Source of the DNA: Candidatus Saccharimonadota bacterium
Lineage (GTDB): Bacteria > Patescibacteriota > Saccharimonadia > Saccharimonadales > JACOTW01
Assembly: GCA_016178135.1 (NCBI GenBank)
Contig: JACOTW010000002.1
Span: forward strand, 13,043 to 77,042
Direction: 5' to 3'
DNA length: 64,000 nucleotides
Shown here: positions 1 to 64,000 of the stretch, one piece after another
Position numbering within the stretch: the first letter of the stretch is position 1
Layout: every line of letters starts with the position of its first letter
The notes under the pieces: generated by a model
Seen by the model: the letters and a program-made list of their open reading frames with translations, nothing else
Database searches by the model: none
What the model was told of the DNA's origin: nothing
Position numbers and translations under genes: made by a program

Positions 1-137
1 GAACGAGTATTTTAGAACATCTTTTGTGGACAATCACATTGGGTGATTTTGTAAGCCTTTACCTGGCACTATTGAACGGTTTGAATCCAACACCAGTAGA
101 TTTGATAGAAAAACTAAAACTTGCCATGGATGAGTAA
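1..137 (+). CDS. C-terminal fragment of an upstream gene, possibly a SIS-type phosphoglucose/phosphomannose isomerase
   Basis: Frame 3 is open from the window edge to TAA at 135-137 (...LYLALLNGLNPTPVDLIEKLKLAMDE*). It overlaps the next start by 8 nt. The family call is from memory of the C-terminal consensus only. Confidence 0.35.
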   Translation, partial: TSILEHLLWTITLGDFVSLYLALLNGLNPTPVDLIEKLKLAMDE

Positions 138-876
138 GTCCAGCAAAGATATTACCAGGCTTGGAACGATATTATCTGTTTGGGCTCATCCAGACGACGA
201 GACTTTGAGTTGTGCCGGCATCATGATGGCCGCTATTGCTAATGATCAAAAAGTTATTTGCGTTACGGCAACAAGAGGTGAAGCTGGGGTTAGAGATGAA
301 TCGCGTTGGCCAGCAACAAACTTGGGCAAAATTCGTTCTAAAGAATTGGCGGCAGCACTCAAGATCATGGGCGTTACTGATCATCATTGGTTGGATTATC
401 CTGATGGAGGTTGCGACACGGCACAGGAGGAAAAAGCTGCTCAAAAAATCGCTCATTTAATCGAATACCATAATCCAGATACAATTTTAACGTTTGGACC
501 GGAGGGTTTGACCGGTCATTCAGATCACTGCACCGTTTCACGCTGGGTGGATCTGGCAGTACGATTAGTTGCTAATTCAAAAATTGGCGTATATCACGCT
601 ACAGAACTACGAGAAAGTTTTGAAGCAGGTCAGGAGATTTCTACAAAACATAACTTCTTCTTTAATATAGACAGGCCGCCAATTGTTGAAGCAGGAGAAT
701 GCGATATATTATTTAGACTACCAAAAGAGCTACTGGCAAAGAAGTACATGGCACTTCAGGCAATGCCATCACAGTATGAAGACATATTAAAGGAATCTGA
801 AAAAGATACCATGTACGGCATGATAGGAGCCGAAGCTTTTGTCAGGCACGTTAAATCGGTTGACTCTTTAATTTAA
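130..876 (+). CDS. PIG-L/LmbE family N-acetylglucosaminyl deacetylase
   Basis: The ORF is 121..876. It carries the AHPDDE motif near the N-terminus (ILSVWAHPDDETLSCAG) and a later HSDH motif. The ATG at 130 is preferred over the TTG at 121. Confidence 0.75.
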   Translation: MSKSSKDITRLGTILSVWAHPDDETLSCAGIMMAAIANDQKVICVTATRGEAGVRDESRWPATNLGKIRSKELAAALKIMGVTDHHWLDYPDGGCDTAQEEKAAQKIAHLIEYHNPDTILTFGPEGLTGHSDHCTVSRWVDLAVRLVANSKIGVYHATELRESFEAGQEISTKHNFFFNIDRPPIVEAGECDILFRLPKELLAKKYMALQAMPSQYEDILKESEKDTMYGMIGAEAFVRHVKSVDSLI

Positions 877-1390
877 GCCAATAGCCAATATAAGAAAAAA
901 ACAGATGTAGAGCAAAGTAGACGATAAAAACATAAATCACAAGCCCTATAGTTATATCAATCACAAATGCCACCGCTAATAATCCACCTATAATATAGTC
1001 TATTTGGTCAAACGGATACCAGCTTTTACCTGAATCAATTCCACGCCAACGCTTGAAAAAACTTTCCAGCGCGTCTCCGGCTAGAGCGCCAAAGCCCATA
1101 AGTGGCGCGATTAGCAACTCTGGCTGGCTAAGACCAAACTTCCAGGTAATGTGTTCAAACACCAAAGCCCTTAGAAGCCAACCAGTTATCAGTGCACTGA
1201 AAATCCCAAAAACTAGACCACGCCAGGTTTTGTTATCGCCAAGAATGCGTTTACCATGAAAACTAAAGCCAAAGTCCATTGGTGTACGCCACTTTTTTAG
1301 CAAGGGAATTTGAGTCGACAAAATAGGCATCATATTTGCCGCACCCGCTGGCAAGAAGAACCAGAAAGCTATCAACAAATTATCGATCAT
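851..1390 (-). CDS. CDP-archaeol synthase-like (CarS, DUF46 family) integral membrane cytidylyltransferase
   Basis: 179 aa and polytopic. The motifs GKRILGDNKTWRG, GALAGDALESFFKRW and DQIDY match the CarS signature blocks as I recall them from Archaeoglobus CarS. Confidence 0.65.
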   Translation of the reverse strand: MIDNLLIAFWFFLPAGAANMMPILSTQIPLLKKWRTPMDFGFSFHGKRILGDNKTWRGLVFGIFSALITGWLLRALVFEHITWKFGLSQPELLIAPLMGFGALAGDALESFFKRWRGIDSGKSWYPFDQIDYIIGGLLAVAFVIDITIGLVIYVFIVYFALHLFFSYIGYWLKLKSQPI

Positions 1391-2037
1391 GTTTTAAGCA
1401 ACCTTTTTCTAAGATGATGATATTTAGGGTAAAGAAGTGAGCGTAAATTGGGACGATTAGTAACGAGCGTACCAGACATAAACAGATCAAGTAAGGTATC
1501 ATGGGTTGGTATTTGCTTGACCACGGTATAGGTTTTACCAAGCCCCTGATAGCCATGAGCATCGCTACTGGCCGCACCAATAATATGATTTATGCGTGCC
1601 CAAGTAATTGCCTGCGTGCCACGATTTTGTAAAAATGCTCGTCCGTTACAGGTTTCAATAATGTCGACTTGATCAAGTATTTTTTCAATAGCTACCGGCA
1701 TCAAACCTTTTCGGATAGTTTCGAAAGGATGGGGTATGTAGACAATTCCGCCTTGTTTTTTGATTTGTTTGACTGTTTCTAGGGGTGATAAATTTGGCTC
1801 GACTAAATTATCCAGATAGAGCCCAATTATTTCACCGTCGGTGGTCATGATTTCTTCACCAATAATTATACGATTACCTAATTTTTTGTGCAGCTCAACG
1901 GCAAAATCTATGCGGTTATGATCTGTTACGGCTATCACGTCCAGTAATCCTGTGGCTAGGGCGTGGGCGTATTGCTCGACTTTTATGCCACCATCAGGCG
2001 AGGCGGATGAATGCGTGTGTAGATCAATCTTGTACAT
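1387..2037 (-). CDS. PHP-domain metal-dependent phosphoesterase
   Basis: N-terminal IDLHTHSSASPDG, VTDHN and a C-terminal SDAH are PHP histidine motifs. It overlaps both neighbouring genes (4 nt and 14 nt). Confidence 0.75.
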   Translation of the reverse strand: MYKIDLHTHSSASPDGGIKVEQYAHALATGLLDVIAVTDHNRIDFAVELHKKLGNRIIIGEEIMTTDGEIIGLYLDNLVEPNLSPLETVKQIKKQGGIVYIPHPFETIRKGLMPVAIEKILDQVDIIETCNGRAFLQNRGTQAITWARINHIIGAASSDAHGYQGLGKTYTVVKQIPTHDTLLDLFMSGTLVTNRPNLRSLLYPKYHHLRKRLLKT

Positions 2038-2701
2038 TTTTTAGCTTCTTGGTTATATGCATGAATCGCTGCAAGACTGTTATCGATCCAAACACAACTA
2101 TTATGTACAGAATTGTTGGTAATTTACCAGATACCAAGCCAATTATGATCAGTACTATTCTGGTATCAAAACCAAGCAGACCGCTTCTAAAAGTCTTATT
2201 AACTTTGTGATCTTTACTGGATTCACCCAAAGCGATTTTGCGTGAATCCAGTTTATGGTGGCTAAAGTTAGCTAATACAGCCTCTCCCCAGGCATTCAAA
2301 TAACTGGTGAGTATAGAAATACCCAGAGCCACGATCAAAATAACTATAGTTGTTTTGCTAGCTCCGGAATCTATCAGAAATATAGCCATACCACAGTACA
2401 GCATAATTTCTTTTATGCGATCAGTTGCCGAATCCAAAAACATACCAAGAGCCGAAGTTTTATTTTGCGACCTAGCAAGTTCGCCATCCAACGTGTCAAA
2501 TAACCCAAAAATTGCTAAAAATAGCGCCGCCCACAACGGATGCCGCATGGCAATCAACCAAGCAATCGGAATATGCATCAATAATCCAAAAATCGTAACA
2601 GCATTTGGTGAAAGCCTGTTTTTGGTAATTCTACTAAGCACGACAGCAACACGTTGCATATATTGACGAACAAGATTCCTGATAATATCTAATAGCTTCA
2701 C
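2024..2701 (-). CDS. CDP-alcohol phosphatidyltransferase family protein
   Basis: Carries the D-G-x2-A-R...G...D...D motif (FDTLDGELARSQNKTSALGMFLDSATDR) in a polytopic membrane protein. Confidence 0.8.
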   Translation of the reverse strand: MKLLDIIRNLVRQYMQRVAVVLSRITKNRLSPNAVTIFGLLMHIPIAWLIAMRHPLWAALFLAIFGLFDTLDGELARSQNKTSALGMFLDSATDRIKEIMLYCGMAIFLIDSGASKTTIVILIVALGISILTSYLNAWGEAVLANFSHHKLDSRKIALGESSKDHKVNKTFRSGLLGFDTRIVLIIIGLVSGKLPTILYIIVVFGSITVLQRFMHITKKLKNVQD

Positions 2702-2749
2702 TGGTTAACATTATACAAGATTAACTCGTCTCTGTTATTATAATCTAAG

Positions 2750-4435
2750 ATGAAACAAGAACTTGAATATGTGGTTTCTAAGGTTTGTATGGAATTGTTC
2801 AATGTTGATGTATCTGTGGAATTGACTCGACCAGATGAACAATTTGGTGATTATGCGACGAGCGTTGCTTTACAGCTCGGCCAGCAATTGAATAAAAATC
2901 CGCGCGAAATTGCTGAAAAAATAGCTAGCAAATTAAAACATAAAAAAATTGCTGGCACAGAAGTTGCAGGTCCGGGTTTTATCAATATTAAAATTCAAAG
3001 CAACTTGCTTGCAATGTGGTTATTTGAAGAGACAAAGTTAAGAGTATTCGGTAGAAGCGATTTAGGTCAGGGAAGGAAAGTTGTTTGCGAGTTCCCAAGT
3101 CCCAATATGGCTAAACCAGTTAGTGTTGGGCATCTCCGAGCTGCCGTTCAGGGGTGGACTATATATAAATTAATGACGCATCTTGGCTATGAAGTTGTTA
3201 CTGACAATCATATCGGTGATTATGGCACACCATTTGGGAAGTGGGTTGTTGGTTTTTTGTACTTTAGCTCTGATGAGAAACTCGCCAAAGATGGTATATA
3301 TGAACTCGCTCGTATTTATATAGAAATAACTGCCGCACTTAAGACAGAAAAAGAACAGGGTGATGATAAGCTTGCCGGAGAGGTTCAGGGGTGGCTTAAG
3401 AAGCTGGAAGCAAAGGACGTAGACGCGGTTGAGTATAGCAATCGTTTCAATAAAATATCGCTCGATCATTTACATAAAGTTATGGGGCGTCTGCGAATTT
3501 CTACTGACCATGAGCTTGGGGAAGCATTCTACGTACCGCGTGGTCAGGCATTAACTGATGAATTACTCAAAAAAGGTATAGCAAAAGAAAGCGATGGCGC
3601 CTTGGTTGTGCCACTTGATGATGCAGGAATTGATACTCCAATTATGCTAAGAAAAGCCAACGGGACAGCATTATATGCGACGACCGACCTAGCAACTATC
3701 GAATATCGGCAACAGCAATGGAACCCGGAAAAAGTTTTTATCCATACTGGTCAAGAGCAAACTTTTTACTTCCGTCAGCTAAAGGCACTTGCTAAAAAAG
3801 TTGGGTACAAAGATGTCATTGAGCACCTCTGGCATGGTCTGATTGACCAAAAGGACGAAGACGGTACACGTCAAAAAATGAGTTCTAGAAAAGGCGTGGT
3901 TTTGCTTGAAGAGCTACTTGACGTTGCCGAGAAAAAAGCTCGTAAACAGATGAAAGACGGTAACGAGGAAGATATCAAAGCCGTTGCGTTGGGTGCCATT
4001 AAGTTTGCTGATTTTACTGCTGATCGCAAGAAAGGCATGCTATTTGATTGGGAAAGTATGTTCAGTGTTCAGGGCTTTTCAGGACCGGCAGTGCAATATG
4101 CGGTAGTGCGTATAAAAAGTGTTCTCGCAAAAGCTACCGATTCAAAACCTAATGATATTTCAGATTACGATTGGCAGGCCGAACATGCACTTCTTTTGCT
4201 TGCGACTGATTTCCCCCAGCTCTTGGTAGAACTTGGTAAAAACTACGAAATGCATAAATTAGCCACCTACTTATATGGTCTAGCTCGGGAACTTAATCGA
4301 TATTACGAAGAGACTCAAATTCTGATCACCAAAGAACCAATCCGTGGGTATCGGCTCTGGTTCATAACGGTTATAAGAGACATATTAGTTGATGGCTTGG
4401 ATATATTAGGTATTCCAACTCCGGAGCGAATGTAA
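2750..4435 (+). CDS. argS: arginine--tRNA ligase
   Basis: 561 aa with the class I layout: the PSPNMAKPVSVGHLR HIGH-like region and a C-terminal DALR anticodon-binding end (...IPTPERM). Confidence 0.9.
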   Translation: MKQELEYVVSKVCMELFNVDVSVELTRPDEQFGDYATSVALQLGQQLNKNPREIAEKIASKLKHKKIAGTEVAGPGFINIKIQSNLLAMWLFEETKLRVFGRSDLGQGRKVVCEFPSPNMAKPVSVGHLRAAVQGWTIYKLMTHLGYEVVTDNHIGDYGTPFGKWVVGFLYFSSDEKLAKDGIYELARIYIEITAALKTEKEQGDDKLAGEVQGWLKKLEAKDVDAVEYSNRFNKISLDHLHKVMGRLRISTDHELGEAFYVPRGQALTDELLKKGIAKESDGALVVPLDDAGIDTPIMLRKANGTALYATTDLATIEYRQQQWNPEKVFIHTGQEQTFYFRQLKALAKKVGYKDVIEHLWHGLIDQKDEDGTRQKMSSRKGVVLLEELLDVAEKKARKQMKDGNEEDIKAVALGAIKFADFTADRKKGMLFDWESMFSVQGFSGPAVQYAVVRIKSVLAKATDSKPNDISDYDWQAEHALLLLATDFPQLLVELGKNYEMHKLATYLYGLARELNRYYEETQILITKEPIRGYRLWFITVIRDILVDGLDILGIPTPERM

Positions 4436-5064
4436 TGATTATTGTCTTTGATTTTGATGGCACCCTGGCTAATACTCGTGAATTAACTTTGTCTATTTAT
4501 AACGAAATAGCATCGGAACATGGCTTCAAGCGAATAACCACCAAGGATTATATTAGGCTCCGAAAACAAAGTTACTTATCGGTGTTAAGGTGGACGGGGA
4601 TACATCTATGGCAAATTCCCAAACTTATAAGTGAAGGTCATAAACTTTTTGCCAAACGTGGTTCGGAAATTAGGCTTTTCCCAGGTTGCCAAGAAGTTTT
4701 ATATGCTTTGAATGCGGCTGGACATGACTTGTACGTGCTTAGTTCGAACACACCAAGAACTATCAAAAAAGTTACCCGCGCACAGGGGCTGGAATTTATT
4801 CATGTTTTGCCGTCGGCTAATTTGTTTAGCAAGGCCGCCAAACTTAAAAATTTAAAGAAAAAATACCCCAACGAAAACATGGTGATGATAGGCGACGAGC
4901 TTCGCGATATCCAAGCTGCCAAACGTGCCGGAATAAAGGTTTTCGCTGTTACCTGGGGTTTTCAACCTAAAGAAATGTTAAAATCCGCTAATCCTGATAT
5001 TCTGATATCCAAGCCGTCCGAAATATTAGCGGCAGTTGAAAAACTATCTAATTCACTAACGTAA
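4435..5064 (+). CDS. HAD-superfamily hydrolase (phosphoglycolate phosphatase-like)
   Basis: Motif I is IVFDFDGTLANT, and a late GDELRDIQAAKRAG motif is present. The start overlaps the argS stop (ATGA). Confidence 0.8.
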   Translation: MIIVFDFDGTLANTRELTLSIYNEIASEHGFKRITTKDYIRLRKQSYLSVLRWTGIHLWQIPKLISEGHKLFAKRGSEIRLFPGCQEVLYALNAAGHDLYVLSSNTPRTIKKVTRAQGLEFIHVLPSANLFSKAAKLKNLKKKYPNENMVMIGDELRDIQAAKRAGIKVFAVTWGFQPKEMLKSANPDILISKPSEILAAVEKLSNSLT

Positions 5065-5086
5065 GGATGCGGAAAGAGAGAAATAC

Positions 5087-5494
5087 ATGCCAACCAATAA
5101 AACTAAATCCAAAGGTAAGATAATTACTAAAAGAGAGGTTGTAGTAAGCCTGCCGGTAGTTCATTCACCAAAATGGCTGGAAGGCTTTGTTGCTTTCATT
5201 CGTGAGCAGGGGGTGGTTGGACTGGCTGTTGGTTTAGTACTCGGCGTGGCCGCCAAAAGTGTTGTAGATTCACTCGTGAATAATATTTTTAATCCAATCG
5301 TCGGACTGATTGGTGGTGGCGGGGAGTTGGGTAATCGTTATGTGTGCCTAAAAGAGGTTGCTGGTCAGTGTACTAACAAACTGGGCTACGGATCGGTTGT
5401 TAATAGTATTGTTAGTTTTTTGGTGGTGGCCGCAATGGTTTACTTTTTGATTAAGGGACTTAAACTAGACAAGATCGACAAAAAGAAAACTTAA
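5087..5494 (+). CDS. mscL: large-conductance mechanosensitive channel
   Basis: FIREQGVVGLAVGLVLGVAAKSVVDSLVNNIFNPIVG matches the MscL TM1 consensus. A second TM segment and a basic tail are present. Confidence 0.85.
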   Translation: MPTNKTKSKGKIITKREVVVSLPVVHSPKWLEGFVAFIREQGVVGLAVGLVLGVAAKSVVDSLVNNIFNPIVGLIGGGGELGNRYVCLKEVAGQCTNKLGYGSVVNSIVSFLVVAAMVYFLIKGLKLDKIDKKKT

Positions 5495-5522
5495 ATAATT
5501 AATTTAAATTTGTCTAGAATAG

Positions 5523-6461
5523 CTATAGCCCCCGCAAAACAAATTCGTGGGTTTTTGAAGCAATGATCTTTGAGCCAAAAACTGACTTTTCCGAGAGAGA
5601 CATATCCTTAGATACGTTGAACGAGGAAAGGCGGTTTTGGGCCAAAGAGGGTGACTCGAAAAGTCGGGAATTTGTTTTGCGGGGACTATATAACTGTAAC
5701 CCAAAAAACTCCTCAAGTGTTTCAAGGTTGTTTCTATATATTTCGCGTGATAGCTCTGTTCCGACATAACGGAGATGCCATGGTTCATAAGAATAACCAG
5801 TAATTTGCTGCTTATTTTTGGTATAACGGATGATAAAACCGTATTCGTAGGCATTGGCTGTCAGCCATTTGCCTTCCGGTAGGTCCCCAAAACATGATTC
5901 TAATTGACATTTCCTATCCGAACGACCAAGGTCAACCGCTAGACCAGTTTGATGTTCGCTGTGTCCAGGTTGCGCACTATAAGTATCGGCCTTAATCTGA
6001 CCATCTTGCTTAACATAGCCATTATATACTGAAGATTGAGTCGTGTAGCTACGATATCCGCTGACCAACATGAGCGAATATCCTGATTGTTTGGCTCCTA
6101 CAACAAGCTTGGAAAGTGCGTCGTTCATAACGTTGCTGATATGCATGTTTTCGCTGTTGGTAACTTCGCTTAGTAGTATGTTTGGAGTAACAAGATTGGT
6201 TGGTATGTAGGTTCTAGGTAGTGGACGTTGTTTGTTGACGACTACCCAAGGGCTTGCCGGATCAGTCGTAGAATATTTTGCTTTATCAATAACAGGAACG
6301 GCTGATTGAACTTCTGGGTTATTGGCTTTTACTATGGTTTGGGTAGGTGACTTAGGGGCATTGTCGTGTAGCACTAACCAGTAAAAGCTGATTCCAAATA
6401 ATAAGATTGCCAGAACGATAATGACTAGTTTTTTATTCAGGAAAAAATTTCTTCTAAGCAT
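5523..6461 (-). CDS. VanY/M15B D-alanyl-D-alanine carboxypeptidase with an element-derived C-terminal extension
   Basis: SGYRSY...SEHQTGLAVDL...EPWHLRYVG are the zinc-peptidase motifs, and an N-terminal TM anchor is present. The last ~55 codons (5526-5690) are read out of a type A palindromic element. Confidence 0.8.
   Translation of the reverse strand: MLRRNFFLNKKLVIIVLAILLFGISFYWLVLHDNAPKSPTQTIVKANNPEVQSAVPVIDKAKYSTTDPASPWVVVNKQRPLPRTYIPTNLVTPNILLSEVTNSENMHISNVMNDALSKLVVGAKQSGYSLMLVSGYRSYTTQSSVYNGYVKQDGQIKADTYSAQPGHSEHQTGLAVDLGRSDRKCQLESCFGDLPEGKWLTANAYEYGFIIRYTKNKQQITGYSYEPWHLRYVGTELSREIYRNNLETLEEFFGLQLYSPRKTNSRLFESPSLAQNRLSSFNVSKDMSLSEKSVFGSKIIASKTHEFVLRGL
5524..5690. repeat. Type A palindromic element, copy 1 (termini TATAGCCCCCGCAAAACAAATTC / GAATTTGTTTTGCGGGGACTATA)
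   Basis: Terminal inverted repeats of about 23 bp. A second full copy lies at 44905-45071 and a solo right end at 63238-63262. Confidence 0.85.
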
Positions 6462-6495
6462 TTACAATAATCATACTACGGATTTTATCTCTGCA

Positions 6496-6668
6496 CGATT
6501 GATATATAGGACTTACGTACTTTCTCACCACACCAGACTTAACCTGTGTGGTTACAAACGGCCCATGTTCTCTCGGTGTAGCTATGGCTACCCCTCCAGA
6601 ACCTGAACCGTTTTCGCTCACCCAGCTACACTCTGGCATTGGTAAGAAAGTGCGTAAGTCCTATATAC
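6496..6668. repeat. Long hairpin element, variant with GGACTTACG termini
   Basis: TATATAGGACTTACGTACTTTCTCACC at 6496 pairs with GGTAAGAAAGTGCGTAAGTCCTATATA ending at 6667. It abuts the next type B copy. Confidence 0.6.
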
Positions 6669-6821
6669 TGAACCGATCGCAAAATCCCTCATCCCCATAA
6701 TGAATCAGCTCGAGCAAAAGCGGTTTTCTATGAAGAAGATGTATCCAGTAGAGAGGAAAAACTGTTTGTGGCCACGGTTAGTCGGTCTGGGGATGAGGGA
6801 TTTTGCGATCGGTCCAGTATA
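6666..6821 (+). repeat. Type B palindromic element, copy 1
   Basis: Runs TACTGAACCGATCGCAAAATCC...GGATTTTGCGATCGGTCCAGTAT. The internal sequence is shared with the copies at 52132, 53235 and 56671. It ends 10 nt before the orn ATG. Confidence 0.85.
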
Positions 6822-6831
6822 CTAACGGGTA

Positions 6832-7395
6832 ATGGACAAAAATCTAATTCCCAGTAAATTGCTCTGGGTTGACCTGGAAATGACCGGTCTTGATCCCACC
6901 AAGGATCTATTGCTGGAAGTAGCGGCTGAAATAACTGACTTTAATTTCAAAACTCTTGGCTCTTACGAGGCTCATATCAAGCAGCCTCGCGATAAGGTAG
7001 TGGCGCGCATGCAAGCTAATGTTTGGTGGCGTGATTATCCAGAAAACCGAGATACTTTTTTGGCTAAGTTAGACGAATCAAAATCGTTAGTAGAGGTTGA
7101 AAACGAATTAATAGGGTTAGTAAAAGAGCACTTTGGCGACGAGCCGGCAGTTTTGGCGGGTAATTCTATTCATAATGACCGAAACTTTTTAAAACATTGG
7201 ATGCCAAGTCTGGATTTGAAATTGCACTACCGAATGCTGGATGTTAGCGCCTGGAAAATATTGATGCAAGGTAAATACGGTGTGATCTTTGAAAAGAATT
7301 CTACTCATCGCGCTTTCGATGACATCCAGGCCTCCATAGCCGAGCTACAATATTATCTAGAATTCTTCGGACACGTACAGGGTATTGACAAATAG
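6832..7395 (+). CDS. orn: oligoribonuclease
   Basis: LLWVDLEMTGLDP is the DEDDh exo I motif, with the later HNDRNFL and HRAFDD motifs. 187 aa. Confidence 0.85.
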   Translation: MDKNLIPSKLLWVDLEMTGLDPTKDLLLEVAAEITDFNFKTLGSYEAHIKQPRDKVVARMQANVWWRDYPENRDTFLAKLDESKSLVEVENELIGLVKEHFGDEPAVLAGNSIHNDRNFLKHWMPSLDLKLHYRMLDVSAWKILMQGKYGVIFEKNSTHRAFDDIQASIAELQYYLEFFGHVQGIDK

Positions 7396-7420
7396 TATAT
7401 ATGTTGTAACATACTATATT

Positions 7421-7849
7421 ATGGAAGATATAGGTTCTCCTGAAAAATATAATAGAGTAGTGTTGACGCCGTATGAGACGTATATATTATGTGAAGCTTT
7501 AGAATATTCACCGAATTTTTATTTAGAATACCCAGACTACGAGTCTTATTTAGAGCAATTGCAAGAACTAGTCGAGTGCGGTAATAGTATAGATGTAAAT
7601 TTTAGTGGTGATGTGTCTGATGAGACAATAGGTTTTTTTGCATTAGCTCTAGAAAAATACCAATCAGCAGTGCAGGATTGTTACGATGAATCTATCGAAT
7701 ACCCTATTACTTTTCGAAAATGGTTACAGAGATTCGTTGAAAGGCGAACTATGACTAGAAGGTTGCCAGTTGTTAAAGGCTTGAAAGAATTGTTTATACG
7801 GGAACAAACAAAGCTTATGCTGGAAAGCATAGATCAACAAAATACCTAA
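7421..7849 (+). CDS. hypothetical protein (acidic)
   Basis: The ORF is 7385..7849. The ATG at 7421 is preferred because 7385-7390 reads TTGACA, like a -35 box. No family recognised. Confidence 0.45.
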   Translation: MEDIGSPEKYNRVVLTPYETYILCEALEYSPNFYLEYPDYESYLEQLQELVECGNSIDVNFSGDVSDETIGFFALALEKYQSAVQDCYDESIEYPITFRKWLQRFVERRTMTRRLPVVKGLKELFIREQTKLMLESIDQQNT

Positions 7850-8163
7850 TGAAGCATAAAATAGTTGAAAAATATGTGCTAAGTATGCCAAATGCTGGAC
7901 TGGATTATCCGTTTGGTGAAGGCGTAGCGGTTTATAAAGTCAAAGATAAAATGTTTGCCTTGATTGATGAAAATAAAATTCCTGTAAGAATTAGCTTAAA
8001 GTGCAATCCAGAGCTGGCAATAATCTTGCGCGATAAATACGAAACGGTACTGGCGGGCTATCATTTGAACAAAAAACACTGGAATACTATAATTTTAACA
8101 GGGCAACTGCCATGGGAAGAGGTTCAGGGGCTTATACGCCATAGTTACGACTTGGTATCATAG
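7849..8163 (+). CDS. MmcQ/YjbR family DNA-binding protein
   Basis: 104 aa. YPFGEGVAVYKVKDKMFAL...HLNKKHWNTI is typical of the YjbR fold family. Confidence 0.7.
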   Translation: MKHKIVEKYVLSMPNAGLDYPFGEGVAVYKVKDKMFALIDENKIPVRISLKCNPELAIILRDKYETVLAGYHLNKKHWNTIILTGQLPWEEVQGLIRHSYDLVS

Positions 8164-8185
8164 GATTTTCGCACTTTTGCGTTGA

Positions 8186-8788
8186 TTATAGCTGATCTGT
8201 TGCTGGCGGGAACAGAATCTTGGCTTGACTGTAGGCCTCGCTAATTGACTGTCTGGCTTTTTTGTTTGACGTTGTGTTAAGGGCTTTTTTGAGTGTCTTT
8301 TGATAATTAGCAATACCGGATTGAAGGGTTTTAAGGAATACGACATCAAATTGATTATTCTGATCAGCAGCCGTCAGTATTTTGTCGGTTTCGGCATTTT
8401 TACTAGCTGCTAGCTCTTTGGCATTAAGGCTATAGCCTTGATTTTTGATCATTTTCAGGAAAGGTTGCTGTTCGGCCATTAAGGTCATTTTGGTAGTTAT
8501 TGCCAGATTGAGTGCATCGCTACCACGAGCTTTTGTCAGGGCGATATCCGATATACGAATAAGCTCGGATTGTTGCTTGGCGGCTTTAACCAGATCATCA
8601 GTATTGCCACCACTCCCGCCAAAAATAAAAGAAAAAACAGTTATCAGTATGATGACAAGCAATATGCCACCGACGCCCACCATTAAAATACGTTGTTTTT
8701 TAGAGTTGCCAATACCTGGAAGCAGGCCTTTTTTTGGTAATTTCTGTGGGTTTGTAATGAAGTCGTATTGGTTTGGGGGCATAAGCAT
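8186..8788 (-). CDS. hypothetical single-pass membrane protein
   Basis: The start is taken at MLMPPNQYDF... (ATG complement at 8786-8788). A TM segment (ILMVGVGGILLVIILITVFSFIFGG) follows. The longer track ORF (to 9184) runs through a type B element and antisense into dnaG. Confidence 0.55.
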   Translation of the reverse strand: MLMPPNQYDFITNPQKLPKKGLLPGIGNSKKQRILMVGVGGILLVIILITVFSFIFGGSGGNTDDLVKAAKQQSELIRISDIALTKARGSDALNLAITTKMTLMAEQQPFLKMIKNQGYSLNAKELAASKNAETDKILTAADQNNQFDVVFLKTLQSGIANYQKTLKKALNTTSNKKARQSISEAYSQAKILFPPATDQL

Positions 8789-8802
8789 TATAATAAAGGT
8801 TC

Positions 8803-8915
8803 TACTGCACTTACGCAAAATCCCCTCATCCCCAGGCCGAATTCTATCGGCTACAAACTGTTTTCGCTCGAGCTGATTCGCTCTGAGAACGAGGGGTTTT
8901 GCGATAGGTCCAGTA
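8803..8915 (-). repeat. Type B palindromic element, copy 2 (short, centre deleted)
   Basis: Runs TACTGCACTTACGCAAAATCCCCTCATCCCCA...GGGGTTTTGCGATAGGTCCAGTA. Its right end supplies TATAAT 8 nt before the dnaG ATG. Confidence 0.8.
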
Positions 8916-8927
8916 TAATAGTCAAGT

Positions 8928-10694
8928 ATGGATGCTGTTGAGGAGATTAAGTCGCGTCTAAGTATTGAGGACGTTGTTGGTGAATATGTACAGTTAAAAC
9001 GGGCTGGGCGTAATTTTAAGGGCTTAAGTCCTTTTTCGAACGAAAAGACTGCTAGTTTTATGGTGAGTCCAGAAAAGCAAATCTGGCATGATTTTTCGTC
9101 TGCCAAAGGCGGAAATATGTTTAGTTTTGTGATGGAAATGGAAGGGCTAGACTTCAAGGAAACGCTGGAGTTGTTAGCCCGCAAAGCGGGTGTGGATCTA
9201 AGCCAGTATCAAAACAATCGGACGAGCAGTAATATAAAAGTAAAAGAACGTTTGTATGAAGCGTTGGAACTTGCCGCTAAATTTTATCAAATACACTTTA
9301 GTAAAAATAAAACAGCTCTTGACTATGTGCTTAAAAAACGAGCTTTTAGTAAAGACACGGCTTTATTATTCAGGCTTGGTTATGCTCCGGCGGACGGTAG
9401 TGCATTAACGGACTTTTTAAAGAAAAAAGGTTTTAGCGATAAAGAACTTCAGCAAGCTGGTCTTGCGGTTCGAGGTTATGATGCTATTCGTGATATGTTT
9501 CGAGGGCGATTGATGATTCCACTCCAAGATCCTCAAGGACGAATTATAGGTTTTACTGCTCGTATTTTGAATGATGAGCCAAACGCTCCTAAATATATCA
9601 ATACACCCCAAACGCTGCTGTATGATAAAGGACGCCACGTCTACGGTCTGCATTTGGCCAAAGAAGCTATCCGGACTCATAAATACAGTGTTGTGGTGGA
9701 GGGTAATTTGGATGTTATTGCCAGCCATCAAGCTAAAGTAACTCAAGTTGTAGCAACGGCTGGAACGGCCGTAACACAGATGCATTTAAAGGCACTTAGT
9801 CGTTTTTCTAGTGATATTAGGCTGGCATTTGACCAGGATTCGGCAGGTCAAGCCGCGGCCGAAAGGGCTATCCCTATTGCTAGTAAGGTTGGCGCGTCCT
9901 TAAGTATTATTGATATTCCATCTGGTAAGGATCCAGATGAGCTTATCAAAAAAGATCCGAAACTATGGGAGGCTGCCATTGACAAGCGACAATATGCCCT
10001 TGATTGGTTGATTGATCGTTATGTGGGTCAGCTTGATCTGAAAAGTGCCACCGGTAAACGGCAATTCAGCGACATTTTAATAGATGTCGTGAAACAACTG
10101 GATGATAGTGTCGAACAAGACCATTATTTACGGCGCATCGCAGGTACAATAGATGTTAGCATTGAGGTTATTCGTAGTAAATTCAAGCAGAACAAAACTG
10201 CTCCCAGAATGCTAAAAAGACATAAGGTAATCCCGAAAAGTGTCGATGAACGCCAGCTGGAGGCTATCAAGGCGCAGAACCAGATATTATCCATAGTATT
10301 GAAATATCCTAACCTTAGATCATATTTGGAGCGGCTTAATGCCGATATGCTGATAGAAGATGATGCCAAGAGTCTTTTTGTATTTCTACAGAAACATCCC
10401 GAATTTGCCGGAAACCCAATTACCGTCAAGCAGTTGGAGCCGATAGCTGATTATGTTAAAATGTTAATATTACAATATGAGGCATTCTATCAGGGCGTCG
10501 AGGCGGCGGAACTTTCTTACGAAACCGCTCACTTGCAGCAACGACTGATTGAATTGTATGTAAAGAGCAAAAAACTGATATTGAGCGAAGAATTACGCGA
10601 TACTAATGAAGTTCGCACCCAAACATTATTAAAAGAAGTAAAAGAACTAGATCAATTACTTAAACGCGCAGGAGACAGCCATGCCCAGCAATAA
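8928..10694 (+). CDS. dnaG: DNA primase
   Basis: The N-terminal zinc-ribbon region reads [39 protein letters not shown] core ([11 protein letters not shown]...DQDSAGQAA) is present. 588 aa. Confidence 0.9.
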
Positions 10695-11817
10695 GAAAGT
10701 AAAACCGACCCAAAACACAGTTGACCCAGCTTTAGAAATAGCTAAAAAAGAGTTGATAGAAAAGGCCAAGAAAGATGGTCGGATTGACCAGCATGATATT
10801 TTTGCTGTCATACCAGACCTACCTGCCAATAGCGATATCCTAGATGCTATTTATGTCGAACTGGCTGATGCCGATATAGAATTAGTAAGCACCAACGAAC
10901 CTCCTGCTAAAGAACTTGGCGACGCATGGGTAGCCGAAGAGAGCGAGGAAGAAATTGTCCTTAATGATCAAGTCTATTTAGACGATATTGCTGATGATTC
11001 GGTACGTTTGTATTTGCGTGAAATTGGTAAAATTCCGTTGTTGACCGCTGAAGAAGAACTGGCTTTGGCTAAGCGTGTCGTAGCCGGAGATAAAAAAGCT
11101 AAAGCCCAGATGGCCGAAGCCAATATGCGTTTGGTAGTTTCTATTGCCAAGCGGTATGTGGGTCGCGGGCTTGATTTGCTTGATCTTGTTCAGGAAGGTA
11201 ACACGGGTCTTTTACGTGCAGTTGAAAAGTTCGATCCAGATAAGGGCTTTAAATTTTCAACCTATGCGACTTGGTGGATTCGTCAGGCTATTACTCGTGC
11301 GATCGCTGACCAAGCTCGAACTATTCGTATTCCTGTACACATGGTAGAGACGATTAATAAATTGTTACGCACTCAACGTCGTTTGACCCAAGAGCTTAAT
11401 CGTGAGCCATCCAATGAAGAAATTGCTGAAGCTATGGAAATTGAAGTTGAAAAAGTCGAACACATAATGAAGATCAAGCAAGATATTTCCAGTCTGGATG
11501 CTAGCGTTCGTGATGATGAAGAAGATTCAGTACTCGGCGACTTTATAGAAGATGAGGATACTGTTTCACCAGAAGAATCAGCCACCGGACAATTATTAAA
11601 AGAACATGTTAATGACATGCTTGGGGCGTTAACTGAACGGGAACAAAAAATTCTTCGACTGCGTTTTGGGCTAGAAGATGGCAAAAGCCACACACTGGAA
11701 GAGGTAGGGCAGGAATTTAGTGTTACGCGTGAACGTATACGTCAAATAGAGGCTAAAGCTCTCACTAAACTTCGCAAACACAAAGATGCCAAAAAACTGC
11801 ACGAATATATAAAATAA
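10681..11817 (+). CDS. rpoD: RNA polymerase primary sigma factor (sigma-70 family)
   Basis: Region 2 reads [41 protein letters not shown]. Region 4 reads [24 protein letters not shown]. Confidence 0.92.
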
Positions 11818-11906
11818 TTTGCATAACAGATAGGAGTATGATAGTATTCCATGTAACGCTATCAATCTCTTCATATATTTTAAGTAATAAACCTAAAAGG
11901 AGCTAC

Positions 11907-12173
11907 ATGATTACAGCGGATAAGAAGCAGAAAATTATTGCTGACTTACAGAAAGACAAAAAAGACACTGGCTCAAGCGTGGTACAGGTTGGTATTTTGA
12001 CGGAAAGAATCAAAGAACTGACTGAACACCTCAAGGTCAACAAGAAGGATTTTATGACGCGTCGGGGGCTATTGCAGTCTGTTGGTAAACGCAAGCGTCA
12101 CTTAAAATATATTGCTGAAAAAGATAGCAAAACCTATTTAGAATTGATCAAGAAACTTGGCATCCGAAAGTAG
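11907..12173 (+). CDS. rpsO: 30S ribosomal protein S15
   Basis: 89 aa. GSSVVQVGILTERIKELTEHLKVNKKDFMTRRGLL is present, and an AAAAGGAG Shine-Dalgarno sits 6 nt upstream of the ATG at 11907. Confidence 0.9.
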   Translation: MITADKKQKIIADLQKDKKDTGSSVVQVGILTERIKELTEHLKVNKKDFMTRRGLLQSVGKRKRHLKYIAEKDSKTYLELIKKLGIRK

Positions 12174-12199
12174 AACCTTAATTTTAAGCATCAATTATC

Positions 12200-12259
12200 A
12201 TGTAGCAGAGATGTAACATGTGTCATGTAGCCAAAACAGCTACTTGTTACATGCTACAT
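12200..12259 (+). promoter_or_regulatory. Imperfect long hairpin in the rpsO-pnp intergenic region (candidate rpsO terminator or pnp leader processing hairpin)
   Basis: ATGTAGCA..TGTAACA...TGTTACA TGCTACAT arms with an inner GTAGC/GCTAC stem. The position matches the RNase III-processed pnp leader known from E. coli. Confidence 0.35.
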
Positions 12260-12380
12260 CTATGCAGCACTATACATGTGGCATTGGCGTAAGGATTATT
12301 AATAAACCGTGGGTGATGGAGCACAGCTTTCCCGAAAGTATTGGGATGGTTGAACCCTGTCACCTCAAGAAAGGACAGTA

Positions 12381-14525
12381 ATGTCAACAATAAACCCGTT
12401 CGGTAAAGAAATTATAAAAGTAGAAACAGATTTTTGCGGACGCAAATTATCGCTAGAAGTAGGCCGCGTGGGCTTTCGTTCAACCGCTTCGGTTATTGCT
12501 CGTTACGGTGAGACCGTCGTACTGGGAACAGCTATGGTTAATAATCAGCCGGCATCTGGTTTTGATTACTTTCCGTTATCTATTGACTATGAAGAGCGAT
12601 TTTATGCGGCTGGTAAGATTAGTGGTAGCCGTTTTGTTAAGCGTGAAGGTCGTCCTAGCGATGATGCGATCTTGATAGGTCGATTGATTGACCGACCCAT
12701 TCGTCCACTATGGCCAAAAGGCTACAAATATGAAGCCCAGGGAGTGGCAACCGTTTTGAGTATGGATCCAGAATTTCGTCCGGATATGATTGCTATGATT
12801 GCTATGAGTGCTGCTTTTATGCTGACGGGTGCGCCGTTTGATGGGCCGATTGCTGGTGTTCGTGTTGGTCTAGTGGATGGTAAGCCAAAGGCCTTTGCTA
12901 CTCCAGATGAACTTAATAATGGCGATCTAGATCTTGTTGTTGCCGGAACTAAAGAAGCTATTATGATGGTTGAGGCGGGAGCGAATGAAGTTACCGAGGA
13001 TCAAGTCGCCGAATCTCTAGAATTTGCCCACAAAGCTATTCAGCCGGCCATTGCCTTACAGCAAGAGCTTATTAAAAAAGTTGGTGTTACACCCCAGGAA
13101 TATGAGCTTTTAATGCCCGATGAGGATGTTCAAAAGCGCGTGGATACCTGGGTTGCTGGAAAATTAGGCACTGGTTTGAGGTCTCCATATCCAGAACGTA
13201 ATGATCTTGTCAAAAAAGTTCGCGAGGACATGTATGCACATTTTGAAAACGAGCTTGGTGAAAACTTCAAAGAATTAAAAACAGAATATGATGATGCCTT
13301 TACTATGGCGCTTCATAAAGATGTGCGCGAAGGAATCGTGCGGGAACAAGTTCGTCCAGATGGCAGGGCTTTGACTGAAATTCGTCCGCTTTCCAGTGAA
13401 GTTGGTATTTTGCCTCGAGCGCACGGGTCAAGTTTGTTCACCAGAGGCATGACCCAAGGTATGAATATTGTTACTCTAGCACCGCTTAGCTATGCTCAAA
13501 TGTTGGATACGATGGAGCACAATAGCAGCGAAAAGCGTTTCATGCATCACTACAATGCCCCTGGATATACGGTTGGAGAGATTAAACGTTTAGGATCGCC
13601 GGGTCGCCGTGAAATAGGCCACAGTGCTTTAGCGGAACGTGCCCTTCTGCCGGTTATTCCGGATGAAGTAACTTTTCCTTATGCTATTCGTTCAGTAACT
13701 GAAATCATGAGTCAGAACGGCAGTACTTCTATGGCTGCGACTTGTTCCAGCTGTTTGGCGCTCATGGATGCTGGCGTTCCACTCAAGAGTCCGGTTAGTG
13801 GAATCGCTATGGGTTTGATGTTGGATGGCGATAACGCTTATATTATGAGTGATATTGCCGATGCCGAGGATTTTGCCGGCGATATGGACTTCAAGGTTAC
13901 GGGTACTACTAAAGGCATAACGGCCCTACAAATGGATATGAAAGTCCACGGATTGGGGGCAGATATTCTTAAGCAAGCCTTGATGCAGAGTAAAGATGGG
14001 CGGGCTCAAATCTTGAAACACATGCTAACTATATTGCCTGAACCGCGCAAAGAAATGAGTCCTTATGCGCCACGAGTTGAATCTATCAAGATAAATCCGG
14101 ATAAAATTCGCGAAATTATTGGTAAGGGCGGTGAAACGATTCAGAAGATCACAGCCGAAACGGGTACAGAAATTGACATTAAAGATGACGGTATTGTCAT
14201 GATAGCCAGCCCCGATAAAGCCAAAATTGACGCGGCAATCCAGTGGATCAAAACTATTACTGAAGATCCAGAGATTGGTCAGATTTACACTGATCGGCCG
14301 GTAGTAAGTGTTATGGATTTTGGTGTGTTTGTGCAGATTATGCCAGGTAAAGATGGCTTGGTGCACGTTAGCGAAATGTCCGAGGAGCGTGTTGAGCGCC
14401 CTAGTGATGTAGTCAAAGAAGGTGATAGAGTTACCGTTAAACTTATAGCCATAGATGATCGCGGACGACTGCAATTGAGCATGAAAGCAGCAGCCCGGGA
14501 ATTAAAAGATTCAACCAAGGAGTAA
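12381..14525 (+). CDS. pnp: polyribonucleotide nucleotidyltransferase (PNPase)
   Basis: 714 aa with two RNase PH domains, a KH domain (IREIIGKGGETIQKI) and a C-terminal S1 domain (FGVFVQIMPGKDGLVHVSE). Confidence 0.93.
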   Translation: MSTINPFGKEIIKVETDFCGRKLSLEVGRVGFRSTASVIARYGETVVLGTAMVNNQPASGFDYFPLSIDYEERFYAAGKISGSRFVKREGRPSDDAILIGRLIDRPIRPLWPKGYKYEAQGVATVLSMDPEFRPDMIAMIAMSAAFMLTGAPFDGPIAGVRVGLVDGKPKAFATPDELNNGDLDLVVAGTKEAIMMVEAGANEVTEDQVAESLEFAHKAIQPAIALQQELIKKVGVTPQEYELLMPDEDVQKRVDTWVAGKLGTGLRSPYPERNDLVKKVREDMYAHFENELGENFKELKTEYDDAFTMALHKDVREGIVREQVRPDGRALTEIRPLSSEVGILPRAHGSSLFTRGMTQGMNIVTLAPLSYAQMLDTMEHNSSEKRFMHHYNAPGYTVGEIKRLGSPGRREIGHSALAERALLPVIPDEVTFPYAIRSVTEIMSQNGSTSMAATCSSCLALMDAGVPLKSPVSGIAMGLMLDGDNAYIMSDIADAEDFAGDMDFKVTGTTKGITALQMDMKVHGLGADILKQALMQSKDGRAQILKHMLTILPEPRKEMSPYAPRVESIKINPDKIREIIGKGGETIQKITAETGTEIDIKDDGIVMIASPDKAKIDAAIQWIKTITEDPEIGQIYTDRPVVSVMDFGVFVQIMPGKDGLVHVSEMSEERVERPSDVVKEGDRVTVKLIAIDDRGRLQLSMKAAARELKDSTKE

Positions 14526-14530
14526 AAACA

Positions 14531-14740
14531 TTGAAACAAGCCAAGGATTTTCTTAGCTGGAAGCTAACTCGAACGGGGTTGCTGATAAGTGGCACTATTG
14601 AGTTAATTTTAGCTTATATATTTGGGTCTCGGGCGCTTGATACTGGTAGCTACTGGCACTATCTTGGCGCGCTAGTGTTCTTTATAGGGACTATTAAATC
14701 ATACGTTCAAGCATTGAAAATAACTCATGGCAAAAACTAA
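14531..14740 (+). CDS. hypothetical small two-TM membrane protein
   Basis: 69 aa with a TTG start 5 nt after the pnp stop and an AAGGAG upstream. It overlaps the next gene by 14 nt. Confidence 0.4.
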   Translation: MKQAKDFLSWKLTRTGLLISGTIELILAYIFGSRALDTGSYWHYLGALVFFIGTIKSYVQALKITHGKN

Positions 14741-15293
14741 CCAACAACAATTAGACGAGATCGAGGCAAGAATCATTAAAGATGAGGTCTGCATAGACTT
14801 GGCCAGACAAGCTACGCAACTTGTTTTTGGTAACGGCAACCCAAACGCCAGTATTGTATTTGTAGGTGAAGCACCAGGTAAGAACGAGGATCTGAAAGGC
14901 GTACCATTTGTGGGGGCAGCCGGTAAGTTCCTAGACGAAATGCTAACCATGATAAATATGAAGAGAACAGATGTATATATTACCAATATAGTCAAATATC
15001 GCCCACCCAATAATCGCGATCCTTTACCAGAGGAGAAAACAGCCTTTTTGCCTTATTTACAGTCCCAGCTGGACGTAATTCAACCGAAGATTGTCGCCAC
15101 TCTAGGACGACACAGCATGAATTGCTTCCTGCCGGATCTACAAATATCTGCGGTACATGGCCAGCCCAAACGTTATCAGGGAAGGGTATTTTTACCGCTG
15201 TTTCACCCAGCCGCAGCCCTATATAATGGCAACATGAAACAGATAATTATAGATGATTTTGTTAAGATTCCAACAATATTAGAAAAAATTTAA
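14727..15293 (+). CDS. uracil-DNA glycosylase, family 4
   Basis: IVFVGEAPGKNEDLKGVPFVGAAGKFLD is the family 4 motif A, and HPAAALYN is motif B. Confidence 0.85.
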   Translation: MAKTNQQQLDEIEARIIKDEVCIDLARQATQLVFGNGNPNASIVFVGEAPGKNEDLKGVPFVGAAGKFLDEMLTMINMKRTDVYITNIVKYRPPNNRDPLPEEKTAFLPYLQSQLDVIQPKIVATLGRHSMNCFLPDLQISAVHGQPKRYQGRVFLPLFHPAAALYNGNMKQIIIDDFVKIPTILEKI

Positions 15294-15321
15294 TTCTTGA
15301 AATTTCAATAGAAAGGAAATT

Positions 15322-17340
15322 ATGAATCCAAAAAAGAACACACAAGACAAGTCCCACAATAATATTAAGCAAGTTTCTGGGCCGGTGCGTTCCACAAGTC
15401 GTGGCGCGGCCATTCGCGCTCAAAAACGCTCTCAAGATGATGCGCATCGTATTGCCAGCGAGCACAAAGATGCTGAAACCAATCAGCTAACCAAACGCGC
15501 CAATATAGTGGTAGAGGATTTTGATAAACTCCGAATCTCATTTTTGGGTGGTCTCTTTGACGTTGGCGAAAAAAATATGGCAGTTATCGAATATAAAAAT
15601 GATGCTATTATCCTGGATTGCGGTAATAATTTGGGTGTTGATTTGCCAGGGATAAATTATGCCATAGCTGATCCTTCGTACCTGGCATCGATCAAACATA
15701 AGATTAAAGGCTACATTATTACTCATGGTCATTTGGATCATATCGGTGGACTTAAACATATCGTTCCGCGCTACCCCGCGCCAATATATGGCTCGCGCTA
15801 CACTATTGGTATTGTAGGGCGTACGTTTGAGGAAGAGCTGCCTGGTAGTGACGGTTCGTTTGAGCTCAAAACCGTAATTATGAATATAGATAATCATGAA
15901 CGCTTGAAGATAGGTGATTTTATAGTGGAGCTTGTACGTGTTACTCATTCTATTCCTGATGCTAGTACGGCGGTAATTGAAACACCAGTTGGACGAATTG
16001 TGGCGACTGGCGATTTTAGACTTGACCCTGAACCACTTGATGATAAGCCTAGCGATACGGCGCGCCTGAAACAGCTTGGCGATCAAGGTGTTTTGGTTTT
16101 GTTAAGCGATAGTAGCTACGCGGACGTAGAAGGGCGTACTCCCACCGAACACACCTTGCAGCAGAGTTTTCACGACGTAATCGCTCAATCCCAAGGACGG
16201 ATTTTCGTGGCGTCTTTCTCCAGTAATATGAATCGTATTCAAATGGTCATCAATGCTGCGGTAAACGCCGGACGTAAAGTAGCTCTAGACGGTCGCAGTA
16301 TGATGGGTTACGCCGAAGTTGCCGTTCGGCAAGGTATTTTGAAAGTTCCCAAAGGGATGATTATGGCTATGCGGGATGCCACTGGTATTCCTGACGACAA
16401 GTTACTAGTTATGTGTACGGGTGGCCAAGGCGAGCCTAATGCCGCCTTGCAACGTATGAGCGAGGGTGATCATAAATATATAAAACTCAAGCCTGGCGAT
16501 ACCGTGGTGGTGAGTTCGTCGCCGATTCCTGGCAATGAAGTTCGCTATGATATGATTGGCAATAATTTGGCAAAATTAGGTGTGCATCTATTTCGTCATC
16601 CAACTCATGAGCTAGACGGTTGCGGGCCATTGCATGTATCTGGTCATGGACGCAGGGATGAACTGCGTGAAATGTTGCATTTGGTACGACCCAAGTTTTT
16701 CATTCCGGTTCATGCTGGCACCTTACGTCGCAGATATCACGGTGAGTTGGCTATTCAAGAAGGCTGGAAACGAGGTAATGTATTGTTGCCTGAAAATGGC
16801 GATAGCCTACTGTTTACGGATAATACTTGTGAAAATGCTGGGCAAATTCCGCACGGAAGTCTGTTGGTAGACCAAACTGGAGCTGTAGTAAATAACGTAG
16901 TCATCAAAGATCGAGTTATGCTATCCCAAGAAGGCTTAGTCGCCGTAGTGCTTACGGTTGATAAAAAGAACGGTAATTTGTTAACCAGCCCAGATATCAT
17001 TAGCCGAGGTTTCATATATATGCGTGATAATGAAGACATTATGAACGGCTTGCGTCAAGAATTGCGTCGTGCTTCTTCGCAACGGTTTAAGCGTATTGAT
17101 CTGGATCGTTTCAAGCAAGAGATCAAAGAACATGTAACTCACTATCTGTTCGATCAAACTGGTCGCAGTCCAATAGTTATTCCGGTGGTAAATATTATTG
17201 GCGGTAAGGGTGAGCCGAAATCGGCCACCAGTAATGGTACCGTCGTCAGTAAAACGTCCGAAGAAATAGCAACAGAACAGCAAAAGCGTTTCCAGGAATT
17301 ACGAGAACGTCTGTTGTCACAAGACGTCCGCACAGACTAG
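15322..17340 (+). CDS. rnj: ribonuclease J
   Basis: The metallo-beta-lactamase HGHLDHIGG motif, a beta-CASP region and a C-terminal domain are present. 672 aa with a basic N-terminal extension. Confidence 0.88.
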   Translation: MNPKKNTQDKSHNNIKQVSGPVRSTSRGAAIRAQKRSQDDAHRIASEHKDAETNQLTKRANIVVEDFDKLRISFLGGLFDVGEKNMAVIEYKNDAIILDCGNNLGVDLPGINYAIADPSYLASIKHKIKGYIITHGHLDHIGGLKHIVPRYPAPIYGSRYTIGIVGRTFEEELPGSDGSFELKTVIMNIDNHERLKIGDFIVELVRVTHSIPDASTAVIETPVGRIVATGDFRLDPEPLDDKPSDTARLKQLGDQGVLVLLSDSSYADVEGRTPTEHTLQQSFHDVIAQSQGRIFVASFSSNMNRIQMVINAAVNAGRKVALDGRSMMGYAEVAVRQGILKVPKGMIMAMRDATGIPDDKLLVMCTGGQGEPNAALQRMSEGDHKYIKLKPGDTVVVSSSPIPGNEVRYDMIGNNLAKLGVHLFRHPTHELDGCGPLHVSGHGRRDELREMLHLVRPKFFIPVHAGTLRRRYHGELAIQEGWKRGNVLLPENGDSLLFTDNTCENAGQIPHGSLLVDQTGAVVNNVVIKDRVMLSQEGLVAVVLTVDKKNGNLLTSPDIISRGFIYMRDNEDIMNGLRQELRRASSQRFKRIDLDRFKQEIKEHVTHYLFDQTGRSPIVIPVVNIIGGKGEPKSATSNGTVVSKTSEEIATEQQKRFQELRERLLSQDVRTD

Positions 17341-17506
17341 ACTTTTCCTGTAAGCTTGACTGCTCCCAAGTTGCATATGCCGATTTCGTAACACCGTCAT
17401 ATCCAGTTAACCCCACATACAAATCAAATGGCAGTGTAAAATTAGCGGATGGCAGTATGGTGTTGCTCCCGAACGACTTTAGACTCCTCTCCAGCCATGA
17501 ATTTGT

Positions 17507-17540
17507 TCTATAGAGGACAGTCCACTATAGTCCTCTAGAA
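17507..17540. terminator. Hairpin between convergent rnj and glycosyltransferase genes
   Basis: TAGAGGAC-11 nt-GTCCTCTA is an 8-bp stem. It shares the CTATAGAGGAC motif with 18247 and 18895. Confidence 0.3.
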
Positions 17541-18200
17541 TCCCATCTCTATTCGTGCGTATGTCAAGTAGGATGCGCTATAGGTTTTTGCATATTCCGA
17601 AAGTGCTTTGTGCAAGCTATCGCTTTTTTCACGCTTGCCCACGTGCGATACTCCTTCAAGTGCAACCCTGGCAATCGTGCGATGCAGGCCATGCTTGCGT
17701 ACTCGAGCGTTCAAAGCTGCTTCAATATTCCAACCATGCTTATCCTTTTCACTTAAAAAATCCCATACTTCTGTTCTGATAGCTCGTTGCCCACTCAAAG
17801 CACCCCATCTATCCAAAACCACCTTCTTAACAACTGTCTTACGCAGCCCGAGATAGCCAATGCTCATCCATGAACCGTACTCAAGTGGCTCAAGAAGCTG
17901 ATTTATATGACCTGGGTCAATGCCAAGTAAATCAGCGTCTAAAAAAACAGCACTGTTACAACCAACACCTCGCGCATATTGCATGCCAGTGTCCAGCGCT
18001 TCTCCCTTGCCACGGTTCGTAGTATGAGTAAGCACTTTTATGCCATCCTGAGAGGCCAACAAATCAGCAGTACCATCTGTCGAGCCGTCATCCACAACAA
18101 TCACCTCGCCAACGCCCACCGCCCCACAGGCGGCCTCAATAACTGGGAGGACACGCTCACCTTCGTTAAAGTCTGGGATAATTACCGCCACTTTCATCAC
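17535..18200 (-). CDS. family 2 glycosyltransferase
   Basis: VAVIIPDFNEGERV...VIVVDDGSTDGT...FLDADL is the GT-A DxD layout. Confidence 0.75.
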   Translation of the reverse strand: MMKVAVIIPDFNEGERVLPVIEAACGAVGVGEVIVVDDGSTDGTADLLASQDGIKVLTHTTNRGKGEALDTGMQYARGVGCNSAVFLDADLLGIDPGHINQLLEPLEYGSWMSIGYLGLRKTVVKKVVLDRWGALSGQRAIRTEVWDFLSEKDKHGWNIEAALNARVRKHGLHRTIARVALEGVSHVGKREKSDSLHKALSEYAKTYSASYLTYARIEMGF

Positions 18201-18326
18201 ACAATTCTATCAGTTATCACATACATATTCAGCTACCAGCCATCAGCCTATAGAGGACGGACTGCTAGGACCACAAGAAAACTGCGCTGAAACCCACACG
18301 CCAGTCACTATTTATGCCACCGTGTA

Positions 18327-18746
18327 CTAGTTATATTTTTCTTGCATTGCTGCGTGGGATTTTTTGATGATTTTTTCTAAAACAACCAGATTGACATCAG
18401 CCAGCTTATTAATATACAGACAGCTTACGCTTGTTTTATGTTTGCCTAAAGTCTTTAGTAAATCGCTATAATCCGCAAACCCAGGCATGATATAAATCGT
18501 CAAGTTTTGTTTGCGTGGAGAAAAGCCTGTCAGCGGCCAATCGCCTTCTTGTTTGCTTCTTTCGGATTTGTAATGGTACTGTCCGAACCCAATTATGCTG
18601 GTACCCCACATCTTGGGCTTTTCCCCTGTGATTTTTGAGAACATCGCCAGCAAAGTAAAACTGTCAGTTCTTTTTACTTCATCTGGCACTTTGTTTATAA
18701 AATCTTCTACGCTAGCGTCATTGGCAAGTGTTTTGAGCGTGCTCAT
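18327..18746 (-). CDS. DUF1801 (YdhG-like) domain protein
   Basis: VEDFINKVPDEVKRTDSFTLLAMFSKITGEKPKMWGTSIIGFGQYHYK resembles the DUF1801 family. The ATG at 18746 is preferred over the TTG at 18764. Confidence 0.6.
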   Translation of the reverse strand: MSTLKTLANDASVEDFINKVPDEVKRTDSFTLLAMFSKITGEKPKMWGTSIIGFGQYHYKSERSKQEGDWPLTGFSPRKQNLTIYIMPGFADYSDLLKTLGKHKTSVSCLYINKLADVNLVVLEKIIKKSHAAMQEKYN

Positions 18747-19015
18747 AATTATGTATTCTAGCAAACTCTATCTGGAATTAAACTTTTCCTGAGTGCATCC
18801 ACATCAAATTTACTTCTTTCAGAATAGTTCGAATCCCTTCTGCCCACAAATCGTTTCAAAATGCCCAAACCGCATTCTTAGCCATATAAAAACACCTATA
18901 GAGGACGGACTCCTAGAATATACTGGACTTATTGCTTCTGGGGTGGAAGATAGGCAGACTATTTCGATCAATTTTGATGGTAAAAATCACAGAACAGGGG
19001 TAGAATAGTCGTAAT

Positions 19016-19660
19016 ATGGTGAAGATTCACAAATTAGATAAGCAGGATCGCCCTAGAGAAAAATTAATTTCAAACGGTGAAAAAAATTTATCTGATATTG
19101 AGTTACTTCAAATAATCATCGGTAGTGGCGTGCAGGGTGCGGACGTTACTAAAATATCCAGGCAGATAAAAAAGTTATTGGATTTCACTAGTTATAAACC
19201 TACTCTTTCACAATTGTCTGAAATCAAGGGCGTTAGCGACGCCACTGCAACTAAGTTGGTTGCACTTTTTGAGCTTGCAGGCCGCAATAATATTACTGAT
19301 ATTACTGTCAGGACTCCCGAGGATATAGTCGCTCAGGTTCCAGAGCTAAGAACGGCTAAACAAGAACATTTGGTTGTACTCACTCTGGACGGCGCAAATA
19401 GACTTATTGAGAAGCGGATAATTAGTATTGGAACACTTAATTCAAGCTTAGTTCACCCGCGCGAAGTTTTTGCTGACGCGATAACAGACCGTGCGGCAAG
19501 CATTATAGTAATACACAATCATCCAAGCGGAACATTAGAACCCAGCGATGCCGACACTGAAATTACCAAAAGACTGCAACAATCAGGTAAATTACTAGGA
19601 ATAAACCTACTAGATCATATTGTTATAACTAAAAATGATTATACATCGATATTGCAATAA
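19016..19660 (+). CDS. radC: RadC-like JAB/MPN domain protein
   Basis: The C-terminal JAMM motif reads IIVIHNHPSGTLEPSDADTEITKRL, and an N-terminal helix-hairpin-helix-like region (LSDIELLQIIIGSG) is present. Confidence 0.85.
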   Translation: MVKIHKLDKQDRPREKLISNGEKNLSDIELLQIIIGSGVQGADVTKISRQIKKLLDFTSYKPTLSQLSEIKGVSDATATKLVALFELAGRNNITDITVRTPEDIVAQVPELRTAKQEHLVVLTLDGANRLIEKRIISIGTLNSSLVHPREVFADAITDRAASIIVIHNHPSGTLEPSDADTEITKRLQQSGKLLGINLLDHIVITKNDYTSILQ

Positions 19661-19686
19661 TTGTAGTACAAGTTTACAATTATTGT

Positions 19687-20433
19687 ATGGACAAAGGGAC
19701 AGGGCCAAAACCAAGAATAAATCTTTTCGGTTATCTGGATGAGACAGGTCTTCTTCATTCCCCAGCAACAGATAAAGTTTTTGGACTCGGCCTGACTATT
19801 TGTCATAATCCCAAAAAACTCCATCGTGATATTATAAACTTTCGTAACAGGCGAAAATACTATAAAGAATTCAAATCGACCGATATCCGCACACAGAACC
19901 TACCTATATACAAAGAGCTTCTTGATATTTTCTTTGATTCCCATAGTGTCAGCTTTTCGGGTCTTCTTTTCGATAAAAAACAGTTAGATCTAAACAAGTA
20001 TTTCAAAGGCGACTACGAGCGGGCATATGGTGTTTATGTAGCAAAACTTATATCGGATGCTTTGGAGGCTGAATCTAGCAAAGGCAGCAATTATATTGTT
20101 GTGCTTGCGGACGATGTTTCAACGAGCAAAGACGATCATTTCGAAAAGGTAGTTAAAGAAAAAGTAAAGATGCGACTTAGGCGTAACGCAGTGTTTGGGG
20201 TGGCAAGACTTGAGTCACATGCCATAACAGAGATTCAGATGACTGATGTGTTGCTTGGTATAGTCGCGTATTCTTTTAAAGTAAAGTTTGGCATGGTAAA
20301 GGGTAAAGGTGCAAAACTAGAGATGGTTAAATATATGCAAAAGAAGTTGGGAGTGTCCAAACTCTCACAAACGCAGAAAATAAAAAAGCGCGGTGGACTG
20401 CGCTTTTTCATCGAGGAATTTCATGCAAAATAA
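19687..20433 (+). CDS. DUF3800 domain protein
   Basis: N-terminal FGYLDETGLL followed by a ...VVLADDVS... layout is typical of DUF3800. The family call is from memory. Confidence 0.55.
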   Translation: MDKGTGPKPRINLFGYLDETGLLHSPATDKVFGLGLTICHNPKKLHRDIINFRNRRKYYKEFKSTDIRTQNLPIYKELLDIFFDSHSVSFSGLLFDKKQLDLNKYFKGDYERAYGVYVAKLISDALEAESSKGSNYIVVLADDVSTSKDDHFEKVVKEKVKMRLRRNAVFGVARLESHAITEIQMTDVLLGIVAYSFKVKFGMVKGKGAKLEMVKYMQKKLGVSKLSQTQKIKKRGGLRFFIEEFHAK

Positions 20434-20698
20434 TAAATACAAAATAAAAATAGATGGCGCTTTGGGTACAATGGTCATCGAAGACCAACCCACGCATTCC
20501 ATCTACAAGTCAAATTTTAACATATGTAAATACTTTCTGTCAATATTTTTTACAACACTTACTAAAGTTGCAAAAGCACTCGATAAAAAAATATAGCAAA
20601 AAAGAACAAAGAGGTTACGTTAAGTAATTAGTAGCAGTAGAAGCCCGTGTGCACACAAAACTATTGCAAAATCTAACAAACTCGTATATTATCGTAGT

Positions 20699-21268
20699 AT
20701 GAGCAAAACAATAAAGCTTGGTGAAGTGGCAGAAATCCAGAGTGGTTATAGCTTTCGTGGCGCTGTTGGCGATGACGGTGCTGGCACTATGGTTGTCCAA
20801 GCACGGGATATAAGTGCCCTTATAATCGGTGTTGATCACTTACCCCGGTTACAACAGGACTTCCCTAAGACAAAGTTGCTTCAAAAAGGTGACTTGCTTT
20901 TGACCTCACGTGGTTCTTTTCGAGCTGGCGTTGCTCGCTTTGACGCTCCTGCCGTGGCTTCATCGTCTTTATTTACGTTGCACCTACGAAACAAAACATA
21001 CCTGCCGGAGTTTGTAGCGCTATTCCTAAATTCTGGCCAAGCTCAGAGTTATATGACGCAGAATGCAAAAGGTGCAACGATTCAAAGCTTGAGCATTAGT
21101 GACCTAGCTGAACTGTCGCTACCGGTCGTTCCGATCGAACGGCAGAAGTTGCTAGTTGGCCTTCAGCAGAATGTCGAGACGCAGACAGCGCTACTGCGGT
21201 CAAAGCTAGATGTCGTGAATGAAATTTATATCGGTGCAATCAGTAAAAGTCTAAAAGGAGTCGCATAA
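20699..21268 (+). CDS. hsdS: type I restriction-modification specificity subunit, half-size (single target recognition domain)
   Basis: 189 aa. IKLGEVAEIQSGYSFRG opens the TRD, and a C-terminal coiled conserved region (IERQKLLVGLQQNVETQTALLRSKL) follows. The stop overlaps the hsdM start. Confidence 0.8.
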   Translation: MSKTIKLGEVAEIQSGYSFRGAVGDDGAGTMVVQARDISALIIGVDHLPRLQQDFPKTKLLQKGDLLLTSRGSFRAGVARFDAPAVASSSLFTLHLRNKTYLPEFVALFLNSGQAQSYMTQNAKGATIQSLSISDLAELSLPVVPIERQKLLVGLQQNVETQTALLRSKLDVVNEIYIGAISKSLKGVA

Positions 21269-22779
21269 TGGTAGCCAAGAAATACAGCCAAACAGAACTT
21301 AACAATATTTTATGGGATGCTGCCGACTCTAGCCGCACCAGCGTGGATGCGGGTATATATAAGGACTACGCACTTACGATGTTGTTCTTTAAGTACCTTA
21401 GTGATAAATCCCAAAAGCAACATGCCGAATACGCCGAGCGCTACGGTGCAGATGAAGACCGCATCGCGTCAAAGATGAAGCAAGATCGCTTCTATCTACC
21501 GCCTGACACCGATTTTGATTACATTTACGCTAAAAAGGAAGAAGACAACATCGGGGAAGAGCTCAATAAGGTCCTGCATCGCATAGAAGAAACCAATAAA
21601 GCCAAGCTAGAAGGCGTCTTCAGTGTAGACTTCAACTCCGAGTCTATTCTGGGCAAACAAGCACAGCGCAACAAGATGCTCCGTCACCTAATCGACGACT
21701 TTTATAAAATTGACCTCAGTGACGCCGACGAAGATATTATCGGTAATTCCTACATGTATCTTATTGAACGATTCGGTGCTGACGCCGGTAAAAAGGCTGG
21801 TGAGTTCTTTACCGTAAAGTCGGTTGCAAAGCTAGTTGCCATGCTTGCACAGCCAAAGCCCGGCGATCGTATAGCTGACCCAGCGATGGGCAGTGGTGGT
21901 CTTCTCTTGTTGGCTGGCGAAGAAGTTGAAAAACAAGGCTCCAACAACTACGCGCTGTATGGTCAGGAGTCAACCGGCAGTACTTTCCAGTTAGCCCGCA
22001 TGAATATGTTCCTTCATGGCAAAGACTCGGCCTATCTGGAATGGGGCGATACACTCAATAACCCTCAACTGGTAGAAAACGACAAACTGATGAAGTTTGA
22101 TGTTTGTGTCGCTAATCCACCATTTTCTCTCAAGAAATGGGGTGCCGAAAATGCCGATAGCGATAAATATAACCGCTTCTGGCGTGGTGTACCGCCAAAG
22201 GATAAGGGTGACTATGCCTTTATTACCCACATGGTTGAAACTGCCAAGCCAAAAAATGGCCGTGTGTCAGTTATTGTGCCGCACGGCGTACTGTTCCGCA
22301 GTGGTGCTGAGGGTAAAATCCGCGAAGCACTACTCAGAGAAAATATTGTAGACGCAGTCATTGGTTTACCGGCTGGCCTATTCCAAACTACCGGTATTCC
22401 TGTGGCAATTCTAATACTCGACCGTTCCCGCGAAGAGGGTGGCAAGAACGCCAACAAGCAAGACGTGTTATTTATCGAAGCGTCGAAAGAATTCAAACCT
22501 GGCAAAGCCCAGAATACGCTGACCCAGGAAAACATCGACAAAATCTATGACACCTACGTTCAGCGTAAAGACGTAGACAAATTTGCCCACGTTGCCAGCT
22601 TAGACGAAATTATTGAAAACGATTTCAACCTTAATATCACGCGGTACGTTGACACTTTCGTAGAAGAGGCAGAAATAGATATTGCGGCTAACCTAGCGGA
22701 ACTAGAAAAGCTTAACCCAGAACTTCAAAAACTTGAGGCCCAGATGAATGATTATCTAAGGCAGCTAGGGATCAATTAA
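21268..22779 (+). CDS. hsdM: type I restriction-modification DNA methyltransferase (N6-adenine)
   Basis: An HsdM N-terminal domain, the AdoMet motif DPAMGSGGLL and the catalytic VANPPFSLKKW are present. Confidence 0.92.
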   Translation: MVAKKYSQTELNNILWDAADSSRTSVDAGIYKDYALTMLFFKYLSDKSQKQHAEYAERYGADEDRIASKMKQDRFYLPPDTDFDYIYAKKEEDNIGEELNKVLHRIEETNKAKLEGVFSVDFNSESILGKQAQRNKMLRHLIDDFYKIDLSDADEDIIGNSYMYLIERFGADAGKKAGEFFTVKSVAKLVAMLAQPKPGDRIADPAMGSGGLLLLAGEEVEKQGSNNYALYGQESTGSTFQLARMNMFLHGKDSAYLEWGDTLNNPQLVENDKLMKFDVCVANPPFSLKKWGAENADSDKYNRFWRGVPPKDKGDYAFITHMVETAKPKNGRVSVIVPHGVLFRSGAEGKIREALLRENIVDAVIGLPAGLFQTTGIPVAILILDRSREEGGKNANKQDVLFIEASKEFKPGKAQNTLTQENIDKIYDTYVQRKDVDKFAHVASLDEIIENDFNLNITRYVDTFVEEAEIDIAANLAELEKLNPELQKLEAQMNDYLRQLGIN

Positions 22780-22780
22780 G

Positions 22781-23839
22781 ATGCCACAGCTAGCAACTCG
22801 ATCTACCTCAAGCGAGACGATGGACGTTGACCCTATTGTTTTAAGGGAAACTACGACTACCAGGTTGATATTTTGCCCTAGTTGGGTTAGCACTTCGGAT
22901 AACCCACTAAGGGGTGGTTTTGTCTTCCAGAGGAAAAGTCGAAGTACCACTTGGGAAAATTTTGAGTCTATTTCACTTGCAAATATGCACATGAACGAAG
23001 AGTACAAGTTGAATCTAGGCGGTGATGAAGTTAGCATGCTGTTAAATTCACTGGACGATATTAACAAACTGCTTATCGAGCACGGCCATTCATATGGTCA
23101 GCGAGTTTTTGAACTTAAAGAGAATAATGCTGGTGGAATCTTCGTACAAATAGGTCAGATAGAAAATCGACAATGGATTGTTGATGAGCTTAAAAAACTG
23201 GAAGCAAACAATTTCGAAAACTTGGGAACTGCTCTAGGCCGTGCGCGTATAGAATTAGCGATTGAAGAGATAGAAAGCAACATGTCTAACGACAGTGAGT
23301 CTTTTTGGCAGGCATTTTTCTCACGCAATACGTGGGTATTACAACAGGTATTTGCTTACCCAGTTTTTTACCTTAACGGAGAAACATATCTAGGTGGTAA
23401 AAATTCAAGCGGCAGAAATGGAGCTGGCGGTACGGCTACAGACTTTCTGTTGAAGCATGGATCAACCGGTAGCTTTGCCGTTATAGAAATTAAAACGCCT
23501 ATGAGTGATCTCATCGGCACCGAGTATAGAGGCACTGATGCAGGGCTTGAAAACCAAATATTTAGTATGCACAAAGAACTGTCGGGTGGAATTGTGCAAA
23601 TGGAGAATCAAATACGTATTGCAGTAGAGGAGTTTGGTGGGCCGCTTACGCGGGATTACCCTGGCTTGAATTACCTTAATCCCTGTGGTGTTTTAATTAT
23701 CGGTAAATATGATGGTCTATCCGATGAGCAAAAGCGCTCCTTCTTCTTATTCAGAAAATCTCTAGGCAAAAATCTTGTTTATACCTATGACGAACTACTT
23801 GAGAAAATCAAGTTACTAAGAGGTGTCTATGAATCATAG
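22781..23839 (+). CDS. Shedu-like DUF4263 PD-(D/E)xK nuclease domain protein embedded in the hsd operon
   Basis: The C-terminal half reads ESFWQAFFSRNTWVLQQVF...ATDFLLKHGSTGSFAVIEIKTP...GVLIIGKYDGLSDEQKRSFFLFRKSLGKNLVYTYDELL, which matches the DUF4263/SduA pattern as I recall it. It starts 2 nt after the hsdM stop and overlaps hsdS by 17 nt. Confidence 0.6.
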   Translation: MPQLATRSTSSETMDVDPIVLRETTTTRLIFCPSWVSTSDNPLRGGFVFQRKSRSTTWENFESISLANMHMNEEYKLNLGGDEVSMLLNSLDDINKLLIEHGHSYGQRVFELKENNAGGIFVQIGQIENRQWIVDELKKLEANNFENLGTALGRARIELAIEEIESNMSNDSESFWQAFFSRNTWVLQQVFAYPVFYLNGETYLGGKNSSGRNGAGGTATDFLLKHGSTGSFAVIEIKTPMSDLIGTEYRGTDAGLENQIFSMHKELSGGIVQMENQIRIAVEEFGGPLTRDYPGLNYLNPCGVLIIGKYDGLSDEQKRSFFLFRKSLGKNLVYTYDELLEKIKLLRGVYES

Positions 23840-25088
23840 TCAAATACCCGATGGTTGGCATGTCAAGAAACTTAAACAGACTGGTGAGGCAATAATCGGT
23901 CTAACGTATTCCCCGAAGGATGTGGTTGACTCTGGTGGAATCGAAGTCTTACGATCGTCTAATGTTCAACACGGTAGGATTGTACTGGATGATCTAGTAA
24001 GGGTTAATGCAAAAATTCCCGAAAAGATTATTCTTCAAGATGGAGATATTCTAGTATGCGCTAGAAACGGTAGCCGTAGACTAATTGGTAAAAATGCTCG
24101 AATTAATAGACACAATATAGGCAAAACATTTGGTGCTTTTATGTGTGTGTATCGATCAGACAATCCGAACTATATGTATTGGGTATTCCAAACTGAGTCT
24201 TTTAGAAAACAGATTGCACGCGACTTAGGCCCAACGATTAATCAAGTAACGACCGGCAATCTTAATTCGTTTAAGTTTGCATTTCCGAGTGAAGACGAAC
24301 AAGCGAGAATTGTCACGGTTTTAGAAGTTTGGGATGAGTATGTTGAAAAATTAGACAAAAAAATTGAACTCAAAAAGAATATTAAAAAAGGTTTAATGCA
24401 GGATTTACTAACTGGCGAGATTCAAATTCCTGGTTTTAATGGAGAGTGGCAAGAAGTCAAATTGGGCGAAAATGGTGAAACGTACGCAGGCCTGTCGGGT
24501 AAAACAAAAGAAGATTTTGGCCAAGGCAAGCCGTATATTACCTACATGAATATATACTCAAATCCAACAGTTGACCAAAACAACTACGAACTTGTTAAAT
24601 TAGACCATGAAGAATCTCAAAATAAAGTCAAATACGGCGACATTCTATTCACGACCTCTTCTGAAACGCCTGAAGAAGTAGGTATTGCTTCTGTTTATCT
24701 AGGAAATGACAGCGAGCTTTATCTAAACAGCTTCTGTTTTGGGTTTAGATTGAAACAACCGGCTAAGCTTTCTCCAAAATTTGCTCGCCATTATTTCAGA
24801 GGTCAGCAGTTTAGGAAAACAATGACACGCATAGCTCAAGGTGCAAGTCGCTATAATCTTTCGAAAAGATACTTCATGGAGACAAAGATCAGGATACCTG
24901 TAGACATTGCGGAGCAAGAGCGCATTGCCGAACTATTAGACAACATAAGTTTTGATATAAAGCTACTGCACGATAAAAGACAACTTGTCCTTAATCAGAA
25001 AAAGTATTTGGTTAATAATCTTATAAGGGGTGATCTACGAACACCGGAAGACTTACGGATATCTATAAAGGAGATGCAGCATGCTTGA
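23823..25088 (+). CDS. hsdS: type I restriction-modification specificity subunit, full-length (two target recognition domains)
   Basis: 421 aa with two TRDs separated by a central conserved helix (EDEQARIVTVLEVWDEYVEKLDKKIELKK). The C-terminal repeat reads IAEQERIAELLDNISFDIKLL. Confidence 0.88.
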   Translation: MSMNHSQIPDGWHVKKLKQTGEAIIGLTYSPKDVVDSGGIEVLRSSNVQHGRIVLDDLVRVNAKIPEKIILQDGDILVCARNGSRRLIGKNARINRHNIGKTFGAFMCVYRSDNPNYMYWVFQTESFRKQIARDLGPTINQVTTGNLNSFKFAFPSEDEQARIVTVLEVWDEYVEKLDKKIELKKNIKKGLMQDLLTGEIQIPGFNGEWQEVKLGENGETYAGLSGKTKEDFGQGKPYITYMNIYSNPTVDQNNYELVKLDHEESQNKVKYGDILFTTSSETPEEVGIASVYLGNDSELYLNSFCFGFRLKQPAKLSPKFARHYFRGQQFRKTMTRIAQGASRYNLSKRYFMETKIRIPVDIAEQERIAELLDNISFDIKLLHDKRQLVLNQKKYLVNNLIRGDLRTPEDLRISIKEMQHA

Positions 25089-28000
25089 GAATGTTAACTT
25101 TGATGAGGCCAGACAGTCGCAACTTACATTTGTTGAGATGCTTATAAATATGGGTTATGCGTATTTGCCGACAGCGGAGCTTATGCGTCAGCGTAGTGGT
25201 GACACTTCGTACTATCTACTAAAAGAAGTTGCTGCAGAATCTTTGATGCGAATCAATGATTACGAGCACCACGGCCAGACGTACAAGTTTACGGAGAAGG
25301 ACGTTGCCGAGACCATTGATGAGCTAGAAAGCCTCCAGCACGAAGGGTTGATAGATACATCCAAAGCCGTTTACAACACCATAATGCCGCTCAAAGGTGG
25401 TAAAACAATCCGTGTTTTCCATGATGGTAAATATGAGTCTAAAAGTTTCCGTTTTATCGACTTTGAACACCCAGAGAATAACCAATTTCATGTAGCTGTG
25501 GAAGTTGAAATCAGCGCCAAGAGCGGTACCCGCCGTCCTGATATCGTTTGTTACATTAACGGTATTCCGTTTGTCGTGATTGAAAATAAGAAATCGAGTA
25601 CCAATGTATCCGATGCCATAAACCAAATGATTCGCAACCAGGGTCCCGACTATAGCCCTAAGTTTTTTATCTATCCACAACTATTGATAGCTACTAACGG
25701 TAAAGACTTACGCTACGGAACTACCGGAACTCCAGCTGAGTTCTACGTTAACTGGCGGGAAAAAGACCACAGCGCCGAAGAAGTTGACGAAAAAGTACGT
25801 AATCTTATCTCCACCAAAATTGATGATGAACAATACACTCAGTTACTGCAAGATCTAAATGGAAATACTCATGGTCACACTCAGCGCCTTGACCGCAAGC
25901 CAACCGAGCAAGACCGTTCCATAATTGCTCTACTCGATAAAAAACGACTGCTAGATATTACTAAGAATTACATCCTATACGATGGCGTTCAAAAAAAAGT
26001 TATGCGCTACCAGCAATTTTTTGCAATCAACCGTGCATTGAAACGTATTGAAGAGAAAGAACCAACCAGCCACGGTGAACGTCGTAAGGGCGGTATCATC
26101 TGGCATACGCAGGGCTCCGGCAAGTCATTGACGATGGTAATGTTCGTTCGCGCTCTAATTGAAGACCCCCGCATAATAAACCCACGCATATTAATTGTTA
26201 CCGACCGTAAAGACTTGGATAGGCAAATTCTTGGGACTTTCCAAAACGCCGGACTCAAGAAAAAAGTGAAGCAAGCCCGCAGTGGTGAGCACTTGCTTGA
26301 ACTCATAAAGTCTAAAGACACAAGCGTTGTCACGACATTAATCCATAAGTTCCAGTCGGCGTCCCGCCGTCGGGCAGACTTTATAGACAACGACCAAAAC
26401 ATTTTTGTACTTATTGACGAGGCGCACCGCTCGCAGCAGGGTGATGCCAATATAGAGATGAATCGTACTATCCCGAACGCCTGCTACATTGCCTTCACTG
26501 GCACCCCACTTCTTAAACGTGAGCAATCACAAAACAAGTTCGGTAGCTTCATTGATAAATACACAATTGATGATGCTCTCGAAGACAATATAGTTCTGCC
26601 ACTCATTTACGAAGGTCGCTACGTAGACCTGCATCAGGATAAAAAAGAGATTGATCGCCAAGCAGACCGTGTCATGGAAGATATGCCTGAATATATTCGA
26701 AAGAAGTTACAAGAATCGGTACAAAAAAGTATCATACAAGATAGTCCAAAACGTATTAATGAAATTGCATATGATATAGAAAAACATTATATTAGTCGCT
26801 TCCAAGGGTATGGACTGAAGGCGCAGATAGTGGCACCGTCCAAATTCTCAGCCATGCTGTTCCAAAAATACTTTAATGATAGTGGCAAGATAAATACAGC
26901 CCTTGTTATATCTGACGAAAATGGCATCATTGACGACAAAGACGAGCACAAAAAAGAAGTCGAAGGCTACCTAAAAGATATTAAGGATAAATACCAAAGC
27001 CTACTTAGCTACGAAAAGGAAGTCATCGATAGCTTCAAGTACAACGACGAAGGTGTAGAAATCCTGATTGTTGTCGACAAACTCCTCACGGGCTTCGATG
27101 CACCGCGTAATACGGTACTTTACCTCGCCAAAGAGCTGAGAGACCATAACTTGCTCCAGGCAATCGCTCGTGTTAACCGCCTGTATGACAACCCAGCTTT
27201 ACCAAAAACAGCGGGTTTCATTATCGACTATTCTGAAAATGCCCAGAACATCCATACTGCTATGCAGCTGTTTGGTAATTACGACGAGACTGACGTTAAA
27301 GGTGCGCTGATTGATGTCAACGAAAAGATACAAGACCTTGAAACCAGCTACGGTGCCTTACACGACATATTCAACGGTATTCAAAGCGACGACGAAGCCT
27401 ACCTACAGCACCTTAACGATGATCCAACTCGCAAAGAATTCTATGCCGCACTTAATAAGTTCGTGCAGGAATTTAGCGAGTGTATGGTATTGCAAGACTT
27501 TGCTCATGAGTTTGAAGACCTTGATATTTATCGTCTAGAACTAAAGAAGTTCATGGAACTTCGAAAAACTGCCACTTTGATGCACGAAGAGCGGGTTGAT
27601 TTTTCGAAGTACAAGAATGCGCTAGTGAAAATAATGGACGACAACATAAAAGCAGACGAAGCTGAGTTATTGACCGAAGAAATTAACATTACTGACAAGG
27701 AATTGTTTGATAAGGCAATTGAAGAAATTGGCTCCGACAAATCCAAGGCCGAAGCTATTGCCGCACAAACCAAACGAACAATTACCGAGAAGTTTAACAC
27801 TGACCCCGAATTTTACGGCAAGTTTTCGAAGAAGATTAGCGAAATCCTTGACGCTATGCGAGCAAAGAAGCTTGCCGACATTGAAGCTCTAAAACAACTT
27901 AAGCTCATAACAGATGAGGTATTAAATAAAAAGGACGATACGTTGCCTTCGGTAGTCGCTGAAACGCCCGGGGTTGATATTCTATATCGCAACCTCCGCG

Positions 28001-28254
28001 CTCATCTTGATTTGGAAGAAATTACTTATATAAAAACCGTACTTGATATATACCAAGTACTAAGCAAAAATGCTCGAGTAGATTGGTGGAAGAATCACGA
28101 AATGAAACGAATCATGCGGAGCAGTATTGACGATTACCTATACGATGAAGTGAAAGTGAAGCTTGGCGTCAACCTTACTGTCGATCAAATTGATTCAATT
28201 GTAGATGACGTCATGAAACTGGCAGAAAATAACTACGAGATATTTGTTAAATGA
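25081..28254 (+). CDS. hsdR: type I restriction enzyme R subunit (helicase-nuclease)
   Basis: The nuclease motif reads RRPDIVCYINGIPFVVIENK. SF2 motifs HTQGSGKS and IDEAHRSQ are present. 1057 aa. Confidence 0.92.
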   Translation: MLENVNFDEARQSQLTFVEMLINMGYAYLPTAELMRQRSGDTSYYLLKEVAAESLMRINDYEHHGQTYKFTEKDVAETIDELESLQHEGLIDTSKAVYNTIMPLKGGKTIRVFHDGKYESKSFRFIDFEHPENNQFHVAVEVEISAKSGTRRPDIVCYINGIPFVVIENKKSSTNVSDAINQMIRNQGPDYSPKFFIYPQLLIATNGKDLRYGTTGTPAEFYVNWREKDHSAEEVDEKVRNLISTKIDDEQYTQLLQDLNGNTHGHTQRLDRKPTEQDRSIIALLDKKRLLDITKNYILYDGVQKKVMRYQQFFAINRALKRIEEKEPTSHGERRKGGIIWHTQGSGKSLTMVMFVRALIEDPRIINPRILIVTDRKDLDRQILGTFQNAGLKKKVKQARSGEHLLELIKSKDTSVVTTLIHKFQSASRRRADFIDNDQNIFVLIDEAHRSQQGDANIEMNRTIPNACYIAFTGTPLLKREQSQNKFGSFIDKYTIDDALEDNIVLPLIYEGRYVDLHQDKKEIDRQADRVMEDMPEYIRKKLQESVQKSIIQDSPKRINEIAYDIEKHYISRFQGYGLKAQIVAPSKFSAMLFQKYFNDSGKINTALVISDENGIIDDKDEHKKEVEGYLKDIKDKYQSLLSYEKEVIDSFKYNDEGVEILIVVDKLLTGFDAPRNTVLYLAKELRDHNLLQAIARVNRLYDNPALPKTAGFIIDYSENAQNIHTAMQLFGNYDETDVKGALIDVNEKIQDLETSYGALHDIFNGIQSDDEAYLQHLNDDPTRKEFYAALNKFVQEFSECMVLQDFAHEFEDLDIYRLELKKFMELRKTATLMHEERVDFSKYKNALVKIMDDNIKADEAELLTEEINITDKELFDKAIEEIGSDKSKAEAIAAQTKRTITEKFNTDPEFYGKFSKKISEILDAMRAKKLADIEALKQLKLITDEVLNKKDDTLPSVVAETPGVDILYRNLRAHLDLEEITYIKTVLDIYQVLSKNARVDWWKNHEMKRIMRSSIDDYLYDEVKVKLGVNLTVDQIDSIVDDVMKLAENNYEIFVK

Positions 28255-28955
28255 CCACCCGAACCTTTGAATATGGCACACATAGTTACATTTATGGGTT
28301 AGTTCGTCAGGACAGAAAAACTTTGAGCCTCACGGTTGAACCTTGTCTAGATATTATCCTGAAAGTTCCGGAAGATGTCGACAATGAGCGAATTGAAAAG
28401 TTTCTGCGTAAGAAATGGATGTGGCTCAATAAACAGCTGACCTTTTTCGAGAAATATCGCAAGAAGTATTACCAGAAAGAATATGTCTCGGGCGAGAGTT
28501 TTTATTACCTAGGCCGGCAATACAAATTGATCGTAGTTAATGGCGATAAAAACTCGGTTGCGCTGAGTAAGGGCAAGCTTACAATTACGACGGGTAAAAA
28601 TACTTCTGACGGTAAATATAACCGGACATTGCTCGAGCGATGGTATAAGCAACGTAGACACGCTGTATTTACTGAACGTTACGCTGAAGTCCTGACACAT
28701 TTTGATTACAAATTCACTCCGGAGTTAACCGTACGCGTAATGGCACGACGCTGGGGTAGCTATATCAAGGGCGAGCGCATCATATTGAATCCGCTACTAA
28801 TTCAGGCTCCCAAAGAAGCCATAGACTACGTAATTACCCACGAACTTTGCCACATGAAGTATAAAAACCACGACCCGCGGTTCTTTCAGCTTATGGATAC
28901 TAAATATACAGGTTGGCGCAAGACTAAGGAAAAGCTGGAGCTACTAGTCGCATGA
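28251..28955 (+). CDS. YgjP-like (DUF45/M48-related) zinc metallohydrolase
   Basis: Carries HELCHM(x)...H near the C-terminus. ATGA overlap with hsdR. This family is commonly linked to type I R-M loci. Confidence 0.75.
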   Translation: MTTRTFEYGTHSYIYGLVRQDRKTLSLTVEPCLDIILKVPEDVDNERIEKFLRKKWMWLNKQLTFFEKYRKKYYQKEYVSGESFYYLGRQYKLIVVNGDKNSVALSKGKLTITTGKNTSDGKYNRTLLERWYKQRRHAVFTERYAEVLTHFDYKFTPELTVRVMARRWGSYIKGERIILNPLLIQAPKEAIDYVITHELCHMKYKNHDPRFFQLMDTKYTGWRKTKEKLELLVA

Positions 28956-28982
28956 TTGAATGTAAAAACAGGGAGAAAACTA

Positions 28983-29216
28983 ATGAGTGAATGTATTTGT
29001 TCTGTCTGCGGGCACGACGAATCAAAATGTAGTCCCGACGAAACGTATCGTCGGGCAAAAGAACTGATCGGGTTTAAGAAAAAGGCATCTGCCGCACTAT
29101 TACAGCGCGACCTTAAAATAAGCTACGCTAAATCCGCAGATATATTGGATGAACTAGAGGCGGAAGGCCTGGTTGGTCCGGCCGATGACGCACAGCCTAG
29201 ACAAGTTTTACTATAG
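28983..29216 (+). CDS. stand-alone FtsK-gamma-like winged-helix protein with an N-terminal Cys cluster
   Basis: ASAALLQRDLKISYAKSADILDELEAEGLVGPADDAQPRQVLL parallels the gamma domain of the adjacent FtsK ([43 protein letters not shown]). The N-terminus is CICSVCGHDESKC. A GGGAG sequence lies upstream of the ATG at 28983. Confidence 0.65.
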   Translation: MSECICSVCGHDESKCSPDETYRRAKELIGFKKKASAALLQRDLKISYAKSADILDELEAEGLVGPADDAQPRQVLL

Positions 29217-29381
29217 TGCAAAGTTCTACAGAAAAATTAATGGAGACCTCGCACTCAAGAATATAATCGCTGATAAAATTTTTGAAGAAATGTACGCACA
29301 AAAACACCAATAAGAAAGGATGTAAATGAGCAGAAACCGTTTGTGATGGTTTTTGGCATACGTTATTCCTTCCGGGTTCCG

Positions 29382-29410
29382 TTGACAAGTGTTGTAAAAT
29401 TGGCTATAAT
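29382..29410 (+). promoter_or_regulatory. Consensus sigma-70-type promoter upstream of ftsK
   Basis: TTGACA at 29382-29387, a 17-nt spacer, then TATAAT at 29405-29410. Confidence 0.55.
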
Positions 29411-29490
29411 AGGGCTTACGTACTTTTTCGTGGCAATAGACTGGACCTGCCGCACCCGTTATCTACGAAAAAATGTGTAAATCCTATATA
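29409..29490 (+). repeat. Short hairpin element with GGCTTACG-type termini in the ftsK 5' leader
   Basis: AGGGCTTACGTACTTTTTCGT pairs with ACGAAAAAATGTGTAAATCCT, and most mismatches are G-U compatible on the + strand. The termini resemble the type B ends. Confidence 0.45.
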
Positions 29491-29502
29491 ATAAGATCAG
29501 CA

Positions 29503-31707
29503 ATGGCTAAAAAGAAAAAACAATCACGTAAAAAATCTCAACCCCAGGCAAGCGAACGTTCTGCCTTTTGGCCGTTAGCTGGTTCAATACTCATGTTCGT
29601 ATTTGCCATGTTTTTGTTATTGGGCGCGTTCGGTACGGGTGGTAAATTGCCAAAAGAACTTTACCACGGCGCTTATTGGACTTTAGGCTGGGCGGCCCTA
29701 TTTACTCCGGTTGCTTTGATATTTTTCGGTGTCCATAAATTTACCAGTGAAGATCGACAAATTCCACTCGACAAATTTATTAGTATGTTGGGTTTTTTGG
29801 CCTTAACTTCGGCATGGTTGCATGTTGGGTTTGTTCAAAAAGATAATTTTAATGGTGAGTTTGTGAATGGGCACGGTGGTGAGGTGGGGGGAGTTATTGG
29901 CAATGCCGCGCTTAATGCTCTTGATAAAATGCCGGCCAGTATTTTATTTTTTGTCTTGGCTTTACTGGCTTTTTTTCTGACCTTTAGTATTTCGCCCAAA
30001 ATAATTCTTAAATTGAATGGTGTGTTCAAGCGATCAGATGAAGATACTGATCTGGCAACTTTAAAAACTAATGTCAGAGAACACGAATTTGAGCTTAATG
30101 AAGGAGTACCAGTCGAGCATCATACGGATCGTGCAGATCGTGATTCCACTCGTCTCACTACTTTAAAAAATACTGCCCAAAAACTGGCGCCAGCCCAGAA
30201 CCATGAAGCCCTAACAACGGCCAGTGATCCAGATTGGCAATTCCCTAGTATTAATTTATTGAATCAGAAACAAGACAAGGCTAATGCCGGGGATGTTGAA
30301 GGCAATGCCGAAGCCATTAAAGAAACCTTCGATAATTTTAACATTGTAGTTGATATGGAGGGGGCAAACATTGGTCCACGAGTAACGCAGTACACTCTGA
30401 AGCCACCAACAGGCGTAAAATTAACAAAAATAACTGCACTTGAAAATAATCTGTCGCTTGATTTAGCCGCGCATTCTATTCGTATAGAAGCGCCCATCCC
30501 TGGTAAACGGCTCGTTGGAATAGAGGTTCCGAACATTAAGCCGGCTATGGTGCGGATTAGTAGCTTGTTATTATCACGAGAATGGCAAGAAATGAGCAGT
30601 CCACTTGGATTCGTGATAGGTAAAGATATTGCTGGCGTTCCGATAGTTGCCGATCTTGCCAAGATGCCACATTTATTGGTAGCTGGTCAGACTGGCTCTG
30701 GTAAGTCGGTTATGATCAACACTATTTTGACCAGTTTGCTGTATAGAAACAGCCCTAGCGATCTTAAGCTCATTTTAGTGGACCCAAAACAAGTAGAACT
30801 TAAACCCTACGATGACATACCACATCTTTTAACTCCTGTAATTACGGAGCCTGAAAAATGTATTAGTGCCCTTAAGTGGACTGTTGCCGAAATGGAGCGT
30901 CGCTATCGTGCTCTTAGCGAAGTACATCGTCGCAATATCGTGGAATATAATAATCTTAAAAAAGAAGAAGGGATGCCCTATATTGTTTTGGTGATTGATG
31001 AGTTGGCCGATCTAATGATGATGGCAGCCAGAGATGTTGAGGCACTGATTGTACGCATTGCCCAAAAAGCTCGTGCCGTAGGCATTCATTTGGTGTTGGC
31101 TACTCAACGTCCATCAGTCGATGTTATTACTGGCTTGATTAAGGCCAACGTACCGGCTCGGATTGCTTTTACTACCGTTAGTCAGGTTGATTCACGGACT
31201 ATTATTGATGGTATTGGAGCTGAAAAACTACTAGGACAGGGCGATATGCTTCTGACAACCGCCGATATGCCTAAGCCAAAACGCGTTCAAGGAGCATTTA
31301 TTGACGATCATGAAACTCTCAAAGTTACTGATTTTATTAGGATGCAGCGTCCAGCACAATATGATGACGAAGTTGTTAGTCAGCCAGTTCAACTAAATGG
31401 ACGAGGTGGGGTTGTTGCTGACTACGGAGCAAATGATGCGAATGATGATATGTGGCAGGATGCGGTACGAGTAGTTATTGAAGGCCACAAGGCAAGTACT
31501 AGTTTGCTGCAGCGTCGTTTGCGGGTTGGTTATGCCAGAGCTGCCCGACTTATTGAAACCATGGAAGAGCAGGGCATTGTTGGGCCAGCTGATGGCGCTC
31601 GATCAAGAGAAGTGTTGGTGAGCTCCATGGATGAAGTGTTTGGCGGCACATCAGCAGTCGAACCTGACATGTATGACGAGAATTTTCCAGACGACCAAGT
31701 CAAATAA
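29503..31707 (+). CDS. ftsK: DNA translocase FtsK/SpoIIIE
   Basis: N-terminal TM segments, Walker A GQTGSGKS, Walker B VLVIDELADL and a C-terminal gamma domain are present. The ATG at 29503 (MAKKKKQSRKK) is preferred. Confidence 0.92.
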   Translation: MAKKKKQSRKKSQPQASERSAFWPLAGSILMFVFAMFLLLGAFGTGGKLPKELYHGAYWTLGWAALFTPVALIFFGVHKFTSEDRQIPLDKFISMLGFLALTSAWLHVGFVQKDNFNGEFVNGHGGEVGGVIGNAALNALDKMPASILFFVLALLAFFLTFSISPKIILKLNGVFKRSDEDTDLATLKTNVREHEFELNEGVPVEHHTDRADRDSTRLTTLKNTAQKLAPAQNHEALTTASDPDWQFPSINLLNQKQDKANAGDVEGNAEAIKETFDNFNIVVDMEGANIGPRVTQYTLKPPTGVKLTKITALENNLSLDLAAHSIRIEAPIPGKRLVGIEVPNIKPAMVRISSLLLSREWQEMSSPLGFVIGKDIAGVPIVADLAKMPHLLVAGQTGSGKSVMINTILTSLLYRNSPSDLKLILVDPKQVELKPYDDIPHLLTPVITEPEKCISALKWTVAEMERRYRALSEVHRRNIVEYNNLKKEEGMPYIVLVIDELADLMMMAARDVEALIVRIAQKARAVGIHLVLATQRPSVDVITGLIKANVPARIAFTTVSQVDSRTIIDGIGAEKLLGQGDMLLTTADMPKPKRVQGAFIDDHETLKVTDFIRMQRPAQYDDEVVSQPVQLNGRGGVVADYGANDANDDMWQDAVRVVIEGHKASTSLLQRRLRVGYARAARLIETMEEQGIVGPADGARSREVLVSSMDEVFGGTSAVEPDMYDENFPDDQVK

Positions 31708-31877
31708 TCCACAGAAAATACAGGGGTAGGCTGAATAGATGCTTGCATATATCAACCATATTATTTAGTATTGGCTTAAAACAAACATGGGAACGAGGGC
31801 CCGTATGGTCTACAGACAAAGATGACCAGGGCTCTCTTCTATGGAAATACTCTTATGTGGAAATTGGACGTATTGGA

Positions 31878-31906
31878 TTGACTAACAGATATAGATAGGT
31901 TAGAAT
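31878..31906 (+). promoter_or_regulatory. Candidate promoter of the rpsF operon
   Basis: TTGACT, a 17-nt spacer, then TAGAAT. Confidence 0.45.
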
Positions 31907-31924
31907 AAGCAAGTTATTAACTCT

Positions 31925-31951
31925 GCCTACAACCATAATGTGTGTGTAGGC
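31925..31951 (+). promoter_or_regulatory. Hairpin in the rpsF 5' leader (candidate S6:S18 autoregulatory leader)
   Basis: GCCTACA-13 nt-TGTAGGC sits directly upstream of the AAGGAG Shine-Dalgarno and the TTG start. Structured rpsF leaders that bind S6:S18 are known in bacteria. Confidence 0.3.
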
Positions 31952-31971
31952 TTTAACCAAAGGAGACTCTA

Positions 31972-32361
31972 TTGAACCAGTATGAAATTGCTGTATTGTA
32001 TCATCCTGATCTAGAAATTGATCTGGATAAAGCAACACATAAAATAGAAAAAATCATCAAAGACAATGATGGCAAGATTACTCATGTAGATAATTGGGGC
32101 AAGCGTAAGCTAGCTTATAAAATTAAAAATCAAGAACACGCCGTCTATGTTTTTTATACGATAGAAATAGCTGGTGCGAACGTCAAAAAAGTTGAAACGA
32201 TTCTAAATATTACTGATGAAGTGATTCGTTTTTTGATAGTGCGTCCAGACCTGAAAGCAATTGCCAAGGCAGAAGCTGCCAAGGTTGAAAAAGCCAAAAA
32301 AGCAGCCGAGCGCGGTGATCGTGATGACAATGACGAAGACGACGAGAAGGACGAAGAATAA
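31972..32361 (+). CDS. rpsF: 30S ribosomal protein S6
   Basis: YEIAVLYHPDLE...NWGKRKLAYKI is present, along with an acidic C-terminal tail. TTG start with an AAGGAG Shine-Dalgarno. Confidence 0.88.
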   Translation: MNQYEIAVLYHPDLEIDLDKATHKIEKIIKDNDGKITHVDNWGKRKLAYKIKNQEHAVYVFYTIEIAGANVKKVETILNITDEVIRFLIVRPDLKAIAKAEAAKVEKAKKAAERGDRDDNDEDDEKDEE

Positions 32362-32364
32362 ATC

Positions 32365-32646
32365 ATGCCACCCAAACTAGATGCAGATTTTGCTAGAAGT
32401 GTTGAGCTTTCAATAAACCCGTTAACACGCCATCATCAGGTGGATAAATTACTGCATGATCCTGAAATTGTAGGCAACGATATAAATTTTTTATTCAATC
32501 CAGATAGTCTGGTAACCACTAATCCAGAGACTGTAGTCGCATTGGACAGGAGTGTACTATTGTACCCCTGGCTTGGGAGGAATGCCTTGAAGCAGGCTGC
32601 ACTATGGATTCAATATTTAACATCGGAAGGATTAATTCATGGCTAA
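32365..32646 (+). CDS. hypothetical protein between rpsF and rpsR
   Basis: 93 aa. It starts 3 nt after the rpsF stop and overlaps the rpsR start by 8 nt. No family recognised. Confidence 0.35.
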   Translation: MPPKLDADFARSVELSINPLTRHHQVDKLLHDPEIVGNDINFLFNPDSLVTTNPETVVALDRSVLLYPWLGRNALKQAALWIQYLTSEGLIHG

Positions 32647-32842
32647 AATTTTTAAGAACAGAACGGACGTAGCCTTTTTTGACTACAAAGATTTTAAGAC
32701 CCTGCAGCGTTACGTAAATGGGTTTGGGCAAATTGAGAGTCGCAAGAAAACTGGCCTCAAAGAGCACGAACAGCGTCGTTTGGCAATTGCTATCAAGCGT
32801 GCCCGTCACATCGCTTTGTTGCCGTTCGTAGTATCCAATTAG
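32639..32842 (+). CDS. rpsR: 30S ribosomal protein S18
   Basis: FFDYKDFKTLQRYVNGFGQIESRKKTGLKEHEQRRLAIAIKRARHIALLPF is present. Confidence 0.9.
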   Translation: MAKIFKNRTDVAFFDYKDFKTLQRYVNGFGQIESRKKTGLKEHEQRRLAIAIKRARHIALLPFVVSN

Positions 32843-32930
32843 AGTTGTAACTTGACAGTAGTCAGGTTGTGGGGGTACGGTAAGAGTACAATTTAATGGC
32901 ACATAGTCTGCCAACAAGGAGGAATGCCAT

Positions 32931-33404
32931 ATGGCACGTAGTTTTAATCAAGTAATCTTAATGGGTAACCTGACTAGAGATCCAGAGCTTAGACAAACGC
33001 CAGGCGGTCAGAATGTCTGTAGTTTTAGCTTGGCACTCAATCGTAGTTATAAAGGTGCTGATGGTAATTGGCAAGAAGTTACTGACTTTATTGATATTGT
33101 TGCCTGGGGGCCACTCGGAGAACGAGTTGCTCAATACCTAACCAAAGGTAGCCAAGCGCTTGTTAATGGACGGCTACAATATCGTAGTTGGGAACAAGAC
33201 GGTCAGAAGCGTAGCAAAGTTGAAGTTAATGCTCAAGATGTGACTTTTTTGGGTGGAGGCGGTAAGTCGCAGGACTCATTTCCGGATAGTTCTTCTGTCG
33301 GAACAGTTTCGGCAACCAAATCAAACAAAACTACCAAAAAAGATGATATTATCATCGAAGACATAGGTGACGAGCCTATCAACCTAGACGACATCCCTTT
33401 TTAA
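32931..33404 (+). CDS. ssb: single-stranded DNA-binding protein
   Basis: The OB fold begins FNQVILMGNLTRDPELRQTPGG. A Gly-rich linker and an acidic tip ending DDIPF follow. Confidence 0.92.
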   Translation: MARSFNQVILMGNLTRDPELRQTPGGQNVCSFSLALNRSYKGADGNWQEVTDFIDIVAWGPLGERVAQYLTKGSQALVNGRLQYRSWEQDGQKRSKVEVNAQDVTFLGGGGKSQDSFPDSSSVGTVSATKSNKTTKKDDIIIEDIGDEPINLDDIPF

Positions 33405-33433
33405 CAAATTATCGACTGCACTAATCAAAATCC

Positions 33434-33506
33434 GACACGAATTTCGGACTTAGCCATTGATGTCAGGTGTCATCTGGGGCGATGGAAAAGTCCGAAATTC
33501 GTGTCT
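33434..33506. repeat. Perfect 18-bp inverted repeat with a 36-nt spacer between ssb and efp
   Basis: GACACGAATTTCGGACTT at 33434-33451 is the exact reverse complement of AAGTCCGAAATTCGTGTC at 33488-33505. Each arm can also self-fold (TCCGA/TCGGA). Confidence 0.7.
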
Positions 33507-33544
33507 GTTAAAAACAAGCAAAGAATAAGGAGAAAGTAGATTAT

Positions 33545-34108
33545 ATGGCATTTGGACCAACTGATCTTAAAAAAGGGCAGGTGTTTCAGTTGGATAATAT
33601 TCCGTATCGAGTGGTTGAGTACGGTCAAAAGGTGATGGGTCGTGGGGGCTCAATTGTAAACGTCAAAATAAAGAGTCTACTGAATGGTAAAGTTCTGGAT
33701 AAAACTTTCAAGGGAAATGAATCCATTGAACCCGCTGATGTAACTAATAAAAATGTGCAATATCTCTACAGCGATGCCAATTCATTTTTCTTTATGGATG
33801 AACAAACTTACGAGCAATTTGAACTACCAGTTACTGATATGTTAGATCAAACAGGTTACCTGAAAGAAGGTGATCGTGTTTTGGTTCAGCTGTTTAATGA
33901 TAGGGTTATAAATATTGAATTACCCAAAAATGTTCCCCTCAAGGTAACTTATGCTGAAACCGCGGTCAAAGGCGACACAAGCTCAGCAATAACAAAAGAC
34001 GCGACCGTAGAGACGGGCATTATTGTCAAAGTACCTGCGTTTGTAAAAGTTGGCGATATTATTTCGGTTGATACCGCGACTGGGACGTACCGTGAGCGTG
34101 TCAAATAA
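33545..34108 (+). CDS. efp: elongation factor P
   Basis: 187 aa. DLKKGQVFQLDNIPYRVVEY...GRGGSIVNVKIKSLLNGK is present, with an AAGGAG Shine-Dalgarno upstream. Confidence 0.9.
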   Translation: MAFGPTDLKKGQVFQLDNIPYRVVEYGQKVMGRGGSIVNVKIKSLLNGKVLDKTFKGNESIEPADVTNKNVQYLYSDANSFFFMDEQTYEQFELPVTDMLDQTGYLKEGDRVLVQLFNDRVINIELPKNVPLKVTYAETAVKGDTSSAITKDATVETGIIVKVPAFVKVGDIISVDTATGTYRERVK

Positions 34109-34988
34109 GTATCGCCTAGACAAAGAATTACTGCGTCGAGGATTAGTTGTATCTAGGTCGCAAGCTGAGGATATTATTCGCAGGGGTTTTGTAAGCGTAG
34201 CTGGTATAAGCGTTACCAAACCCGGCTTGTTGGTATCAGAAAATGTACAAATCGTCATAAAATCACGTGTTAGTTTTGTATCACGAGCGGGCGAAAAACT
34301 TCATTCAGTCTTAGATATCCTTCAACTGGATTTGTCGGACAAAGTTGTGTTGGATGTCGGTTCGTCAACTGGCGGTTTTACCGAACTGGCTTTACGCATG
34401 GGGGCAAAAAAAGTTATTGCGGTAGATGTTGGAACCAATCAAATGCATCCCAGCTTGCGTAATGATCCCCGAATTGAACTTCACGAAAAAACCGACATCC
34501 GCAATTATGTGAAAGGATCGACCACTCACATAGACGTTGTTCTGATTGATGTTAGTTTTATATCATTGCGTCAAATATTACCGTACTGCGCTACACTGAT
34601 TGATCGCAATTCGGTGATCGTGGCTATGGCAAAACCGCAGTTTGAGGCTAGACTGGACTTACCCAAAGCTCCCCCATCCCCAGACCAACTAATCTCAAGC
34701 GGTAGCGGTCTGCCTTCTATCAATGTAGCTAAGGCTACCTCTCCTTCAGTCAAACCACTATCAACTCGAGCTGATTTGCCCTGGGAACGGGCGATTTTGC
34801 GTAAGTCCAGTAGAGACATAGTTAAACACAAGGGAGTAATAAAGAACGATAAAATGCGTAGGGAGATACTAAAACACCTTGAAGATAGCATACAAAATTT
34901 GTTCATTATTATCGACAAGGCTGATTCTGGAGTTGCCGGCGCTCGCGGCAATAGGGAGCGCTTTTATTTGTTACGAAAAGCCGGGTAG
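34098..34988 (+). CDS. tlyA: TlyA-like S4-domain rRNA 2'-O-methyltransferase carrying an in-frame type B element
   Basis: The S4 domain reads RLDKELLRRGLVVSRSQAEDIIRRGFVSV. The FtsJ-like AdoMet motif is VLDVGSSTGGFTE, followed by KPQFEA. The GTG start overlaps the efp stop. About 54 codons (34652-34812) are element-derived. Confidence 0.8.
   Translation: MSNKYRLDKELLRRGLVVSRSQAEDIIRRGFVSVAGISVTKPGLLVSENVQIVIKSRVSFVSRAGEKLHSVLDILQLDLSDKVVLDVGSSTGGFTELALRMGAKKVIAVDVGTNQMHPSLRNDPRIELHEKTDIRNYVKGSTTHIDVVLIDVSFISLRQILPYCATLIDRNSVIVAMAKPQFEARLDLPKAPPSPDQLISSGSGLPSINVAKATSPSVKPLSTRADLPWERAILRKSSRDIVKHKGVIKNDKMRREILKHLEDSIQNLFIIIDKADSGVAGARGNRERFYLLRKAG
34652..34812 (-). repeat. Type B palindromic element, copy 3 (inside tlyA, in frame)
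   Basis: Runs ACTGGACTTACCCAAAGCTCCCCCATCCCCAGACC...GGGCGATTTTGCGTAAGTCCAGTA. It translates as LDLPKAPPSPDQ...WERAILRKSS without a stop. Confidence 0.9.
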
Positions 34989-35029
34989 AGATTCGACGAC
35001 TAAGTGCGAAACTCGTGTAGAATACAACT

Positions 35030-35689
35030 ATGTATTTTAGAAACAGAGCCGAAGCCGGTCGTTTACTCGCTAAGAAGTTGATTAAATATAAAGGACAGCC
35101 AGTAACTATAATGGCCTTGAGCCCGGGGGCTGTTATCGTTGGCGCCCAAATCGCCATGCATCTTCACGCTTCTATGGCGATGCTTCTAACAGAAGGGGTT
35201 TATTTACCAGGTGAGTTTGATGCTCTTGCTGGTCTTTCATCAGAAGGAACCTATACATATAACAATATGCTCACAGCGGGTCAGATAGAGGAAATGGTCG
35301 GTGAGTATAATCAATATATTGAACAGCAGAGAATTGAAAAGAGGCATCGCTTAAACTTATTGCTCGGGAGAAATGGTGAAATTAATCGTGATACATTACG
35401 ACGACACGCTGTTGTTGTGGTATCCGATGGTTTGCCGAATGGCTTTTCTATTGATGTAGCATCGGACTTTTTAGACACTATTGCTATCGGCAAGCTTATT
35501 ATTGCCTGTCCAATTGCTAGTGTTCCCTCGGTTGATAGGATGCATTTATTGGCTGATGAAATATGTTGTTTATCGGTCATTGATAATTATATCGAAACGA
35601 ATCATTATTATGACGAAAACACTATTCCAGATATTTCTGGAGCGTTAAAAGTTATGAATAATATTGTACAGAATTGGCACAAGAGTTAG
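35030..35689 (+). CDS. phosphoribosyltransferase-family protein
   Basis: The N-terminal FRNRAEAGRLLAKKL and the VVVVSDGLPNG motif resemble the putative-PRTase family. Confidence 0.6.
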   Translation: MYFRNRAEAGRLLAKKLIKYKGQPVTIMALSPGAVIVGAQIAMHLHASMAMLLTEGVYLPGEFDALAGLSSEGTYTYNNMLTAGQIEEMVGEYNQYIEQQRIEKRHRLNLLLGRNGEINRDTLRRHAVVVVSDGLPNGFSIDVASDFLDTIAIGKLIIACPIASVPSVDRMHLLADEICCLSVIDNYIETNHYYDENTIPDISGALKVMNNIVQNWHKS

Positions 35690-35704
35690 CGCATCAATAA
35701 CCTG

Positions 35705-36370
35705 TTAGGCAAGGACTTTTTTAAGACCCTTTATATCTTGGAGTTTGATTAAATGTTGACTGTTACTGATAAGCCCTCTACGCTCTAAAATCGCTAATTC
35801 TCGGCCAGTTGTTTCCCGAGTAGCATTTATAGAACTGGCAATATCTTGATGGCGAAGCGGAACGTTTATGATTATGCCACTATCAGTTTTTTCACCAAAT
35901 CGTTGAGACATGGTGAGCAGAAAAGATACTAGTCGCTCTCGTACCGAACGATATGCTAGGTTAATAATGCGTTCGGAATGGATTCTATACATCTCCATGG
36001 TCATATCGAGTAATGGAGATAGGGGAGTGCCAGGTTTCTGGATATAGGACATGAATTCATCACGGCCAATACGCCACACTATACAGTCGCTTAGAGTTTG
36101 ATAGATTACATGTCGTTCTTGACCTGTAACGGCCCAGATCAGCGGAAAAATCTCATGCTCTTTGCGAATGATCAGAAGATTTTCTTCGCCATATTTAGAA
36201 ATATTATAAGCCTTTACCAGGCCTGTCTCTATATAGAAAACACTCTGCGGATGTTCTCCTGGCCGAATGATAAACTCGCCTTTTTTATAGGTTAGTTTTG
36301 TTCCTTTATGGAATAAATCCACCAAAACTTTAGTCTGTTCTTCAGTGGCCAACATAAACCAATTATGCAT
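35705..36370 (-). CDS. Crp/Fnr family transcriptional regulator
   Basis: A cNMP-binding beta-roll (KKGEFIIRPGEHPQSVFYIETGLVKAY) is present. The C-terminal HTH reads RHQDIASSINATRETTGRELAILERRGLI. Confidence 0.82.
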   Translation of the reverse strand: MHNWFMLATEEQTKVLVDLFHKGTKLTYKKGEFIIRPGEHPQSVFYIETGLVKAYNISKYGEENLLIIRKEHEIFPLIWAVTGQERHVIYQTLSDCIVWRIGRDEFMSYIQKPGTPLSPLLDMTMEMYRIHSERIINLAYRSVRERLVSFLLTMSQRFGEKTDSGIIINVPLRHQDIASSINATRETTGRELAILERRGLISNSQHLIKLQDIKGLKKVLA

Positions 36371-36487
36371 TGCTTACGGCAAAATACCAAACATGCGTGA
36401 TAAAAATCGCATTGGCGACGTGAGGCAATTAACATACATGAAACTGAAAAAGACGTAAGCTATAAGTACTAAAAGGAGGTGCATTTG

Positions 36488-37090
36488 ATGGTAACTCTAC
36501 AAGAAATTGAGGAGCAGCTAAAACAAATAGGGGCATCTTTTAGGTATTGGGGTAGAGCAGAGGTACTGGAGTTACGTCATGTGCTTGTTCCGGATGAACA
36601 GATTAAGGCTTGCATGAATGGCAGATGGGAAGGTGGATTTGCTATGCTCTGCGCGACTGATCGGCGAATTTTACTTATAGATAAAAAACCAATGTATCTA
36701 ACTATAGAAGATGTACGATATGATATGGTTTCAGAAGTGGACTACAGTTATCGTCTGCTGGTTTCTACCACTAGAATATGTACGCCCAATCAAGTCTTGG
36801 TATTTATGGGCTGGAATCATAGCAAATCACGCACGCTGACCAATTATGTGCAACAGCGGGTTATGGAGGTGCGTCAACAGCATCTGTTCCAGCAAAACTT
36901 ACAAACAATTCAGCCATTGCAATCTGTTCCGGCAATCCCATCACGACAAGTGGCTACTGACGGCGGTGTTAATTTTGCGACTTTTCCAACTCCCACAACA
37001 GTCCAGCTACCATATTTTCAGCCGATGAACCCATATACTCAGAGTACCCTTATGACACGTCGTCGTTTCGCCGGAAAATTTAAACGTTAA
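36488..37090 (+). CDS. hypothetical protein with a bacterial PH-like (YokE-type) N-terminal domain
   Basis: VPDEQIKACMNGRWEGGFAMLCATDRRILLIDKKP is present, followed by a Q/P-rich tail. An AAAGGAGG Shine-Dalgarno precedes the ATG at 36488. Confidence 0.5.
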   Translation: MVTLQEIEEQLKQIGASFRYWGRAEVLELRHVLVPDEQIKACMNGRWEGGFAMLCATDRRILLIDKKPMYLTIEDVRYDMVSEVDYSYRLLVSTTRICTPNQVLVFMGWNHSKSRTLTNYVQQRVMEVRQQHLFQQNLQTIQPLQSVPAIPSRQVATDGGVNFATFPTPTTVQLPYFQPMNPYTQSTLMTRRRFAGKFKR

Positions 37091-38159
37091 AGCGGAATTC
37101 TACTATATCACCCGGGCGCATAACATATGTTTTGCCTTCAGTGCGCATTTTGCCAGCCGCCTTGGCAGCCTGCTCTGAGCCAGCCGCCATTAGATCATCG
37201 TAATCAATCACTTGGGCAGCTATAAAGCCTTTTTCAAAATCCCCATGTATAACACCAGCCGCTTGGGGGGCGGTGTCACCCTTGTGAATTGTCCAGGCCC
37301 GGACTTCTTTTTCGCCAGCAGTTAGGTAGCTTTGTAGCCCAAGCATATCGTAAGCTGCATGAATAACCTGGTCTAGCCCCGATGTCGCTTGCCCATAGCT
37401 AGCTAACATTTCTGCCCGGTCTGGCTCGTCCAAACTCCTTAATTCGTCTTCTAACTTAGCGCAAACAAATAACGCTGTGGCAGGCTTGACCATTTGACTC
37501 AATTTTTCTTTAAATTCAGTATCGCCAAGCTTGTCGTCGTCGATATTAAATAGATATAGAATTGGTTTGGCTGTCATAAGCTGGAGGTCTGCCAACTGAG
37601 CATTTAGTGTCGAGTATTCAGCACTCTCAAAAATTGCTTTACCAGAATCTAATAAATCCTTAGCTATTATTAGTGCGTCTAATTGTGGCTTAAGTTTAGG
37701 GTCACTTTTGGCTAATTTTTCTGTCTTGGGTAGGCGGTTTGTAACCGTTTGCAAATCAGCTAGTATGAGTTCAGTTTTAATGACAGATATATCGTGTTCG
37801 GGGTCACGAGAACTATCGCTGCGCAAAACCCCACCTTGGTCAAAGGCTCGAACAACCTGAAGTATGGCGCTACAGGTGCGGATGTGTGCTAAAAACTGGT
37901 TGCCTAGGCCCTCTCCCTTGCTTGCGCCGGCTACAAGGCCAGCAATATCTATAAACTTAACATTTGCTGGCAACACCTTTTGGCTATTGTAAAGTTCGGC
38001 TAGGTTTTGCAGGCGTTCATCCGGTACGGCCACCGTACCTGTGTTGGGCTCAATAGTGGCAAAAGGGTAGTTAGCCGCCAAAATCTCATTATCGGTCAGT
38101 GCGTTAAACAGTGTTGACTTACCGACATTCGGCAACCCAACAATACCAATGCTTAGCAT
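37080..38159 (-). CDS. ychF: redox-regulated ATPase YchF
   Basis: GIVGLPNVGKSTLFNALT is the P-loop, and a C-terminal TGS-like domain (RAWTIHKGDTAPQAAGVIHGDFEKGFI) is present. Confidence 0.92.
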   Translation of the reverse strand: MLSIGIVGLPNVGKSTLFNALTDNEILAANYPFATIEPNTGTVAVPDERLQNLAELYNSQKVLPANVKFIDIAGLVAGASKGEGLGNQFLAHIRTCSAILQVVRAFDQGGVLRSDSSRDPEHDISVIKTELILADLQTVTNRLPKTEKLAKSDPKLKPQLDALIIAKDLLDSGKAIFESAEYSTLNAQLADLQLMTAKPILYLFNIDDDKLGDTEFKEKLSQMVKPATALFVCAKLEDELRSLDEPDRAEMLASYGQATSGLDQVIHAAYDMLGLQSYLTAGEKEVRAWTIHKGDTAPQAAGVIHGDFEKGFIAAQVIDYDDLMAAGSEQAAKAAGKMRTEGKTYVMRPGDIVEFRFNV

Positions 38160-38203
38160 TTAACCCCATCTTTCTTTTCCATATGTTAATTCTAACAGTA
38201 ATA

Positions 38204-38366
38204 TACTGGACTTACGCAAAACTCCCCCATCCCCAGACCAACTAATCCCAAGCGGTAGCGGTCTGTCTTCTCTCGATGTAGCTAAGGCTACCTCTCCTTC
38301 AGTCAAACCACTCCCAACTCGAGCTGATTTAGCCTGGGAACGGGCAATTTTGCGACAGGTCCAGTA
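38204..38366 (-). repeat. Type B palindromic element, copy 4
   Basis: Runs TACTGGACTTACGCAAAACTCCCCCATCCCCAGACC...GGGCAATTTTGCGACAGGTCCAGTA. Confidence 0.9.
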
Positions 38367-38385
38367 GCAGTTACTAGGGGCTGGG

Positions 38386-38414
38386 TTGCGGATATTAGGG
38401 AATTATGCTATAAT
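38386..38414 (+). promoter_or_regulatory. Candidate extended -10 promoter
   Basis: TTGCGG, a 17-nt spacer, then TGcTATAAT. The ATG at 38424 is 9 nt downstream, so the leader would be very short or absent. Confidence 0.4.
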
Positions 38415-38423
38415 TTGGCTATT

Positions 38424-39446
38424 ATGGATCATCCAGATTTATCCCCAGATTACATTACCGACAGACTTCATGAAACTGGAGTTGTAGATGTAGATGTTAC
38501 ACCGTTCATATCAGAGCAGCATGACGAGCCTAGTAACTTGCCAAACCCAGAGATTATTGATACCGAAACACCAGCAACGCCAAAGAATGACGGCATGTCC
38601 CGCCGTGGTTTTTTAAGGCTTGCTGGTATTGCCGCTACGACATTGTTGGCGGGTAGTTCGGGTAATAATATTTATAGCGGTACTAACGAACACCCCAGCC
38701 TGATCAGTGAACAACATCACAAACTACCTAACACCGAAGTCATAAAATCAGTCGCGGAAACAATGCCAAAACCCCCCGAATTTTCCGAACTTAGTCTTAG
38801 AATAAATAGTCCGGAAACTCCAGACGGGGCATTTATGGGAGCAATGACAGTCAGATATGCCGATAACCCAGATCGTAGCCTGCAATCTGAAGAAGGCTTA
38901 ATTGATAAATACTGGCAATCAAAAGGTTTACCACGACCAGCCGTCAATAACCCATCAGTGCACCGTTTAAGGGTAGGAGGATCTATCACCAGCGAAAATG
39001 TCAAGGCGTTTGACCCGCTATTGGATGAAGCCGCGGTTGTCCACAAAGGTACGGATAGCGGGTTGATTTTGATAGCCCAACACAATATCACACAAGTTAA
39101 AGGGCCTGTTGAGCTCGATGGTGCTATTTACGACCACTTGCAGATGGGTATTAATGAATACGTTATGCCTGGCGATACATTAGAAATAGTTTTGTCGAAT
39201 CAACAACAGCCAGGTTTTTTGGATGTGTTTAGGTTTGTTGCCACTGGCTCCAGGGTTGTAGCTTATCCTGAAGATTTAGAAACAGTGTATGAATACAATC
39301 CAGAAGAGGGCAAAGAACAAGCAGGGGATTTAGCTGTTCTGAAAACCTATATTTGTTGGCCGCCAGGGCAGAAAAGGTACAGATTGGTTGTTGAATGGGA
39401 GCCTCAAAATACCGCGATTGTGCACGGAACAGTTAATCCGGTATAA
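38424..39446 (+). CDS. secreted sortase-like protein (tentative) with a twin-arginine-like signal
   Basis: An internal MSRRGFLRLAGIAATTLLAGS gives an alternative start at 38595. LIAQHN...GDTLEIVL...LKTYICWPPGQKRYRLVVEW resembles the sortase H...GD...(L)xTC...R pattern. Confidence 0.4.
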   Translation: MDHPDLSPDYITDRLHETGVVDVDVTPFISEQHDEPSNLPNPEIIDTETPATPKNDGMSRRGFLRLAGIAATTLLAGSSGNNIYSGTNEHPSLISEQHHKLPNTEVIKSVAETMPKPPEFSELSLRINSPETPDGAFMGAMTVRYADNPDRSLQSEEGLIDKYWQSKGLPRPAVNNPSVHRLRVGGSITSENVKAFDPLLDEAAVVHKGTDSGLILIAQHNITQVKGPVELDGAIYDHLQMGINEYVMPGDTLEIVLSNQQQPGFLDVFRFVATGSRVVAYPEDLETVYEYNPEEGKEQAGDLAVLKTYICWPPGQKRYRLVVEWEPQNTAIVHGTVNPV

Positions 39447-39472
39447 TTTTTGAGCAGTTATGGGGTGGGTTA

Positions 39473-39501
39473 TTGACAATAATCCTAATATGATGTACAA
39501 T
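39473..39501 (+). promoter_or_regulatory. Near-consensus sigma-70 promoter with a leader of about 200 nt
   Basis: TTGACA at 39473-39478, a 17-nt spacer, then TACAAT at 39496-39501. The first plausible start codon downstream is at 39710. Confidence 0.5.
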
Positions 39502-39709
39502 ATATCATAGTCGACAGTTATTTGAGGAGGAGCTGGCAGTTTTTGCCGCGCCGGAACTTGTGCTGTTGACGTACATTGACATGTCAGACTGGAATATATA
39601 GCGATTTTGGGGTCGCCTAGTGTGTTTGAAACTTGTTTGAAGTATCGAACATAACAGGCGGCCCTAAATGGGGAAGCTGGCGGTAACGCCACAAGACAGA
39701 AAGGTAACA

Positions 39710-40291
39710 ATGAAAAAAATTATTGTTATCGCAATCTTGTTGATGGCATTACTTGCCATCAACTCAACTCTTCCCTCCGCTTCTGCGGAAGGAAGCCAAA
39801 GCAGCGTTACCCTTTCGGGGGCAACGCTTTGTGGTGAGGCCGTGACGATGTCCGTCATGGCTTCTGGATTGGAGCCCAGTGTGGGCTTCAGTTTGGAAGA
39901 CCTCGACGACCAATGGGCGTCTTGGGGTATAGGAGGAGTCGGTTTTGACACCGACTCAGAAGGGGGTTTCACCGGTTCGGTGAAGCTTGTAGACGTTGGC
40001 GGGATCGTCCCAACACCAACACGGTTGGTGTTGTCAGTTTTTACCGACGATCCAGATGCTAACGATCCGTGGGTGTCGGAAGACATTACAGTTAGCGTTG
40101 CTAACTGTAATGCGCCACCGACCACACAGCCACCAACAACGGAGCCACCGACCACACAGCCACCAACAACGGAGCCACCGACCACACAGCCACCAACAAC
40201 GGAGCCACCGACCACACAGCCACCAACAACGGAGCCACCGACCATCAAGAAATCATCGAAGCCAAAAACGGCCTTGATGACGACCTTGTGA
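39710..40291 (+). CDS. secreted repeat protein (signal peptide plus PTTQPPTTE repeats)
   Basis: The signal peptide is MKKIIVIAILLMALLAINSTLPSASAEG. C-terminal (PPTTQPPTTE)x4 repeats and a basic tail follow. The gene is visibly more GC-rich than its surroundings. Confidence 0.65.
   Translation: MKKIIVIAILLMALLAINSTLPSASAEGSQSSVTLSGATLCGEAVTMSVMASGLEPSVGFSLEDLDDQWASWGIGGVGFDTDSEGGFTGSVKLVDVGGIVPTPTRLVLSVFTDDPDANDPWVSEDITVSVANCNAPPTTQPPTTEPPTTQPPTTEPPTTQPPTTEPPTTQPPTTEPPTIKKSSKPKTALMTTL
40114..40244 (+). repeat. Perfect 30-bp tandem repeat, about 4.4 copies
   Basis: The unit GCCACCGACCACACAGCCACCAACAACGGA is repeated head-to-tail without a mismatch inside the CDS. Confidence 0.95.
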
Positions 40292-40487
40292 GGTTCGGGG
40301 GAGAGAGCACATACGCGCTCTTATCATGATGGCTTGCCATCGTGTATGTTCTCATTACGAGACACTCCCCCCGACTTCACCCCCCCCGCGACAATTGCCT
40401 ACCGGCAATACCCCCAGTCTGACATGTCGCAATCCCCCTTATTTTTTTTGCTTGTGTTTTAAAAGTGTCATATAATGAATAGTGATT

Positions 40488-41075
40488 ATGTTTAGCATGA
40501 ATAAGCTCAAATCAATATTCCGTGGCACTTTAACAGTTACTCATAGAGTCTTTAAAAAGCATTGGTTTAAAAACAAGCGCAATATAGTCATATTGGTGGC
40601 TATAGTTGGGCTGGTGGGTTTTTTGGGCTGGTGGTATTTTTCAAAACCCCAGACCGCGTATAGTCCAGTACCTAAATCACCGCTAGAAAAATACACTAGC
40701 GTTACACCGGTTCAAAAAGCCGACACGCTGGCATTTTATGGCGATTACCAGGGTAGCCAGAAGTTGCTGGATGATGAAATTGCCAAAACCAAGGACGATG
40801 CCAGTAAAAGCAAATTATATAACGCCAAATGCCTGATAGCCTTTAATCATAAACATTACGATGACTCTCTGACTTTTGCCCAGGCTGCAGAAAAACTGGC
40901 CCCAAGTCGCATTACGGCGTTGTATATAGCCAAGAGTAGCGAGGCTCTACATAACAAAAAACTGGCTCTGGAGTATTATAAAAAAGTGATTGAACGTACT
41001 CCGCAACAAATGAAAGACCTAGATGAAACCATCAACGTCGATAATGAAGCCAAGATAAAAGAGTTAAGCAAATGA
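40488..41075 (+). CDS. membrane-anchored TPR-like protein
   Basis: One TM segment (IVILVAIVGLVGFLGWWYF) is followed by helical repeats (AKCLIAFNHKHYDDSLTFAQAAEKLAP...ALEYYKKVIE). TATAAT at 40471-40476 lies just upstream. Confidence 0.5.
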   Translation: MFSMNKLKSIFRGTLTVTHRVFKKHWFKNKRNIVILVAIVGLVGFLGWWYFSKPQTAYSPVPKSPLEKYTSVTPVQKADTLAFYGDYQGSQKLLDDEIAKTKDDASKSKLYNAKCLIAFNHKHYDDSLTFAQAAEKLAPSRITALYIAKSSEALHNKKLALEYYKKVIERTPQQMKDLDETINVDNEAKIKELSK

Positions 41076-43660
41076 GCCAGGAGAAATCGTTACATGCCCT
41101 ATCATCTGGCTCAAAAGCGGGTAATTTTGCCATGAAGCGAAGATTCTGGATGAGTTCTAAAAAATTTGTATTGCTGGGTATAGCGGGGTTTATTAGTCTG
41201 GCGGTTGTCGGCTTGTTGATGCCAGTCAAGGTACAAGCTGATCCGTTTGGGATACCTTGGGGGACTGGTTATTTTACTGGCGCCGGACCAATGTCTGGTG
41301 GTTTGGGCTCGGTTATAGCCGGGGGCATCGCCAGTACTACGGACAAAGCTACCTTTATTCAAAATATTAAAGACGAACTGGGCAATCCTTCTTCTGCTCC
41401 GAAACGAACTGGCGCGGCCTTTATTATTCAGACAATGCGCGGCGCCCCTAGTGGTGTACCCAATCCGCCAAGCGCCGCAGAGATAGCCGATTGGGAAGCG
41501 CGAGTCAATAGTGCAGCCATAACACTAAGCGTTGAGGACTTCTATTTTGATTACAATTCCGGCTACATGAAAGGTGTTGCCGACGACGACGCTTTCTATC
41601 AATCATCAGATACGAGAGTATCCATAGTTTTTCGGCATAACGGCACGGTGGTGTATGCCATAAAGATAGATTGTGGCAATGTTGTCGGGGATCTTCCTGG
41701 TCTGCCACCAATTGATGTGGGTGGCGGCGGCGGCGGTGGCGGCGGTGGCGGTGGTGGCGGCACACAGCTACCCGTCGGCTTTTTAGATGTTGCCAATTGC
41801 AGCACCATAGAGGGCTGGGCTCAAGACCCGGATGATCTGACGGTCAGCATACAGGTACACATTTATATTGGTGGTCCGGCTGGCACGGCGGGTATTACGC
41901 CCTATGCCGCTAATGCTAATATATATCGTGCAGACGTTGGAAATCATGGCTTTGTCTTTACTACACCACCTGGTGTATCTGGGGACGTCTACGTTTACGG
42001 CATCGATATACAAGGCGTGGGTAACCCTGTGCTTACAAATTCCCCAATCAATATAGGTGTTTGCCCTGCACGGGGCCCTACGCCGATAGTTACGACAAAC
42101 TCAACATCGGCGTTTTGTAATGCTGCTACGGGTTTTGGGGTAGCGAATGTTAGCTGGCCGGCCGGTACTTTGACCGGAAGCCTAGGTATTTATATTGACG
42201 TTTCCACCGATCCTGGCTTCGGTAGTTTCTATAAACACGGTCCGCTTTCCGGTACAACTGATGTTATCCCCAACGGCTATGTAGATAGTGTTTCTGGCGC
42301 GCCTATGCCGTCTTTGCCAGGGGGGGTTACCTATTTTGTTCGGCTTTTCAGCGATGCTTATAGCCCGGTTCATTCTAATTTGACTTCATTTGTCGCTCCG
42401 GTTTGTCCGCCCTCCACCCCGACAGCTAGTGCTTCCTGTATCGGTAGCGCTTCCGGCGCTGCTATTACATGGTCCGGTAGCCCCGATGCTATTGGTCCTA
42501 GCGGAGCAGTCGGCTTTTATGTGGATCTGTCTACGGATTCAGCCTTCGGCAGTTTTTATACCAAGTGGGCCGGTAATGTTAACTCTACGCAAGGGCCAAG
42601 TGGATTTGTTTTGAATGGATCAGGGACGCCCATGCCTTCTATGGTGGCTGGTACTTGGTATACTCGTGTTAATAATGGTCAGTTTTCCAGCGTAACATCC
42701 TTTACGACATTGGATTGTCGTGCTCCTTATATAAGAGCTTATGGTGGTGATGTCAGAGCTGGCGATAGTTTTCCTGATAGTAGTGGCGTATGTAGCCCTG
42801 TGGCCAGTGCCGACATAAAAGCATTCAATGACTCGGCAAATAATTATGCCGGATCTGGTAGTCAGTCTGCCGTATTTGCTACTGGCAGTATCACGGAATT
42901 TGTATCATCCGCCATGAGTTTGAGTACATCTATAGCACAGGTACCCAAAGGGCTAACCTTTGCTAACAGTTCTGGGATATATGGTGGTAATTTTGGCAGC
43001 AATGAATGTTTGCCAGACTTTTTTGCCAATGCCCAAAAAGTTCCTTCTCCCACTAGTGGCCCTAGAACTATTGATATTGGTTTAATAGAGGGCGCTTCTC
43101 CTGCTGGTCCCAAAGAGGGTAAATTTTATGTAAAGGGACCAGGTTTAACAACCGTCATCGGTCAATCCGGCCCTATATTTAACAGAACCAGAATAACAGT
43201 TTACGCAGATGGTGACGTAGTTATAAGAGATAAGAACATTATATATTCCGGCGGGTATAATGCGCCAAGAGATATACCGGCTATATATGTTATCGCGAAA
43301 GGCAATATCTATATCGATAAATCAATAACCCAGCTGGATGGTGTGTATGTGTCACAAATGGGAACAATCTATACTTGCTCAAACGGACCTGCCATACCAG
43401 GAGATCCCTGGCTGGTGGCTAATTGTAATTCAAAACTTGTCGTAAACGGATCTTTGATGGCACCAAACATTAAATTTTTACGACTGGCGAACAACTTGAG
43501 TAATGCCAGCCATGGCGAGGACGCTTATTCCAATAATGCCGCCGAAACATTTAACTTTACTCCTGAATTTTGGATAACGCATTTTCCGGTATGGGGCAGT
43601 AATTCGGGTGGTTCTTCGGGGTCATACGACATGATCACTAATCTGCCACCAGTTTTATAG
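41072..43660 (+). CDS. large secreted/surface protein with a poly-glycine linker
   Basis: 862 aa with an N-terminal TM/signal (FVLLGIAGFISLAVVGLLMPV) and a G13 run encoded by a GGN repeat at about 41718-41760. Two similar domains repeat the pattern (G/S)xxIxWxG..xxG...G(I/F)Y(I/V)D(V/L)STD(P/S)(G/A)FGSFY. No family recognised. Confidence 0.6.
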   Translation: MSQEKSLHALSSGSKAGNFAMKRRFWMSSKKFVLLGIAGFISLAVVGLLMPVKVQADPFGIPWGTGYFTGAGPMSGGLGSVIAGGIASTTDKATFIQNIKDELGNPSSAPKRTGAAFIIQTMRGAPSGVPNPPSAAEIADWEARVNSAAITLSVEDFYFDYNSGYMKGVADDDAFYQSSDTRVSIVFRHNGTVVYAIKIDCGNVVGDLPGLPPIDVGGGGGGGGGGGGGGTQLPVGFLDVANCSTIEGWAQDPDDLTVSIQVHIYIGGPAGTAGITPYAANANIYRADVGNHGFVFTTPPGVSGDVYVYGIDIQGVGNPVLTNSPINIGVCPARGPTPIVTTNSTSAFCNAATGFGVANVSWPAGTLTGSLGIYIDVSTDPGFGSFYKHGPLSGTTDVIPNGYVDSVSGAPMPSLPGGVTYFVRLFSDAYSPVHSNLTSFVAPVCPPSTPTASASCIGSASGAAITWSGSPDAIGPSGAVGFYVDLSTDSAFGSFYTKWAGNVNSTQGPSGFVLNGSGTPMPSMVAGTWYTRVNNGQFSSVTSFTTLDCRAPYIRAYGGDVRAGDSFPDSSGVCSPVASADIKAFNDSANNYAGSGSQSAVFATGSITEFVSSAMSLSTSIAQVPKGLTFANSSGIYGGNFGSNECLPDFFANAQKVPSPTSGPRTIDIGLIEGASPAGPKEGKFYVKGPGLTTVIGQSGPIFNRTRITVYADGDVVIRDKNIIYSGGYNAPRDIPAIYVIAKGNIYIDKSITQLDGVYVSQMGTIYTCSNGPAIPGDPWLVANCNSKLVVNGSLMAPNIKFLRLANNLSNASHGEDAYSNNAAETFNFTPEFWITHFPVWGSNSGGSSGSYDMITNLPPVL

Positions 43661-43672
43661 ACAAAAAGGGTA

Positions 43673-43703
43673 TTGTCATAAATGGTAATGGTTATGCTAT
43701 AAT
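43673..43703 (+). promoter_or_regulatory. Candidate extended -10 promoter of the pil operon
   Basis: TTGTCA, a 19-nt spacer, then TGcTATAAT at 43695-43703. Confidence 0.35.
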
Positions 43704-43816
43704 TTGTCTAAGTAGTAGTCTGGCCAAATGGCAGATTTACTCATACGAAGAATGGATTACATAAACTATGAAAATTACCAAAAAGAACAAAAGAACAGCA
43801 AAGGTGTTTTAGCGGA

Positions 43817-44857
43817 ATGAGTATATTGAGTGGGGTATCTGAATTTTTCGGTCTAGATATGGGGACTACAGCTATTCGCTTGGTAGAACTTAGGGGTAGC
43901 GGGCCAGTTAAAGCTCTAGCTAAATACGCCTATGTGCCCGTTGACAGCAAGCTTGCTTTGAGCGATTCCAAGGCCGATCAATTACGCCTAGTGAAAATTA
44001 TTAATGATCTTATCACCGAAGCACGGGTATTGACCAAAAATGTGGCCGTTGGTATTCCGTCGCAACGAGTGTTTACTACGGTTGTAGATATTGAGCGCTT
44101 GTCGCCTGCCGAGCTGGCTAAAAGTCTGAAATACCAAGCCGACGCCTTGATTCCGACGCCATTGTCAGAATCTAAGCTTGACTGGTCACTACTAGGGGAT
44201 TCACCTAAGGATAAAACAAAGATGGAAGTCCTGCTCTCTAGTGTTACTAATGAATTTGTAGAAAATCGTCTGGATTTGCTGGAATCGATTGGTCTCAATG
44301 TTATTGCGTTCGAGCCGGATAATTTGGCACTTAGCCGCGCATTGATCGCTCCAGACGCAGTTATGCCACAAATGGTGCTTGATATTGGTAGCAAGAGCAC
44401 CGATCTGGTTATTGTTATGAATGGAGCGCCAAGATTGACTAGATCTATTCCGACAGGGTCAGAAGCTATCATTAAAGCCGCAGTACAGAACCTGAATATT
44501 GACGAAAAACAGGCCGGAGAATTTGTTTTTAAATTCGGTCTTTCTAAGGACAAATTAGAAGGGCAAATTGCCCAGGCTATCTTAAGTACGGTTGATTTGC
44601 TAGTGTTAGAAATCGATAAATCCATAAAGTTCTTCCAGGCGCGCTATCCGGAAACCAAGGTTGATCGCATTATCGTAACTGGTGGTGCTTCGGCTTTACC
44701 GGAGTTTCCATTGTATATTGCTAATAAGTTTGGCATAAGCGTTGAGATTGGTAATGCTTGGCGTAACATATCTTTTGCTGCTGATCGTCAGAACGAACTA
44801 CTGGCCGTTTCCAGCCATTTTGGTGTGGCGGCGGGGTTAGCGGAGAGGCAAGAATGA
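43817..44857 (+). CDS. pilM: type IV pilus assembly protein PilM (actin-like ATPase fold)
   Basis: The N-terminus is FGLDMGTTAIRLVEL. 346 aa, followed by pilN and pilO. Confidence 0.85.
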   Translation: MSILSGVSEFFGLDMGTTAIRLVELRGSGPVKALAKYAYVPVDSKLALSDSKADQLRLVKIINDLITEARVLTKNVAVGIPSQRVFTTVVDIERLSPAELAKSLKYQADALIPTPLSESKLDWSLLGDSPKDKTKMEVLLSSVTNEFVENRLDLLESIGLNVIAFEPDNLALSRALIAPDAVMPQMVLDIGSKSTDLVIVMNGAPRLTRSIPTGSEAIIKAAVQNLNIDEKQAGEFVFKFGLSKDKLEGQIAQAILSTVDLLVLEIDKSIKFFQARYPETKVDRIIVTGGASALPEFPLYIANKFGISVEIGNAWRNISFAADRQNELLAVSSHFGVAAGLAERQE

Positions 44858-44904
44858 AAAAACGCATAACGACAAAATCTAAATACGCCCAAATGACCGC
44901 TATG

Positions 44905-45071
44905 TATAGCCCCCGCAAAACAAATTCGGGGGTTTTGGAGCCGATGATCTTCGAGTCAAAAATTGGCTTTTCCGAGGGAAGCATATCATTAGATAAGGTG
45001 AGTGAGGAAAGACAGCTTTTGACCGGAGAGGGCGGTTCAAAAAGCCGTGAATTTGTTTTGCGGGGGCTATA
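44905..45071. repeat. Type A palindromic element, copy 2
   Basis: Runs TATAGCCCCCGCAAAACAAATTCGGG...CGTGAATTTGTTTTGCGGGGGCTATA and aligns along its full length with 5524-5690. Confidence 0.9.
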
Positions 45072-45085
45072 TTATGCTGGTACTG

Positions 45086-45247
45086 TACTGGACTTACGCA
45101 AAGCTCCCCCATCCCCAGACCAATTCATCTTGGCTGGTAGCGGTCTGTCTTCTCTCGATGTAGCTAAGGCTACCTCTCCTTCAGATAAAACAGTTTTCGC
45201 TCGAGATAATTCACTCTGGGAACGGACGATTTTGCATAAGTCCAGTG
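45086..45247 (-). repeat. Type B palindromic element, copy 5 (mosaic of subfamilies)
   Basis: Runs TACTGGACTTACGCAAAGCTCCCCCATCCCCAGACC...GGACGATTTTGCATAAGTCCAGTG. It lies 14 bp from the type A copy. Confidence 0.9.
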
Positions 45248-45272
45248 TACTACTGTCATCAGAGGTTATGTC

Positions 45273-45986
45273 ATGATTCAGTTTAACCTCTTACCTGACG
45301 TAAAGCTTGATTATATTAAAGCTAAGCGAATCAAACGCTTTGTAATATTGATTTCTATTACTATTGCCGGAGCACTTCTGGCAATTATGGTATTGCTGTT
45401 TTTGGCTGTCAACGTCTTTCAGAAAGGTCACCTGGATGACTTGAACGTTGATATCAAAAAGTATAGTACAGAACTAAAGAGTACGCAGGATCTAAGCAAA
45501 ATATTAACTATTCAAAATCAACTTAATAAATTGAATAAACACGATAATACGCCTGGACTACATGATAAAAAACCGGTTGCCTCCCGCTTATTTCCGTATT
45601 TGTCGCAGATGCTTCCTGATAAGCTTAGCATTGCAAACCTTGATGTTGACTTTGAAGTACAAACCATGTCTTTCACCGGTGGTGCTGACAGCTTGAGTAC
45701 TATTAATAAATTTGTTGATACCCTTAAGTTTACAACCTACAAAATTGACAAGGAGCCCAATGAGATAAAAGCTTTCTCAAGCGTAGTGTTAACTAATTTT
45801 GGGCGTGATGACGCTGCTGCCACCTATCAGATAGATCTTAAATTCGACCTTCTTATCTTTGATTCATCGAAAGAAATAAGTATCCTGGTACCTAAAATCA
45901 TCACTACTCGTTCTGAAACCGAAAAGCCAGTTGATCTATTTCAGTCGACAGGTAGCGAACAAATTAATAAACAGGTTAACGAGTAA
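45273..45986 (+). CDS. pilN: type IV pilus assembly protein PilN-like
   Basis: IQFNLLPDVK at the N-terminus and a single TM segment are present. Its position after pilM supports the call. Confidence 0.75.
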   Translation: MIQFNLLPDVKLDYIKAKRIKRFVILISITIAGALLAIMVLLFLAVNVFQKGHLDDLNVDIKKYSTELKSTQDLSKILTIQNQLNKLNKHDNTPGLHDKKPVASRLFPYLSQMLPDKLSIANLDVDFEVQTMSFTGGADSLSTINKFVDTLKFTTYKIDKEPNEIKAFSSVVLTNFGRDDAAATYQIDLKFDLLIFDSSKEISILVPKIITTRSETEKPVDLFQSTGSEQINKQVNE

Positions 45987-45989
45987 ATT

Positions 45990-46664
45990 ATGGTTAAACT
46001 TGCTTTTTCTACAAAAAGACTTCAGATCGATAAGGCAAACTCGGCGGTTGTTATAGCAACGGCTGTTGCCGTATTCATTGCTGTGTTTTCGTTGTTCGCA
46101 TCGAAGGCATTGCTTAGTAAACGTTCCTACCAGGGGCGCGTTATAGACGGTAAAGAAAAAGCAGTCAAGCAGTTAAAAGATAATTTAGTTGCTCGTGATG
46201 GCTTGGTGAGTGCCTATAAGCAGTTTGTTGAAGCGCCAACCAACATACTGGGAGGTAACCCTAACGGCACAGGCGAAAAAGATGGCGATAATGCCCGCCT
46301 GATTCTAGATGCCTTGCCAAGTAAGTATGACTATCCAGCTCTAGCCAGTAGTTTAGAAAAAATACTGACTGATAAAAGCTTTGTGTTTAAATCTATTACG
46401 GGTAGCGATGATGAAATTGTTCAACAAAAAAACCCCAGTAGTCCTGAACCTGAAGTAGTTGATATGCCGTTTGAGATAACTGTTGGCAGTACATATAATG
46501 CCGCACCTAGCTTGATATTACTTTTTGAGAACTCCATACGGCCATTTCAGATTCAAAAACTTTCTCTTAGTGGCACCAACGCTGATTTAGCAACCGTTAT
46601 TAAGGCCAAGACTTTCTATCTTCCTGAAAAAAATCTAAACATAGGGACAAAGGTAGTTAAATGA
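45990..46664 (+). CDS. pilO: type IV pilus assembly protein PilO-like
   Basis: A single N-terminal TM segment and a coiled region are present. Position in the pilMNO series supports the call, and there is an ATGA overlap with the next ORF. Confidence 0.6.
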   Translation: MVKLAFSTKRLQIDKANSAVVIATAVAVFIAVFSLFASKALLSKRSYQGRVIDGKEKAVKQLKDNLVARDGLVSAYKQFVEAPTNILGGNPNGTGEKDGDNARLILDALPSKYDYPALASSLEKILTDKSFVFKSITGSDDEIVQQKNPSSPEPEVVDMPFEITVGSTYNAAPSLILLFENSIRPFQIQKLSLSGTNADLATVIKAKTFYLPEKNLNIGTKVVK

Positions 46665-46918
46665 AACAAAAAGACATTATTGTAATCATTGTCGTTACTT
46701 TTATTAGTGTGGTTATTTCTCTGTTATTGTCCACTAAGCTGTTTGATCCGCCTAAAAATCGTACGACGGAAGTCGAGGTTGTTCAGTCAATAACTTCTGA
46801 CTTCTTAACTCCTGACAAAAAATACTTCAATGATAAATCTTTGAACCCAACCAAACTAATCCAAATCGGTGATAGCTCCAACTCACAACCATTTAATAAT
46901 AATCAGACACAGCAGTAG
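46661..46918 (+). CDS. small single-TM pilus-cluster protein
   Basis: 85 aa, with the TM segment IIVIIVVTFISVVISLLLS. It appears translationally coupled to pilO. Confidence 0.45.
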   Translation: MKQKDIIVIIVVTFISVVISLLLSTKLFDPPKNRTTEVEVVQSITSDFLTPDKKYFNDKSLNPTKLIQIGDSSNSQPFNNNQTQQ

Positions 46919-46932
46919 ATTGAAGCGGCGAT

Positions 46933-48741
46933 ATGAGCATCTTATCGGCTGCTATCCAGAAACAGGTTGAAGAAAAGCTTATTAATGACGGTTTGATTAC
47001 CAAGGCCAAATTTAATGACCTTAAAGCCAAAGCGGATGCTGATCATGTACCCGTACTGGGCCTCCTGATTAAGGATGGACAAGTATCTAACGAAGTGCTG
47101 ACTAAAACAGTATCACACATTACCAAAGTACCTTACGTGAATCTGTCTAATGCCAAGATTGACCAAAATATTCTGCAACTTTTGCCACAAGCTCTAGCCG
47201 AGCGTTATATGTCCGTGCCACTCGGGGAAATGCATAATCGTTTAGTGGTAGCCATGCTGGATGCCGGTAATGTTCAGGCTGTGGATTTTCTGTCCAATAA
47301 GATTGGTCGTCCGCTCAAGGTTTATGCTGCCAGCGAAGAAGGCATCAGAAATGTTATAAAACAATATAACTTTTCACTAGACAAGGGAATACCAGGCTCC
47401 TTGACTAAACAGGCAGATACCGAAGCGCAAGCTCTGGAATTAGAAAAATCTAATCTTAAGCCGACTGATAAAACCCAAAATATTAAAGATATTGTTCAGG
47501 ATTCTCCGATTAGTAAGGCTTTGACGACTATTCTTGAGTATTCTGCCAATAACCGAGCTAGTGATATTCATATTGAACCGCTGGAAAAAGAATTGAGAAT
47601 TCGTTGCCGTATCGATGGAGTGCTGCGTGAAATTATGAAGTTACCCAAAAGCACTGAACCGGCTTTGATATCTCGCATCAAGATTCTATCTAATTTAAAA
47701 ATTGACGAACACCGCATTCCTCAAGATGGTACTTTTACCGTTCAGGTGGGAGAAAAGAGCATTGATCTGCGTATAGCGATTTCTCCGGTAGTGTGGGGTG
47801 AGCAGGTAGTTATAAGATTGCTTGATAAGTCTGGGACCAGTCTCAAGCTCGAGGATATGGGATATGCTGGACGAGCATTACATACTATCCGTAAAGGGTT
47901 AAAAGAGTCTAATGGTTTGATTTTGACTTCTGGGCCGACTGGTTCCGGCAAATCTACCTCTATGTACGCGCTTATTCAGGAGATAAAAAACGACAGCATT
48001 AATATTGTTACGCTGGAAGATCCGGTTGAGTATAAGGTAGATGGGGTTAATCAGATACAGGTTAACAGCGATGTTGGTCTGACATTTGCCGCGGGTTTGC
48101 GCTCTATACTGCGTCAAGACCCTAATGTTGTCATGGTCGGGGAAATTCGTGATAAAGAAACTGCTACTCTGGCTGTCCAAGCGGCCCTTACTGGGCACTT
48201 GGTGTTTTCAACCCTGCATACCAATTCAGCTGCTGGTATTTTGCCACGTTTGCTGGATATGGGCATTGAGCCATTCTTGATTGCTAGCACAGTCCATACG
48301 GTTATTGGTCAGCGTTTAGTCCGGCGTATTGCCGGAGAAGACAAAGAAACTCGCCAATCTGACAAGCCGGAAACAGAAGCCATTCGCCAAACAGTCGATC
48401 ATATATTACCGGAAAAATCAGGAGACGTTAAGGCGGTGGCCATAGATCTTGGCTACGAGGACTTGCCGTTGAGGGGGCAAAACGCTTATACTTTATATCA
48501 GGGCAAAGATAGTCCCGATACGCCCGGCGGTTATAAGGGAAGAATGGGGCTGTATGAGGTCTTTGAGATAACGGACACGATTCAAGATCTGATTCTCAAA
48601 CGATCTACCAGTAGTGAGATCCAAAAAGCCGCCCAAGCCCAGGGTATGGTAACTATGCGGGAAGATGGATACCTCAAGGCTCTTGTCGGTCAAACGACAA
48701 TTGCCGAAGTTAATCGGGTGGCTTCTGTCGATAGCGCGTAA
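46933..48741 (+). CDS. pilB: type IV pilus assembly ATPase PilB (GspE family)
   Basis: An N-terminal T2SE_N-type domain is present. Walker A is GPTGSGKST, with an Asp box, Walker B (VVMVGEIRD) and a His box (TGHLVFSTLHTN). Confidence 0.9.
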   Translation: MSILSAAIQKQVEEKLINDGLITKAKFNDLKAKADADHVPVLGLLIKDGQVSNEVLTKTVSHITKVPYVNLSNAKIDQNILQLLPQALAERYMSVPLGEMHNRLVVAMLDAGNVQAVDFLSNKIGRPLKVYAASEEGIRNVIKQYNFSLDKGIPGSLTKQADTEAQALELEKSNLKPTDKTQNIKDIVQDSPISKALTTILEYSANNRASDIHIEPLEKELRIRCRIDGVLREIMKLPKSTEPALISRIKILSNLKIDEHRIPQDGTFTVQVGEKSIDLRIAISPVVWGEQVVIRLLDKSGTSLKLEDMGYAGRALHTIRKGLKESNGLILTSGPTGSGKSTSMYALIQEIKNDSINIVTLEDPVEYKVDGVNQIQVNSDVGLTFAAGLRSILRQDPNVVMVGEIRDKETATLAVQAALTGHLVFSTLHTNSAAGILPRLLDMGIEPFLIASTVHTVIGQRLVRRIAGEDKETRQSDKPETEAIRQTVDHILPEKSGDVKAVAIDLGYEDLPLRGQNAYTLYQGKDSPDTPGGYKGRMGLYEVFEITDTIQDLILKRSTSSEIQKAAQAQGMVTMREDGYLKALVGQTTIAEVNRVASVDSA

Positions 48742-48764
48742 AACTAATAAGGATGGGAAATTAT

Positions 48765-49832
48765 ATGCAGGGACAACCAAGAATCGAAGTACTACTGGAA
48801 GAAGTCATCAAGCGTAAGGCTTCTGATTTGCACTTGCAAGTTGGATTGCCGCCTATGTTGCGCGTTGATGGGGCTTTAATAGCGGTAACTGGATCAGATG
48901 TATTAGATGAAGAAGGGGTTGAATTATTAATTTTTGCCGTACTGGATGAAGACCAGAAACAGATTCTATTGAAAGATAAAGAGTTTGATTTTAGTTTTGC
49001 TTTTGGTGATCTTGGTCGTTTTCGAGTAAACGCCTTCCATGAACGCGGCAATCTTGCGGCCGCCTTGCGCCTTATTCCGAATGAAATTTTAACTATCGAA
49101 CAACTTGGGCTACCACCAGTTGTCAATAAGTTTGCTGATTATCCGCGTGGCTTGGTGCTGATTACTGGGCCGACCGGTTCCGGCAAATCTACCACACTGG
49201 CCGCCTTAATACACAAGATTAATACAGAGCGAGCCGCGCATATTATCACCATTGAAGACCCAATTGAGTTTACCCATAAATATAGTAAATCCGTGATCGT
49301 ACAAAGAGAAGTGCACTATGATACCTATTCTTTTTCTGCCGCTTTGAGGAGTAGTTTGCGCGAAGATCCGGATGTTGTGATGATTGGTGAAATGCGCGAT
49401 CTAGAAACTATAGCCGCGGCTATTACGATTGCCGAAACTGGACATCTGGTCTTTGCCACTTTGCACACCAACTCTGCCGCTCAAAGCATTGACCGTATGA
49501 TTGACGTTTTTCCACCACATCAACAGCCCCAGATTCGTGCCCAATTGTCTAATATTCTGATGGTTATCTGTTCACAGCGTCTAGTGCCAGCCATAGGTGG
49601 TGGTCGATTAGCGGCTGCCGAAATTCTTATTGCTACTCCGGCTGTGCGTAATATTATTCGAGAAGGCAAGAGCCATCAACTTGAGGCAGTGATCCAAACC
49701 GGCGCGGAACACGGCATGCAATCCATGGACAAGACGCTGGCCAACATGATTCATAATGGTAGCATTAGTTATGAAGAAGCTCGCATGGTTGCTGTAGACT
49801 TAAAAGAACTTGATCGTTTAATGAGGGGCTAA
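48765..49832 (+). CDS. pilT: twitching motility ATPase PilT
   Basis: ASDLHLQVGLPPMLRVDG, GPTGSGKSTT and ETGHLVFATLHTNSA are present. About 355 aa. Confidence 0.9.
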   Translation: MQGQPRIEVLLEEVIKRKASDLHLQVGLPPMLRVDGALIAVTGSDVLDEEGVELLIFAVLDEDQKQILLKDKEFDFSFAFGDLGRFRVNAFHERGNLAAALRLIPNEILTIEQLGLPPVVNKFADYPRGLVLITGPTGSGKSTTLAALIHKINTERAAHIITIEDPIEFTHKYSKSVIVQREVHYDTYSFSAALRSSLREDPDVVMIGEMRDLETIAAAITIAETGHLVFATLHTNSAAQSIDRMIDVFPPHQQPQIRAQLSNILMVICSQRLVPAIGGGRLAAAEILIATPAVRNIIREGKSHQLEAVIQTGAEHGMQSMDKTLANMIHNGSISYEEARMVAVDLKELDRLMRG

Positions 49833-49842
49833 AAAATGAGTA

Positions 49843-50040
49843 TACTGGACTTACGCAAAATCACCCGTTCCCAGGCTAAACTGGACTTACGCAAAATCGT
49901 CCGTTCCCAGAGTGAATTATTTCGAGCGAAAACTGTTTTATCTGAAGGAGAGGTAGCCTTAGCTACATCGAAAGAAGGCAGACCGCTACCAGCCGAGATG
50001 AATTGGTCTTGGGATGGGGGAGCTTTGCGTAAGTCCAGTA
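49843..50040 (+). repeat. Type B palindromic element, copy 6 (duplicated left terminus, mosaic)
   Basis: TACTGGACTTACGCAAAATCACCCGTTCCCAGGCTAAAC is followed at once by a second TGGACTTACGCAAAATCGTCCGTTCCCAG..., and the copy ends ...GAGCTTTGCGTAAGTCCAGTA. Confidence 0.9.
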
Positions 50041-50086
50041 TACAATTAGTACAATCCATGATTAGCCGGCATATTGGAGCTTCGGT

Positions 50087-51307
50087 ATGTTGACCTACAA
50101 ATATATCGCTAAAGATATGACTAGTGGCCAGAAGATCAAGGCCCAGGTTCAGGCTGATAGTGAGCAAGAAGCAGCTAAATTGATTCATGCTCAAGGCTTT
50201 ACTCCACTCAATATTACTTTGGAGGGTGCTGGTGTTGGGAGCATATTTAAGCGTTTTGGTAATCATGTAAAAACCAAAGACAAGGTTTTGTTTTCGCGTC
50301 AATTATCTACGCTTATCAATGCTGGATTGCCAATAATTCAAAGTTTGCGCAGTGTTTTAAGCCAAACACAGAGTAAGCCATTAAAAGCAGTAATTAATCA
50401 AGTAATAACTGATGTAGAAGGCGGTTCGGCGCTTTCCGTGTCTTTAGGGCGGCATCCGGCTGTTTTTAACGATGTTTTCACTAGTCTGATTGCTGCCGGC
50501 GAGGTTTCTGGTACGCTGGATGCCGCGTTGGATCGGCTTGCTATTCAGCAAGAAAAAGACGCTGAAGTAATCAGTAAAGTTCGTGGCGCCATGATTTATC
50601 CAATCATTGTCGTTATTGTTATGATGGGCGTTGTTGGTTTTATGGTTGTTACGGTCTTGCCGCAAGTGGAGATTTTATATGACGGCTTACCGGGCTCTAA
50701 ATTGCCGTTTGTTACGGTGGCTCTCTTGGCGCTGTCGCATTTTGTCATAAAATTTTGGTGGCTTGTTCTCGTGTCGTTGGTTGTATTCGTACTTTTCACG
50801 ACGCGCTGGGCCAGGACATTGGCGGGTAAGCGAGTATTTGATAAGCTCAAAATGAAAAGCTGGCCAATCGGCCCATTGTTCATGAAACTTTATATGGCGC
50901 GTTTTGCCCGAACCGGCACTACACTGGTATCCAGTGGCGTACCACTGATACAAATGCTGGAAATAACATCTGACGCTATAGACAACGTTCATATTGCAGA
51001 ATCAATCAAGGCGGCCATAGAAAAGGTCAAGGGCGGTAAAGCGCTATCGACTGCTCTTGAAAATGATCCTAACTTTTTAGAACTGGTACCGAATATGTTA
51101 AAAATTGGTGAACAATCAGGTTCTATAGAGCAAATGCTAGCCAAAACAGCCGACTATTACGAAAAAGAGGTAGACAACCAAATCAAAGCCATATCAACCA
51201 TTATCGAACCAGTCATGATGGTATTGATAGGTGGTATGGCGTTTATCATTGTAGCGGCCGTATTGTTGCCAATTTATGGCCTGGCTGGCCAAAATATCAT
51301 CAAATAG
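50087..51307 (+). CDS. pilC: type IV pilus platform protein PilC (GspF family)
   Basis: 406 aa with two GspF repeats (FSRQLSTLINAGLPIIQSL / FARTGTTLVSSGVPLIQML) and three TM regions. Confidence 0.9.
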   Translation: MLTYKYIAKDMTSGQKIKAQVQADSEQEAAKLIHAQGFTPLNITLEGAGVGSIFKRFGNHVKTKDKVLFSRQLSTLINAGLPIIQSLRSVLSQTQSKPLKAVINQVITDVEGGSALSVSLGRHPAVFNDVFTSLIAAGEVSGTLDAALDRLAIQQEKDAEVISKVRGAMIYPIIVVIVMMGVVGFMVVTVLPQVEILYDGLPGSKLPFVTVALLALSHFVIKFWWLVLVSLVVFVLFTTRWARTLAGKRVFDKLKMKSWPIGPLFMKLYMARFARTGTTLVSSGVPLIQMLEITSDAIDNVHIAESIKAAIEKVKGGKALSTALENDPNFLELVPNMLKIGEQSGSIEQMLAKTADYYEKEVDNQIKAISTIIEPVMMVLIGGMAFIIVAAVLLPIYGLAGQNIIK

Positions 51308-51490
51308 ACCTCTTTTGTAATCATCAGCTCACTTCTGAAACTCGCGATATTTTTTAACTACCCGGAGAGTTATTCACAGGTTCTTAGGTGTTTTAGCTAT
51401 AAAGTTAGAAAAATGCTTGTGCTTTTTGAAAAAAGTTCGTAAAATTAGGCTAGTAATATTAATAATCATATTCTAAGGGGGCATTTGTTT

Positions 51491-51955
51491 ATGTATACAA
51501 AACTAAAACAACGAGAAGAAGGCTTTTCTATCATAGAAGTCTTGATAGTACTGGCTATTGCTGGACTTATCATGTTGATTGTGTTCTTGGCCGTTCCGGC
51601 CCTGCAACGTAACAGTCGAAACACTCAAAGGCGTAGTCAGGTAGCCGGTTATCTGGGCGCGACTACCGAGTTCATGTCAAACAACAATGGCGCATTGCCA
51701 ACTACGGTTGCTCATGCAACAACCATTAATGGTCTTGCTGCTGACAGTATCATGACAGAGCCTACCGTCGCTCCAGCTGTTGGTGCTCAAGCTGGCGTTA
51801 TCTCTAACAATGGTCCATTTCAACTGGTTACTGCCGCAAAGTGCGATACAGCAACTATAGGTAACACTATAGCTGGTCCAGCCAGAGCTGTTGCTCTTCG
51901 CTTCGCAACCGAAAACTCCACTGGTGGTAACGTACCACAGTGCCAAGAAGGTTAA
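51491..51955 (+). CDS. pilA: type IV pilin (major pilin candidate)
   Basis: The prepilin leader and cleavage/methylation motif is KQREEG|FSIIEVLIVLAIAGLIMLIVF, with Glu at +5. A strong terminator follows. Confidence 0.85.
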   Translation: MYTKLKQREEGFSIIEVLIVLAIAGLIMLIVFLAVPALQRNSRNTQRRSQVAGYLGATTEFMSNNNGALPTTVAHATTINGLAADSIMTEPTVAPAVGAQAGVISNNGPFQLVTAAKCDTATIGNTIAGPARAVALRFATENSTGGNVPQCQEG

Positions 51956-51977
51956 ATCTTAGCCCGCGATAATATAA

Positions 51978-52010
51978 ATAGCGACTCCGAAAGGAGTCGC
52001 TATTTATTAT
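51978..52010 (+). terminator. Rho-independent terminator after pilA
   Basis: ATAGCGACTCC-GAAA-GGAGTCGCTAT is followed by TTATTATT. Confidence 0.8.
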
Positions 52011-52052
52011 TGCCTAAACCGTACATATAAATATATGTTAATATAACTTCTA

Positions 52053-53042
52053 ATGATTAACGGTATAATTATAGTTTTTGTTGGATTGGTTTTGGGTAGT
52101 TTTGTCAACGCGTTGGTTTGGCGGCTACATCTACTGGCCTTACGCAAAGCTCCCTCATCCCCAGACCGACTAACCTCGGCTACAAACAGTTTTTCCTCTC
52201 TCGATGTACCTTCAGGTACCTCTCCTTCGGATAAAACTGTTTTCGCTCGAGCTGATTCGCTCTGGGAACGAGGGATTTTGCGTAAATCCAGCCTACAATC
52301 CACCAAACATCCAAAAAAACCTGATAATAAAAAATATTCGATTGTTAGTGGGCGTAGCATGTGTCCAGATTGCCGACACCAGTTGGCCTGGTATGATTTG
52401 ATCCCAGTCATTAGTTGGCTAGGTCTTCGGGGGCGCTGTCGCTATTGCCATAGACCAATAAGTTGGCAGTATCCATTAGTGGAAATACTAACTGCTGTAA
52501 CTTTTATCACATCGTATGTTTATTGGCCTTACTCTTGGTCTGCTATTGGTATTACGTTATTTATTGTTTGGATCGTGTCGCTTATCAGTTTCATGGCGCT
52601 TGCCGTCTATGATTTGCGTTGGTTTATTTTGCCGGATAAAATTGTATTTCCTTTAGTCGGACTTGCGGCCATCCAGATCATCATGCGGACTGTATTATAT
52701 GGCGAAATAAGTCCTATACTAGGTGGTCTAATAGGTGTTGTTACGCTTGCTGGTTTATTTTATGCACTGTTCCAATTCTCAAAAGGACAGTGGATTGGTG
52801 GAGGAGATGTAAAGCTGGCAGTAGCTCTAGGTATGTTGGCAGGCGGAGCGGCCGAGAGCGTGTTACTGCTATTTTTAGCATCGTTAATTGGTACTTTGGT
52901 GAGTTTACCACTTCTGTTAAGTAAGAAACTAAAAAAGAATAGCCGGATTCCATTCGGCCCCTTACTTCTTATGGCTACCTTTATCGTCTATATTTTTGGG
53001 TCTGACATCATTAATTGGCTTAAGCTGTATTATTTTTATTAG
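52053..53042 (+). CDS. pilD: prepilin peptidase (A24 family) carrying an in-frame type B element
   Basis: LGSFVNALVWRL...CPDCRHQLAWYDLIPVISWL...CRYC forms a zinc-finger-like region. GGGDVKL is an active-site Asp motif. About 53 codons (52132-52291) are element-derived. Confidence 0.85.
   Translation: MINGIIIVFVGLVLGSFVNALVWRLHLLALRKAPSSPDRLTSATNSFSSLDVPSGTSPSDKTVFARADSLWERGILRKSSLQSTKHPKKPDNKKYSIVSGRSMCPDCRHQLAWYDLIPVISWLGLRGRCRYCHRPISWQYPLVEILTAVTFITSYVYWPYSWSAIGITLFIVWIVSLISFMALAVYDLRWFILPDKIVFPLVGLAAIQIIMRTVLYGEISPILGGLIGVVTLAGLFYALFQFSKGQWIGGGDVKLAVALGMLAGGAAESVLLLFLASLIGTLVSLPLLLSKKLKKNSRIPFGPLLLMATFIVYIFGSDIINWLKLYYFY
52132..52291 (-). repeat. Type B palindromic element, copy 7 (inside pilD, in frame)
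   Basis: Runs TACTGGCCTTACGCAAAGCTCCCTCATCCCCAGACC...GAGGGATTTTGCGTAAATCCAG. It translates as LLALRKAPSSPDRL...WERGILRKSS. Confidence 0.9.
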
Positions 53043-53047
53043 ATAGA

Positions 53048-53140
53048 ATTTTCGCACTTTTTCATCACCCCAGATCATACTTGAACGGCCATAAACATTA
53101 CTCAAAATTTGGTCATTTTGTTTTGGGATGGCTATACATA
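53048..53140 (+). repeat. Family C repeat, immediately 3' of the pilD stop
   Basis: Runs TTTTCGCACTTTTTCATCACCCCAGATCATACTTGAACGGCCATAAAC...TTTGGTCATTTTGTTTTGGGATGGCTATACA. Related copies lie at 8165, 60471 and 61651. Confidence 0.7.
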
Positions 53141-53179
53141 GTCCTTATGTTATAATTCGAGTGGACATGGATATCTATT

Positions 53180-54289
53180 ATGGACAGTCATAAACAGCCA
53201 CAAGCATCCCATAGATCTTATAGTCAGGGCAGTTTACTCGACTCACCCAAAATCGCCCGTTCCCGGAGTGAATTATCTCGAGCGAAAACTGTTTTATCTG
53301 AAAGAGGGGTACCTGAAGGTACATCGAGAGAGGAAAAACTGTTTGTAGCCGAGGTTAGTCGATCTGGCGATGGAGGAGTTTTGGGTAAGTCGAGTATAGG
53401 CTATACGATTGTTGAAGTTATGATTTTTCTGGCTATTTCCAGTGCCATACTTGTTAGTGCTTTATTGTTGGTAGGTGGGCAACAACAAAAAACGCAGTTC
53501 ACCCAATCTTTAAGAGATATTGATTCTCATATTCGTGACGTAATGAATGACGTGTCAGCTGGTATTTATAGTAATACTGGCAATTTTCAGTGCCTGGCAG
53601 ATAATGCCGGCAGTGCTCCAGTTATATCGGCTGGTGCCGATAAACAAGGAGCAAATGTCAGCTGTATTTACATCGGTAAGGTTTTACAGTTTGGACCGGC
53701 TTCCAGTCCAGAGGATTTCAATGTGTTTAGTGTTGCCGGCCGTCAATTTCGAGGCGCGCCAATTGCCTCAAAGTTAGTTTCAGATATAACAGAGTCTAAG
53801 CCAGTGCCAATAGCGCCGAATATCGCTCATCTTGCCATGATTGGTCCAGGATTAGATGCTACAGATTACAATAAACTCGATTACGGACTTACTATAAAAG
53901 ACAATAGTGATGGGGCTCATCCGGGCTTAAGTTATGATAATGGTAGTGGCCCGCAGGCCATAGGGGCATTTGGCTTTTTTTCTAACTTTGTTACTTATCC
54001 TGACGGTAGTGCAAGTCCTGAATCAGGTCGACAGTTTACCGATATTTGGGTGATCCCTGCCAGTGCTTATGGCGATGATGCGCGAAATGTTGCCGACGAC
54101 ATCATTGATATTGGTGGTTTAAGCAGTTCAGCTGCTACCTCGTTTAAAAATCCGGCTAAAGGTATTACTTTATGTTTTTTGAGTAGCGGAACAGATCAAT
54201 ATGGCAAAATAACTATCGGTGATAATAATCAAAGACTTGCTACTACGTTGTCAGTAGGTTACAGAGGAGATGGGAGTATTTGTACATGA
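53180..54289 (+). CDS. pilin-like protein (prepilin-type N-terminal domain) with an element-derived leader
   Basis: The mature N-terminus would be G|YTIVEVMIFLAISSAILV. The 72 codons before it are mostly type B element. An alternative TTG start at 53381 is preceded by GGAGGA and would give the leader MGKSSIG. Confidence 0.7.
   Translation: MDSHKQPQASHRSYSQGSLLDSPKIARSRSELSRAKTVLSERGVPEGTSREEKLFVAEVSRSGDGGVLGKSSIGYTIVEVMIFLAISSAILVSALLLVGGQQQKTQFTQSLRDIDSHIRDVMNDVSAGIYSNTGNFQCLADNAGSAPVISAGADKQGANVSCIYIGKVLQFGPASSPEDFNVFSVAGRQFRGAPIASKLVSDITESKPVPIAPNIAHLAMIGPGLDATDYNKLDYGLTIKDNSDGAHPGLSYDNGSGPQAIGAFGFFSNFVTYPDGSASPESGRQFTDIWVIPASAYGDDARNVADDIIDIGGLSSSAATSFKNPAKGITLCFLSSGTDQYGKITIGDNNQRLATTLSVGYRGDGSICT
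53235..53396 (+). repeat. Type B palindromic element, copy 8 (in the 5' part of the pilin-like gene)
   Basis: Runs TACTCGACTCACCCAAAATCGCCCGTTCCCGGAGTG...GATGGAGGAGTTTTGGGTAAGTCGAGTA. Confidence 0.9.
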
Positions 54290-54813
54290 AACTAGCGATG
54301 CGCGGAGATACGATTGTTGAGGTATTGATTGCAATCACTATTATAGGCATTGTTTTAAGTGGTGCTTATGTGGCGGTTAATAGCAGTCTAAATGCCTCAC
54401 AGGACTCTCTAGAAAGAAGTTCGGGTACAAAACTTGCCGAAAGCCAGTTAGAACGCCTAAAAAGCGTATCTGACGACGAGATAACCGCTGCGATCTTTGA
54501 TACTAGCAAGCACCGAGTATTTTGTATGGATACCTCAAACACAAGACAGGACTTTACTACCAAGGCTGTCGGTGATGCTATGCCACCTCCTGACTCTGAT
54601 ATTTTAAGCTCTCCTCCAGGAGGTGATTATCCAGCCAGTTGTATTATAGATAATGCTAACGATGAATATAATGCCGGAAGTCGAGGTATTCAATATTATG
54701 TATCCATTGAACGCGATGAAACTGATCACCACAAATGGATCGCTCGAGCACGTTGGCAGGGTACGGGTATTAAGGGTGTGCAAGAAGCTTCTGTAGCTTA
54801 TAGGGTGTATTGA
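54280..54813 (+). CDS. minor pilin-like protein
   Basis: Leader MYMKLAMRG|DTIVEVLIAITIIGIVLSG with Glu at +5. It overlaps the upstream gene by 10 nt. Confidence 0.7.
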   Translation: MYMKLAMRGDTIVEVLIAITIIGIVLSGAYVAVNSSLNASQDSLERSSGTKLAESQLERLKSVSDDEITAAIFDTSKHRVFCMDTSNTRQDFTTKAVGDAMPPPDSDILSSPPGGDYPASCIIDNANDEYNAGSRGIQYYVSIERDETDHHKWIARARWQGTGIKGVQEASVAYRVY

Positions 54814-54814
54814 T

Positions 54815-55444
54815 ATGAAAAACAAACAAACTGGATTCACGATTATTGAACTACTAATAGCAACACTTGTATTTTCTGTAATATTACTTTTGGCCACAAG
54901 CGGGCTTTTACAGATTGGTCGTTTGTATAATAAGGGAGTTATTAATAGTAGAACCCAAGAAGTGGCCAGAACAATTATGGAAGACATATCCCAGTCCATT
55001 CAGTTTAATGGCGGTAACGTAACTCCTGCTATTATGTCCAGTGGCGTAGCTCCGAATACCTCTACGGGTTTTTGCATTGGCCAACGCCGTTACAGTATGA
55101 TATTAGGCAAGGAGATGGCCGATACTTCTACGAGTCATGGTTTGGTCGCGGACACTATTACTAGTTCATGTACCACAAGTGTAGCCGCTCTGGATCTTTC
55201 ACAGACAAGTCCACCAGGAGCCAATAACCCAAGAGAGTTTCTGGCGCCATTTATGCGTATTGCTTACCTCGATGTTACCTCGTATGGTAATAATCTGTAT
55301 AGAATTAGTCTTAGGCTTGCATATGGTGACGACGATTTGTTAACTAGCTTAACTGGATACACTGCTCAATGTAAAGATGAGGATGGTACTCAATTCTGCT
55401 CAACGGCGGAATTGAGTACAATTATTCAGAAACGTGTAAAATAA
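54815..55444 (+). CDS. minor pilin-like protein
   Basis: MKNKQTG|FTIIELLIATLVFSVILLLA is a canonical prepilin cleavage/methylation motif. Confidence 0.8.
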   Translation: MKNKQTGFTIIELLIATLVFSVILLLATSGLLQIGRLYNKGVINSRTQEVARTIMEDISQSIQFNGGNVTPAIMSSGVAPNTSTGFCIGQRRYSMILGKEMADTSTSHGLVADTITSSCTTSVAALDLSQTSPPGANNPREFLAPFMRIAYLDVTSYGNNLYRISLRLAYGDDDLLTSLTGYTAQCKDEDGTQFCSTAELSTIIQKRVK

Positions 55445-55463
55445 AGGAAGTAGCACTAGCATT

Positions 55464-56666
55464 ATGAAAAAAATCATTACACTGGACTTACGCAAAATCG
55501 CCCGTTCCCAGGCTAAATCAGCTCGAGTTGGGAGTGGTTTAGCTGAAGGAGAGGTAGCCATAGCTACATCGAGAGAAGACAGACTGCTACCAGCCGAGAT
55601 GAATTGGTCTGGGAATGGGGGAGCTTTGCGTAAGTCCAGTACACTCAAAAAAAACCAGTCTGGTCTAGTTTCTATAATAGTAACCTTGATAATCATGTTG
55701 GTTATGAGCTTAATTGTTATTGGCTTTGCTAAGCTGGTACGGCGTGATCAACGCCAAACGCTTGATAAGCAACTTAATGCCCAGGCGTTTTATGCTGCCG
55801 AAGCAGGCATTAATGACGCTAGGCAAGATATTAGGGTCGCCCTTAATGCTGGAACACCAATTCCAGAGAAATCTACCTGTGCCCCAAACAGTAGTCCGCC
55901 TTTTGATAAGTCAAATATAGTTGATAGCGCACGTAACATTTCTTATACCTGTCTTCTTGTCGATCCGACGCCTGAAAGTCTGGAATACAGCAATATTGAC
56001 ACCAGCACCTCGACAGTTGTGCCGGTAACACTTAAAGATACGACCGACCACATTACGTCAATAACTGTAAGCTGGCAAGCTAAAGATGGAAATACGAATT
56101 TTGCTTGTCCGGGTAGCGGTGTTTATCCGGCTCTGCCCGCGTCTTCTCTATGGGGATGTGGTATAGGTATTATGCGACTAGATCTTGTCCCGACTGATGG
56201 ACATAAGACAAGGGCTGATTATACGAATACGACTTTCAGTAGATTCCTGTATCCTTTACCGGGGTCGCCAGGAGTTAATTCTGTTGGATATGTAGGTAGT
56301 CAAGGTGATTTTGTGCCAGTACAGTGCAGTGCTACGGCTGTACCAAAATACTGTACGTTAACCATAACGGGTTTAAGCACCACCAATTTATATATCCGTC
56401 TGAAGTCAATATATATTGCTTCAAACGCTACGATTACTTGTACGACTGCCTCGGGTGCGGCATGTGAAATGGGCGGGACGCAGATATTGGTTGATTCTAC
56501 AGGGAAAGCCAATGACGTTTTACGTCGTATACAGGTGAGGGTTCCTGATGTAATATCAGGTATATTGCCGGAAGGAGCGCTTGATACCAGTAGCAATATC
56601 TGTAAACGTTACGTTATTGTTAATAACTCTTCTTTGAGCGATCCTGATTCATGCGGTACCAATTAA
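55464..56666 (+). CDS. PilX-like pilus-associated protein with a type B element in frame after codon 6
   Basis: MKKIIT + [LDLRK...LRKSS] + TLKKNQSGLVSIIVTLIIMLVMSLIVIGF. A basic leader followed by QSG and a hydrophobic helix is the PilX-type pseudopilin pattern. Confidence 0.65.
   Translation: MKKIITLDLRKIARSQAKSARVGSGLAEGEVAIATSREDRLLPAEMNWSGNGGALRKSSTLKKNQSGLVSIIVTLIIMLVMSLIVIGFAKLVRRDQRQTLDKQLNAQAFYAAEAGINDARQDIRVALNAGTPIPEKSTCAPNSSPPFDKSNIVDSARNISYTCLLVDPTPESLEYSNIDTSTSTVVPVTLKDTTDHITSITVSWQAKDGNTNFACPGSGVYPALPASSLWGCGIGIMRLDLVPTDGHKTRADYTNTTFSRFLYPLPGSPGVNSVGYVGSQGDFVPVQCSATAVPKYCTLTITGLSTTNLYIRLKSIYIASNATITCTTASGAACEMGGTQILVDSTGKANDVLRRIQVRVPDVISGILPEGALDTSSNICKRYVIVNNSSLSDPDSCGTN
55481..55641 (+). 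repeat. Type B palindromic element, copy 9 (in the PilX-like gene, in frame)
   Basis: Runs ACTGGACTTACGCAAAATCGCCCGTTCCCAGGCTAAATCAGCTCGAG...GGGGGAGCTTTGCGTAAGTCCAGTA. Confidence 0.9.
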
Positions 56667-56670
56667 TCTT

Positions 56671-56831
56671 TACTGGACTTACGCAAAATCCCTTGTTCCC
56701 AGGGTGAATCAGCTCGAGCGAAAACAGTTTTGTCTGAAGGAGAGGTACCCAGGAGGTACATCGAGAGAAGAAAAACTGTTTGTAGCCGAGGTTAGTCGGT
56801 CTGGGAACGAGGGATTTTGCGTAAGTCCAGT
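56671..56831 (+). repeat. Type B palindromic element, copy 10
   Basis: Runs TACTGGACTTACGCAAAATCCCTTGTTCCCAGGGTGAATCAGCTCGAGCG...GAGGGATTTTGCGTAAGTCCAGT. Confidence 0.9.
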
Positions 56832-56854
56832 TTAGGAATTAGTTTATAAGACTT

Positions 56855-59038
56855 CTAGGACTTACGTGAATGAAATTTCTCATGTATAGCTTTTAAGTGT
56901 GGATCGGTAACATGAGTGTATATTTGGGTTGTAGATATATTACTATGACCAAGCATTGCCTGAACTGACCTCAAATCTGCACCGTTCATTAATAAATCTG
57001 TTGCAAATGAATTATGTGAGACGAAGCCATCTGCAATTAAATTTTCGGTTTCTTCTACTGTGAAGTCGTATACAGTTATATCTGTTTTGATTCTATCGGT
57101 CTTATGAACTTTGAGCCATTTTATCTGGTTATTACTACTCGCTAGTCTACGGAGTAGGTTCATTCTGGGGTCTAATATACCAGCACGTTTGAATCGCACA
57201 TAAAAACGCATTGCTGTTTCTTTGGTCGGGAGGACTTGGCCGCTTAAGTATCTAGAGTGGTCCTTTAGTGTTCTTTGATCTTTACGGCGAGTATACAGAC
57301 TTTTACCGGATTCTTTGACTAGTTTGTTTAGGTTAACTAGCATTTCAGTAATTGGTAGTTTTTCACCTACAAAATCCGGACTGATGTTTATCTTTTTGAG
57401 CGTAGGAATTTTGGTGACAAATTTTTGCTGATCTGGCTGGTATAGTATCTGAAGATTGTAGATTGTGAAGGGTTGTTTGACCGTATCTGCAGATTTATGG
57501 GGTAAACGAACCATACGGTTACGTGTATAGAAATGGGCATCAATTCCAAGTCTAAGTAATAACATCTGGATGTCTTTTATAAATTCTTTGTTGGCGCTGA
57601 AGAATTTGGCGTCGCCCTCGTTGCCGTCTGCGTCGTAGAGACCGGCCAAGAAATGGGCAACGGCACTTTCTGATGACCTGAATAATTTGTCTGGTACACG
57701 TAGGCCATGGGTTGTGGTTGCGAGCCCTAGTTTCTTTAGTAGTTTTACAAGAGGCATATGGTAGCAAGTGACATTAAAACTGTTGGAATTAGATGCTGGC
57801 TTGATTTCGACTTTTTTGTTGAATAATTTTTCTATTAAGTCAACGTAGAGGCTCAAGAAAACTTTGTTTTTGTCGTGTAGTATTACGCCGTGCCGACGTT
57901 CGCTGACAGTTCCGTCACCACATATGTAGCCAATAAGTCGCCACATGTCGTTCGACAAATACTGTTTGCTTTGTTGGGATATTTTCTTGACCCCCATAAC
58001 GTAATCACCAGATTTTAGGTCACTTGCTTGGATTTGAGCAAATCCGTCTTTGTCTAGAGTAAATAAACGGTGTTCTGGGGTACACACAAGCTCGTAACCA
58101 CCGGCAGTTAGCTGAATCATTTCTGTAGATTTGTGGGTGCTTGAATGACTAATGGCTTGCGATGTCTGTGTACCTTTATTGAGATGGAGCGACTTTACGC
58201 TGTGTTTGGTTGAATTATAAAGATATTCTGCACTTACTATTCTACGGGGAAGGCTGATTCTAGTATTTGGGTGTAGACAATGGCGGAGCGTGTGGGGGGA
58301 TACGTGTTTGGTGATGCCAGCAAGGACTGCGTAGCGGGCGACTAATCTTTGTACGCTGCGGGCGGTAAGGCGGTAATAATTGCCGCTGACAGTTGATTTT
58401 TTGCTGCCGCTGTATCTGATAAATAGGGGTAGGGAATTGTCTTGGCGTTTGTCCATATATTGTGTAATCCACCAAGCCGATGTATCGCTAATGAATATTG
58501 GGCGGTCTTTTTGGCCTTTGCCCCGAACCATAAACTCGCGTCGTTTGAGATTGATATGATCCTTGTCTAGCCCTACAAGCTCCGAGACGCGCAGTCCCGA
58601 AGAAAATAATAGTTCTAAAATAGCCCGATCTCTTAGTCCTGGTAAGTTATCAATATTTGGTTGAGAAAATAATCGTTCAAGTTCCTCGGGTGCTAAAAAG
58701 GTAACTTGTTTTCTGACAGTTCGAGCCAGTTCAATCTTGTCAGCAGAGATAGCTGGGATATTGCGTTTGGCGCAATACTTCAAGAAGCCTCTTAGCGCTA
58801 TGAGGTGATAATTCTGGGTATTTTTTTGTAATTCATCACTTGTATTTGTGCCCAGTCGATTCAGCCACAATCTCCATTTCCGTATCATTTCCGTATCAAT
58901 ACCAGATATTTTAATATCACCGGTGAAATCTATTAAGCGCGTTAGGTAGTGGTCATAGTTACGGATAGTTTTTTGTGATCTATTTTGTTCGATTTCTAGG
59001 TATTCCAGGAAATCAGTTTTGGCTTTAGAAAATAACAT
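56855..59038 (-). CDS. XerC/XerD-family tyrosine recombinase interrupted by an intein
   Basis: The exteins total 304 aa. The N-terminal SAM-like domain reads [33 protein letters not shown]-type box I ([19 protein letters not shown]) and HVSPHTLRH are present. After the 423-aa insert come [34 protein letters not shown], which include the catalytic Tyr. Confidence 0.88.
57011..58279 (-). mobile_element. Class 1 intein with a LAGLIDADG homing endonuclease (423 aa) inside the recombinase
   Basis: It begins with Cys (CLHPNTRI, block A). Block B is TPEH, and the LAGLIDADG motifs are [11 protein letters not shown] and [11 protein letters not shown]. Blocks F/G are [21 protein letters not shown], followed by the +1 Ser. 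Codon checks: TGT at 58279-58277, AAT at 57013-57011, TCA at 57010-57008. Confidence 0.88.
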
Positions 59039-59122
59039 AACCTTATTGTACGATATATTTCCACTTGACCAGTATGTATGACCCTCCGGACCGTTCCATG
59101 CAACAGAGATAATAATCGTGTA

Positions 59123-59235
59123 TACTGGACCTGTCGCAAAATCGTCCGTTCCCAGGACGAATCAGCCCGAACGGAAACTGTTTGTAGTCGAGATTATTTA
59201 GTCCGGGATACAGGAGAGCTTTGCGTGAGTCCAGC
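59123..59235 (+). repeat. Type B palindromic element, copy 11 (short)
   Basis: Runs TACTGGACCTGTCGCAAAATCGTCCGTTCCCAGG...GAGAGCTTTGCGTGAGTCCAGCA. It lies in the divergent xer/ndk intergenic region. Confidence 0.8.
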
Positions 59236-59272
59236 ATAGATACATCAAAATTAACAATAAATAAGGACATCA

Positions 59273-59785
59273 ATGGAACGAACATTAATTATTCTAAAGC
59301 CTGATGCGGTAAAGCGCGGTATTGTCGGCGAAGTTTTAACTAGATTTGAACGTGTTGGTCTAAAAGTTGTGGGCTGTAAAATGCTCCAGCCGGACTACAA
59401 TCATTACCACCATCATTACGAAAAAATTGGCCAGATGATTACCAGGCGTGGCGAAGAAATATTTGAAGTAACTCTGGAAATGATGAAAGAAGGTCCGGTA
59501 ATAGCACTTGTTTTGGAAGGTATAGAGGCGGTTTCTTTGGTGCGTAAAATGGTGGGTGAGACTGAACCAAAATCAGCAGCTCCGGGTACGATCAGGGGTG
59601 ATTATTCTCATATTAGCTTTAATTATGCCGACAAGGAAAAAATTGCTATCCCAAATATTATTCATGCCTCTGGCGACCCTAAAGAAGCTAAACAGGAAAT
59701 AGGCCATTGGTTTAGTGACAGCGAGTTGTTTGAGTATAATACCACCCATGAGACTTACACTCAGGCTCACCCCCGCAAGCAATAG
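59273..59785 (+). CDS. ndk: nucleoside-diphosphate kinase
   Basis: MERTLIILKPDAVKRGIVGEVLTRFERVGLKVVGCKM is present, with the active-site region NIIHASG. Confidence 0.88.
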   Translation: MERTLIILKPDAVKRGIVGEVLTRFERVGLKVVGCKMLQPDYNHYHHHYEKIGQMITRRGEEIFEVTLEMMKEGPVIALVLEGIEAVSLVRKMVGETEPKSAAPGTIRGDYSHISFNYADKEKIAIPNIIHASGDPKEAKQEIGHWFSDSELFEYNTTHETYTQAHPRKQ

Positions 59786-59814
59786 AATAGAGCCAATGCC
59801 GGCTGGCTCACTAG

Positions 59815-59889
59815 GTCCCCGTAGTTCAATGGATAGAATAACTCCGTCCTAAGGAGCAGATCTGCGTTCGAGTCGCGGCGGGGATACCA
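59815..59889 (+). tRNA. tRNA-Arg (anticodon CCT)
   Basis: A manual cloverleaf fits: acceptor GTCCCCG/CGGGGAT, anticodon loop GTCCTAA, T-loop TTCGAGT, and an encoded CCA. 75 nt. Confidence 0.8.
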
Positions 59890-59926
59890 AATATTAAGTG
59901 CAATTAGTGTAAAATAGTTAATCAGG

Positions 59927-60460
59927 ATGTCAGATAAATACTTTGAAGATCAGATGGATGATGAAGAGGTTATGTTTGTGTTCCGCAAACATCCTATTGT
60001 TATGCGTAAGGGGTTGGTATTTGGTATGCTTGGGATTTTGCTCGGCACGTTACCTGGCTACATAAAGCCAGAATATAGCTATTTTTTTGGAGGTCTCGCC
60101 GCAGGTTTTATTCTTGGAGTTGTGGTCTTCTTTCCATCTTGGATGGCTTGGTATTTCAGTGTCTTTATAGTTACAGATCAGCGTTTTATTCAGATCACCC
60201 AAAAAGGATTATTTCACAGAAGCGTTGTAGATATAGGACTGAATCAAATACAAATGGTTAATTATGAGATAGCCGGTATGCAGGAAACTATGCTGGGATT
60301 TGGTACAATAATGATGCAAACATATTTGGGGGATCTTGTTATTCACGATGTTCATCATCCGGCTAAAATCCAGAAAAAACTACTTGGTATTCTACGCCAA
60401 GAAGGCATAATTGCTACCGCTATACCAGCCCAACAAAATCAGGTATCCAATGAATCTTGA
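59927..60460 (+). CDS. membrane protein with a bacterial PH (bPH_2/YdbT-like) domain
   Basis: DEEVMFVFRKHPIVMRKG is followed by two TM helices and then FIVTDQRFIQIT. Confidence 0.6.
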   Translation: MSDKYFEDQMDDEEVMFVFRKHPIVMRKGLVFGMLGILLGTLPGYIKPEYSYFFGGLAAGFILGVVVFFPSWMAWYFSVFIVTDQRFIQITQKGLFHRSVVDIGLNQIQMVNYEIAGMQETMLGFGTIMMQTYLGDLVIHDVHHPAKIQKKLLGILRQEGIIATAIPAQQNQVSNES

Positions 60461-60470
60461 ACTAATCAGG

Positions 60471-60565
60471 AGTTTCGCACTTTGCCATTTCCCCAGCTCA
60501 TACCTGAATGGCTACAAACTCCCACTCCTCCATCAATATAACTACTTTGGGATGGATTTGACGAA
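60471..60565 (+). repeat. Family C repeat, 3' of the PH-domain gene stop
   Basis: Runs GTTTCGCACTTTGCCATTTCCCCAGCTCATACCTGAATGGCTACAAACT...TTTGGGATGG. Confidence 0.7.
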
Positions 60566-60580
60566 TATGGGCTTAAAAAC

Positions 60581-61645
60581 ATGAAGCATAAACTAAGCCA
60601 TATTGTTCGACGAAAAAAAGTACAGTCGGCAGTTAAGTCTGACGCGTCTCAGCAAGAGTTAGCACCACGTATTACTAATGAAACGATAGCTACTCATCGC
60701 GAAGAAGTTATAGGTAGCGCTAGAAAATATATATACAGAGGGCGTCATACAAAGCATCAAATTGTAGTTATATCTACAACATTATTCATCACTACTTTGG
60801 TTTTGTTATTTAGTTATTGTACTCTTGCGCTTTATAGATTTCAGTCGTCGTCTGCTTTTCTGTATCATGTTACTCAAGTTTTTCCATTTCCAATCGCTCG
60901 TGCTGGATCGAACTTCGTGGCCTATGAAAATTATTTATTTGAGCTTAGGCACTACACGCATTACTATGAGGTTCAGCAGAAACTAGACTTTAACAATGAA
61001 TCGGGCAAGCAACAGCTTGCCGAATTTAGGAAACGTGCCCTGGATAAGGTTATTAATGACGCTTATGTAAAACAACTTGCCTCAAAATATAAAGTAAGTG
61101 TTAGCAACAAAGAGATTAATTATCAGATTGATATTGTACGAGATCAGAATAGGTTAGGTAGTAGCGATAAGGTTTTTGAAGACGTTTTGAAAGATTATTG
61201 GGGGTGGTCTGTAGACGATTTCAAGAGGAGCCTACGCCAACAACTTCTAGCTCAAAAAGTTGTAGCCGTGCTGGATACTACTACTCGAACAAAAGCCGAA
61301 ACAGCTCTAAATGAATTAAAATCAGGGGTAGATTTTGTGGCAGTCGCCAAGAAGTATTCCGACGATGAAGCGACCAAAGCTAATGGTGGTGATTTGGGCT
61401 TTTTGATAGATAAGACTAACCACGATTTACCGGCACAGACCACCGGTGCGCTGTTTAAATTACAACCCGGACAGTATTCAGATATAGTCAATATTGGCTA
61501 TGCGCTTGTGATTGTTAAAAATAATGAGTTTAGTGGCGATAAGGTTCGAGGTTCGCATATTTTGTTCACTTTCAAGGATATTAACTCCTACATCAACGAT
61601 CTCAAAGACAAACAAAAAGCCCGTACCTACATATCGGTCAATTAA
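60581..61645 (+). CDS. membrane-anchored PpiC-type peptidyl-prolyl isomerase (PrsA/SurA-like)
   Basis: An N-terminal TM segment is present. The parvulin domain reads FVAVAKKYSDDEATKANGGDLGFL...GYALVIVKN. Confidence 0.75.
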   Translation: MKHKLSHIVRRKKVQSAVKSDASQQELAPRITNETIATHREEVIGSARKYIYRGRHTKHQIVVISTTLFITTLVLLFSYCTLALYRFQSSSAFLYHVTQVFPFPIARAGSNFVAYENYLFELRHYTHYYEVQQKLDFNNESGKQQLAEFRKRALDKVINDAYVKQLASKYKVSVSNKEINYQIDIVRDQNRLGSSDKVFEDVLKDYWGWSVDDFKRSLRQQLLAQKVVAVLDTTTRTKAETALNELKSGVDFVAVAKKYSDDEATKANGGDLGFLIDKTNHDLPAQTTGALFKLQPGQYSDIVNIGYALVIVKNNEFSGDKVRGSHILFTFKDINSYINDLKDKQKARTYISVN

Positions 61646-61650
61646 TCACG

Positions 61651-61705
61651 CATTTCGCCCTTTGTCGTTGCCCCAGCTCACACCTGAACGACTACAAACT
61701 TCTAC
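61651..61705 (+). repeat. Family C repeat (partial), 3' of the PPIase stop
   Basis: CATTTCGCCCTTTGTCGTTGCCCCAGCTCACACCTGAACGACTACAAACT is followed by the 13-nt palindrome TACTGGACCAGTA. Confidence 0.65.
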
Positions 61706-61724
61706 TGGACCAGTAGTTCAGTAT

Positions 61725-61886
61725 AAACTCGACTTACGCAAAATCGTCCATTCTCAGACCAACTAACCTCGGCTGATAGCGGTCTGCCTTCTTTCGATGC
61801 AGCTAAGGCTACCTCTCCTTCAGTCAAACCACTATAAACTCGAGCTGATTTGCCCTGGGAACGGGCGATTTTGCATAAGTCCAGTG
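61725..61886 (-). repeat. Type B palindromic element, copy 12
   Basis: Runs AAACTCGACTTACGCAAAATCGTCCATTCTCAGACC...GGGCGATTTTGCATAAGTCCAGTG. Confidence 0.9.
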
Positions 61887-61959
61887 TAGACCCGGCGATT
61901 AACATTTTTGCCTTTGGCAAATCTGCATCGCCTATTCAAATCGCTGGAACCAACCAATG

Positions 61960-61990
61960 AAAACACCCCAGACCAGCTGGGGCATTTTCA
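61960..61990. terminator. Bidirectional-looking terminator hairpin
   Basis: CCCCAG-ACCAG-CTGGGG is flanked by an A-run upstream and CATTTTC downstream. It lies just 3' of the minus-strand ORF that ends at 62027. Confidence 0.55.
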
Positions 61991-62026
61991 TTGGCGGGGC
62001 CATAACCTTTGGGGTGTGGAACTATT

Positions 62027-62440
62027 TTATTGAGTCGGAGGAAGTGTTTCAGGATTTTTAGCCTTTGCTGCCAGCTCTGCCGCTTCGTTGACCACAGCTC
62101 CCGCCAATCTTGTATATCCTGTTTCAAATCTCTGATCAAGAGGCAGTAAACCCGCGTTTCGTACAGCAGTTAGCCCAAGCTCATAGTGTTCTTTATATTT
62201 ATTAGGGTCGCCTGGTAAGAGGTTTCCATCTGCATCATATTCGTGAGGTAGGGTCTCGGTTACCTTAAATGCGGCGCGAACACCACGAAAGTCCATTGAA
62301 TCAGTGTCAAGCCCACTGGGAGCAATATGCCGGTTGTGGTGGGGCTTACGCCATCTACGCGCACCATCTTCAAAAAACCTTCGAGCATCGTTAGGGTTAA
62401 TCACGTCAGGCATTTTCTGTTCTGATTCTGGGGAACTCAT
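62027..62440 (-). CDS. hypothetical protein
   Basis: The start is taken at MSSPESEQKMPDV (ATG complement at 62438-62440). No family recognised. The ORF is visibly more GC-rich than its neighbours. Confidence 0.4.
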   Translation of the reverse strand: MSSPESEQKMPDVINPNDARRFFEDGARRWRKPHHNRHIAPSGLDTDSMDFRGVRAAFKVTETLPHEYDADGNLLPGDPNKYKEHYELGLTAVRNAGLLPLDQRFETGYTRLAGAVVNEAAELAAKAKNPETLPPTQ

Positions 62441-62610
62441 ACAATCATTTTGACATAGATAGCATAGTTTGTCAATGCTCAGGGGGGTGGGCTCGACCGG
62501 TTTCGCCTTGATCGTAGCACAAAGTGCGCTGCTTAGTCGACTCCAACTTCCTTTGGTCGTTCTAAGGCAAGCTGTGGGGTACGCCACTGGCATATCCATT
62601 CGATTATACC

Positions 62611-62643
62611 AATAGAAAAAGTCCCAGACTTTGGCCTGGGACT
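62611..62643 (-). terminator. Rho-independent terminator downstream of tRNA-Asp (minus strand)
   Basis: On the minus strand, AGTCCCAG-GCCAAAGT-CTGGGACT is followed by TTTTTCTATT. Confidence 0.6.
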
Positions 62644-62650
62644 CTTTCTA

Positions 62651-62686
62651 TGGCGGGCTCGATCGGATTAGCGGACTTCGTCCTTT
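62651..62686 (-). other. Degenerate duplicate of the 3' end of tRNA-Asp
   Basis: TGGCGGGCTCGATCGGATTA matches TGGCGGGCTCGACCGGATTT (the tRNA-Asp 3' end at 62829) at 18 of 20 positions, with weaker similarity for about 15 nt more. The two copies are 178 bp apart as direct repeats. Confidence 0.6.
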
Positions 62687-62828
62687 TCCGCTCAACCATG
62701 CTCTAAGCAAGCTTTTGTGCGTGGTTTCGCTCCACGACCCGGCGCCCTACGGGCTATGCCGGTTCAACTCGCAAGTCAAAGACTTGCCCAAAGTAAAAGC
62801 CCAGCCCCGAAGGACTGGACTCTTACTT

Positions 62829-62904
62829 TGGCGGGCTCGACCGGATTTGAACCGGCGATCTCCTCCGTGACAGGGAGGCGTGATAACCACTTCACTACGA
62901 GCCC
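62829..62904 (-). tRNA. tRNA-Asp (anticodon GTC)
   Basis: The reverse complement is GGGCTCGTAGTGAAGTGGTTATCACGCCTCCCTGTCACGGAGGAGATCGCCGGTTCAAATCCGGTCGAGCCCGCCA. A cloverleaf fits, with anticodon loop CTGTCAC and an encoded CCA. Confidence 0.88.
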
Positions 62905-63008
62905 ATAAGTAGCGTTAGTTATAACCAGATGATATTATCAAGAACAGAGGTAAAACGCAACATATATGTATGATTATCTGGTATAATTTGTCGGAATGAA
63001 CAGGTTTT

Positions 63009-63085
63009 GCCACCTTAGCTCAGTTGGCTAGAGCACCACTTTCGTAAAGTGGGGGTCCGGGGTTCGAATCCCCGAGGTGGCTCCA
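63009..63085 (+). tRNA. tRNA-Thr (anticodon CGT)
   Basis: GCCACCTTAGCTCAGTTGGCTAGAGCACCACTTTCGTAAAGTGGGGGTCCGGGGTTCGAATCCCCGAGGTGGCTCCA has anticodon loop TTCGTAA and acceptor GCCACCT/AGGTGGC. Confidence 0.88.
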
Positions 63086-63117
63086 TTTTTGGCGTGAAGC
63101 TATGCAGGGCAGGGCAG

Positions 63118-63192
63118 GCGGGTGTCGTATAACGGCTAATATGTAACCTTCCCAAGGTTGAGACGAGGGTTCGACTCCCTCCACCCGCACCA
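63118..63192 (+). tRNA. tRNA-Gly (anticodon CCC)
   Basis: GCGGGTGTCGTATAACGGCTAATATGTAACCTTCCCAAGGTTGAGACGAGGGTTCGACTCCCTCCACCCGCACCA has anticodon loop TTCCCAA and acceptor GCGGGTG/CACCCGC. Confidence 0.85.
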
Positions 63193-63237
63193 TTGTGATC
63201 CCAGGATCCCAGGGGGTGCCCCTGGAATGAAATTTTG

Positions 63238-63262
63238 GTCATTTTGTTTTGCGGGGACTATA
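63238..63262. repeat. Solo right terminus shared by the type A and family C elements
   Basis: GGTCATTTTGTTTTGCGGGGACTATATA matches the right ends at 5668-5690 and 53112-53139. Confidence 0.6.
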
Positions 63263-63342
63263 TATGGCCACCTCCCTTTCAGAGAAAACTGTTTTCATTC
63301 TGAAGTAACCAAAAGCCTCCGGCAAAGTGCTAAATTCATGTA

Positions 63343-63506
63343 TACTGGACCTGTCGCAAAATCGCCCGTTCCCAGGCTAAATCAGCTCGAGTTGGGAGTG
63401 GTTTGGCTGAAGGAGAGGTAGCCGTAGCTACATCGAGAGAAGACAGACCGCTACCAGCCGAGATGAATTGGTCTGGGGATGGGGGAGCTTTGCGACAGGT
63501 CCAGTA
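63343..63506 (+). repeat. Type B palindromic element, copy 13
   Basis: Runs TACTGGACCTGTCGCAAAATCGCCCGTTCCCAGGCTAAATCAGCTCGAG...GGGGGAGCTTTGCGACAGGTCCAGTA. Confidence 0.9.
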
Positions 63507-63522
63507 TAATTGGAGTGATCTT

Positions 63523-63879
63523 ATGCCTATTGCTAAAAACTATTTTCACGATCGTCTAGTATTACTATTGCTTAGTGTCAATATATTCCTAACGCTTCTA
63601 GGTGCACTTTTGATTGTTCTTAGATTTAGTGGTAATAATAGTGAAAGCCACATTGTACAATATCGCTCCCACCTTGGACTTGATGCATTTACAAAGGGTG
63701 GATCTGCTCCAATTTTTAGTTTTATATTGTTTTCTGTCTTGATCATGGTATTTCATACTGTGCTTGGCATGCGGATTTATCATCTAAGACGGCAGTTTTC
63801 TGTTACCGTGCTTGGAACTGGCACGCTTTTGTTGATTATCGCAATCATAGTTAGTAATGCTCTCTTGGTATATCGTTAA
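63523..63879 (+). CDS. hypothetical polytopic membrane protein
   Basis: The ATG at 63523 follows a GGAG sequence just after the element. Three predicted TM helices are present. The track ORF start at 63403 lies inside the element. Confidence 0.5.
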   Translation: MPIAKNYFHDRLVLLLLSVNIFLTLLGALLIVLRFSGNNSESHIVQYRSHLGLDAFTKGGSAPIFSFILFSVLIMVFHTVLGMRIYHLRRQFSVTVLGTGTLLLIIAIIVSNALLVYR

Positions 63880-63892
63880 TCATGCCTAATCG

Positions 63893-64000
63893 ATTGGACT
63901 TACGCAAAATCGTCCGTTCCCAGGCTAAATCAGCTCGAGTTGGGAGTGGTTTGGCTACATCGAGAGAAGACAGACCGCTACCAGCCGAGATTAGTTGGTC
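63893..64000 (+). repeat. Type B palindromic element, copy 14 (centre deleted, truncated by the window edge)
   Basis: Runs ATTGGACTTACGCAAAATCGTCCGTTCCCAGGCTAAATCAGCTCGAGTTGGGAGTGGTTTGGCTACATCGAGAGAAGACAGACCGC... Confidence 0.85.

What the first reader, a model, noticed from the sequence alone, without database searches (positions are those of the whole stretch)
851..2701. Overlapping three-gene operon: CDP-alcohol phosphatidyltransferase, PHP phosphoesterase, CarS-like CDP-archaeol synthase homologue
The three minus-strand genes overlap by 14 and 4 nt.

- The last gene has the CarS signature blocks (GKRILGDNKTWRG, GDALESFFKRW, DQIDY). CarS is the archaeal enzyme that activates unsaturated archaetidic acid with CTP.
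- Together, a CTP-dependent lipid activator, a CDP-alcohol head-group transferase and a phosphoesterase form a logically complete three-step route.
- The phosphoesterase could remove the terminal phosphate from a head-group-phosphate intermediate, as in the PGP or PIP/AIP phosphatase steps.

CarS-like genes in bacteria bear on the lipid-divide discussion. Which substrate is used here, an ester or an ether lipid, is an open question, particularly if this organism cannot make its own lipids.
Basis: partly seen in the sequence, partly recalled or inferred. Interest (0 to 1): 0.55.

Follow-up and report, generated by a model that had tools for sequence, protein, structure and literature searches.

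The report
Archaeal-type lipid head-group operon
A three-gene operon in a lipid-scavenging Saccharibacterium joins an archaeal-type lipid activator, a head-group transferase and a phosphatase; the same trio recurs in many of these bacteria and in tiny symbiotic archaea, which suggests a shared membrane-remodelling kit and a candidate for a long-missing phosphatase.

Summary
Three minus-strand genes (2024-2701, 1387-2037, 851-1390) overlap by 14 and 4 nt. They encode an AIPS/PIPS-like CDP-alcohol phosphatidyltransferase, a PHP/PHP_C metallo-phosphoesterase and a full-length CarS-family cytidylyltransferase.

The window is from a Candidatus Saccharibacteria MAG, and NCBI already names the last gene "CDP-archaeol synthase". 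At least 557 species-representative genomes encode a relative. In the best 80 loci, about 60 keep the same gene order with overlapping junctions.

PHP_C-type PHP, CDP-OH transferase and CarS also lie together, in other gene orders, on archaeal contigs (one annotated Nanoarchaeota) and on other CPR-like bacterial contigs. Transferase-CarS fusion proteins exist.

Most likely mechanism (inferred):
- scavenged phosphatidic acid is converted to a CDP-lipid;
- the transferase adds a phosphorylated head group (inositol-phosphate-like favoured, glycerol-phosphate possible);
- the PHP enzyme removes the terminal phosphate.

An ester lipid is favoured over an ether lipid. Starr et al. 2018 predicted PA to CDP-DAG to PI from this same operon, but did not recognise the CarS identity or the PHP step.

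Unresolved: the inositol-phosphate source (no MIPS seen), whether a CdsA exists elsewhere in the genome, and all biochemistry. This is a new variant of a known pathway type, of moderately high interest.

The parts
2024..2701 (-). AIPS/PIPS-like CDP-alcohol phosphatidyltransferase, 225 aa, GTG start; first gene of the operon
   Evidence: - Pfam CDP-OH_P_transf, E 6.3e-17.
- NCBIfam archaetidylinositol-phosphate synthase 110 bits and PIP synthase 95 bits, both below the equivalog cut-offs; PgsA only 29 bits.
- Complete D69xxD72GxxAR77...G86xxxD90xxxD94 motif.
- Invariant R212 aligns with MtPIPS R195.
- AF2 model pLDDT 89; best folds are RsPIPS, MkPIPS and MtPIPS, TM 0.72-0.79.
- The N-terminal 14 residues are conserved in homologues, which supports the 2701 start.
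1387..2037 (-). PHP + PHP_C metal-dependent phosphoesterase, 216 aa, soluble, with a basic C-terminal tail; proposed head-group-phosphate phosphatase
   Evidence: - Pfam PHP and PHP_C.
- Family-invariant H7xH9, D15, H40, E62, H103, D159xH161, and the tail YPKYHRLRKKLK.
- No hydrophobic segment.
- AF2 pLDDT 84.6; PHP-barrel neighbours are BVU_3505, TM0559, RNase AM and Cv1693.
- 33% identical (E 2e-24) to a 209-aa PHP that sits next to a CDP-OH transferase in a Nanoarchaeota lipid cluster.
851..1390 (-). CarS-family CTP:lipid-phosphate cytidylyltransferase, 179 aa; last gene of the operon
   Evidence: - Pfam CarS-like, E 8.4e-30, full length.
- NCBIfam CarS equivalog 132.4 bits, below the 148-bit cut-off.
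- 5GUF at E 1.3e-14, residues 2-178 against 11-173; 34% identity.
- Conserved GDxKTxxG, GALxGDxxxSxxKR and DQxD.
2024..2037 (-). 14-nt overlap between the transferase stop and the PHP start (ATGTACAAGATTGA)
   Evidence: Sequence. Overlapping or abutting junctions are the rule in 54 loci, with a median of -4 nt.
1387..1390 (-). 4-nt ATGA overlap between the PHP stop and the CarS start
   Evidence: Sequence. The same -4 junction occurs in 24 of 62 loci, and the median is -4 nt.
2710..2738 (-). Promoter-like site (ATAACA, 17 nt, TATAAT) about 9 nt upstream of the GTG start; implies a leaderless or very short-leader transcript. Candidate only.
   Evidence: Consensus scan, 10 of 12 matches. The number of such sites in the region is no higher than in shuffled sequence, so this is weak evidence.
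121..876 (+). PIG-L-family de-N-acetylase, convergent with CarS and overlapping its 3' end by 26 nt; possible accessory gene (NCBI start at 130)
   Evidence: - Pfam PIG-L, E 1.6e-33; no NCBIfam equivalog is reached.
- In the same position in 25 of 80 Saccharibacteria loci.
- A PIG-L gene plus a GT4 glycosyltransferase also lie in the Nanoarchaeota CarS cluster, but the two PIG-L proteins are not similar at BLAST level.

Best explanation
The three genes form a translationally coupled module that puts a new polar head group on a glycerolipid the cell has scavenged or recycled, not made.

- **Step 1 (inferred).** The CarS-family membrane enzyme condenses CTP with a lipid phosphate to give a CDP-activated lipid and pyrophosphate. 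The lipid is most likely diacyl phosphatidic acid, in some lineages supplied by a neighbouring DgkB-like lipid kinase.
- **Step 2 (inferred).** The AIPS/PIPS-like CDP-alcohol phosphatidyltransferase transfers the phosphatidyl group onto a phosphorylated alcohol and releases CMP. Inositol-1-phosphate-like acceptors are favoured, and glycerol-3-phosphate is possible.
- **Step 3 (inferred, the newest part).** The soluble PHP/PHP_C metallo-phosphoesterase is held at the anionic membrane by its basic tail. It removes the terminal phosphate to give the mature lipid (PI-like or PG-like).

Shown: the family memberships, intact catalytic motifs, the operon structure and its conservation, the fusions, and the cross-domain recurrence of the trio.

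Inferred: all substrates and the direction of flux.
For: **Families and motifs**
-.

**Operon conserved**
- At least 557 species genomes encode a CarS-like relative.
- About 60 of the 80 best loci keep transferase-PHP-CarS, with median -4 nt junctions.
- CarS has some CDP-OH transferase in its locus in 69 of 75 usable loci.

**Rosetta-stone fusions**
- CDP-OH_P_transf fused to CarS-like in P0435, P0461 and P0492.
- P0435 was verified on a complete Nomurabacteria chromosome and on an independent assembly.

**PHP link**
- PHP co-occurs with the AIPS-like transferase: 53/6/6/10, Fisher p 4.5e-5, not corrected for phylogeny. PHP is present in only 1 of 10 loci that have only the variant transferase CDPOH2.
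- PHP_C-type PHP sits beside CDP-OH transferase and CarS in three archaeal contigs (L091/L092, L094, L097) and two other bacterial contigs (L090, L098), in four different gene orders.
- Where the transferase's neighbour is a PS decarboxylase, PHP is absent (L096).

**Phosphorylated acceptor**
- The invariant TM6 Arg aligns with MtPIPS R195, which binds the phosphate of inositol phosphate (PMC4634129).
- The best folds are PIP synthases, TM 0.72-0.79, against about 0.5 for PgsA.
- T. rhizospherense has the same operon plus a separate pgsA.

**Ester lipid**
- Saccharibacteria lack fatty-acid synthesis (PMC11659515, PMC10633639).
- All intact polar lipids in a CPR-enriched size fraction were acylglycerols (PMC7242380).
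- A DAGK_cat lipid kinase lies next to CarS in 7 loci.
- The only K00981 hit in the stored T. rhizospherense table is this 186-aa CarS-like protein.

**Phosphatase gap**
- The PIP phosphatase was unidentified in 2015 and in a 2022 review (PMC4634129, PMC9385802). The one since found is PgpA-type (PMC9246714).
Against: - **CarS specificity.** Characterised archaeal CarS discriminates strongly against phosphatidic acid and cannot complement E. coli cdsA (PMC9385802).
- **Below curated cut-offs.** CarS, AIPS and PIPS NCBIfam equivalog scores all fall short. MtPIPS K135 is replaced by Asn.
- **No inositol-phosphate source.** No MIPS gene was seen in the 64-kb window, in 80 neighbourhoods of about 6 kb each side, or in the stored part of the T. 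rhizospherense table.
- **Head group ambiguous.** Archaeal glycerol-phosphate transferases cluster with inositol-phosphate transferases (PMC9385802), and the archaeal L091 partner transferase is PgsA-like.
- **PHP relatives.** The nearest characterised PHP enzymes act on nucleotides or RNA. No lipid phosphatase is known in this fold.
- **Incomplete linkage.** PHP-CarS pairs without an adjacent transferase exist in a few loci.
- **Module dispensable in one lineage.** Southlakia epibionticum lacks the whole module, and its single CDP-OH transferase is non-essential.
- **Genome not searched.** The rest of this genome could not be searched for CdsA, PgpA or MIPS.
Confidence: 0.6

Rival explanations
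1. Same pathway logic, but the acceptor is glycerol-3-phosphate. The transferase would be an archaeal-type PGP synthase and PHP the PGP phosphatase, feeding PG and cardiolipin rather than an inositol lipid.
For: - Archaeal glycerol-phosphate transferases cluster within the inositol-phosphate transferase group (PMC9385802).
- All AIPS and PIPS scores are below their equivalog cut-offs.
- MtPIPS K135 is not conserved.
- No MIPS was seen anywhere examined.
- In the archaeal locus L091 the transferase next to PHP and CarS is PgsA-like, 61 bits.
Against: - Profile scores favour AIPS and PIPS by a wide margin: 110 and 95 bits against 29 for PgsA.
- The fold is closest to PIP synthases, TM 0.72-0.79 against about 0.5 for PgsA.
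- T. rhizospherense carries a separate pgsA (K00995) in addition to this operon.
- A PIG-L-family gene abuts the operon in 25 of 80 loci.
Confidence: 0.27
2. PHP is not a lipid phosphatase. It could be a pyrophosphatase or nucleotide phosphoesterase that pulls or tidies the CarS reaction (PPi, CMP, pAp), or an RNase-AM-like housekeeping enzyme that merely shares the operon.
For: - The nearest characterised PHP relatives are RNase AM, the pAp phosphatase Cv1693 and polymerase PHP domains.
- KEGG and COG file the T. rhizospherense orthologue under COG0613/K07053.
- PHP is adjacent to CarS slightly more constantly than to the transferase.
- The protein has no membrane segment.
Against: - PHP is nearly absent (1 of 10 loci) where CarS is paired only with the variant transferase CDPOH2, and absent where the partner is a PS decarboxylase. 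A CarS helper should be present in those loci as well.
- Southlakia keeps a 310-aa RNase-AM-type PHP but lacks this 216-aa PHP_C type together with CarS.
- The conserved basic C-terminal tail suits binding to an anionic membrane.
Confidence: 0.2
3. The operon makes genuine archaeal-type lipids. CarS would activate unsaturated archaetidic acid (DGGGP) made by the bacterium, or archaeol-type lipid taken from archaeal neighbours, and the transferase would make archaetidylinositol phosphate.
For: - Both membrane enzymes score best against archaeal models, CarS and AIPS.
- The window CarS is as similar to A. pernix CarS (34%) as to many CPR homologues.
- The cassette is shared with archaeal contigs.
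- Characterised CarS prefers DGGGP (PMC9385802).
Against: - No GGGPS, UbiA-type DGGGPS or G1P dehydrogenase was found in the 64-kb window or in the recurrent neighbour families of 80 loci.
- The CPR size-fraction lipids were all acylglycerols (PMC7242380).
- Cultured Saccharibacteria grow on Actinobacteria (PMC10633639).
- A DgkB-like diacylglycerol-type kinase is the recurring lipid-kinase neighbour.
Confidence: 0.07
4. The CarS-like protein is a CTP-dependent lipid kinase of the dolichol- or phytol-kinase type rather than a cytidylyltransferase, so no CDP-lipid is formed.
For: The CTP-transferase superfamily includes CTP-dependent polyprenol kinases (own knowledge). The Pfam CTP_transf_1 match is only local.
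Against: - Full-length CarS alignment with the Asp dyad (DQxD) and the KR motif intact.
- Near-obligate adjacency to CDP-alcohol transferases, which need a CDP donor, and physical fusion to them.
Confidence: 0.04

Closest known systems
Archaeal CDP-archaeol synthase CarS (A. pernix 5GUF; A. fulgidus AF1740)
   Same: - Same Pfam family.
- Same length of about 180 aa, with an end-to-end alignment.
- Conserved GDxKTxxG, GALxGD...S..KR and DQxD motifs.
- 34% identity to ApCarS.
   Different: - It sits in a bacterium that has fatty-acyl lipids and no visible ether-lipid genes.
- It scores 132 bits, under NCBI's 148-bit equivalog cut-off.
- Characterised CarS rejects phosphatidic acid (PMC9385802), which is the substrate proposed here.
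Prokaryotic PIP and AIP synthases (M. tuberculosis PgsA1, R. salmoninarum PIPS, M. thermautotrophicus AIPS)
   Same: - Complete CDP-alcohol phosphotransferase motif.
- Six-helix fold closest to PIPS.
- Conserved Ser133 and the TM6 Arg that binds the acceptor's phosphate.
   Different: - Below both equivalog cut-offs.
- Lys135 is replaced by Asn.
- The TM4-TM5 loop differs, and this copy carries a private 13-aa insertion.
- The acceptor has not been tested.
Bacteroides thetaiotaomicron inositol-lipid cluster BT_1522-1526 (PMC9246714)
   Same: The logic is clustered PIP synthase plus PIP phosphatase: a lipid-linked inositol phosphate is made and then dephosphorylated.
   Different: - There the phosphatase is PgpA-family (BT_1525), a MIPS gene is in the cluster, and CDP-DAG comes from ordinary CdsA.
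- Here the phosphatase candidate is a PHP enzyme, no MIPS is seen, and the activator is CarS-type and sits inside the operon.
E. coli ynbABCD operon
   Same: The operon logic and order match: CDP-alcohol phosphatidyltransferase (YnbA) overlapping a CTP-transferase-family CDP-diglyceride synthase (YnbB), with a phosphatase-domain protein (YnbD) downstream.
   Different: - Similarity is at motif level only.
- YnbB is a CdsA paralogue tied to MPIase glycolipid synthesis (PMC7018664).
- The YnbD phosphatase is not annotated as a PHP protein.
Genome-based PI pathway proposed for the Saccharibacterium T. rhizospherense (Starr et al. 2018, PMC6031116)
   Same: It rests on the very same operon: genes _1167, _1166 and _1165, of 210, 215 and 186 aa, overlapping by 4 and 11 nt. 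It proposes scavenged PA to CDP-DAG to PI.
   Different: - That paper treated the 186-aa protein as a putative CdsA (K00981, 31.7 bits).
- It assigned a one-step PI synthase.
- It gave the PHP gene no role.
- It did not note the archaeal affinities or the conservation of the operon.
Uncharacterised PHP phosphoesterases TM0559 (2ANU) and BVU_3505 (3E38); RNase AM; Cv1693 pAp phosphatase
   Same: PHP barrel fold and the metal-ligand motif set.
   Different: - At most about 21% identity.
- The window protein is shorter (216 aa), carries PHP_C and a conserved basic tail, and is embedded in a lipid operon.
- No lipid substrate is known for any PHP enzyme.

Membership tests
CarS (CDP-archaeol synthase; Pfam PF01864, NCBIfam NF003114) | Full-length match to the Pfam CarS-like model above its gathering score | tested here: met
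   104.5 bits against a cut-off of 22; residues 1-176 on model positions 1-172 of 175.
CarS (CDP-archaeol synthase; Pfam PF01864, NCBIfam NF003114) | Reaches NCBI's curated equivalog cut-off (148 bits) | tested here: not met
   132.4 bits. A typical Saccharibacterial relative scores 129.9. The archaeal-context relative in L091 passes at 158.1.
CarS (CDP-archaeol synthase; Pfam PF01864, NCBIfam NF003114) | A compact protein of about 180 aa alignable end to end with solved CarS, with the CTP and metal-binding motifs conserved | tested here: met
   5GUF at E 1.3e-14, residues 2-178 against 11-173. GDxKTxxG, GALxGD..S..KR and DQxD are identical and invariant in the family.
CarS (CDP-archaeol synthase; Pfam PF01864, NCBIfam NF003114) | Genomic company of the ether-lipid core enzymes (GGGPS, DGGGPS, G1P dehydrogenase) | tested here: inconclusive
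   None found in the 64-kb window or among the recurrent neighbour families of 80 loci. The rest of the genome could not be searched.
CarS (CDP-archaeol synthase; Pfam PF01864, NCBIfam NF003114) | Uses unsaturated archaetidic acid (DGGGP) plus CTP | not testable with these tools
   A biochemical property. Published CarS enzymes prefer DGGGP over PA (PMC9385802).
Bacterial CdsA (Pfam PF01148; signature KDx5PGHGGx2DRxD) | Full-length CdsA architecture of about 9 TM helices and the CDS signature motif | tested here: not met
   Only residues 53-122 match model positions 169-235 of 264, at 27.9 bits. The protein is 179 aa. The aligned segment reads KRWRGIDSGKSWYPFDQID with no PGHGG.
PIP/AIP synthase (NCBIfam NF045883, NF040950) | CDP-alcohol phosphotransferase motif D1xxD2GxxAR...GxxxD3xxxD4 | tested here: met
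   D69TLDGELAR77...G86MFLD90SATD94; invariant across the family.
PIP/AIP synthase (NCBIfam NF045883, NF040950) | Two arginines that bind the acceptor's phosphate (MtPIPS R155 on TM5, R195 on TM6) | tested here: inconclusive
   Invariant R212 aligns with R195 in the profile-to-PDB alignment. Invariant R181 (FDTR/FExRM) sits at the start of TM5, where R155 lies, but HMMER did not align that loop.
PIP/AIP synthase (NCBIfam NF045883, NF040950) | Inositol-pocket residues S132 and K135 of MtPIPS | tested here: not met
   S133 is conserved, but K135 corresponds to N136, which is nearly invariant Asn in the family.
PIP/AIP synthase (NCBIfam NF045883, NF040950) | Reaches the curated equivalog cut-offs | tested here: not met
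   AIPS 110.1 bits (cut-off 180); PIPS 94.8 bits (cut-off 170). A typical family member aligns over the full length at 111.6 and 89.8 bits.
PIP/AIP synthase (NCBIfam NF045883, NF040950) | Fold closest to solved PIP synthases | tested here: met
   Foldseek top hits are 5D92, 6WMV and 6H53, TM 0.72-0.79. PgsA 7DRJ is at about 0.5 and PSS at about 0.4.
PIP/AIP synthase (NCBIfam NF045883, NF040950) | A source of inositol-1-phosphate (MIPS) in the genome | tested here: inconclusive
   No MIPS in the window, in the 80 neighbourhoods, or in the stored (truncated) T. rhizospherense table. A whole-genome search was not possible.
PHP-family metal-dependent phosphoesterase (Pfam PF02811 + PF13263) | PHP and PHP_C domains above the gathering scores | tested here: met
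   30.9 bits (cut-off 26.4) and 28.6 bits (cut-off 21.3).
PHP-family metal-dependent phosphoesterase (Pfam PF02811 + PF13263) | Set of metal-ligand residues (HxH, D/H, H, E, H, D-x-H) | tested here: met
   H7, H9, D15, H40, E62, H103, D159 and H161 are all invariant in 22 homologues.
PHP-family metal-dependent phosphoesterase (Pfam PF02811 + PF13263) | PHP barrel fold | tested here: met
   AF2 pLDDT 84.6. The top 15 Foldseek PDB hits (E <= 1e-3) are all PHP proteins.
Known lipid head-group phosphatases (PgpA / BT_1525, PgpB, PgpC types) | Homology to one of those families | tested here: not met
   Neither Pfam nor NCBIfam reports such a family for the 216-aa protein. If it is the phosphatase, it is a non-homologous replacement.

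The most novel reading that the evidence does not exclude
The PHP_C-type PHP phosphoesterase is the long-missing phosphatase that matures inositol-phosphate (or glycerol-phosphate) head groups, and it does so in both domains.

The CarS / CDP-alcohol transferase / PHP cassette would then be a horizontally shared lipid salvage and head-group remodelling kit of the two radiations of ultrasmall episymbionts, CPR bacteria and DPANN-type archaea. It would be fed by a neighbouring lipid kinase, DgkB-like in bacteria and a possible CTP-dependent kinase in archaea.

In that case CarS-family enzymes accept whichever lipid core the host supplies, including ester-linked phosphatidic acid, so CarS would no longer be a marker of archaeal ether lipids. 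With the adjacent PIG-L deacetylase (and the GT4 glycosyltransferase in the archaeal cluster), the pathway may continue to a glucosaminyl-inositol glycolipid.
Probability: 0.3. Interest if true: 0.8.

Novelty: new variant of a known kind. Interest (0 to 1): 0.62.

Why it matters
**How these bacteria build membranes.** Patescibacteria cannot make fatty acids, and a 2024 perspective states that their lipid uptake and processing mechanisms are unidentified (PMC11665869). This operon is a widespread, conserved and experimentally tractable piece of that puzzle.

**A candidate for a missing enzyme.** The phosphatase that converts PIP or AIP to PI or AI was unidentified after the pathway was defined in 2009-2010. 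Only a PgpA-type enzyme has since been found, in Bacteroides in 2022. A PHP-family enzyme linked to the synthase across Bacteria and Archaea is a concrete, testable candidate.

**The lipid divide.** CarS and CdsA are currently held to uphold the lipid divide through substrate selectivity (PMC9385802). A CarS-family enzyme serving as the apparent CDP-lipid synthase of a fatty-acyl-lipid bacterium would test that view directly.

Tried and rejected
**Could not be done**
- A whole-genome check for CdsA, MIPS, GGGPS, DGGGPS, G1PDH and PgpA.
- The AFDB50 fold search for PHP distribution; the library was unavailable.
- Residue-level geometry of the acceptor pocket; model coordinates are not exposed.

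**Literature searches that found nothing useful**
- No paper links a PHP enzyme to PIP synthase.
- Coleman et al. 2019 does not treat CarS.
- The ApCarS structure paper is not held.
- No paper combines CarS with Saccharibacteria or CPR beyond incidental mentions.

**Ideas that stayed weak or were set aside**
- The ~190-aa protein after CarS in archaeal loci as a CTP-dependent lipid kinase: only PF01148 at E 0.007 and a 22-column hhalign match at 45% probability. Kept as a hint.
- A phylogeny to decide the direction of transfer: the NJ tree of 148 sequences is star-like, has no support values and few domain labels. No conclusion was drawn.
- The UbiA gene in the Nanoarchaeota cluster as a DGGGP synthase: its only PDB hit is a decaprenyl-phosphate phosphoribosyltransferase at E 6.5e-6. 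Subtype unresolved.
- The window PIG-L as an orthologue of the Nanoarchaeota PIG-L: no BLAST hit at E < 1e-3.
- E. coli YnbA and YnbB as orthologues: rejected, because similarity is at motif level only.
- PGAP's 211-aa start for the transferase: rejected in favour of GTG at 2701.

Full report
**1. What is in the sequence**

The window holds three minus-strand ORFs at 2024-2701 (225 aa, GTG start), 1387-2037 (216 aa) and 851-1390 (179 aa). The DNA shows a 14-nt overlap, ATGTACAAGATTGA, between the first two genes and a 4-nt ATGA overlap between the last two.

Pfam assigns them to three families:
- CDP-OH_P_transf, E 6.3e-17;
- PHP plus PHP_C;
- CarS-like, E 8.4e-30, over the full length.

A PIG-L-family deacetylase (121-876, plus strand) converges on the operon and overlaps its end by 26 nt. 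ArgRS diverges upstream. A promoter-like ATAACA-17-TATAAT lies only about 9 nt before the GTG. This is weak evidence for a leaderless or short-leader transcript.

NCBI calls the transferase at 211 aa in this genome. Homologues conserve the extra N-terminal MKLLD..R..VR segment, so 2701 is the better start.

**2. Source and existing annotation**

The 179-aa protein is identical to an NCBI protein named [quoted passage not shown]. It lies on a 654-kb contig of GCA_040960765.1. The gene names are therefore not new. What they do together is not described in the literature I could search.

**3. Family tests**

*CarS-like protein*
- It aligns end to end with the solved A. pernix CarS (5GUF, E 1.3e-14). 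GDxKTxxG, GALxGD..S..KR and the DQxD dyad are shared and invariant in the family.
- Identity to ApCarS is 34%.
- It scores 132.4 bits on NCBI's CarS equivalog model, under the 148-bit cut-off.
- Its resemblance to CdsA is confined to the catalytic loop, 27.9 bits, and it lacks the PGHGG part of the CDS signature.

*Transferase*
- It carries the complete D69xxD72GxxAR...GxxxD90xxxD94 motif.
- It scores best on archaetidylinositol-phosphate synthase (110 bits) and PIP synthase (95 bits). Both are below their cut-offs but far above PgsA at 29 bits.
- Its family-invariant TM6 arginine (R212) aligns with M. tuberculosis PIPS R195, a residue that binds the phosphate of inositol phosphate (PMC4634129). 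Ser133 matches S132, but Lys135 is Asn here.
- An AlphaFold model (pLDDT 89) superimposes best on PIP synthases, TM 0.72-0.79. AF2299 and DIPPS come next, then PgsA at about 0.5.

*PHP protein*
- It is the best conserved of the three, at 63-70% identity among the top 120 hits.
- All PHP metal ligands are invariant, and it has a conserved basic tail. It has no hydrophobic segment.
- Its model (pLDDT 84.6) matches uncharacterised PHP phosphoesterases TM0559 and BVU_3505, then RNase AM and the pAp phosphatase Cv1693.

**4. Conservation within Saccharibacteria**

A scan of one genome per species found at least 557 genomes with a CarS-like relative. The best 80 are essentially all Saccharibacteria. 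Within those 80:
- tblastn finds the transferase in 64 and PHP in 65, and the order transferase-PHP-CarS on one strand holds in about 60;
- both junctions have a median of -4 nt;
- a convergent PGI gene occurs in 42 and PIG-L in 25.

Where the upstream pair is missing, CarS is convergent with a second transferase, CDPOH2, found in 15 loci. CDPOH2 has a variant motif, DxxDGxxAE. In 7 loci a DAGK_cat lipid kinase is next door.

Overall, CarS has a CDP-OH transferase in its locus in 69 of 75 usable loci. PHP tracks the AIPS-like transferase (53/6/6/10, Fisher p 4.5e-5, not corrected for phylogeny) and is present in only 1 of 10 loci that have only CDPOH2.

**5. Beyond Saccharibacteria**

An exhaustive profile search finds 2,832 clusters (at 50% identity) of CarS-like proteins at E <= 1e-3.

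*Fusions.* Three of the top 150 are fusions of an N-terminal CDP-OH transferase to CarS. One is on a complete Candidatus Nomurabacteria chromosome and on an independent assembly.

*Sampled contexts*

| Locus | Domain evidence | Arrangement |
|---|---|---|
| L091 / L092 | Archaeal: Rpr2, Hel308-type helicase, diphthamide synthase | PHP_C-PHP, PgsA-like transferase, CarS with 4-nt overlaps; this CarS passes the equivalog cut-off at 158 bits |
| L097 | Archaeal: S27e, eIF2-alpha, Nop10 | CarS, transferase, PHP_C |
| L094 | Annotated Nanoarchaeota | Radical-SAM, two PHP_C proteins, three CDP-OH transferases, a UbiA-family gene, CarS, PIG-L and GT4 within 8 kb |
| L090 | Bacterial | All three families, in another order |
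| L098 | Bacterial | All three families, in another order |
| L096 | Probably archaeal | PS decarboxylase, transferase, CarS; no PHP |

One of the two PHP proteins in L094 is 33% identical to the window's (E 2e-24). It has the same length class, the same motif positions and a basic tail.

The pattern is that CarS travels with a transferase and with the enzyme that matures that transferase's product. PHP appears when the product would be a phosphorylated head group.

**6. Which lipid**

Several observations favour ester-linked phosphatidic acid as the substrate:
- Saccharibacteria lack fatty-acid synthesis (PMC11659515, PMC10633639).
- In a CPR-enriched size fraction, all 72 intact polar lipids were acylglycerols (PMC7242380).
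- No GGGPS, DGGGPS, G1PDH, MIPS, CdsA or Pls genes occur in the 64-kb window.
- None occur among the recurrent neighbour families of the 80 loci.
- The recurring kinase neighbour is DgkB-like.

Against this, archaeal CarS strongly prefers DGGGP and cannot replace E. coli CdsA (PMC9385802). Either this clade has shifted specificity or the reading is wrong. That tension is the main biochemical question.

**7. Prior art and limits**

The supplement of Starr et al. 2018 shows the same operon in T. rhizospherense. Genes _1167, _1166 and _1165 are 210, 215 and 186 aa and overlap by 4 and 11 nt. They are labelled as follows:
- _1167: K17884, manually annotated as CDP-DAG-inositol 3-phosphatidyltransferase;
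- _1166: K07053, COG0613;
- _1165: a weak K00981 hit, 31.7 bits.

K00981 occurs only once in the stored part of that table. A separate pgsA exists, and no MIPS term is found there. Their published "PA to CDP-DAG to PI" prediction therefore already rests on these genes, without recognising the CarS identity or the PHP step.

The PIP phosphatase was described as unidentified in 2015 and in 2022 (PMC4634129, PMC9385802). The only one since found is PgpA-type (PMC9246714).

The module is not universal. Southlakia epibionticum has no CarS, CdsA, PHP_C, DAGK or PIG-L domain in its genome table, and its single CDP-OH transferase is non-essential.

**8. Verdict**

The best-supported mechanism is a three-step head-group installation on a scavenged glycerolipid: CarS-type activation, transfer to a phosphorylated alcohol, and PHP-catalysed dephosphorylation. 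My estimates are:
- about 0.85 that this is a CDP-lipid head-group module;
- about 0.55 that PHP is the head-group phosphatase;
- about 0.65 that the lipid is ester-type;
- about 0.5 that the head group is inositol-based.

It is a new variant of a known pathway type. Its main value is the PHP phosphatase candidate and the cassette shared between CPR bacteria and DPANN-type archaea.

Noticed in passing
window 20699-28955 (+): A Type I restriction-modification island with a Shedu defence gene inside it: a half HsdS, HsdM, SduA (N and C domains, 22781-23839), HsdS, HsdR, and a YgjP-like metallopeptidase.
   Followed up: no
window 56855-59038 (-): A 727-aa tyrosine recombinase (Phage_integrase plus SAM-like N domain) interrupted by an intein with a LAGLIDADG homing-endonuclease domain. 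It lies next to tRNA-Arg(CCT) at 59815-59889.
   Followed up: no
window 43817-56666 (+): A type IV pilus cluster: PilM, two unannotated genes, PilB, PilT, PilC, a pilin, the prepilin peptidase, minor pilins and a PilX-like protein. Upstream, the ORFs at 41072-43660 (862 aa) and 38415-39446 (343 aa) have no Pfam hit.
   Followed up: no
L040:7572-8216 (-) and 14 other Saccharibacteria loci: A second CDP-alcohol transferase family (CDPOH2), convergent with CarS. Its signature motif reads DxxDGxxAE...GExxDAxxDK, so the supposedly invariant Arg is Glu. NCBIfam cannot subtype it: AIPS 47, ClsA 34 and PgsA 34 bits.
   Followed up: partly
L069:3664-4644 (-) and six other loci (L040, L057, L059, L060, L064, L073): A DAGK_cat (DgkB/YegS-like) lipid kinase lies next to the CarS-like gene. 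This suggests that diacylglycerol is phosphorylated to feed CarS in those lineages.
   Followed up: partly
L088:8001-8993 (Candidatus Nomurabacteria CP060223.1); also P0461 and P0492: Natural fusion proteins with an N-terminal CDP-OH transferase of about 150 aa (complete motif) and a C-terminal CarS. The Nomurabacteria gene sits between gyrB and secE-nusG, with no PHP nearby.
   Followed up: partly
L094:1-7598 (GCA_042577865.1, Nanoarchaeota archaeon): A dense lipid supercluster: a radical-SAM protein (509 aa), two PHP+PHP_C proteins, three CDP-OH transferases, a UbiA-family prenyltransferase (subtype unresolved), CarS, PIG-L and a GT4 glycosyltransferase.
   Followed up: partly
L091:5528-6115, L093:4483-5049, L096:4547-5137: An unannotated membrane protein of about 190 aa directly after CarS in the archaeal-context loci (L096 only probably archaeal). 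It has a conserved GDA.AA.VG..G..K...EGS motif. Similarity to the CTP-transferase superfamily is only weak, PF01148 at E 0.007. It may be a CTP-dependent lipid kinase.
   Followed up: partly
window 2204-2242 (residues 150-162 of the transferase): This genome's transferase carries a private 13-residue insertion (KLDSRKIALGESS) in the TM4-TM5 cytoplasmic loop. None of the 23 aligned homologues has it.
   Followed up: no
L001:11254-12309 (just beyond window position 1); 42 of 80 loci: An archaeal/bacterial-type PGI (bact-PGI_C) gene is conserved downstream of the operon, usually just beyond PIG-L. A DUF1361 membrane protein lies between the transferase and ArgRS in 35 loci but is absent here.
   Followed up: no
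Southlakia epibionticum ML1 genome tables (PMC10633639 supplement): This cultured oral Saccharibacterium lacks the CarS-like, CdsA, PHP_C, DAGK_cat and PIG-L domains altogether. It keeps one non-essential CDP-OH transferase (SEML1_0297), so the module has been lost in at least one host-associated lineage.
   Followed up: partly

Follow-up and report, generated by a model that had tools for sequence, protein, structure and literature searches.

An RPE-like family of palindromic elements with IS701-type termini, entering genes in frame in a Saccharibacteria genome

Results

The window analyzed in this study, a 64,000-nucleotide stretch of a Candidatus Saccharimonadota genome, contains one palindromic family (family 1), present as 16 copies or fragments, and two related families, which are summarized in Table 1 together with their host or neighboring genes. 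Ten full-length family-1 copies were recovered by a profile search of the window. The 14 starts given in a preliminary description of this DNA all mark real copies within 1-2 nt, except that the one at 49843 is a 37-bp fragment abutting a full copy at 49879; the collapsed copy has been added to that list. The sequence at 6507-6663 represents a related family with a different tip. As had been described, four copies lie in frame inside genes (TlyA, PilD, and two pilin-like genes), and two further copies fall in small ORFs that are coupled to the pil genes on either side. These small ORFs, ORF44854 and ORF49836, are almost wholly element sequence, and the two "pilin" copies are placed in cleaved leader peptides, not in the mature proteins; both features had been overlooked.

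Table 1. Palindromic elements of the window (positions in the window; TSD, target-site duplication)
Element	Position	Strand	Structure	Context
Family 1, collapsed	2213..2255	-	35-bp core (2217-2251), two termini only, flanks TTTA/TTTA; 35+4 = 39 bp = 13 codons	Inside CDP-alcohol phosphatidyltransferase gene (2024-2701, -), in frame, K-LDSRKIALGESS-K
Family 2	5526..5688	-	163 bp; tip TAG[C/T]CCCCGCAAAAC; MFE -78.5; weak profile match	C-terminal tail (YSPRKTNS...EFVLRGL*) of VanY-type carboxypeptidase gene (5523-6461, -)
Family 3	6507..6663		157 bp; canonical IS701 tip TAGGACTTACG(C/T)AC	Intergenic; abuts copy 6666
Family 1, B-type	6666..6819	+	150-bp core, shortened by deletion of hairpin tip; TSD TATA/TATA	Intergenic, between VanY (-) and RNase T-like gene (+)
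Family 1, short	8803..8915		Internally deleted, 109-bp core	Intergenic, 12 nt upstream of dnaG (8928-10694)
Family 1, A-type, full-length	34651..34812	-	158-bp core (34653-34810); TSD TAGA/TAGA	TlyA (34098-34988, +), in frame, in loop after KPQFEA motif
Family 1, A-type, full-length	38204..38366	-	159-bp core; 1-nt indel breaks frame	Intergenic, between ychF (-) and ORF 38415 (+)
Family 2	44907..45069		163 bp; MFE -84.6	aa ~18-72 of ORF44854
Family 1, mosaic (B arm + A loop/arm), full-length	45086..45247	-	158-bp core; TSD TGTA/TGTA	Part of ORF44854 (44854-45276), in frame; the ORF overlaps pilM stop and pilN-like start
Family 1, 5' fragment	49843..49880	+	37 bp	Abuts full copy at 49879
Family 1, mosaic, full-length	49879..50040	+	158-bp core	Most of ORF49836 (49836-50093), between PilT-like ATPase and pilC
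Family 1, B-type, full-length	52132..52293	-	158-bp core	In frame, aa 27-80 of PilD (prepilin peptidase; 52053-53042, +), inside A24_N_bact domain, just after TM1
Family 1, B-type, full-length	53235..53396	+	158-bp core; 3' end is in-frame GGAGGAG-TT-TTG	In frame in leader of pilin-like ORF 53180-54289; ends 2 residues before G|YTIVE prepilin cleavage motif
Family 1, A-type, full-length	55480..55641	+	158-bp core; TSD TACA/TACA	In frame in leader of PilX_N-containing ORF 55464-56666; leader after element excision MKKIITLKKNQSG|LVS
Family 1, B-type, full-length	56671..56832	+	158-bp core; TSD TTTA/TTTA; internal +1/-1 indels leave both coding frames with stops	Intergenic, between convergent genes
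Family 1, short	59123..59236		110-bp core	Intergenic, between integrase (-) and ndk (+)
Family 1, A-type, full-length	61726..61886	-	157-bp core	Intergenic; absent from sister strain
Family 1, A-type, full-length	63343..63506	+	160-bp core; TSD TATA/TATA; most stable hairpin (-106 kcal/mol)	After tRNA-Gly; annotated ORF 63403-63879 starts inside copy
Family 1, hairpin tip deleted	63892..64000	+	Cut by window end	

The family-1 element consists of a 158-bp core (CTGGACTTACGCAAA…TTTGCGTAAGTCCAG) and a 4-bp TNNA TSD, giving a net insertion of 162 bp, that is, exactly 54 codons. Its terminus occurs 22 times in the window at three or fewer mismatches, against 0.07 expected. The 4-mers flanking the copies match at 43 of 52 positions, compared with 14 for random pairs (maximum 26), and the next four nucleotides outward match at only 11/52. 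Six TSDs in the window are exact, including the non-palindromic TAGA, TGTA, TACA, and TTTA. The preliminary description had missed both the TSD, which makes core plus TSD a multiple of three (3n), and the IS701-family termini considered below.

Every family-1 copy was found to fold end to end into a hairpin, as claimed previously, with an MFE of -39 to -106 kcal/mol versus -25 to -51 for shuffles. The reported subfamilies are likewise distinct, A having a GGTAGCC tip and B a GGTACC tip, with mosaics between them at 45086 and 49879. In every copy, one strand makes a far more stable RNA than the other (for instance, -95.5 versus -68.1 kcal/mol), and G.U pairs show a threefold excess on one strand (79 versus 27). 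An element that is selfish at the DNA level alone would not be expected to show such an asymmetry, so that a constraint on the RNA is possible; no Rfam match was found for the family-1 element.

The element has one stop-free frame per strand. In all six ORF-embedded 162-bp copies, the frame starting at core base 1 lacks stops on both strands, and the remaining four frames contain them. The same holds outside the window: both frames are still open in divergent CPR2 copies, Saccharimonas copies are translatable both ways, and, in an independent metagenome sample, 26 of the 32 copies with both termini intact have 3n length (size classes 158+4 and 161+4), 24 of the 26 being open on both strands. 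Exact TSDs, all TNNA, flank 21 of the 32. Among the window copies, 3n length is seen in 7/7 ORF-embedded versus 2/7 intergenic cases (p=0.02), and 3n length with both frames open in 7/7 versus 0/7 (p=0.005, computed at 6/7); intergenic copies carry indels, whereas ORF-embedded ones retain length and frame. These data support translatability in both orientations as a property of the family that is under selection.

The in-gene copies are real insertions into conserved domains, since excision of the module rejoins split Pfam domains into contiguous, higher-scoring ones in all six proteins tested (TlyA, PilD, Gmd, KsgA, NUDIX, and RluA), two TlyA orthologues have reciprocal empty sites, and 57 of 60 homologues have just a 4-5-aa loop at the TlyA insertion site. 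The orthologue comparison thus agrees with the earlier reading of these segments as inserted. In the AF2 (AlphaFold) model of TlyA, which agrees with solved TlyA structures, the host fold is kept, at pLDDT values mostly >90, and the module forms a low-confidence loop at 43-63. Altogether, 36 module-bearing Saccharibacteria proteins of about 30 kinds (at least 30) were identified, many with insertions deep inside the protein, and the hosts include single-copy essential genes of a minimal genome (HolB, PheT, LepB, UppS, Fmt, and KsgA).

The family is no local duplication, since further copies occur at other places of the sister genome as well as in other genomes of the CPR. Two MAGs obtained independently share the same loci, and the family recurs across many independent metagenomes. 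The copy at 61726 is absent from the 99%-identical strain GCA_040960765.1, which has 35 bp of unrelated sequence in its place; this is the sole strain-level presence/absence case, and the site is not a clean empty one. Divergence from the sister strain is 3.5% inside the elements versus 0.77% outside (p=6e-13), that is, 4.5 times faster. Arms are exchanged among copies by gene conversion, as the suggested recombination implied, because two strains of 99% identity carry different subfamily versions of one arm of the pilM-pilN locus copy; the frame is kept.

The terminal inverted repeats (TIRs) of ISPlag1, a member of the IS701 group, are CAGGACTTACGCAAG... (PMC2464740), and the target duplications of the IS701 family are "exactly four bps" (PMC2266710). 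A full ISPlag1 copy at L188:10029-11334 carries a transposase gene that scores 408 bits on NCBIfam NF049921 and is labeled in RefSeq as "IS701-like element ISPlag1 family transposase". Homologous ISs have the terminal sequence TAGGACTTACGCA in Nodularia and in Acinetobacter (ISAba11 among them), and a Piscirickettsia IS has the diverged tip CACGACTTTCGCA. Clear TSDs are of 4 bp in A. baumannii and 5 bp in ISAba11 and Piscirickettsia; none was seen at the examined Nodularia and ISPlag1 copies. The end architecture of these IS701-type ISs is identical to that of the CPR element, and the same tip also caps unrelated MITEs in several phyla. Having IS701-family termini, the element is mechanistically an ordinary MITE. 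No transposase is present among the sizeable ORFs of the window, in agreement with the preliminary description, and searches for an IS701-type enzyme were negative in the window, across 41 kb of the sister genome, and at every CPR locus sampled. We therefore infer trans-mobilization in this lineage from the ends only, and the mobilizing transposase is putative in both its identity and its presence in CPR.

Discussion

The elements are very probably non-autonomous transposons (MITEs) with IS701-family TIRs, spread as follows. An IS701-type DDE transposase, acting in trans, would recognize the ~15-nt tips (nnGGACTTACGCA...) and put the 158-bp palindromic core into T-N-N-A sites, duplicating 4 bp. 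Since the element is near-palindromic and the frame from core base 1 is stop-free, the same host phase is permissive in either orientation. A coding insertion in this phase (one in three) would cause neither frameshift nor truncation and would add a hydrophilic, probably disordered 54-residue excursion (LDLRK...LRKSS). Copies would survive where the excursion is tolerated: between cistrons, at gene ends, in pilin leader peptides that are cleaved off, in the loop of PilD on the cytoplasmic side, and in surface loops (TlyA, KsgA, RluA, Gmd, and NUDIX). Where genes are dense and intergenic DNA is scarce, as in this ~1-Mb genome, 3n open-frame lineages would have far more safe landing sites, which would explain why successful lineages look so. 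Once inserted, copies drift fast, lose hairpin tips through deletion, and exchange arms by gene conversion, with selection on the host gene preserving element length and frame inside ORFs. We suggest that the modules may be neutral rather than beneficial for the host; their translation into host proteins is a candidate step.

Alternatively, the hairpin could be mainly a host-useful RNA or regulatory module (an RNase III site, a stabilizer, an attenuator, a translational coupler, or a donor of SD and start codon), whose function, not selfish transposition, drives spread and maintenance. The strand asymmetries in RNA stability and G.U pairs would fit this, as would the forward 3' end, where GGAGGAG or GGGGGAG precedes an in-frame TTG by a few nucleotides, just ahead of two pilin cleavage sites, a third pilin-leader case in another species (L179), and the overlapping stop/start coupling between pil genes kept by ORF44854 and ORF49836. 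However, the G.U asymmetry goes back to common ancestors and hence is not independent evidence, the third leader case has the opposite orientation, and copies are found either way round with respect to genes and in every type of context. Rapid divergence relative to the flanks, decay of intergenic copies through indels, and the lack of an Rfam match also speak against it, and the TSDs and IS701 tips show transpositional spread; we consider this explanation unlikely. Somewhat less likely still, in-gene copies may be untranslated in working proteins, the hosts being pseudogenes or the element being bypassed in translation or removed from mRNA. A ~75-bp perfect stem in mRNA does indeed strongly impede translation and is probably cleaved by RNase III, and several N-terminal "insertions" may be start-codon miscalls. 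Yet bypass or excision needs neither 3n length nor open frames, both of which are retained in ORF-embedded and not in intergenic copies; moreover, the gene-conversion allele is frame-preserving, the hosts include the essential genes listed above, and the flanking domain halves are intact and high-scoring, AF2 folding the host domain normally.

Spread as REP/REPIN-type repeats by a RAYT (IS200/IS605-like) transposase, or by another non-DDE mechanism, is very improbable: the palindromic doublet-like hairpins, multiple copies, and absence of a nearby transposase give a superficial resemblance, but REPINs make no TSD, whereas a clear 4-bp one is present here, the tips are the same as in DDE elements of the IS701 family, copies inside genes are frequent, and no RAYT-like gene was seen in the window. 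The probability is slighter again that the 54-aa segments common to these proteins are native to them, as a repeated motif or domain, or arose as an artefact of assembly. The segment does form part of NCBI-annotated proteins such as "TlyA family RNA methyltransferase"; however, homologues lack it and domain scores rise upon its excision, and recurrence in independent MAGs and metagenomes contradicts an artefact. This reading was rejected, as the same DNA is found intergenically in both orientations with TIRs and TSDs.

We conclude that the element constitutes a new RPE-like family of IS701-type MITEs; no description of such elements for CPR or Saccharibacteria was found in the searchable literature, as had been supposed. 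A 54-codon stop-free element can enter essential genes, adding a floppy 54-aa loop without breaking them. The Rickettsia palindromic elements (RPEs) are a close parallel to the Saccharibacteria element, which also enters genes in frame and for which the parent transposon family, IS701, can be named.

Copies of family 1 in the window

A profile built from eight copies and searched against the window recovered every copy start listed in the preliminary description, and the total comes to 16 copies or fragments of family 1, the palindromic repeat under study (see the table of features). The entry at 49843 is real family-1 sequence but not a separate full copy, and one further copy, reduced to its two termini and still in frame within a gene, was absent from that list. 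With three or fewer mismatches allowed, the window has 22 occurrences of the 18-nt terminus, against 0.07 expected from shuffles. The hairpin tip is gone from copies 6666, 8803, 59123 and 63892, and there are no copies throughout 10-34 kb of the window.

Contig JACPYE010000003.1 of the Candidatus Saccharibacteria MAG GCA_016196105.1 matches the window at 100% identity. Another MAG, GCA_040960765.1 (the sister strain), is 99% identical over 20 kb and has the same copies at the same loci, so the repeats are not an assembly artefact. Nor are they a mere local duplication, since further copies are found elsewhere in the sister genome. Copies occur about once every 4-5 kb, both in the window and in two regions of the sister genome, which is an upper-end estimate because the latter were picked for containing elements.

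Palindromic elements and associated features of the window
Feature	Position (strand)	Remarks
Family 1, full length	34651-34812	in TlyA
Family 1, full length	38204-38366
Family 1, full length	45086-45247	in ORF44854
Family 1, full length	49879-50040
Family 1, full length	52132-52293	in PilD
Family 1, full length	53235-53396	in a pilin-like ORF
Family 1, full length	55480-55641	in a pilin-like ORF
Family 1, full length	56671-56832
Family 1, full length	61726-61886
Family 1, full length	63343-63506
Family 1	63892-64000	cut at window end
Family 1, shorter	6666-6819
Family 1, shorter	8803-8915
Family 1, shorter	59123-59236
Family 1, fragment	49843-49880	37 bp
Family 1, collapsed	2217-2251	35 bp
Family 2, tip TAG[C/T]CCCCGCAAAAC	5526-5688	163 bp; C-terminal tail of VanY
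Family 2	44907-45069	163 bp; first half of ORF44854
Family 2	~63260
Family 3, canonical IS701 tip TAGGACTTACGCAC	6507-6663
Single tips	near 8161 and 29410
Mini-palindrome TACTGGACCAGTA	61705-61717	two outermost element tips fused
TlyA gene	34098-34988
PilD gene	52053-53042
SD-like motifs and in-frame TTG	53380-53400, 55625-55645	ahead of two pilin cleavage sites
hsdM	21268-22779 (+)	type I R-M operon, 21268-28254
SduA (Shedu)	22781-23839	between hsdM and hsdS
hsdS	23823-25088 (+)	type I R-M operon
hsdR	25081-28254 (+)	type I R-M operon
XerC/D-type recombinase	56855-59038 (-)	727 aa including intein
tRNA-Arg	59815-59889
10-bp strain indel (ATTAAGTGCA)	59893-59902	just downstream of tRNA-Arg
Region missing from sister strain	~61960-62485	~0.5 kb
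190-aa ORF	62027-62599 (-)
HY003_00620	63403-63879	starts inside copy 63343

Structure, target site duplication and reading frames

The ends of family 1 are CTGGACTTACGCAAA and TTTGCGTAAGTCCAG, and the whole element is near-palindromic, with terminal inverted repeats. Each copy folds end to end into the long hairpin proposed for it, with minimum free energies from -39 to -106 kcal/mol versus -25 to -51 kcal/mol for shuffled sequences. G.U wobble pairs number 79 on one strand versus 27 on the other (for instance in 55480-55641 and 63343-63506), and from this asymmetry one strand is 15-30 kcal/mol more stable as RNA. The roughly threefold difference is not predicted for a purely DNA-level parasite. 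At the gathering score, the Rfam covariance models matched only four tRNAs in the window and not the element.

The four bases preceding CTGG... and the four following ...CCAG are direct repeats: 43 of 52 positions agree, compared with 14.1 for random 4-mer pairs of the same spacing (maximum 26 in 5000 trials), and agreement drops to 11 of 52 for the four bases beyond these. Exact 4-bp repeats flank 6 of 13 copies, and four of these tetramers, TAGA, TGTA, TACA and TTTA, are non-palindromic and therefore cannot be a prolonged inverted repeat. Thus family 1 is a 158-bp core flanked by a 4-bp T-N-N-A target site duplication (TSD). Models with a 2-bp (TA) or 3-bp TSD were rejected, exact direct repeats being found at k=4 only and four of the exact tetramers being non-palindromic.

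With this core and TSD the net gain per insertion is 162 bp, or precisely 54 codons. A host codon has the first T of the TSD as its third base, NNA is the next codon, and the core begins a codon. The core has no transposase ORF, and its sole open frames encode a 54-aa module. All six 162-bp copies embedded in ORFs have the expected stop-free frame LDLRK...LRKSS from core base 1, one per strand, and stops in the other four frames.

Insertions within genes

Four copies lie in frame within genes, as first described: in TlyA, in PilD and in the leaders of two pilin-like genes. The FtsJ match of TlyA ends at profile position 127 of 181, precisely at the element start, and the 84-position A24_N_bact domain of PilD is spread across 147 residues around the element. 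When the module is excised in silico, the domain becomes contiguous and its score rises in 6 of 6 proteins, four of them from outside the window.

Domain matches before and after in-silico excision of the module
Protein (domain)	With module	Excised	Bits
TlyA (FtsJ)	profile 1-127 of 181	1-179 of 181	99 to 111
PilD (A24_N_bact)	spans 147 aa	93 aa	103 to 107.5
GDP-mannose dehydratase P0012	2 stretches	1 stretch	136 to 147
KsgA P0011	2 stretches	1 stretch	166 to 177
NUDIX P0009	profile 12-73	12-124	54 to 62.5
RluA P0004	profile 26-151	2-151	100 to 106

If these segments were native protein sequence, orthologues would be expected to share them. The window TlyA has 54 extra residues between KPQFEA and KHKGVIKN (junctions ...KPQFEARLDLPK and ...AILRKSSRDIVK in the deduced peptide; that of PilD reads WRLHLLALRK), at a point where 57 of 60 aligned TlyA proteins have just a 4-5-residue loop, and almost all of the 120 closest homologues are 238-254 aa long. 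A TlyA from another Saccharibacterium (P0021, 60% identical) is without a module at this site and has its own, in opposite orientation, about 50 residues upstream, where the window protein is empty; the two sites are reciprocally empty. In the AlphaFold2 model of the window TlyA, made with the 60-sequence alignment (pTM 0.76), mean pLDDT of 10-residue blocks is 87-98 outside the module, and residues 186-240 are mostly coil with pLDDT 43-63. The model agrees with solved TlyA structures (target-normalised TM 0.81 for 3opn and 0.76 for 7s0s_B). The in-gene copies of family 1 are real insertions. From frame conservation only, we infer that the modules would be translated.

Other TlyA proteins of Saccharibacteria (P0046 and P0057) have a different insert of about 25 aa (VYAERSRS...SSGFRDVR) in precisely this KPQFEA|KHKGVIKN loop. 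The insert, for which a shorter hairpin, GCTGAGCGGAGTCGAAG...CTTCGAC..GCTCAG (L185:3001-3801), codes, is apparently another in-frame palindromic element at the same permissive site.

The pilin copies 53235 and 55480 sit in leader peptides just upstream of the prepilin cleavage sites G|YTIVE and G|LVS. After excision the leader of the latter is MKKIITLKKNQSG, a normal type IV leader, with the TSD TACA within its I-T codons. Another species has a third pilin-leader insertion, independent of these two and oppositely oriented (L179:742-960). At its 3' end the element in forward orientation carries an SD-like GGAGGAG or GGGGGAG and an in-frame TTG ahead of the two cleavage sites, and the element may now provide the start codons of these pilin genes. 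A TTG start in the element end would give short, typical leaders, MGKSSIG| and MRKSSTLKKNQSG|.

Two further copies had been placed in ORFs coupled to the flanking genes. Nearly all of ORF44854, in the pilM-pilN gap, is one family-2 and one family-1 element read through, and ORF49836, in the pilT-pilC gap, is one family-1 fragment plus one full copy; both element-made ORFs keep the overlapping stop/start arrangement.

Distribution and selection for translatability

Four module peptides searched against 5.8 billion proteins retrieved 36 proteins of about 30 kinds, from Saccharibacteria wherever the source is named. The hosts include two RluA, a ROK kinase, MiaA, Pol III delta', NUDIX, KsgA, Gmd, two TlyA, RNase HII, TsaE, Fmt, UppS, sortase, PheT, LepB, CyoD and a VirB2-like pilin. 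Many modules lie deep within the host protein, and one RluA has two in tandem. When 1.84 billion cluster representatives were searched exhaustively with a profile, 85 matched (49 at E<=1e-10), most of them "proteins" of 45-130 aa that are gene calls on intergenic copies (P0156-P0233). From these 85 matches, the family is real yet phylogenetically narrow. Among the matches listed, full-length DNA homologues come from Patescibacteria only, namely several Saccharibacteria/Saccharimonadales MAGs and the CPR2 genome LBVV01. Lone matches in the 15-mer scan of genomes (596 Gb) were disregarded because the scan is under-specified, with about 1,000 matches expected by chance, and only genomes with several or paired matches were used.

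A metagenome scan, which required just two perfect 15-nt termini 115-140 nt apart, gave 32 elements with cores of 158 (n=15), 161 (n=11), 160 (n=5) and 162 bp (n=1). Core plus 4 bp is divisible by 3 in 26 of the 32, versus one third expected, and 24 of these 26 are without stops in frame 0 on both strands. An exact 4-bp TSD, always TNNA, flanks 21 of the 32, and eight copies lie within ORFs that encode 294-708 aa. In the 161-bp class, from CPR2 and one Saccharimonas lineage, the interior is quite different but 3n length and open frames are found as well. Translatability in both orientations, noticed at the outset in the window, is thus a property of the family, found in an independent metagenome sample and in a divergent class.

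Within the window, 3n length is found in 7/7 ORF-embedded versus 2/7 intergenic copies (Fisher p=0.02), and 3n length with both frames open in 6/7 versus 0/7 (p=0.005); the computed exception, mini copy 2217-2251, is in fact open in the frame of its gene. From the metagenome and window statistics together we therefore conclude that the element lineages are shaped for translatability, which host selection keeps only in ORF-borne copies.

Strain differences and turnover

The two 99%-identical strains differ by 3.5% inside the elements versus 0.77% outside (p=6e-13): 39 of 181 differences lie in elements, which are 5.7% of the sequence. In the pilM-pilN copy the differences form one patch, where the sister strain has an arm of the B subfamily and the window an arm of the A subfamily. 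At its 21 differing columns, the sister allele equals B copies at 12-13 and the window allele equals A copies at 14-16, and both alleles keep the 162-bp length and the open frame. This arm swap bears out the suggested recombination among copies and is direct evidence that gene conversion produces the mosaics.

Copy 61726 is missing from the sister strain, which has 35 bp of unrelated sequence at the site rather than a clean empty site. The mini-palindrome, 8 nt upstream of this copy and at a place where the sister strain also differs, could be a footprint or what is left of an extremely collapsed copy. A segment of about 0.5 kb adjoining the polymorphic copy and tRNA-Asp is also missing from the sister strain, including most of a 190-aa ORF without a match in Pfam or NCBIfam. 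A 10-bp indel next to tRNA-Arg is a further difference between the strains.

Relationship to IS701 and the search for a transposase

In the genome scan, among the matches listed, the 15-nt tip caps unrelated short palindromic elements of 66-167 bp with 4-6-bp TSDs, whose common tip is nnGGACTTACGCAAA (loci L006-L113, e.g. L055:1833-1915, L075:5734-5801, L049:1041-1129 and L040:3188-3322). They were found in Comamonadaceae, including Extensimonas with many copies of an 83-bp element, in Thermoflexales and other Chloroflexota, in Cyclobacteriaceae and in many cyanobacteria. Their resemblance stops right after the tip, and a shared tip with unrelated interiors is the pattern expected of a common transposase-binding end. 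[quoted passage not shown]

ISPlag1 of Planktothrix is a 1,306-bp insertion sequence (IS) of the IS701 group with terminal inverted repeats CAGGACTTACGCAAG... (PMC2464740), and a survey of the IS4 family gives IS701 target duplications of "exactly four bps" (PMC2266710). A complete ISPlag1 lies on a Planktothrix plasmid (L188:10029-11334); its gene carries the RefSeq annotation "IS701-like element ISPlag1 family transposase" and reaches 408 bits with NCBIfam NF049921. Family 1 is identical to it at 12 of the 13 outermost nucleotides, and its interior is unrelated beyond the tip. On plasmids of other taxa, homologous transposases belong to ISs whose ends are built alike, with two variable bases and then GGACTTACGCA; the Nodularia, A. 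baumannii and ISAba11 elements each have this tip at both ends. The match of family 1 to the published IS701 consensus, ---YACT-Y--YR, is partial.

Insertion sequences compared with ISPlag1
Element	Identity to ISPlag1 transposase	End	TSD
Nodularia IS	65%	TAGGACTTACGCAAC	none clear
A. baumannii IS	47%	TAGGACTTACGCAT	AGGT (4 bp)
ISAba11	30%	TAGGACTTACGCAT	CATAT (5 bp)
Piscirickettsia IS	35%	CACGACTTTCGCAC (diverged)	GAGGT (5 bp)

By its tip and end architecture the CPR element is therefore an IS701-type MITE, and family 1 combines small size, terminal inverted repeats, a TSD of fixed length, dispersed multiple copies and polymorphism between strains. It is presumably mobilised by a cognate IS701-type transposase in CPR. 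No transposase had been noticed in the window, and none is present among its sizeable ORFs, which comprise housekeeping genes, a type I R-M/Shedu island, a type IV pilus cluster and an intein-containing XerC/D-like recombinase. The proposed search for an IS matching the termini succeeded in part: the tips match ISPlag1 and the IS701 family, but no such IS occurs in the CPR DNA examined. The ISPlag1 transposase had no tblastn match in the window or any locus examined, its "RW.IE..H" signature was absent from six-frame translations of all loci, and no IS701-type transposase was found in 41 kb of the sister genome, a fraction of the whole. A scan of viral contigs for the terminus gave 40 loci, which contain neither a full element homologue nor an IS, and the ISPlag1-like end of Trichodesmium had no BLAST match among plasmids.

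Other sources of mobility were considered. Long-range terminus pairs, 1.5-2.8 kb apart, would be candidate autonomous elements, but those at L016, L043, L059 and L108 surround housekeeping genes, among them Mur ligase, porin and thymidylate synthase, and those at L117 and L149 phage genes; all were chance pairs at 3 mismatches. Among 67 ORFs collected just inside unpaired termini, the best-placed ten look ordinary by eye. In the sister genome around the genes for proteins P0025 and P0001 there is no DDE transposase, only a large serine recombinase, and enzymes of this type make no TSDs.

The recombinase gene (L183:16329-17507) and a type IV secretion cluster are about 6 kb apart. The cluster has five T4SS-pilin genes in tandem, among them the module-bearing P0025, and the region may be an integrative element.

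Other elements of the window

Two more families of hairpins of about 160 bp, families 2 and 3, are present. The two 163-bp copies of family 2 have one stop-free frame per strand and are located only at gene ends, and the family length is apparently not 3n. The XerC/D-type tyrosine recombinase has Phage_integrase and SAM-like N-terminal domains and a LAGLIDADG homing-endonuclease intein. In the type I R-M operon, a Shedu defence gene is located between hsdM and hsdS.

Significance

A joint reading, which we offer tentatively and regard as possible rather than probable, is that CPR IS701-tipped MITEs would have been "domesticated for harmlessness", with 3n length and bidirectionally open frames arising from lineage selection in gene-dense genomes, with modules translated in essential proteins (rRNA methyltransferases, pseudouridine synthases, Pol III delta', PilD), and as part of a pan-bacterial superfamily with the nnGGACTTACGCA tip. 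If so, the modules would contribute significantly to the lineage-specific loops, novel leader peptides and start sites of Saccharibacteria, and an unrecognised MITE superfamily would extend across Comamonadaceae, Cyanobacteria, Chloroflexota, Bacteroidota and CPR. Apart from this reading, translatability in both orientations is a survival route for a selfish element in CPR genomes of about 1 Mb that are more than 90% coding.

There are also consequences for annotation. Because the element frames are open, gene callers put "hypothetical proteins" on intergenic copies, dozens of them in the databases, or start real genes within copies, and some N-termini are thus element-derived (ORF 63403, annotated as HY003_00620, and possibly some pilin starts). 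The modules inflate the lengths and alignments of CPR housekeeping proteins. As hotspots of fast divergence and gene conversion, the elements are useful strain markers and an assembly hazard.

Comparison with known systems

Searches of open-access papers and bioRxiv for MITEs, palindromes and the terminus string in Saccharibacteria/Patescibacteria found no described equivalent, in line with the preliminary description. Correia elements of Neisseria have terminal inverted repeats and a short TA-containing duplication; REPINs are without TSDs and depend on RAYT transposases. Both resemble family 1 as abundant hairpin-forming repeats of about 100-160 bp in small or medium genomes, but are almost wholly intergenic, with effects at the level of RNA or promoter. 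Membership of family 1 in the REP/REPIN group was rejected, given its TSD, its frequent intragenic copies and the lack of a RAYT-like gene in the window. Mycobacterial MIRUs, reportedly described by Supply et al. in 1997, are said to be intercistronic repeats with small ORFs overlapping the stop and start codons of their neighbours. ORF44854 and ORF49836 are similar in this respect, but MIRUs are tandem minisatellite-like units, not palindromic elements with terminal inverted repeats and TSDs.

Other MITEs fuse in frame with genes, namely QMITE1 of Coxiella, MITEb/e of Anabaena and intragenic ERIC (PMC10969869, PMC5896051). Like family 1, they are small non-autonomous elements with terminal inverted repeats that give ORF segments to host proteins. 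In-frame fusion is occasional among them and frequent in family 1 (at least 30 kinds of host protein), as in Rickettsia, and the length and frames of family 1, unlike theirs, look shaped for fusion. With ISPlag1, ISAba11 and their relatives family 1 shares the outermost ~13 nt, the position of the element boundary and 4- or 5-bp TSDs. It differs from these ISs in having no transposase gene, in its size (158 bp versus 1.1-1.5 kb) and in an interior that has evolved into a long hairpin with open frames. Planktothrix also contains ISPlag1 remnants of 197 bp and 812 bp.

The closest parallel in behaviour is provided by RPE-1 to RPE-10 of Rickettsia (Ogata et al. 2000/2002, as summarised in PMC10969869), which the 2024 MITE review treats as the outstanding case, with CPR unmentioned (PMC10969869). 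Both systems consist of palindromic repeats of about 100-150 bp with many in-frame copies in unrelated housekeeping genes of reduced genomes; each copy adds a conserved peptide, insertion is thought to be compatible with protein folds, and several related families coexist (three in the window). The hosts are Alphaproteobacteria versus Patescibacteria/CPR, and the likeness claimed is a functional analogy only. Unlike RPEs, family 1 has defined terminal inverted repeats, a 4-bp TNNA TSD, an identifiable parent IS family (IS701, on the evidence of the tips) and a statistically demonstrated stop-free frame on both strands with core plus TSD equal to 3n; its tips and TSD make the mechanism open to experimental test. 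It is a second clear and well-documented case, this one outside Rickettsia, of palindromic mobile elements found routinely in frame within housekeeping genes, and its interest lies in the CPR host, the explicit transposition signature and the selection for 3n length and bidirectionally open frames. In function, family 1 is the Rickettsia RPE phenomenon; in mechanism, it is a MITE of the ordinary sort whose IS family can be identified.
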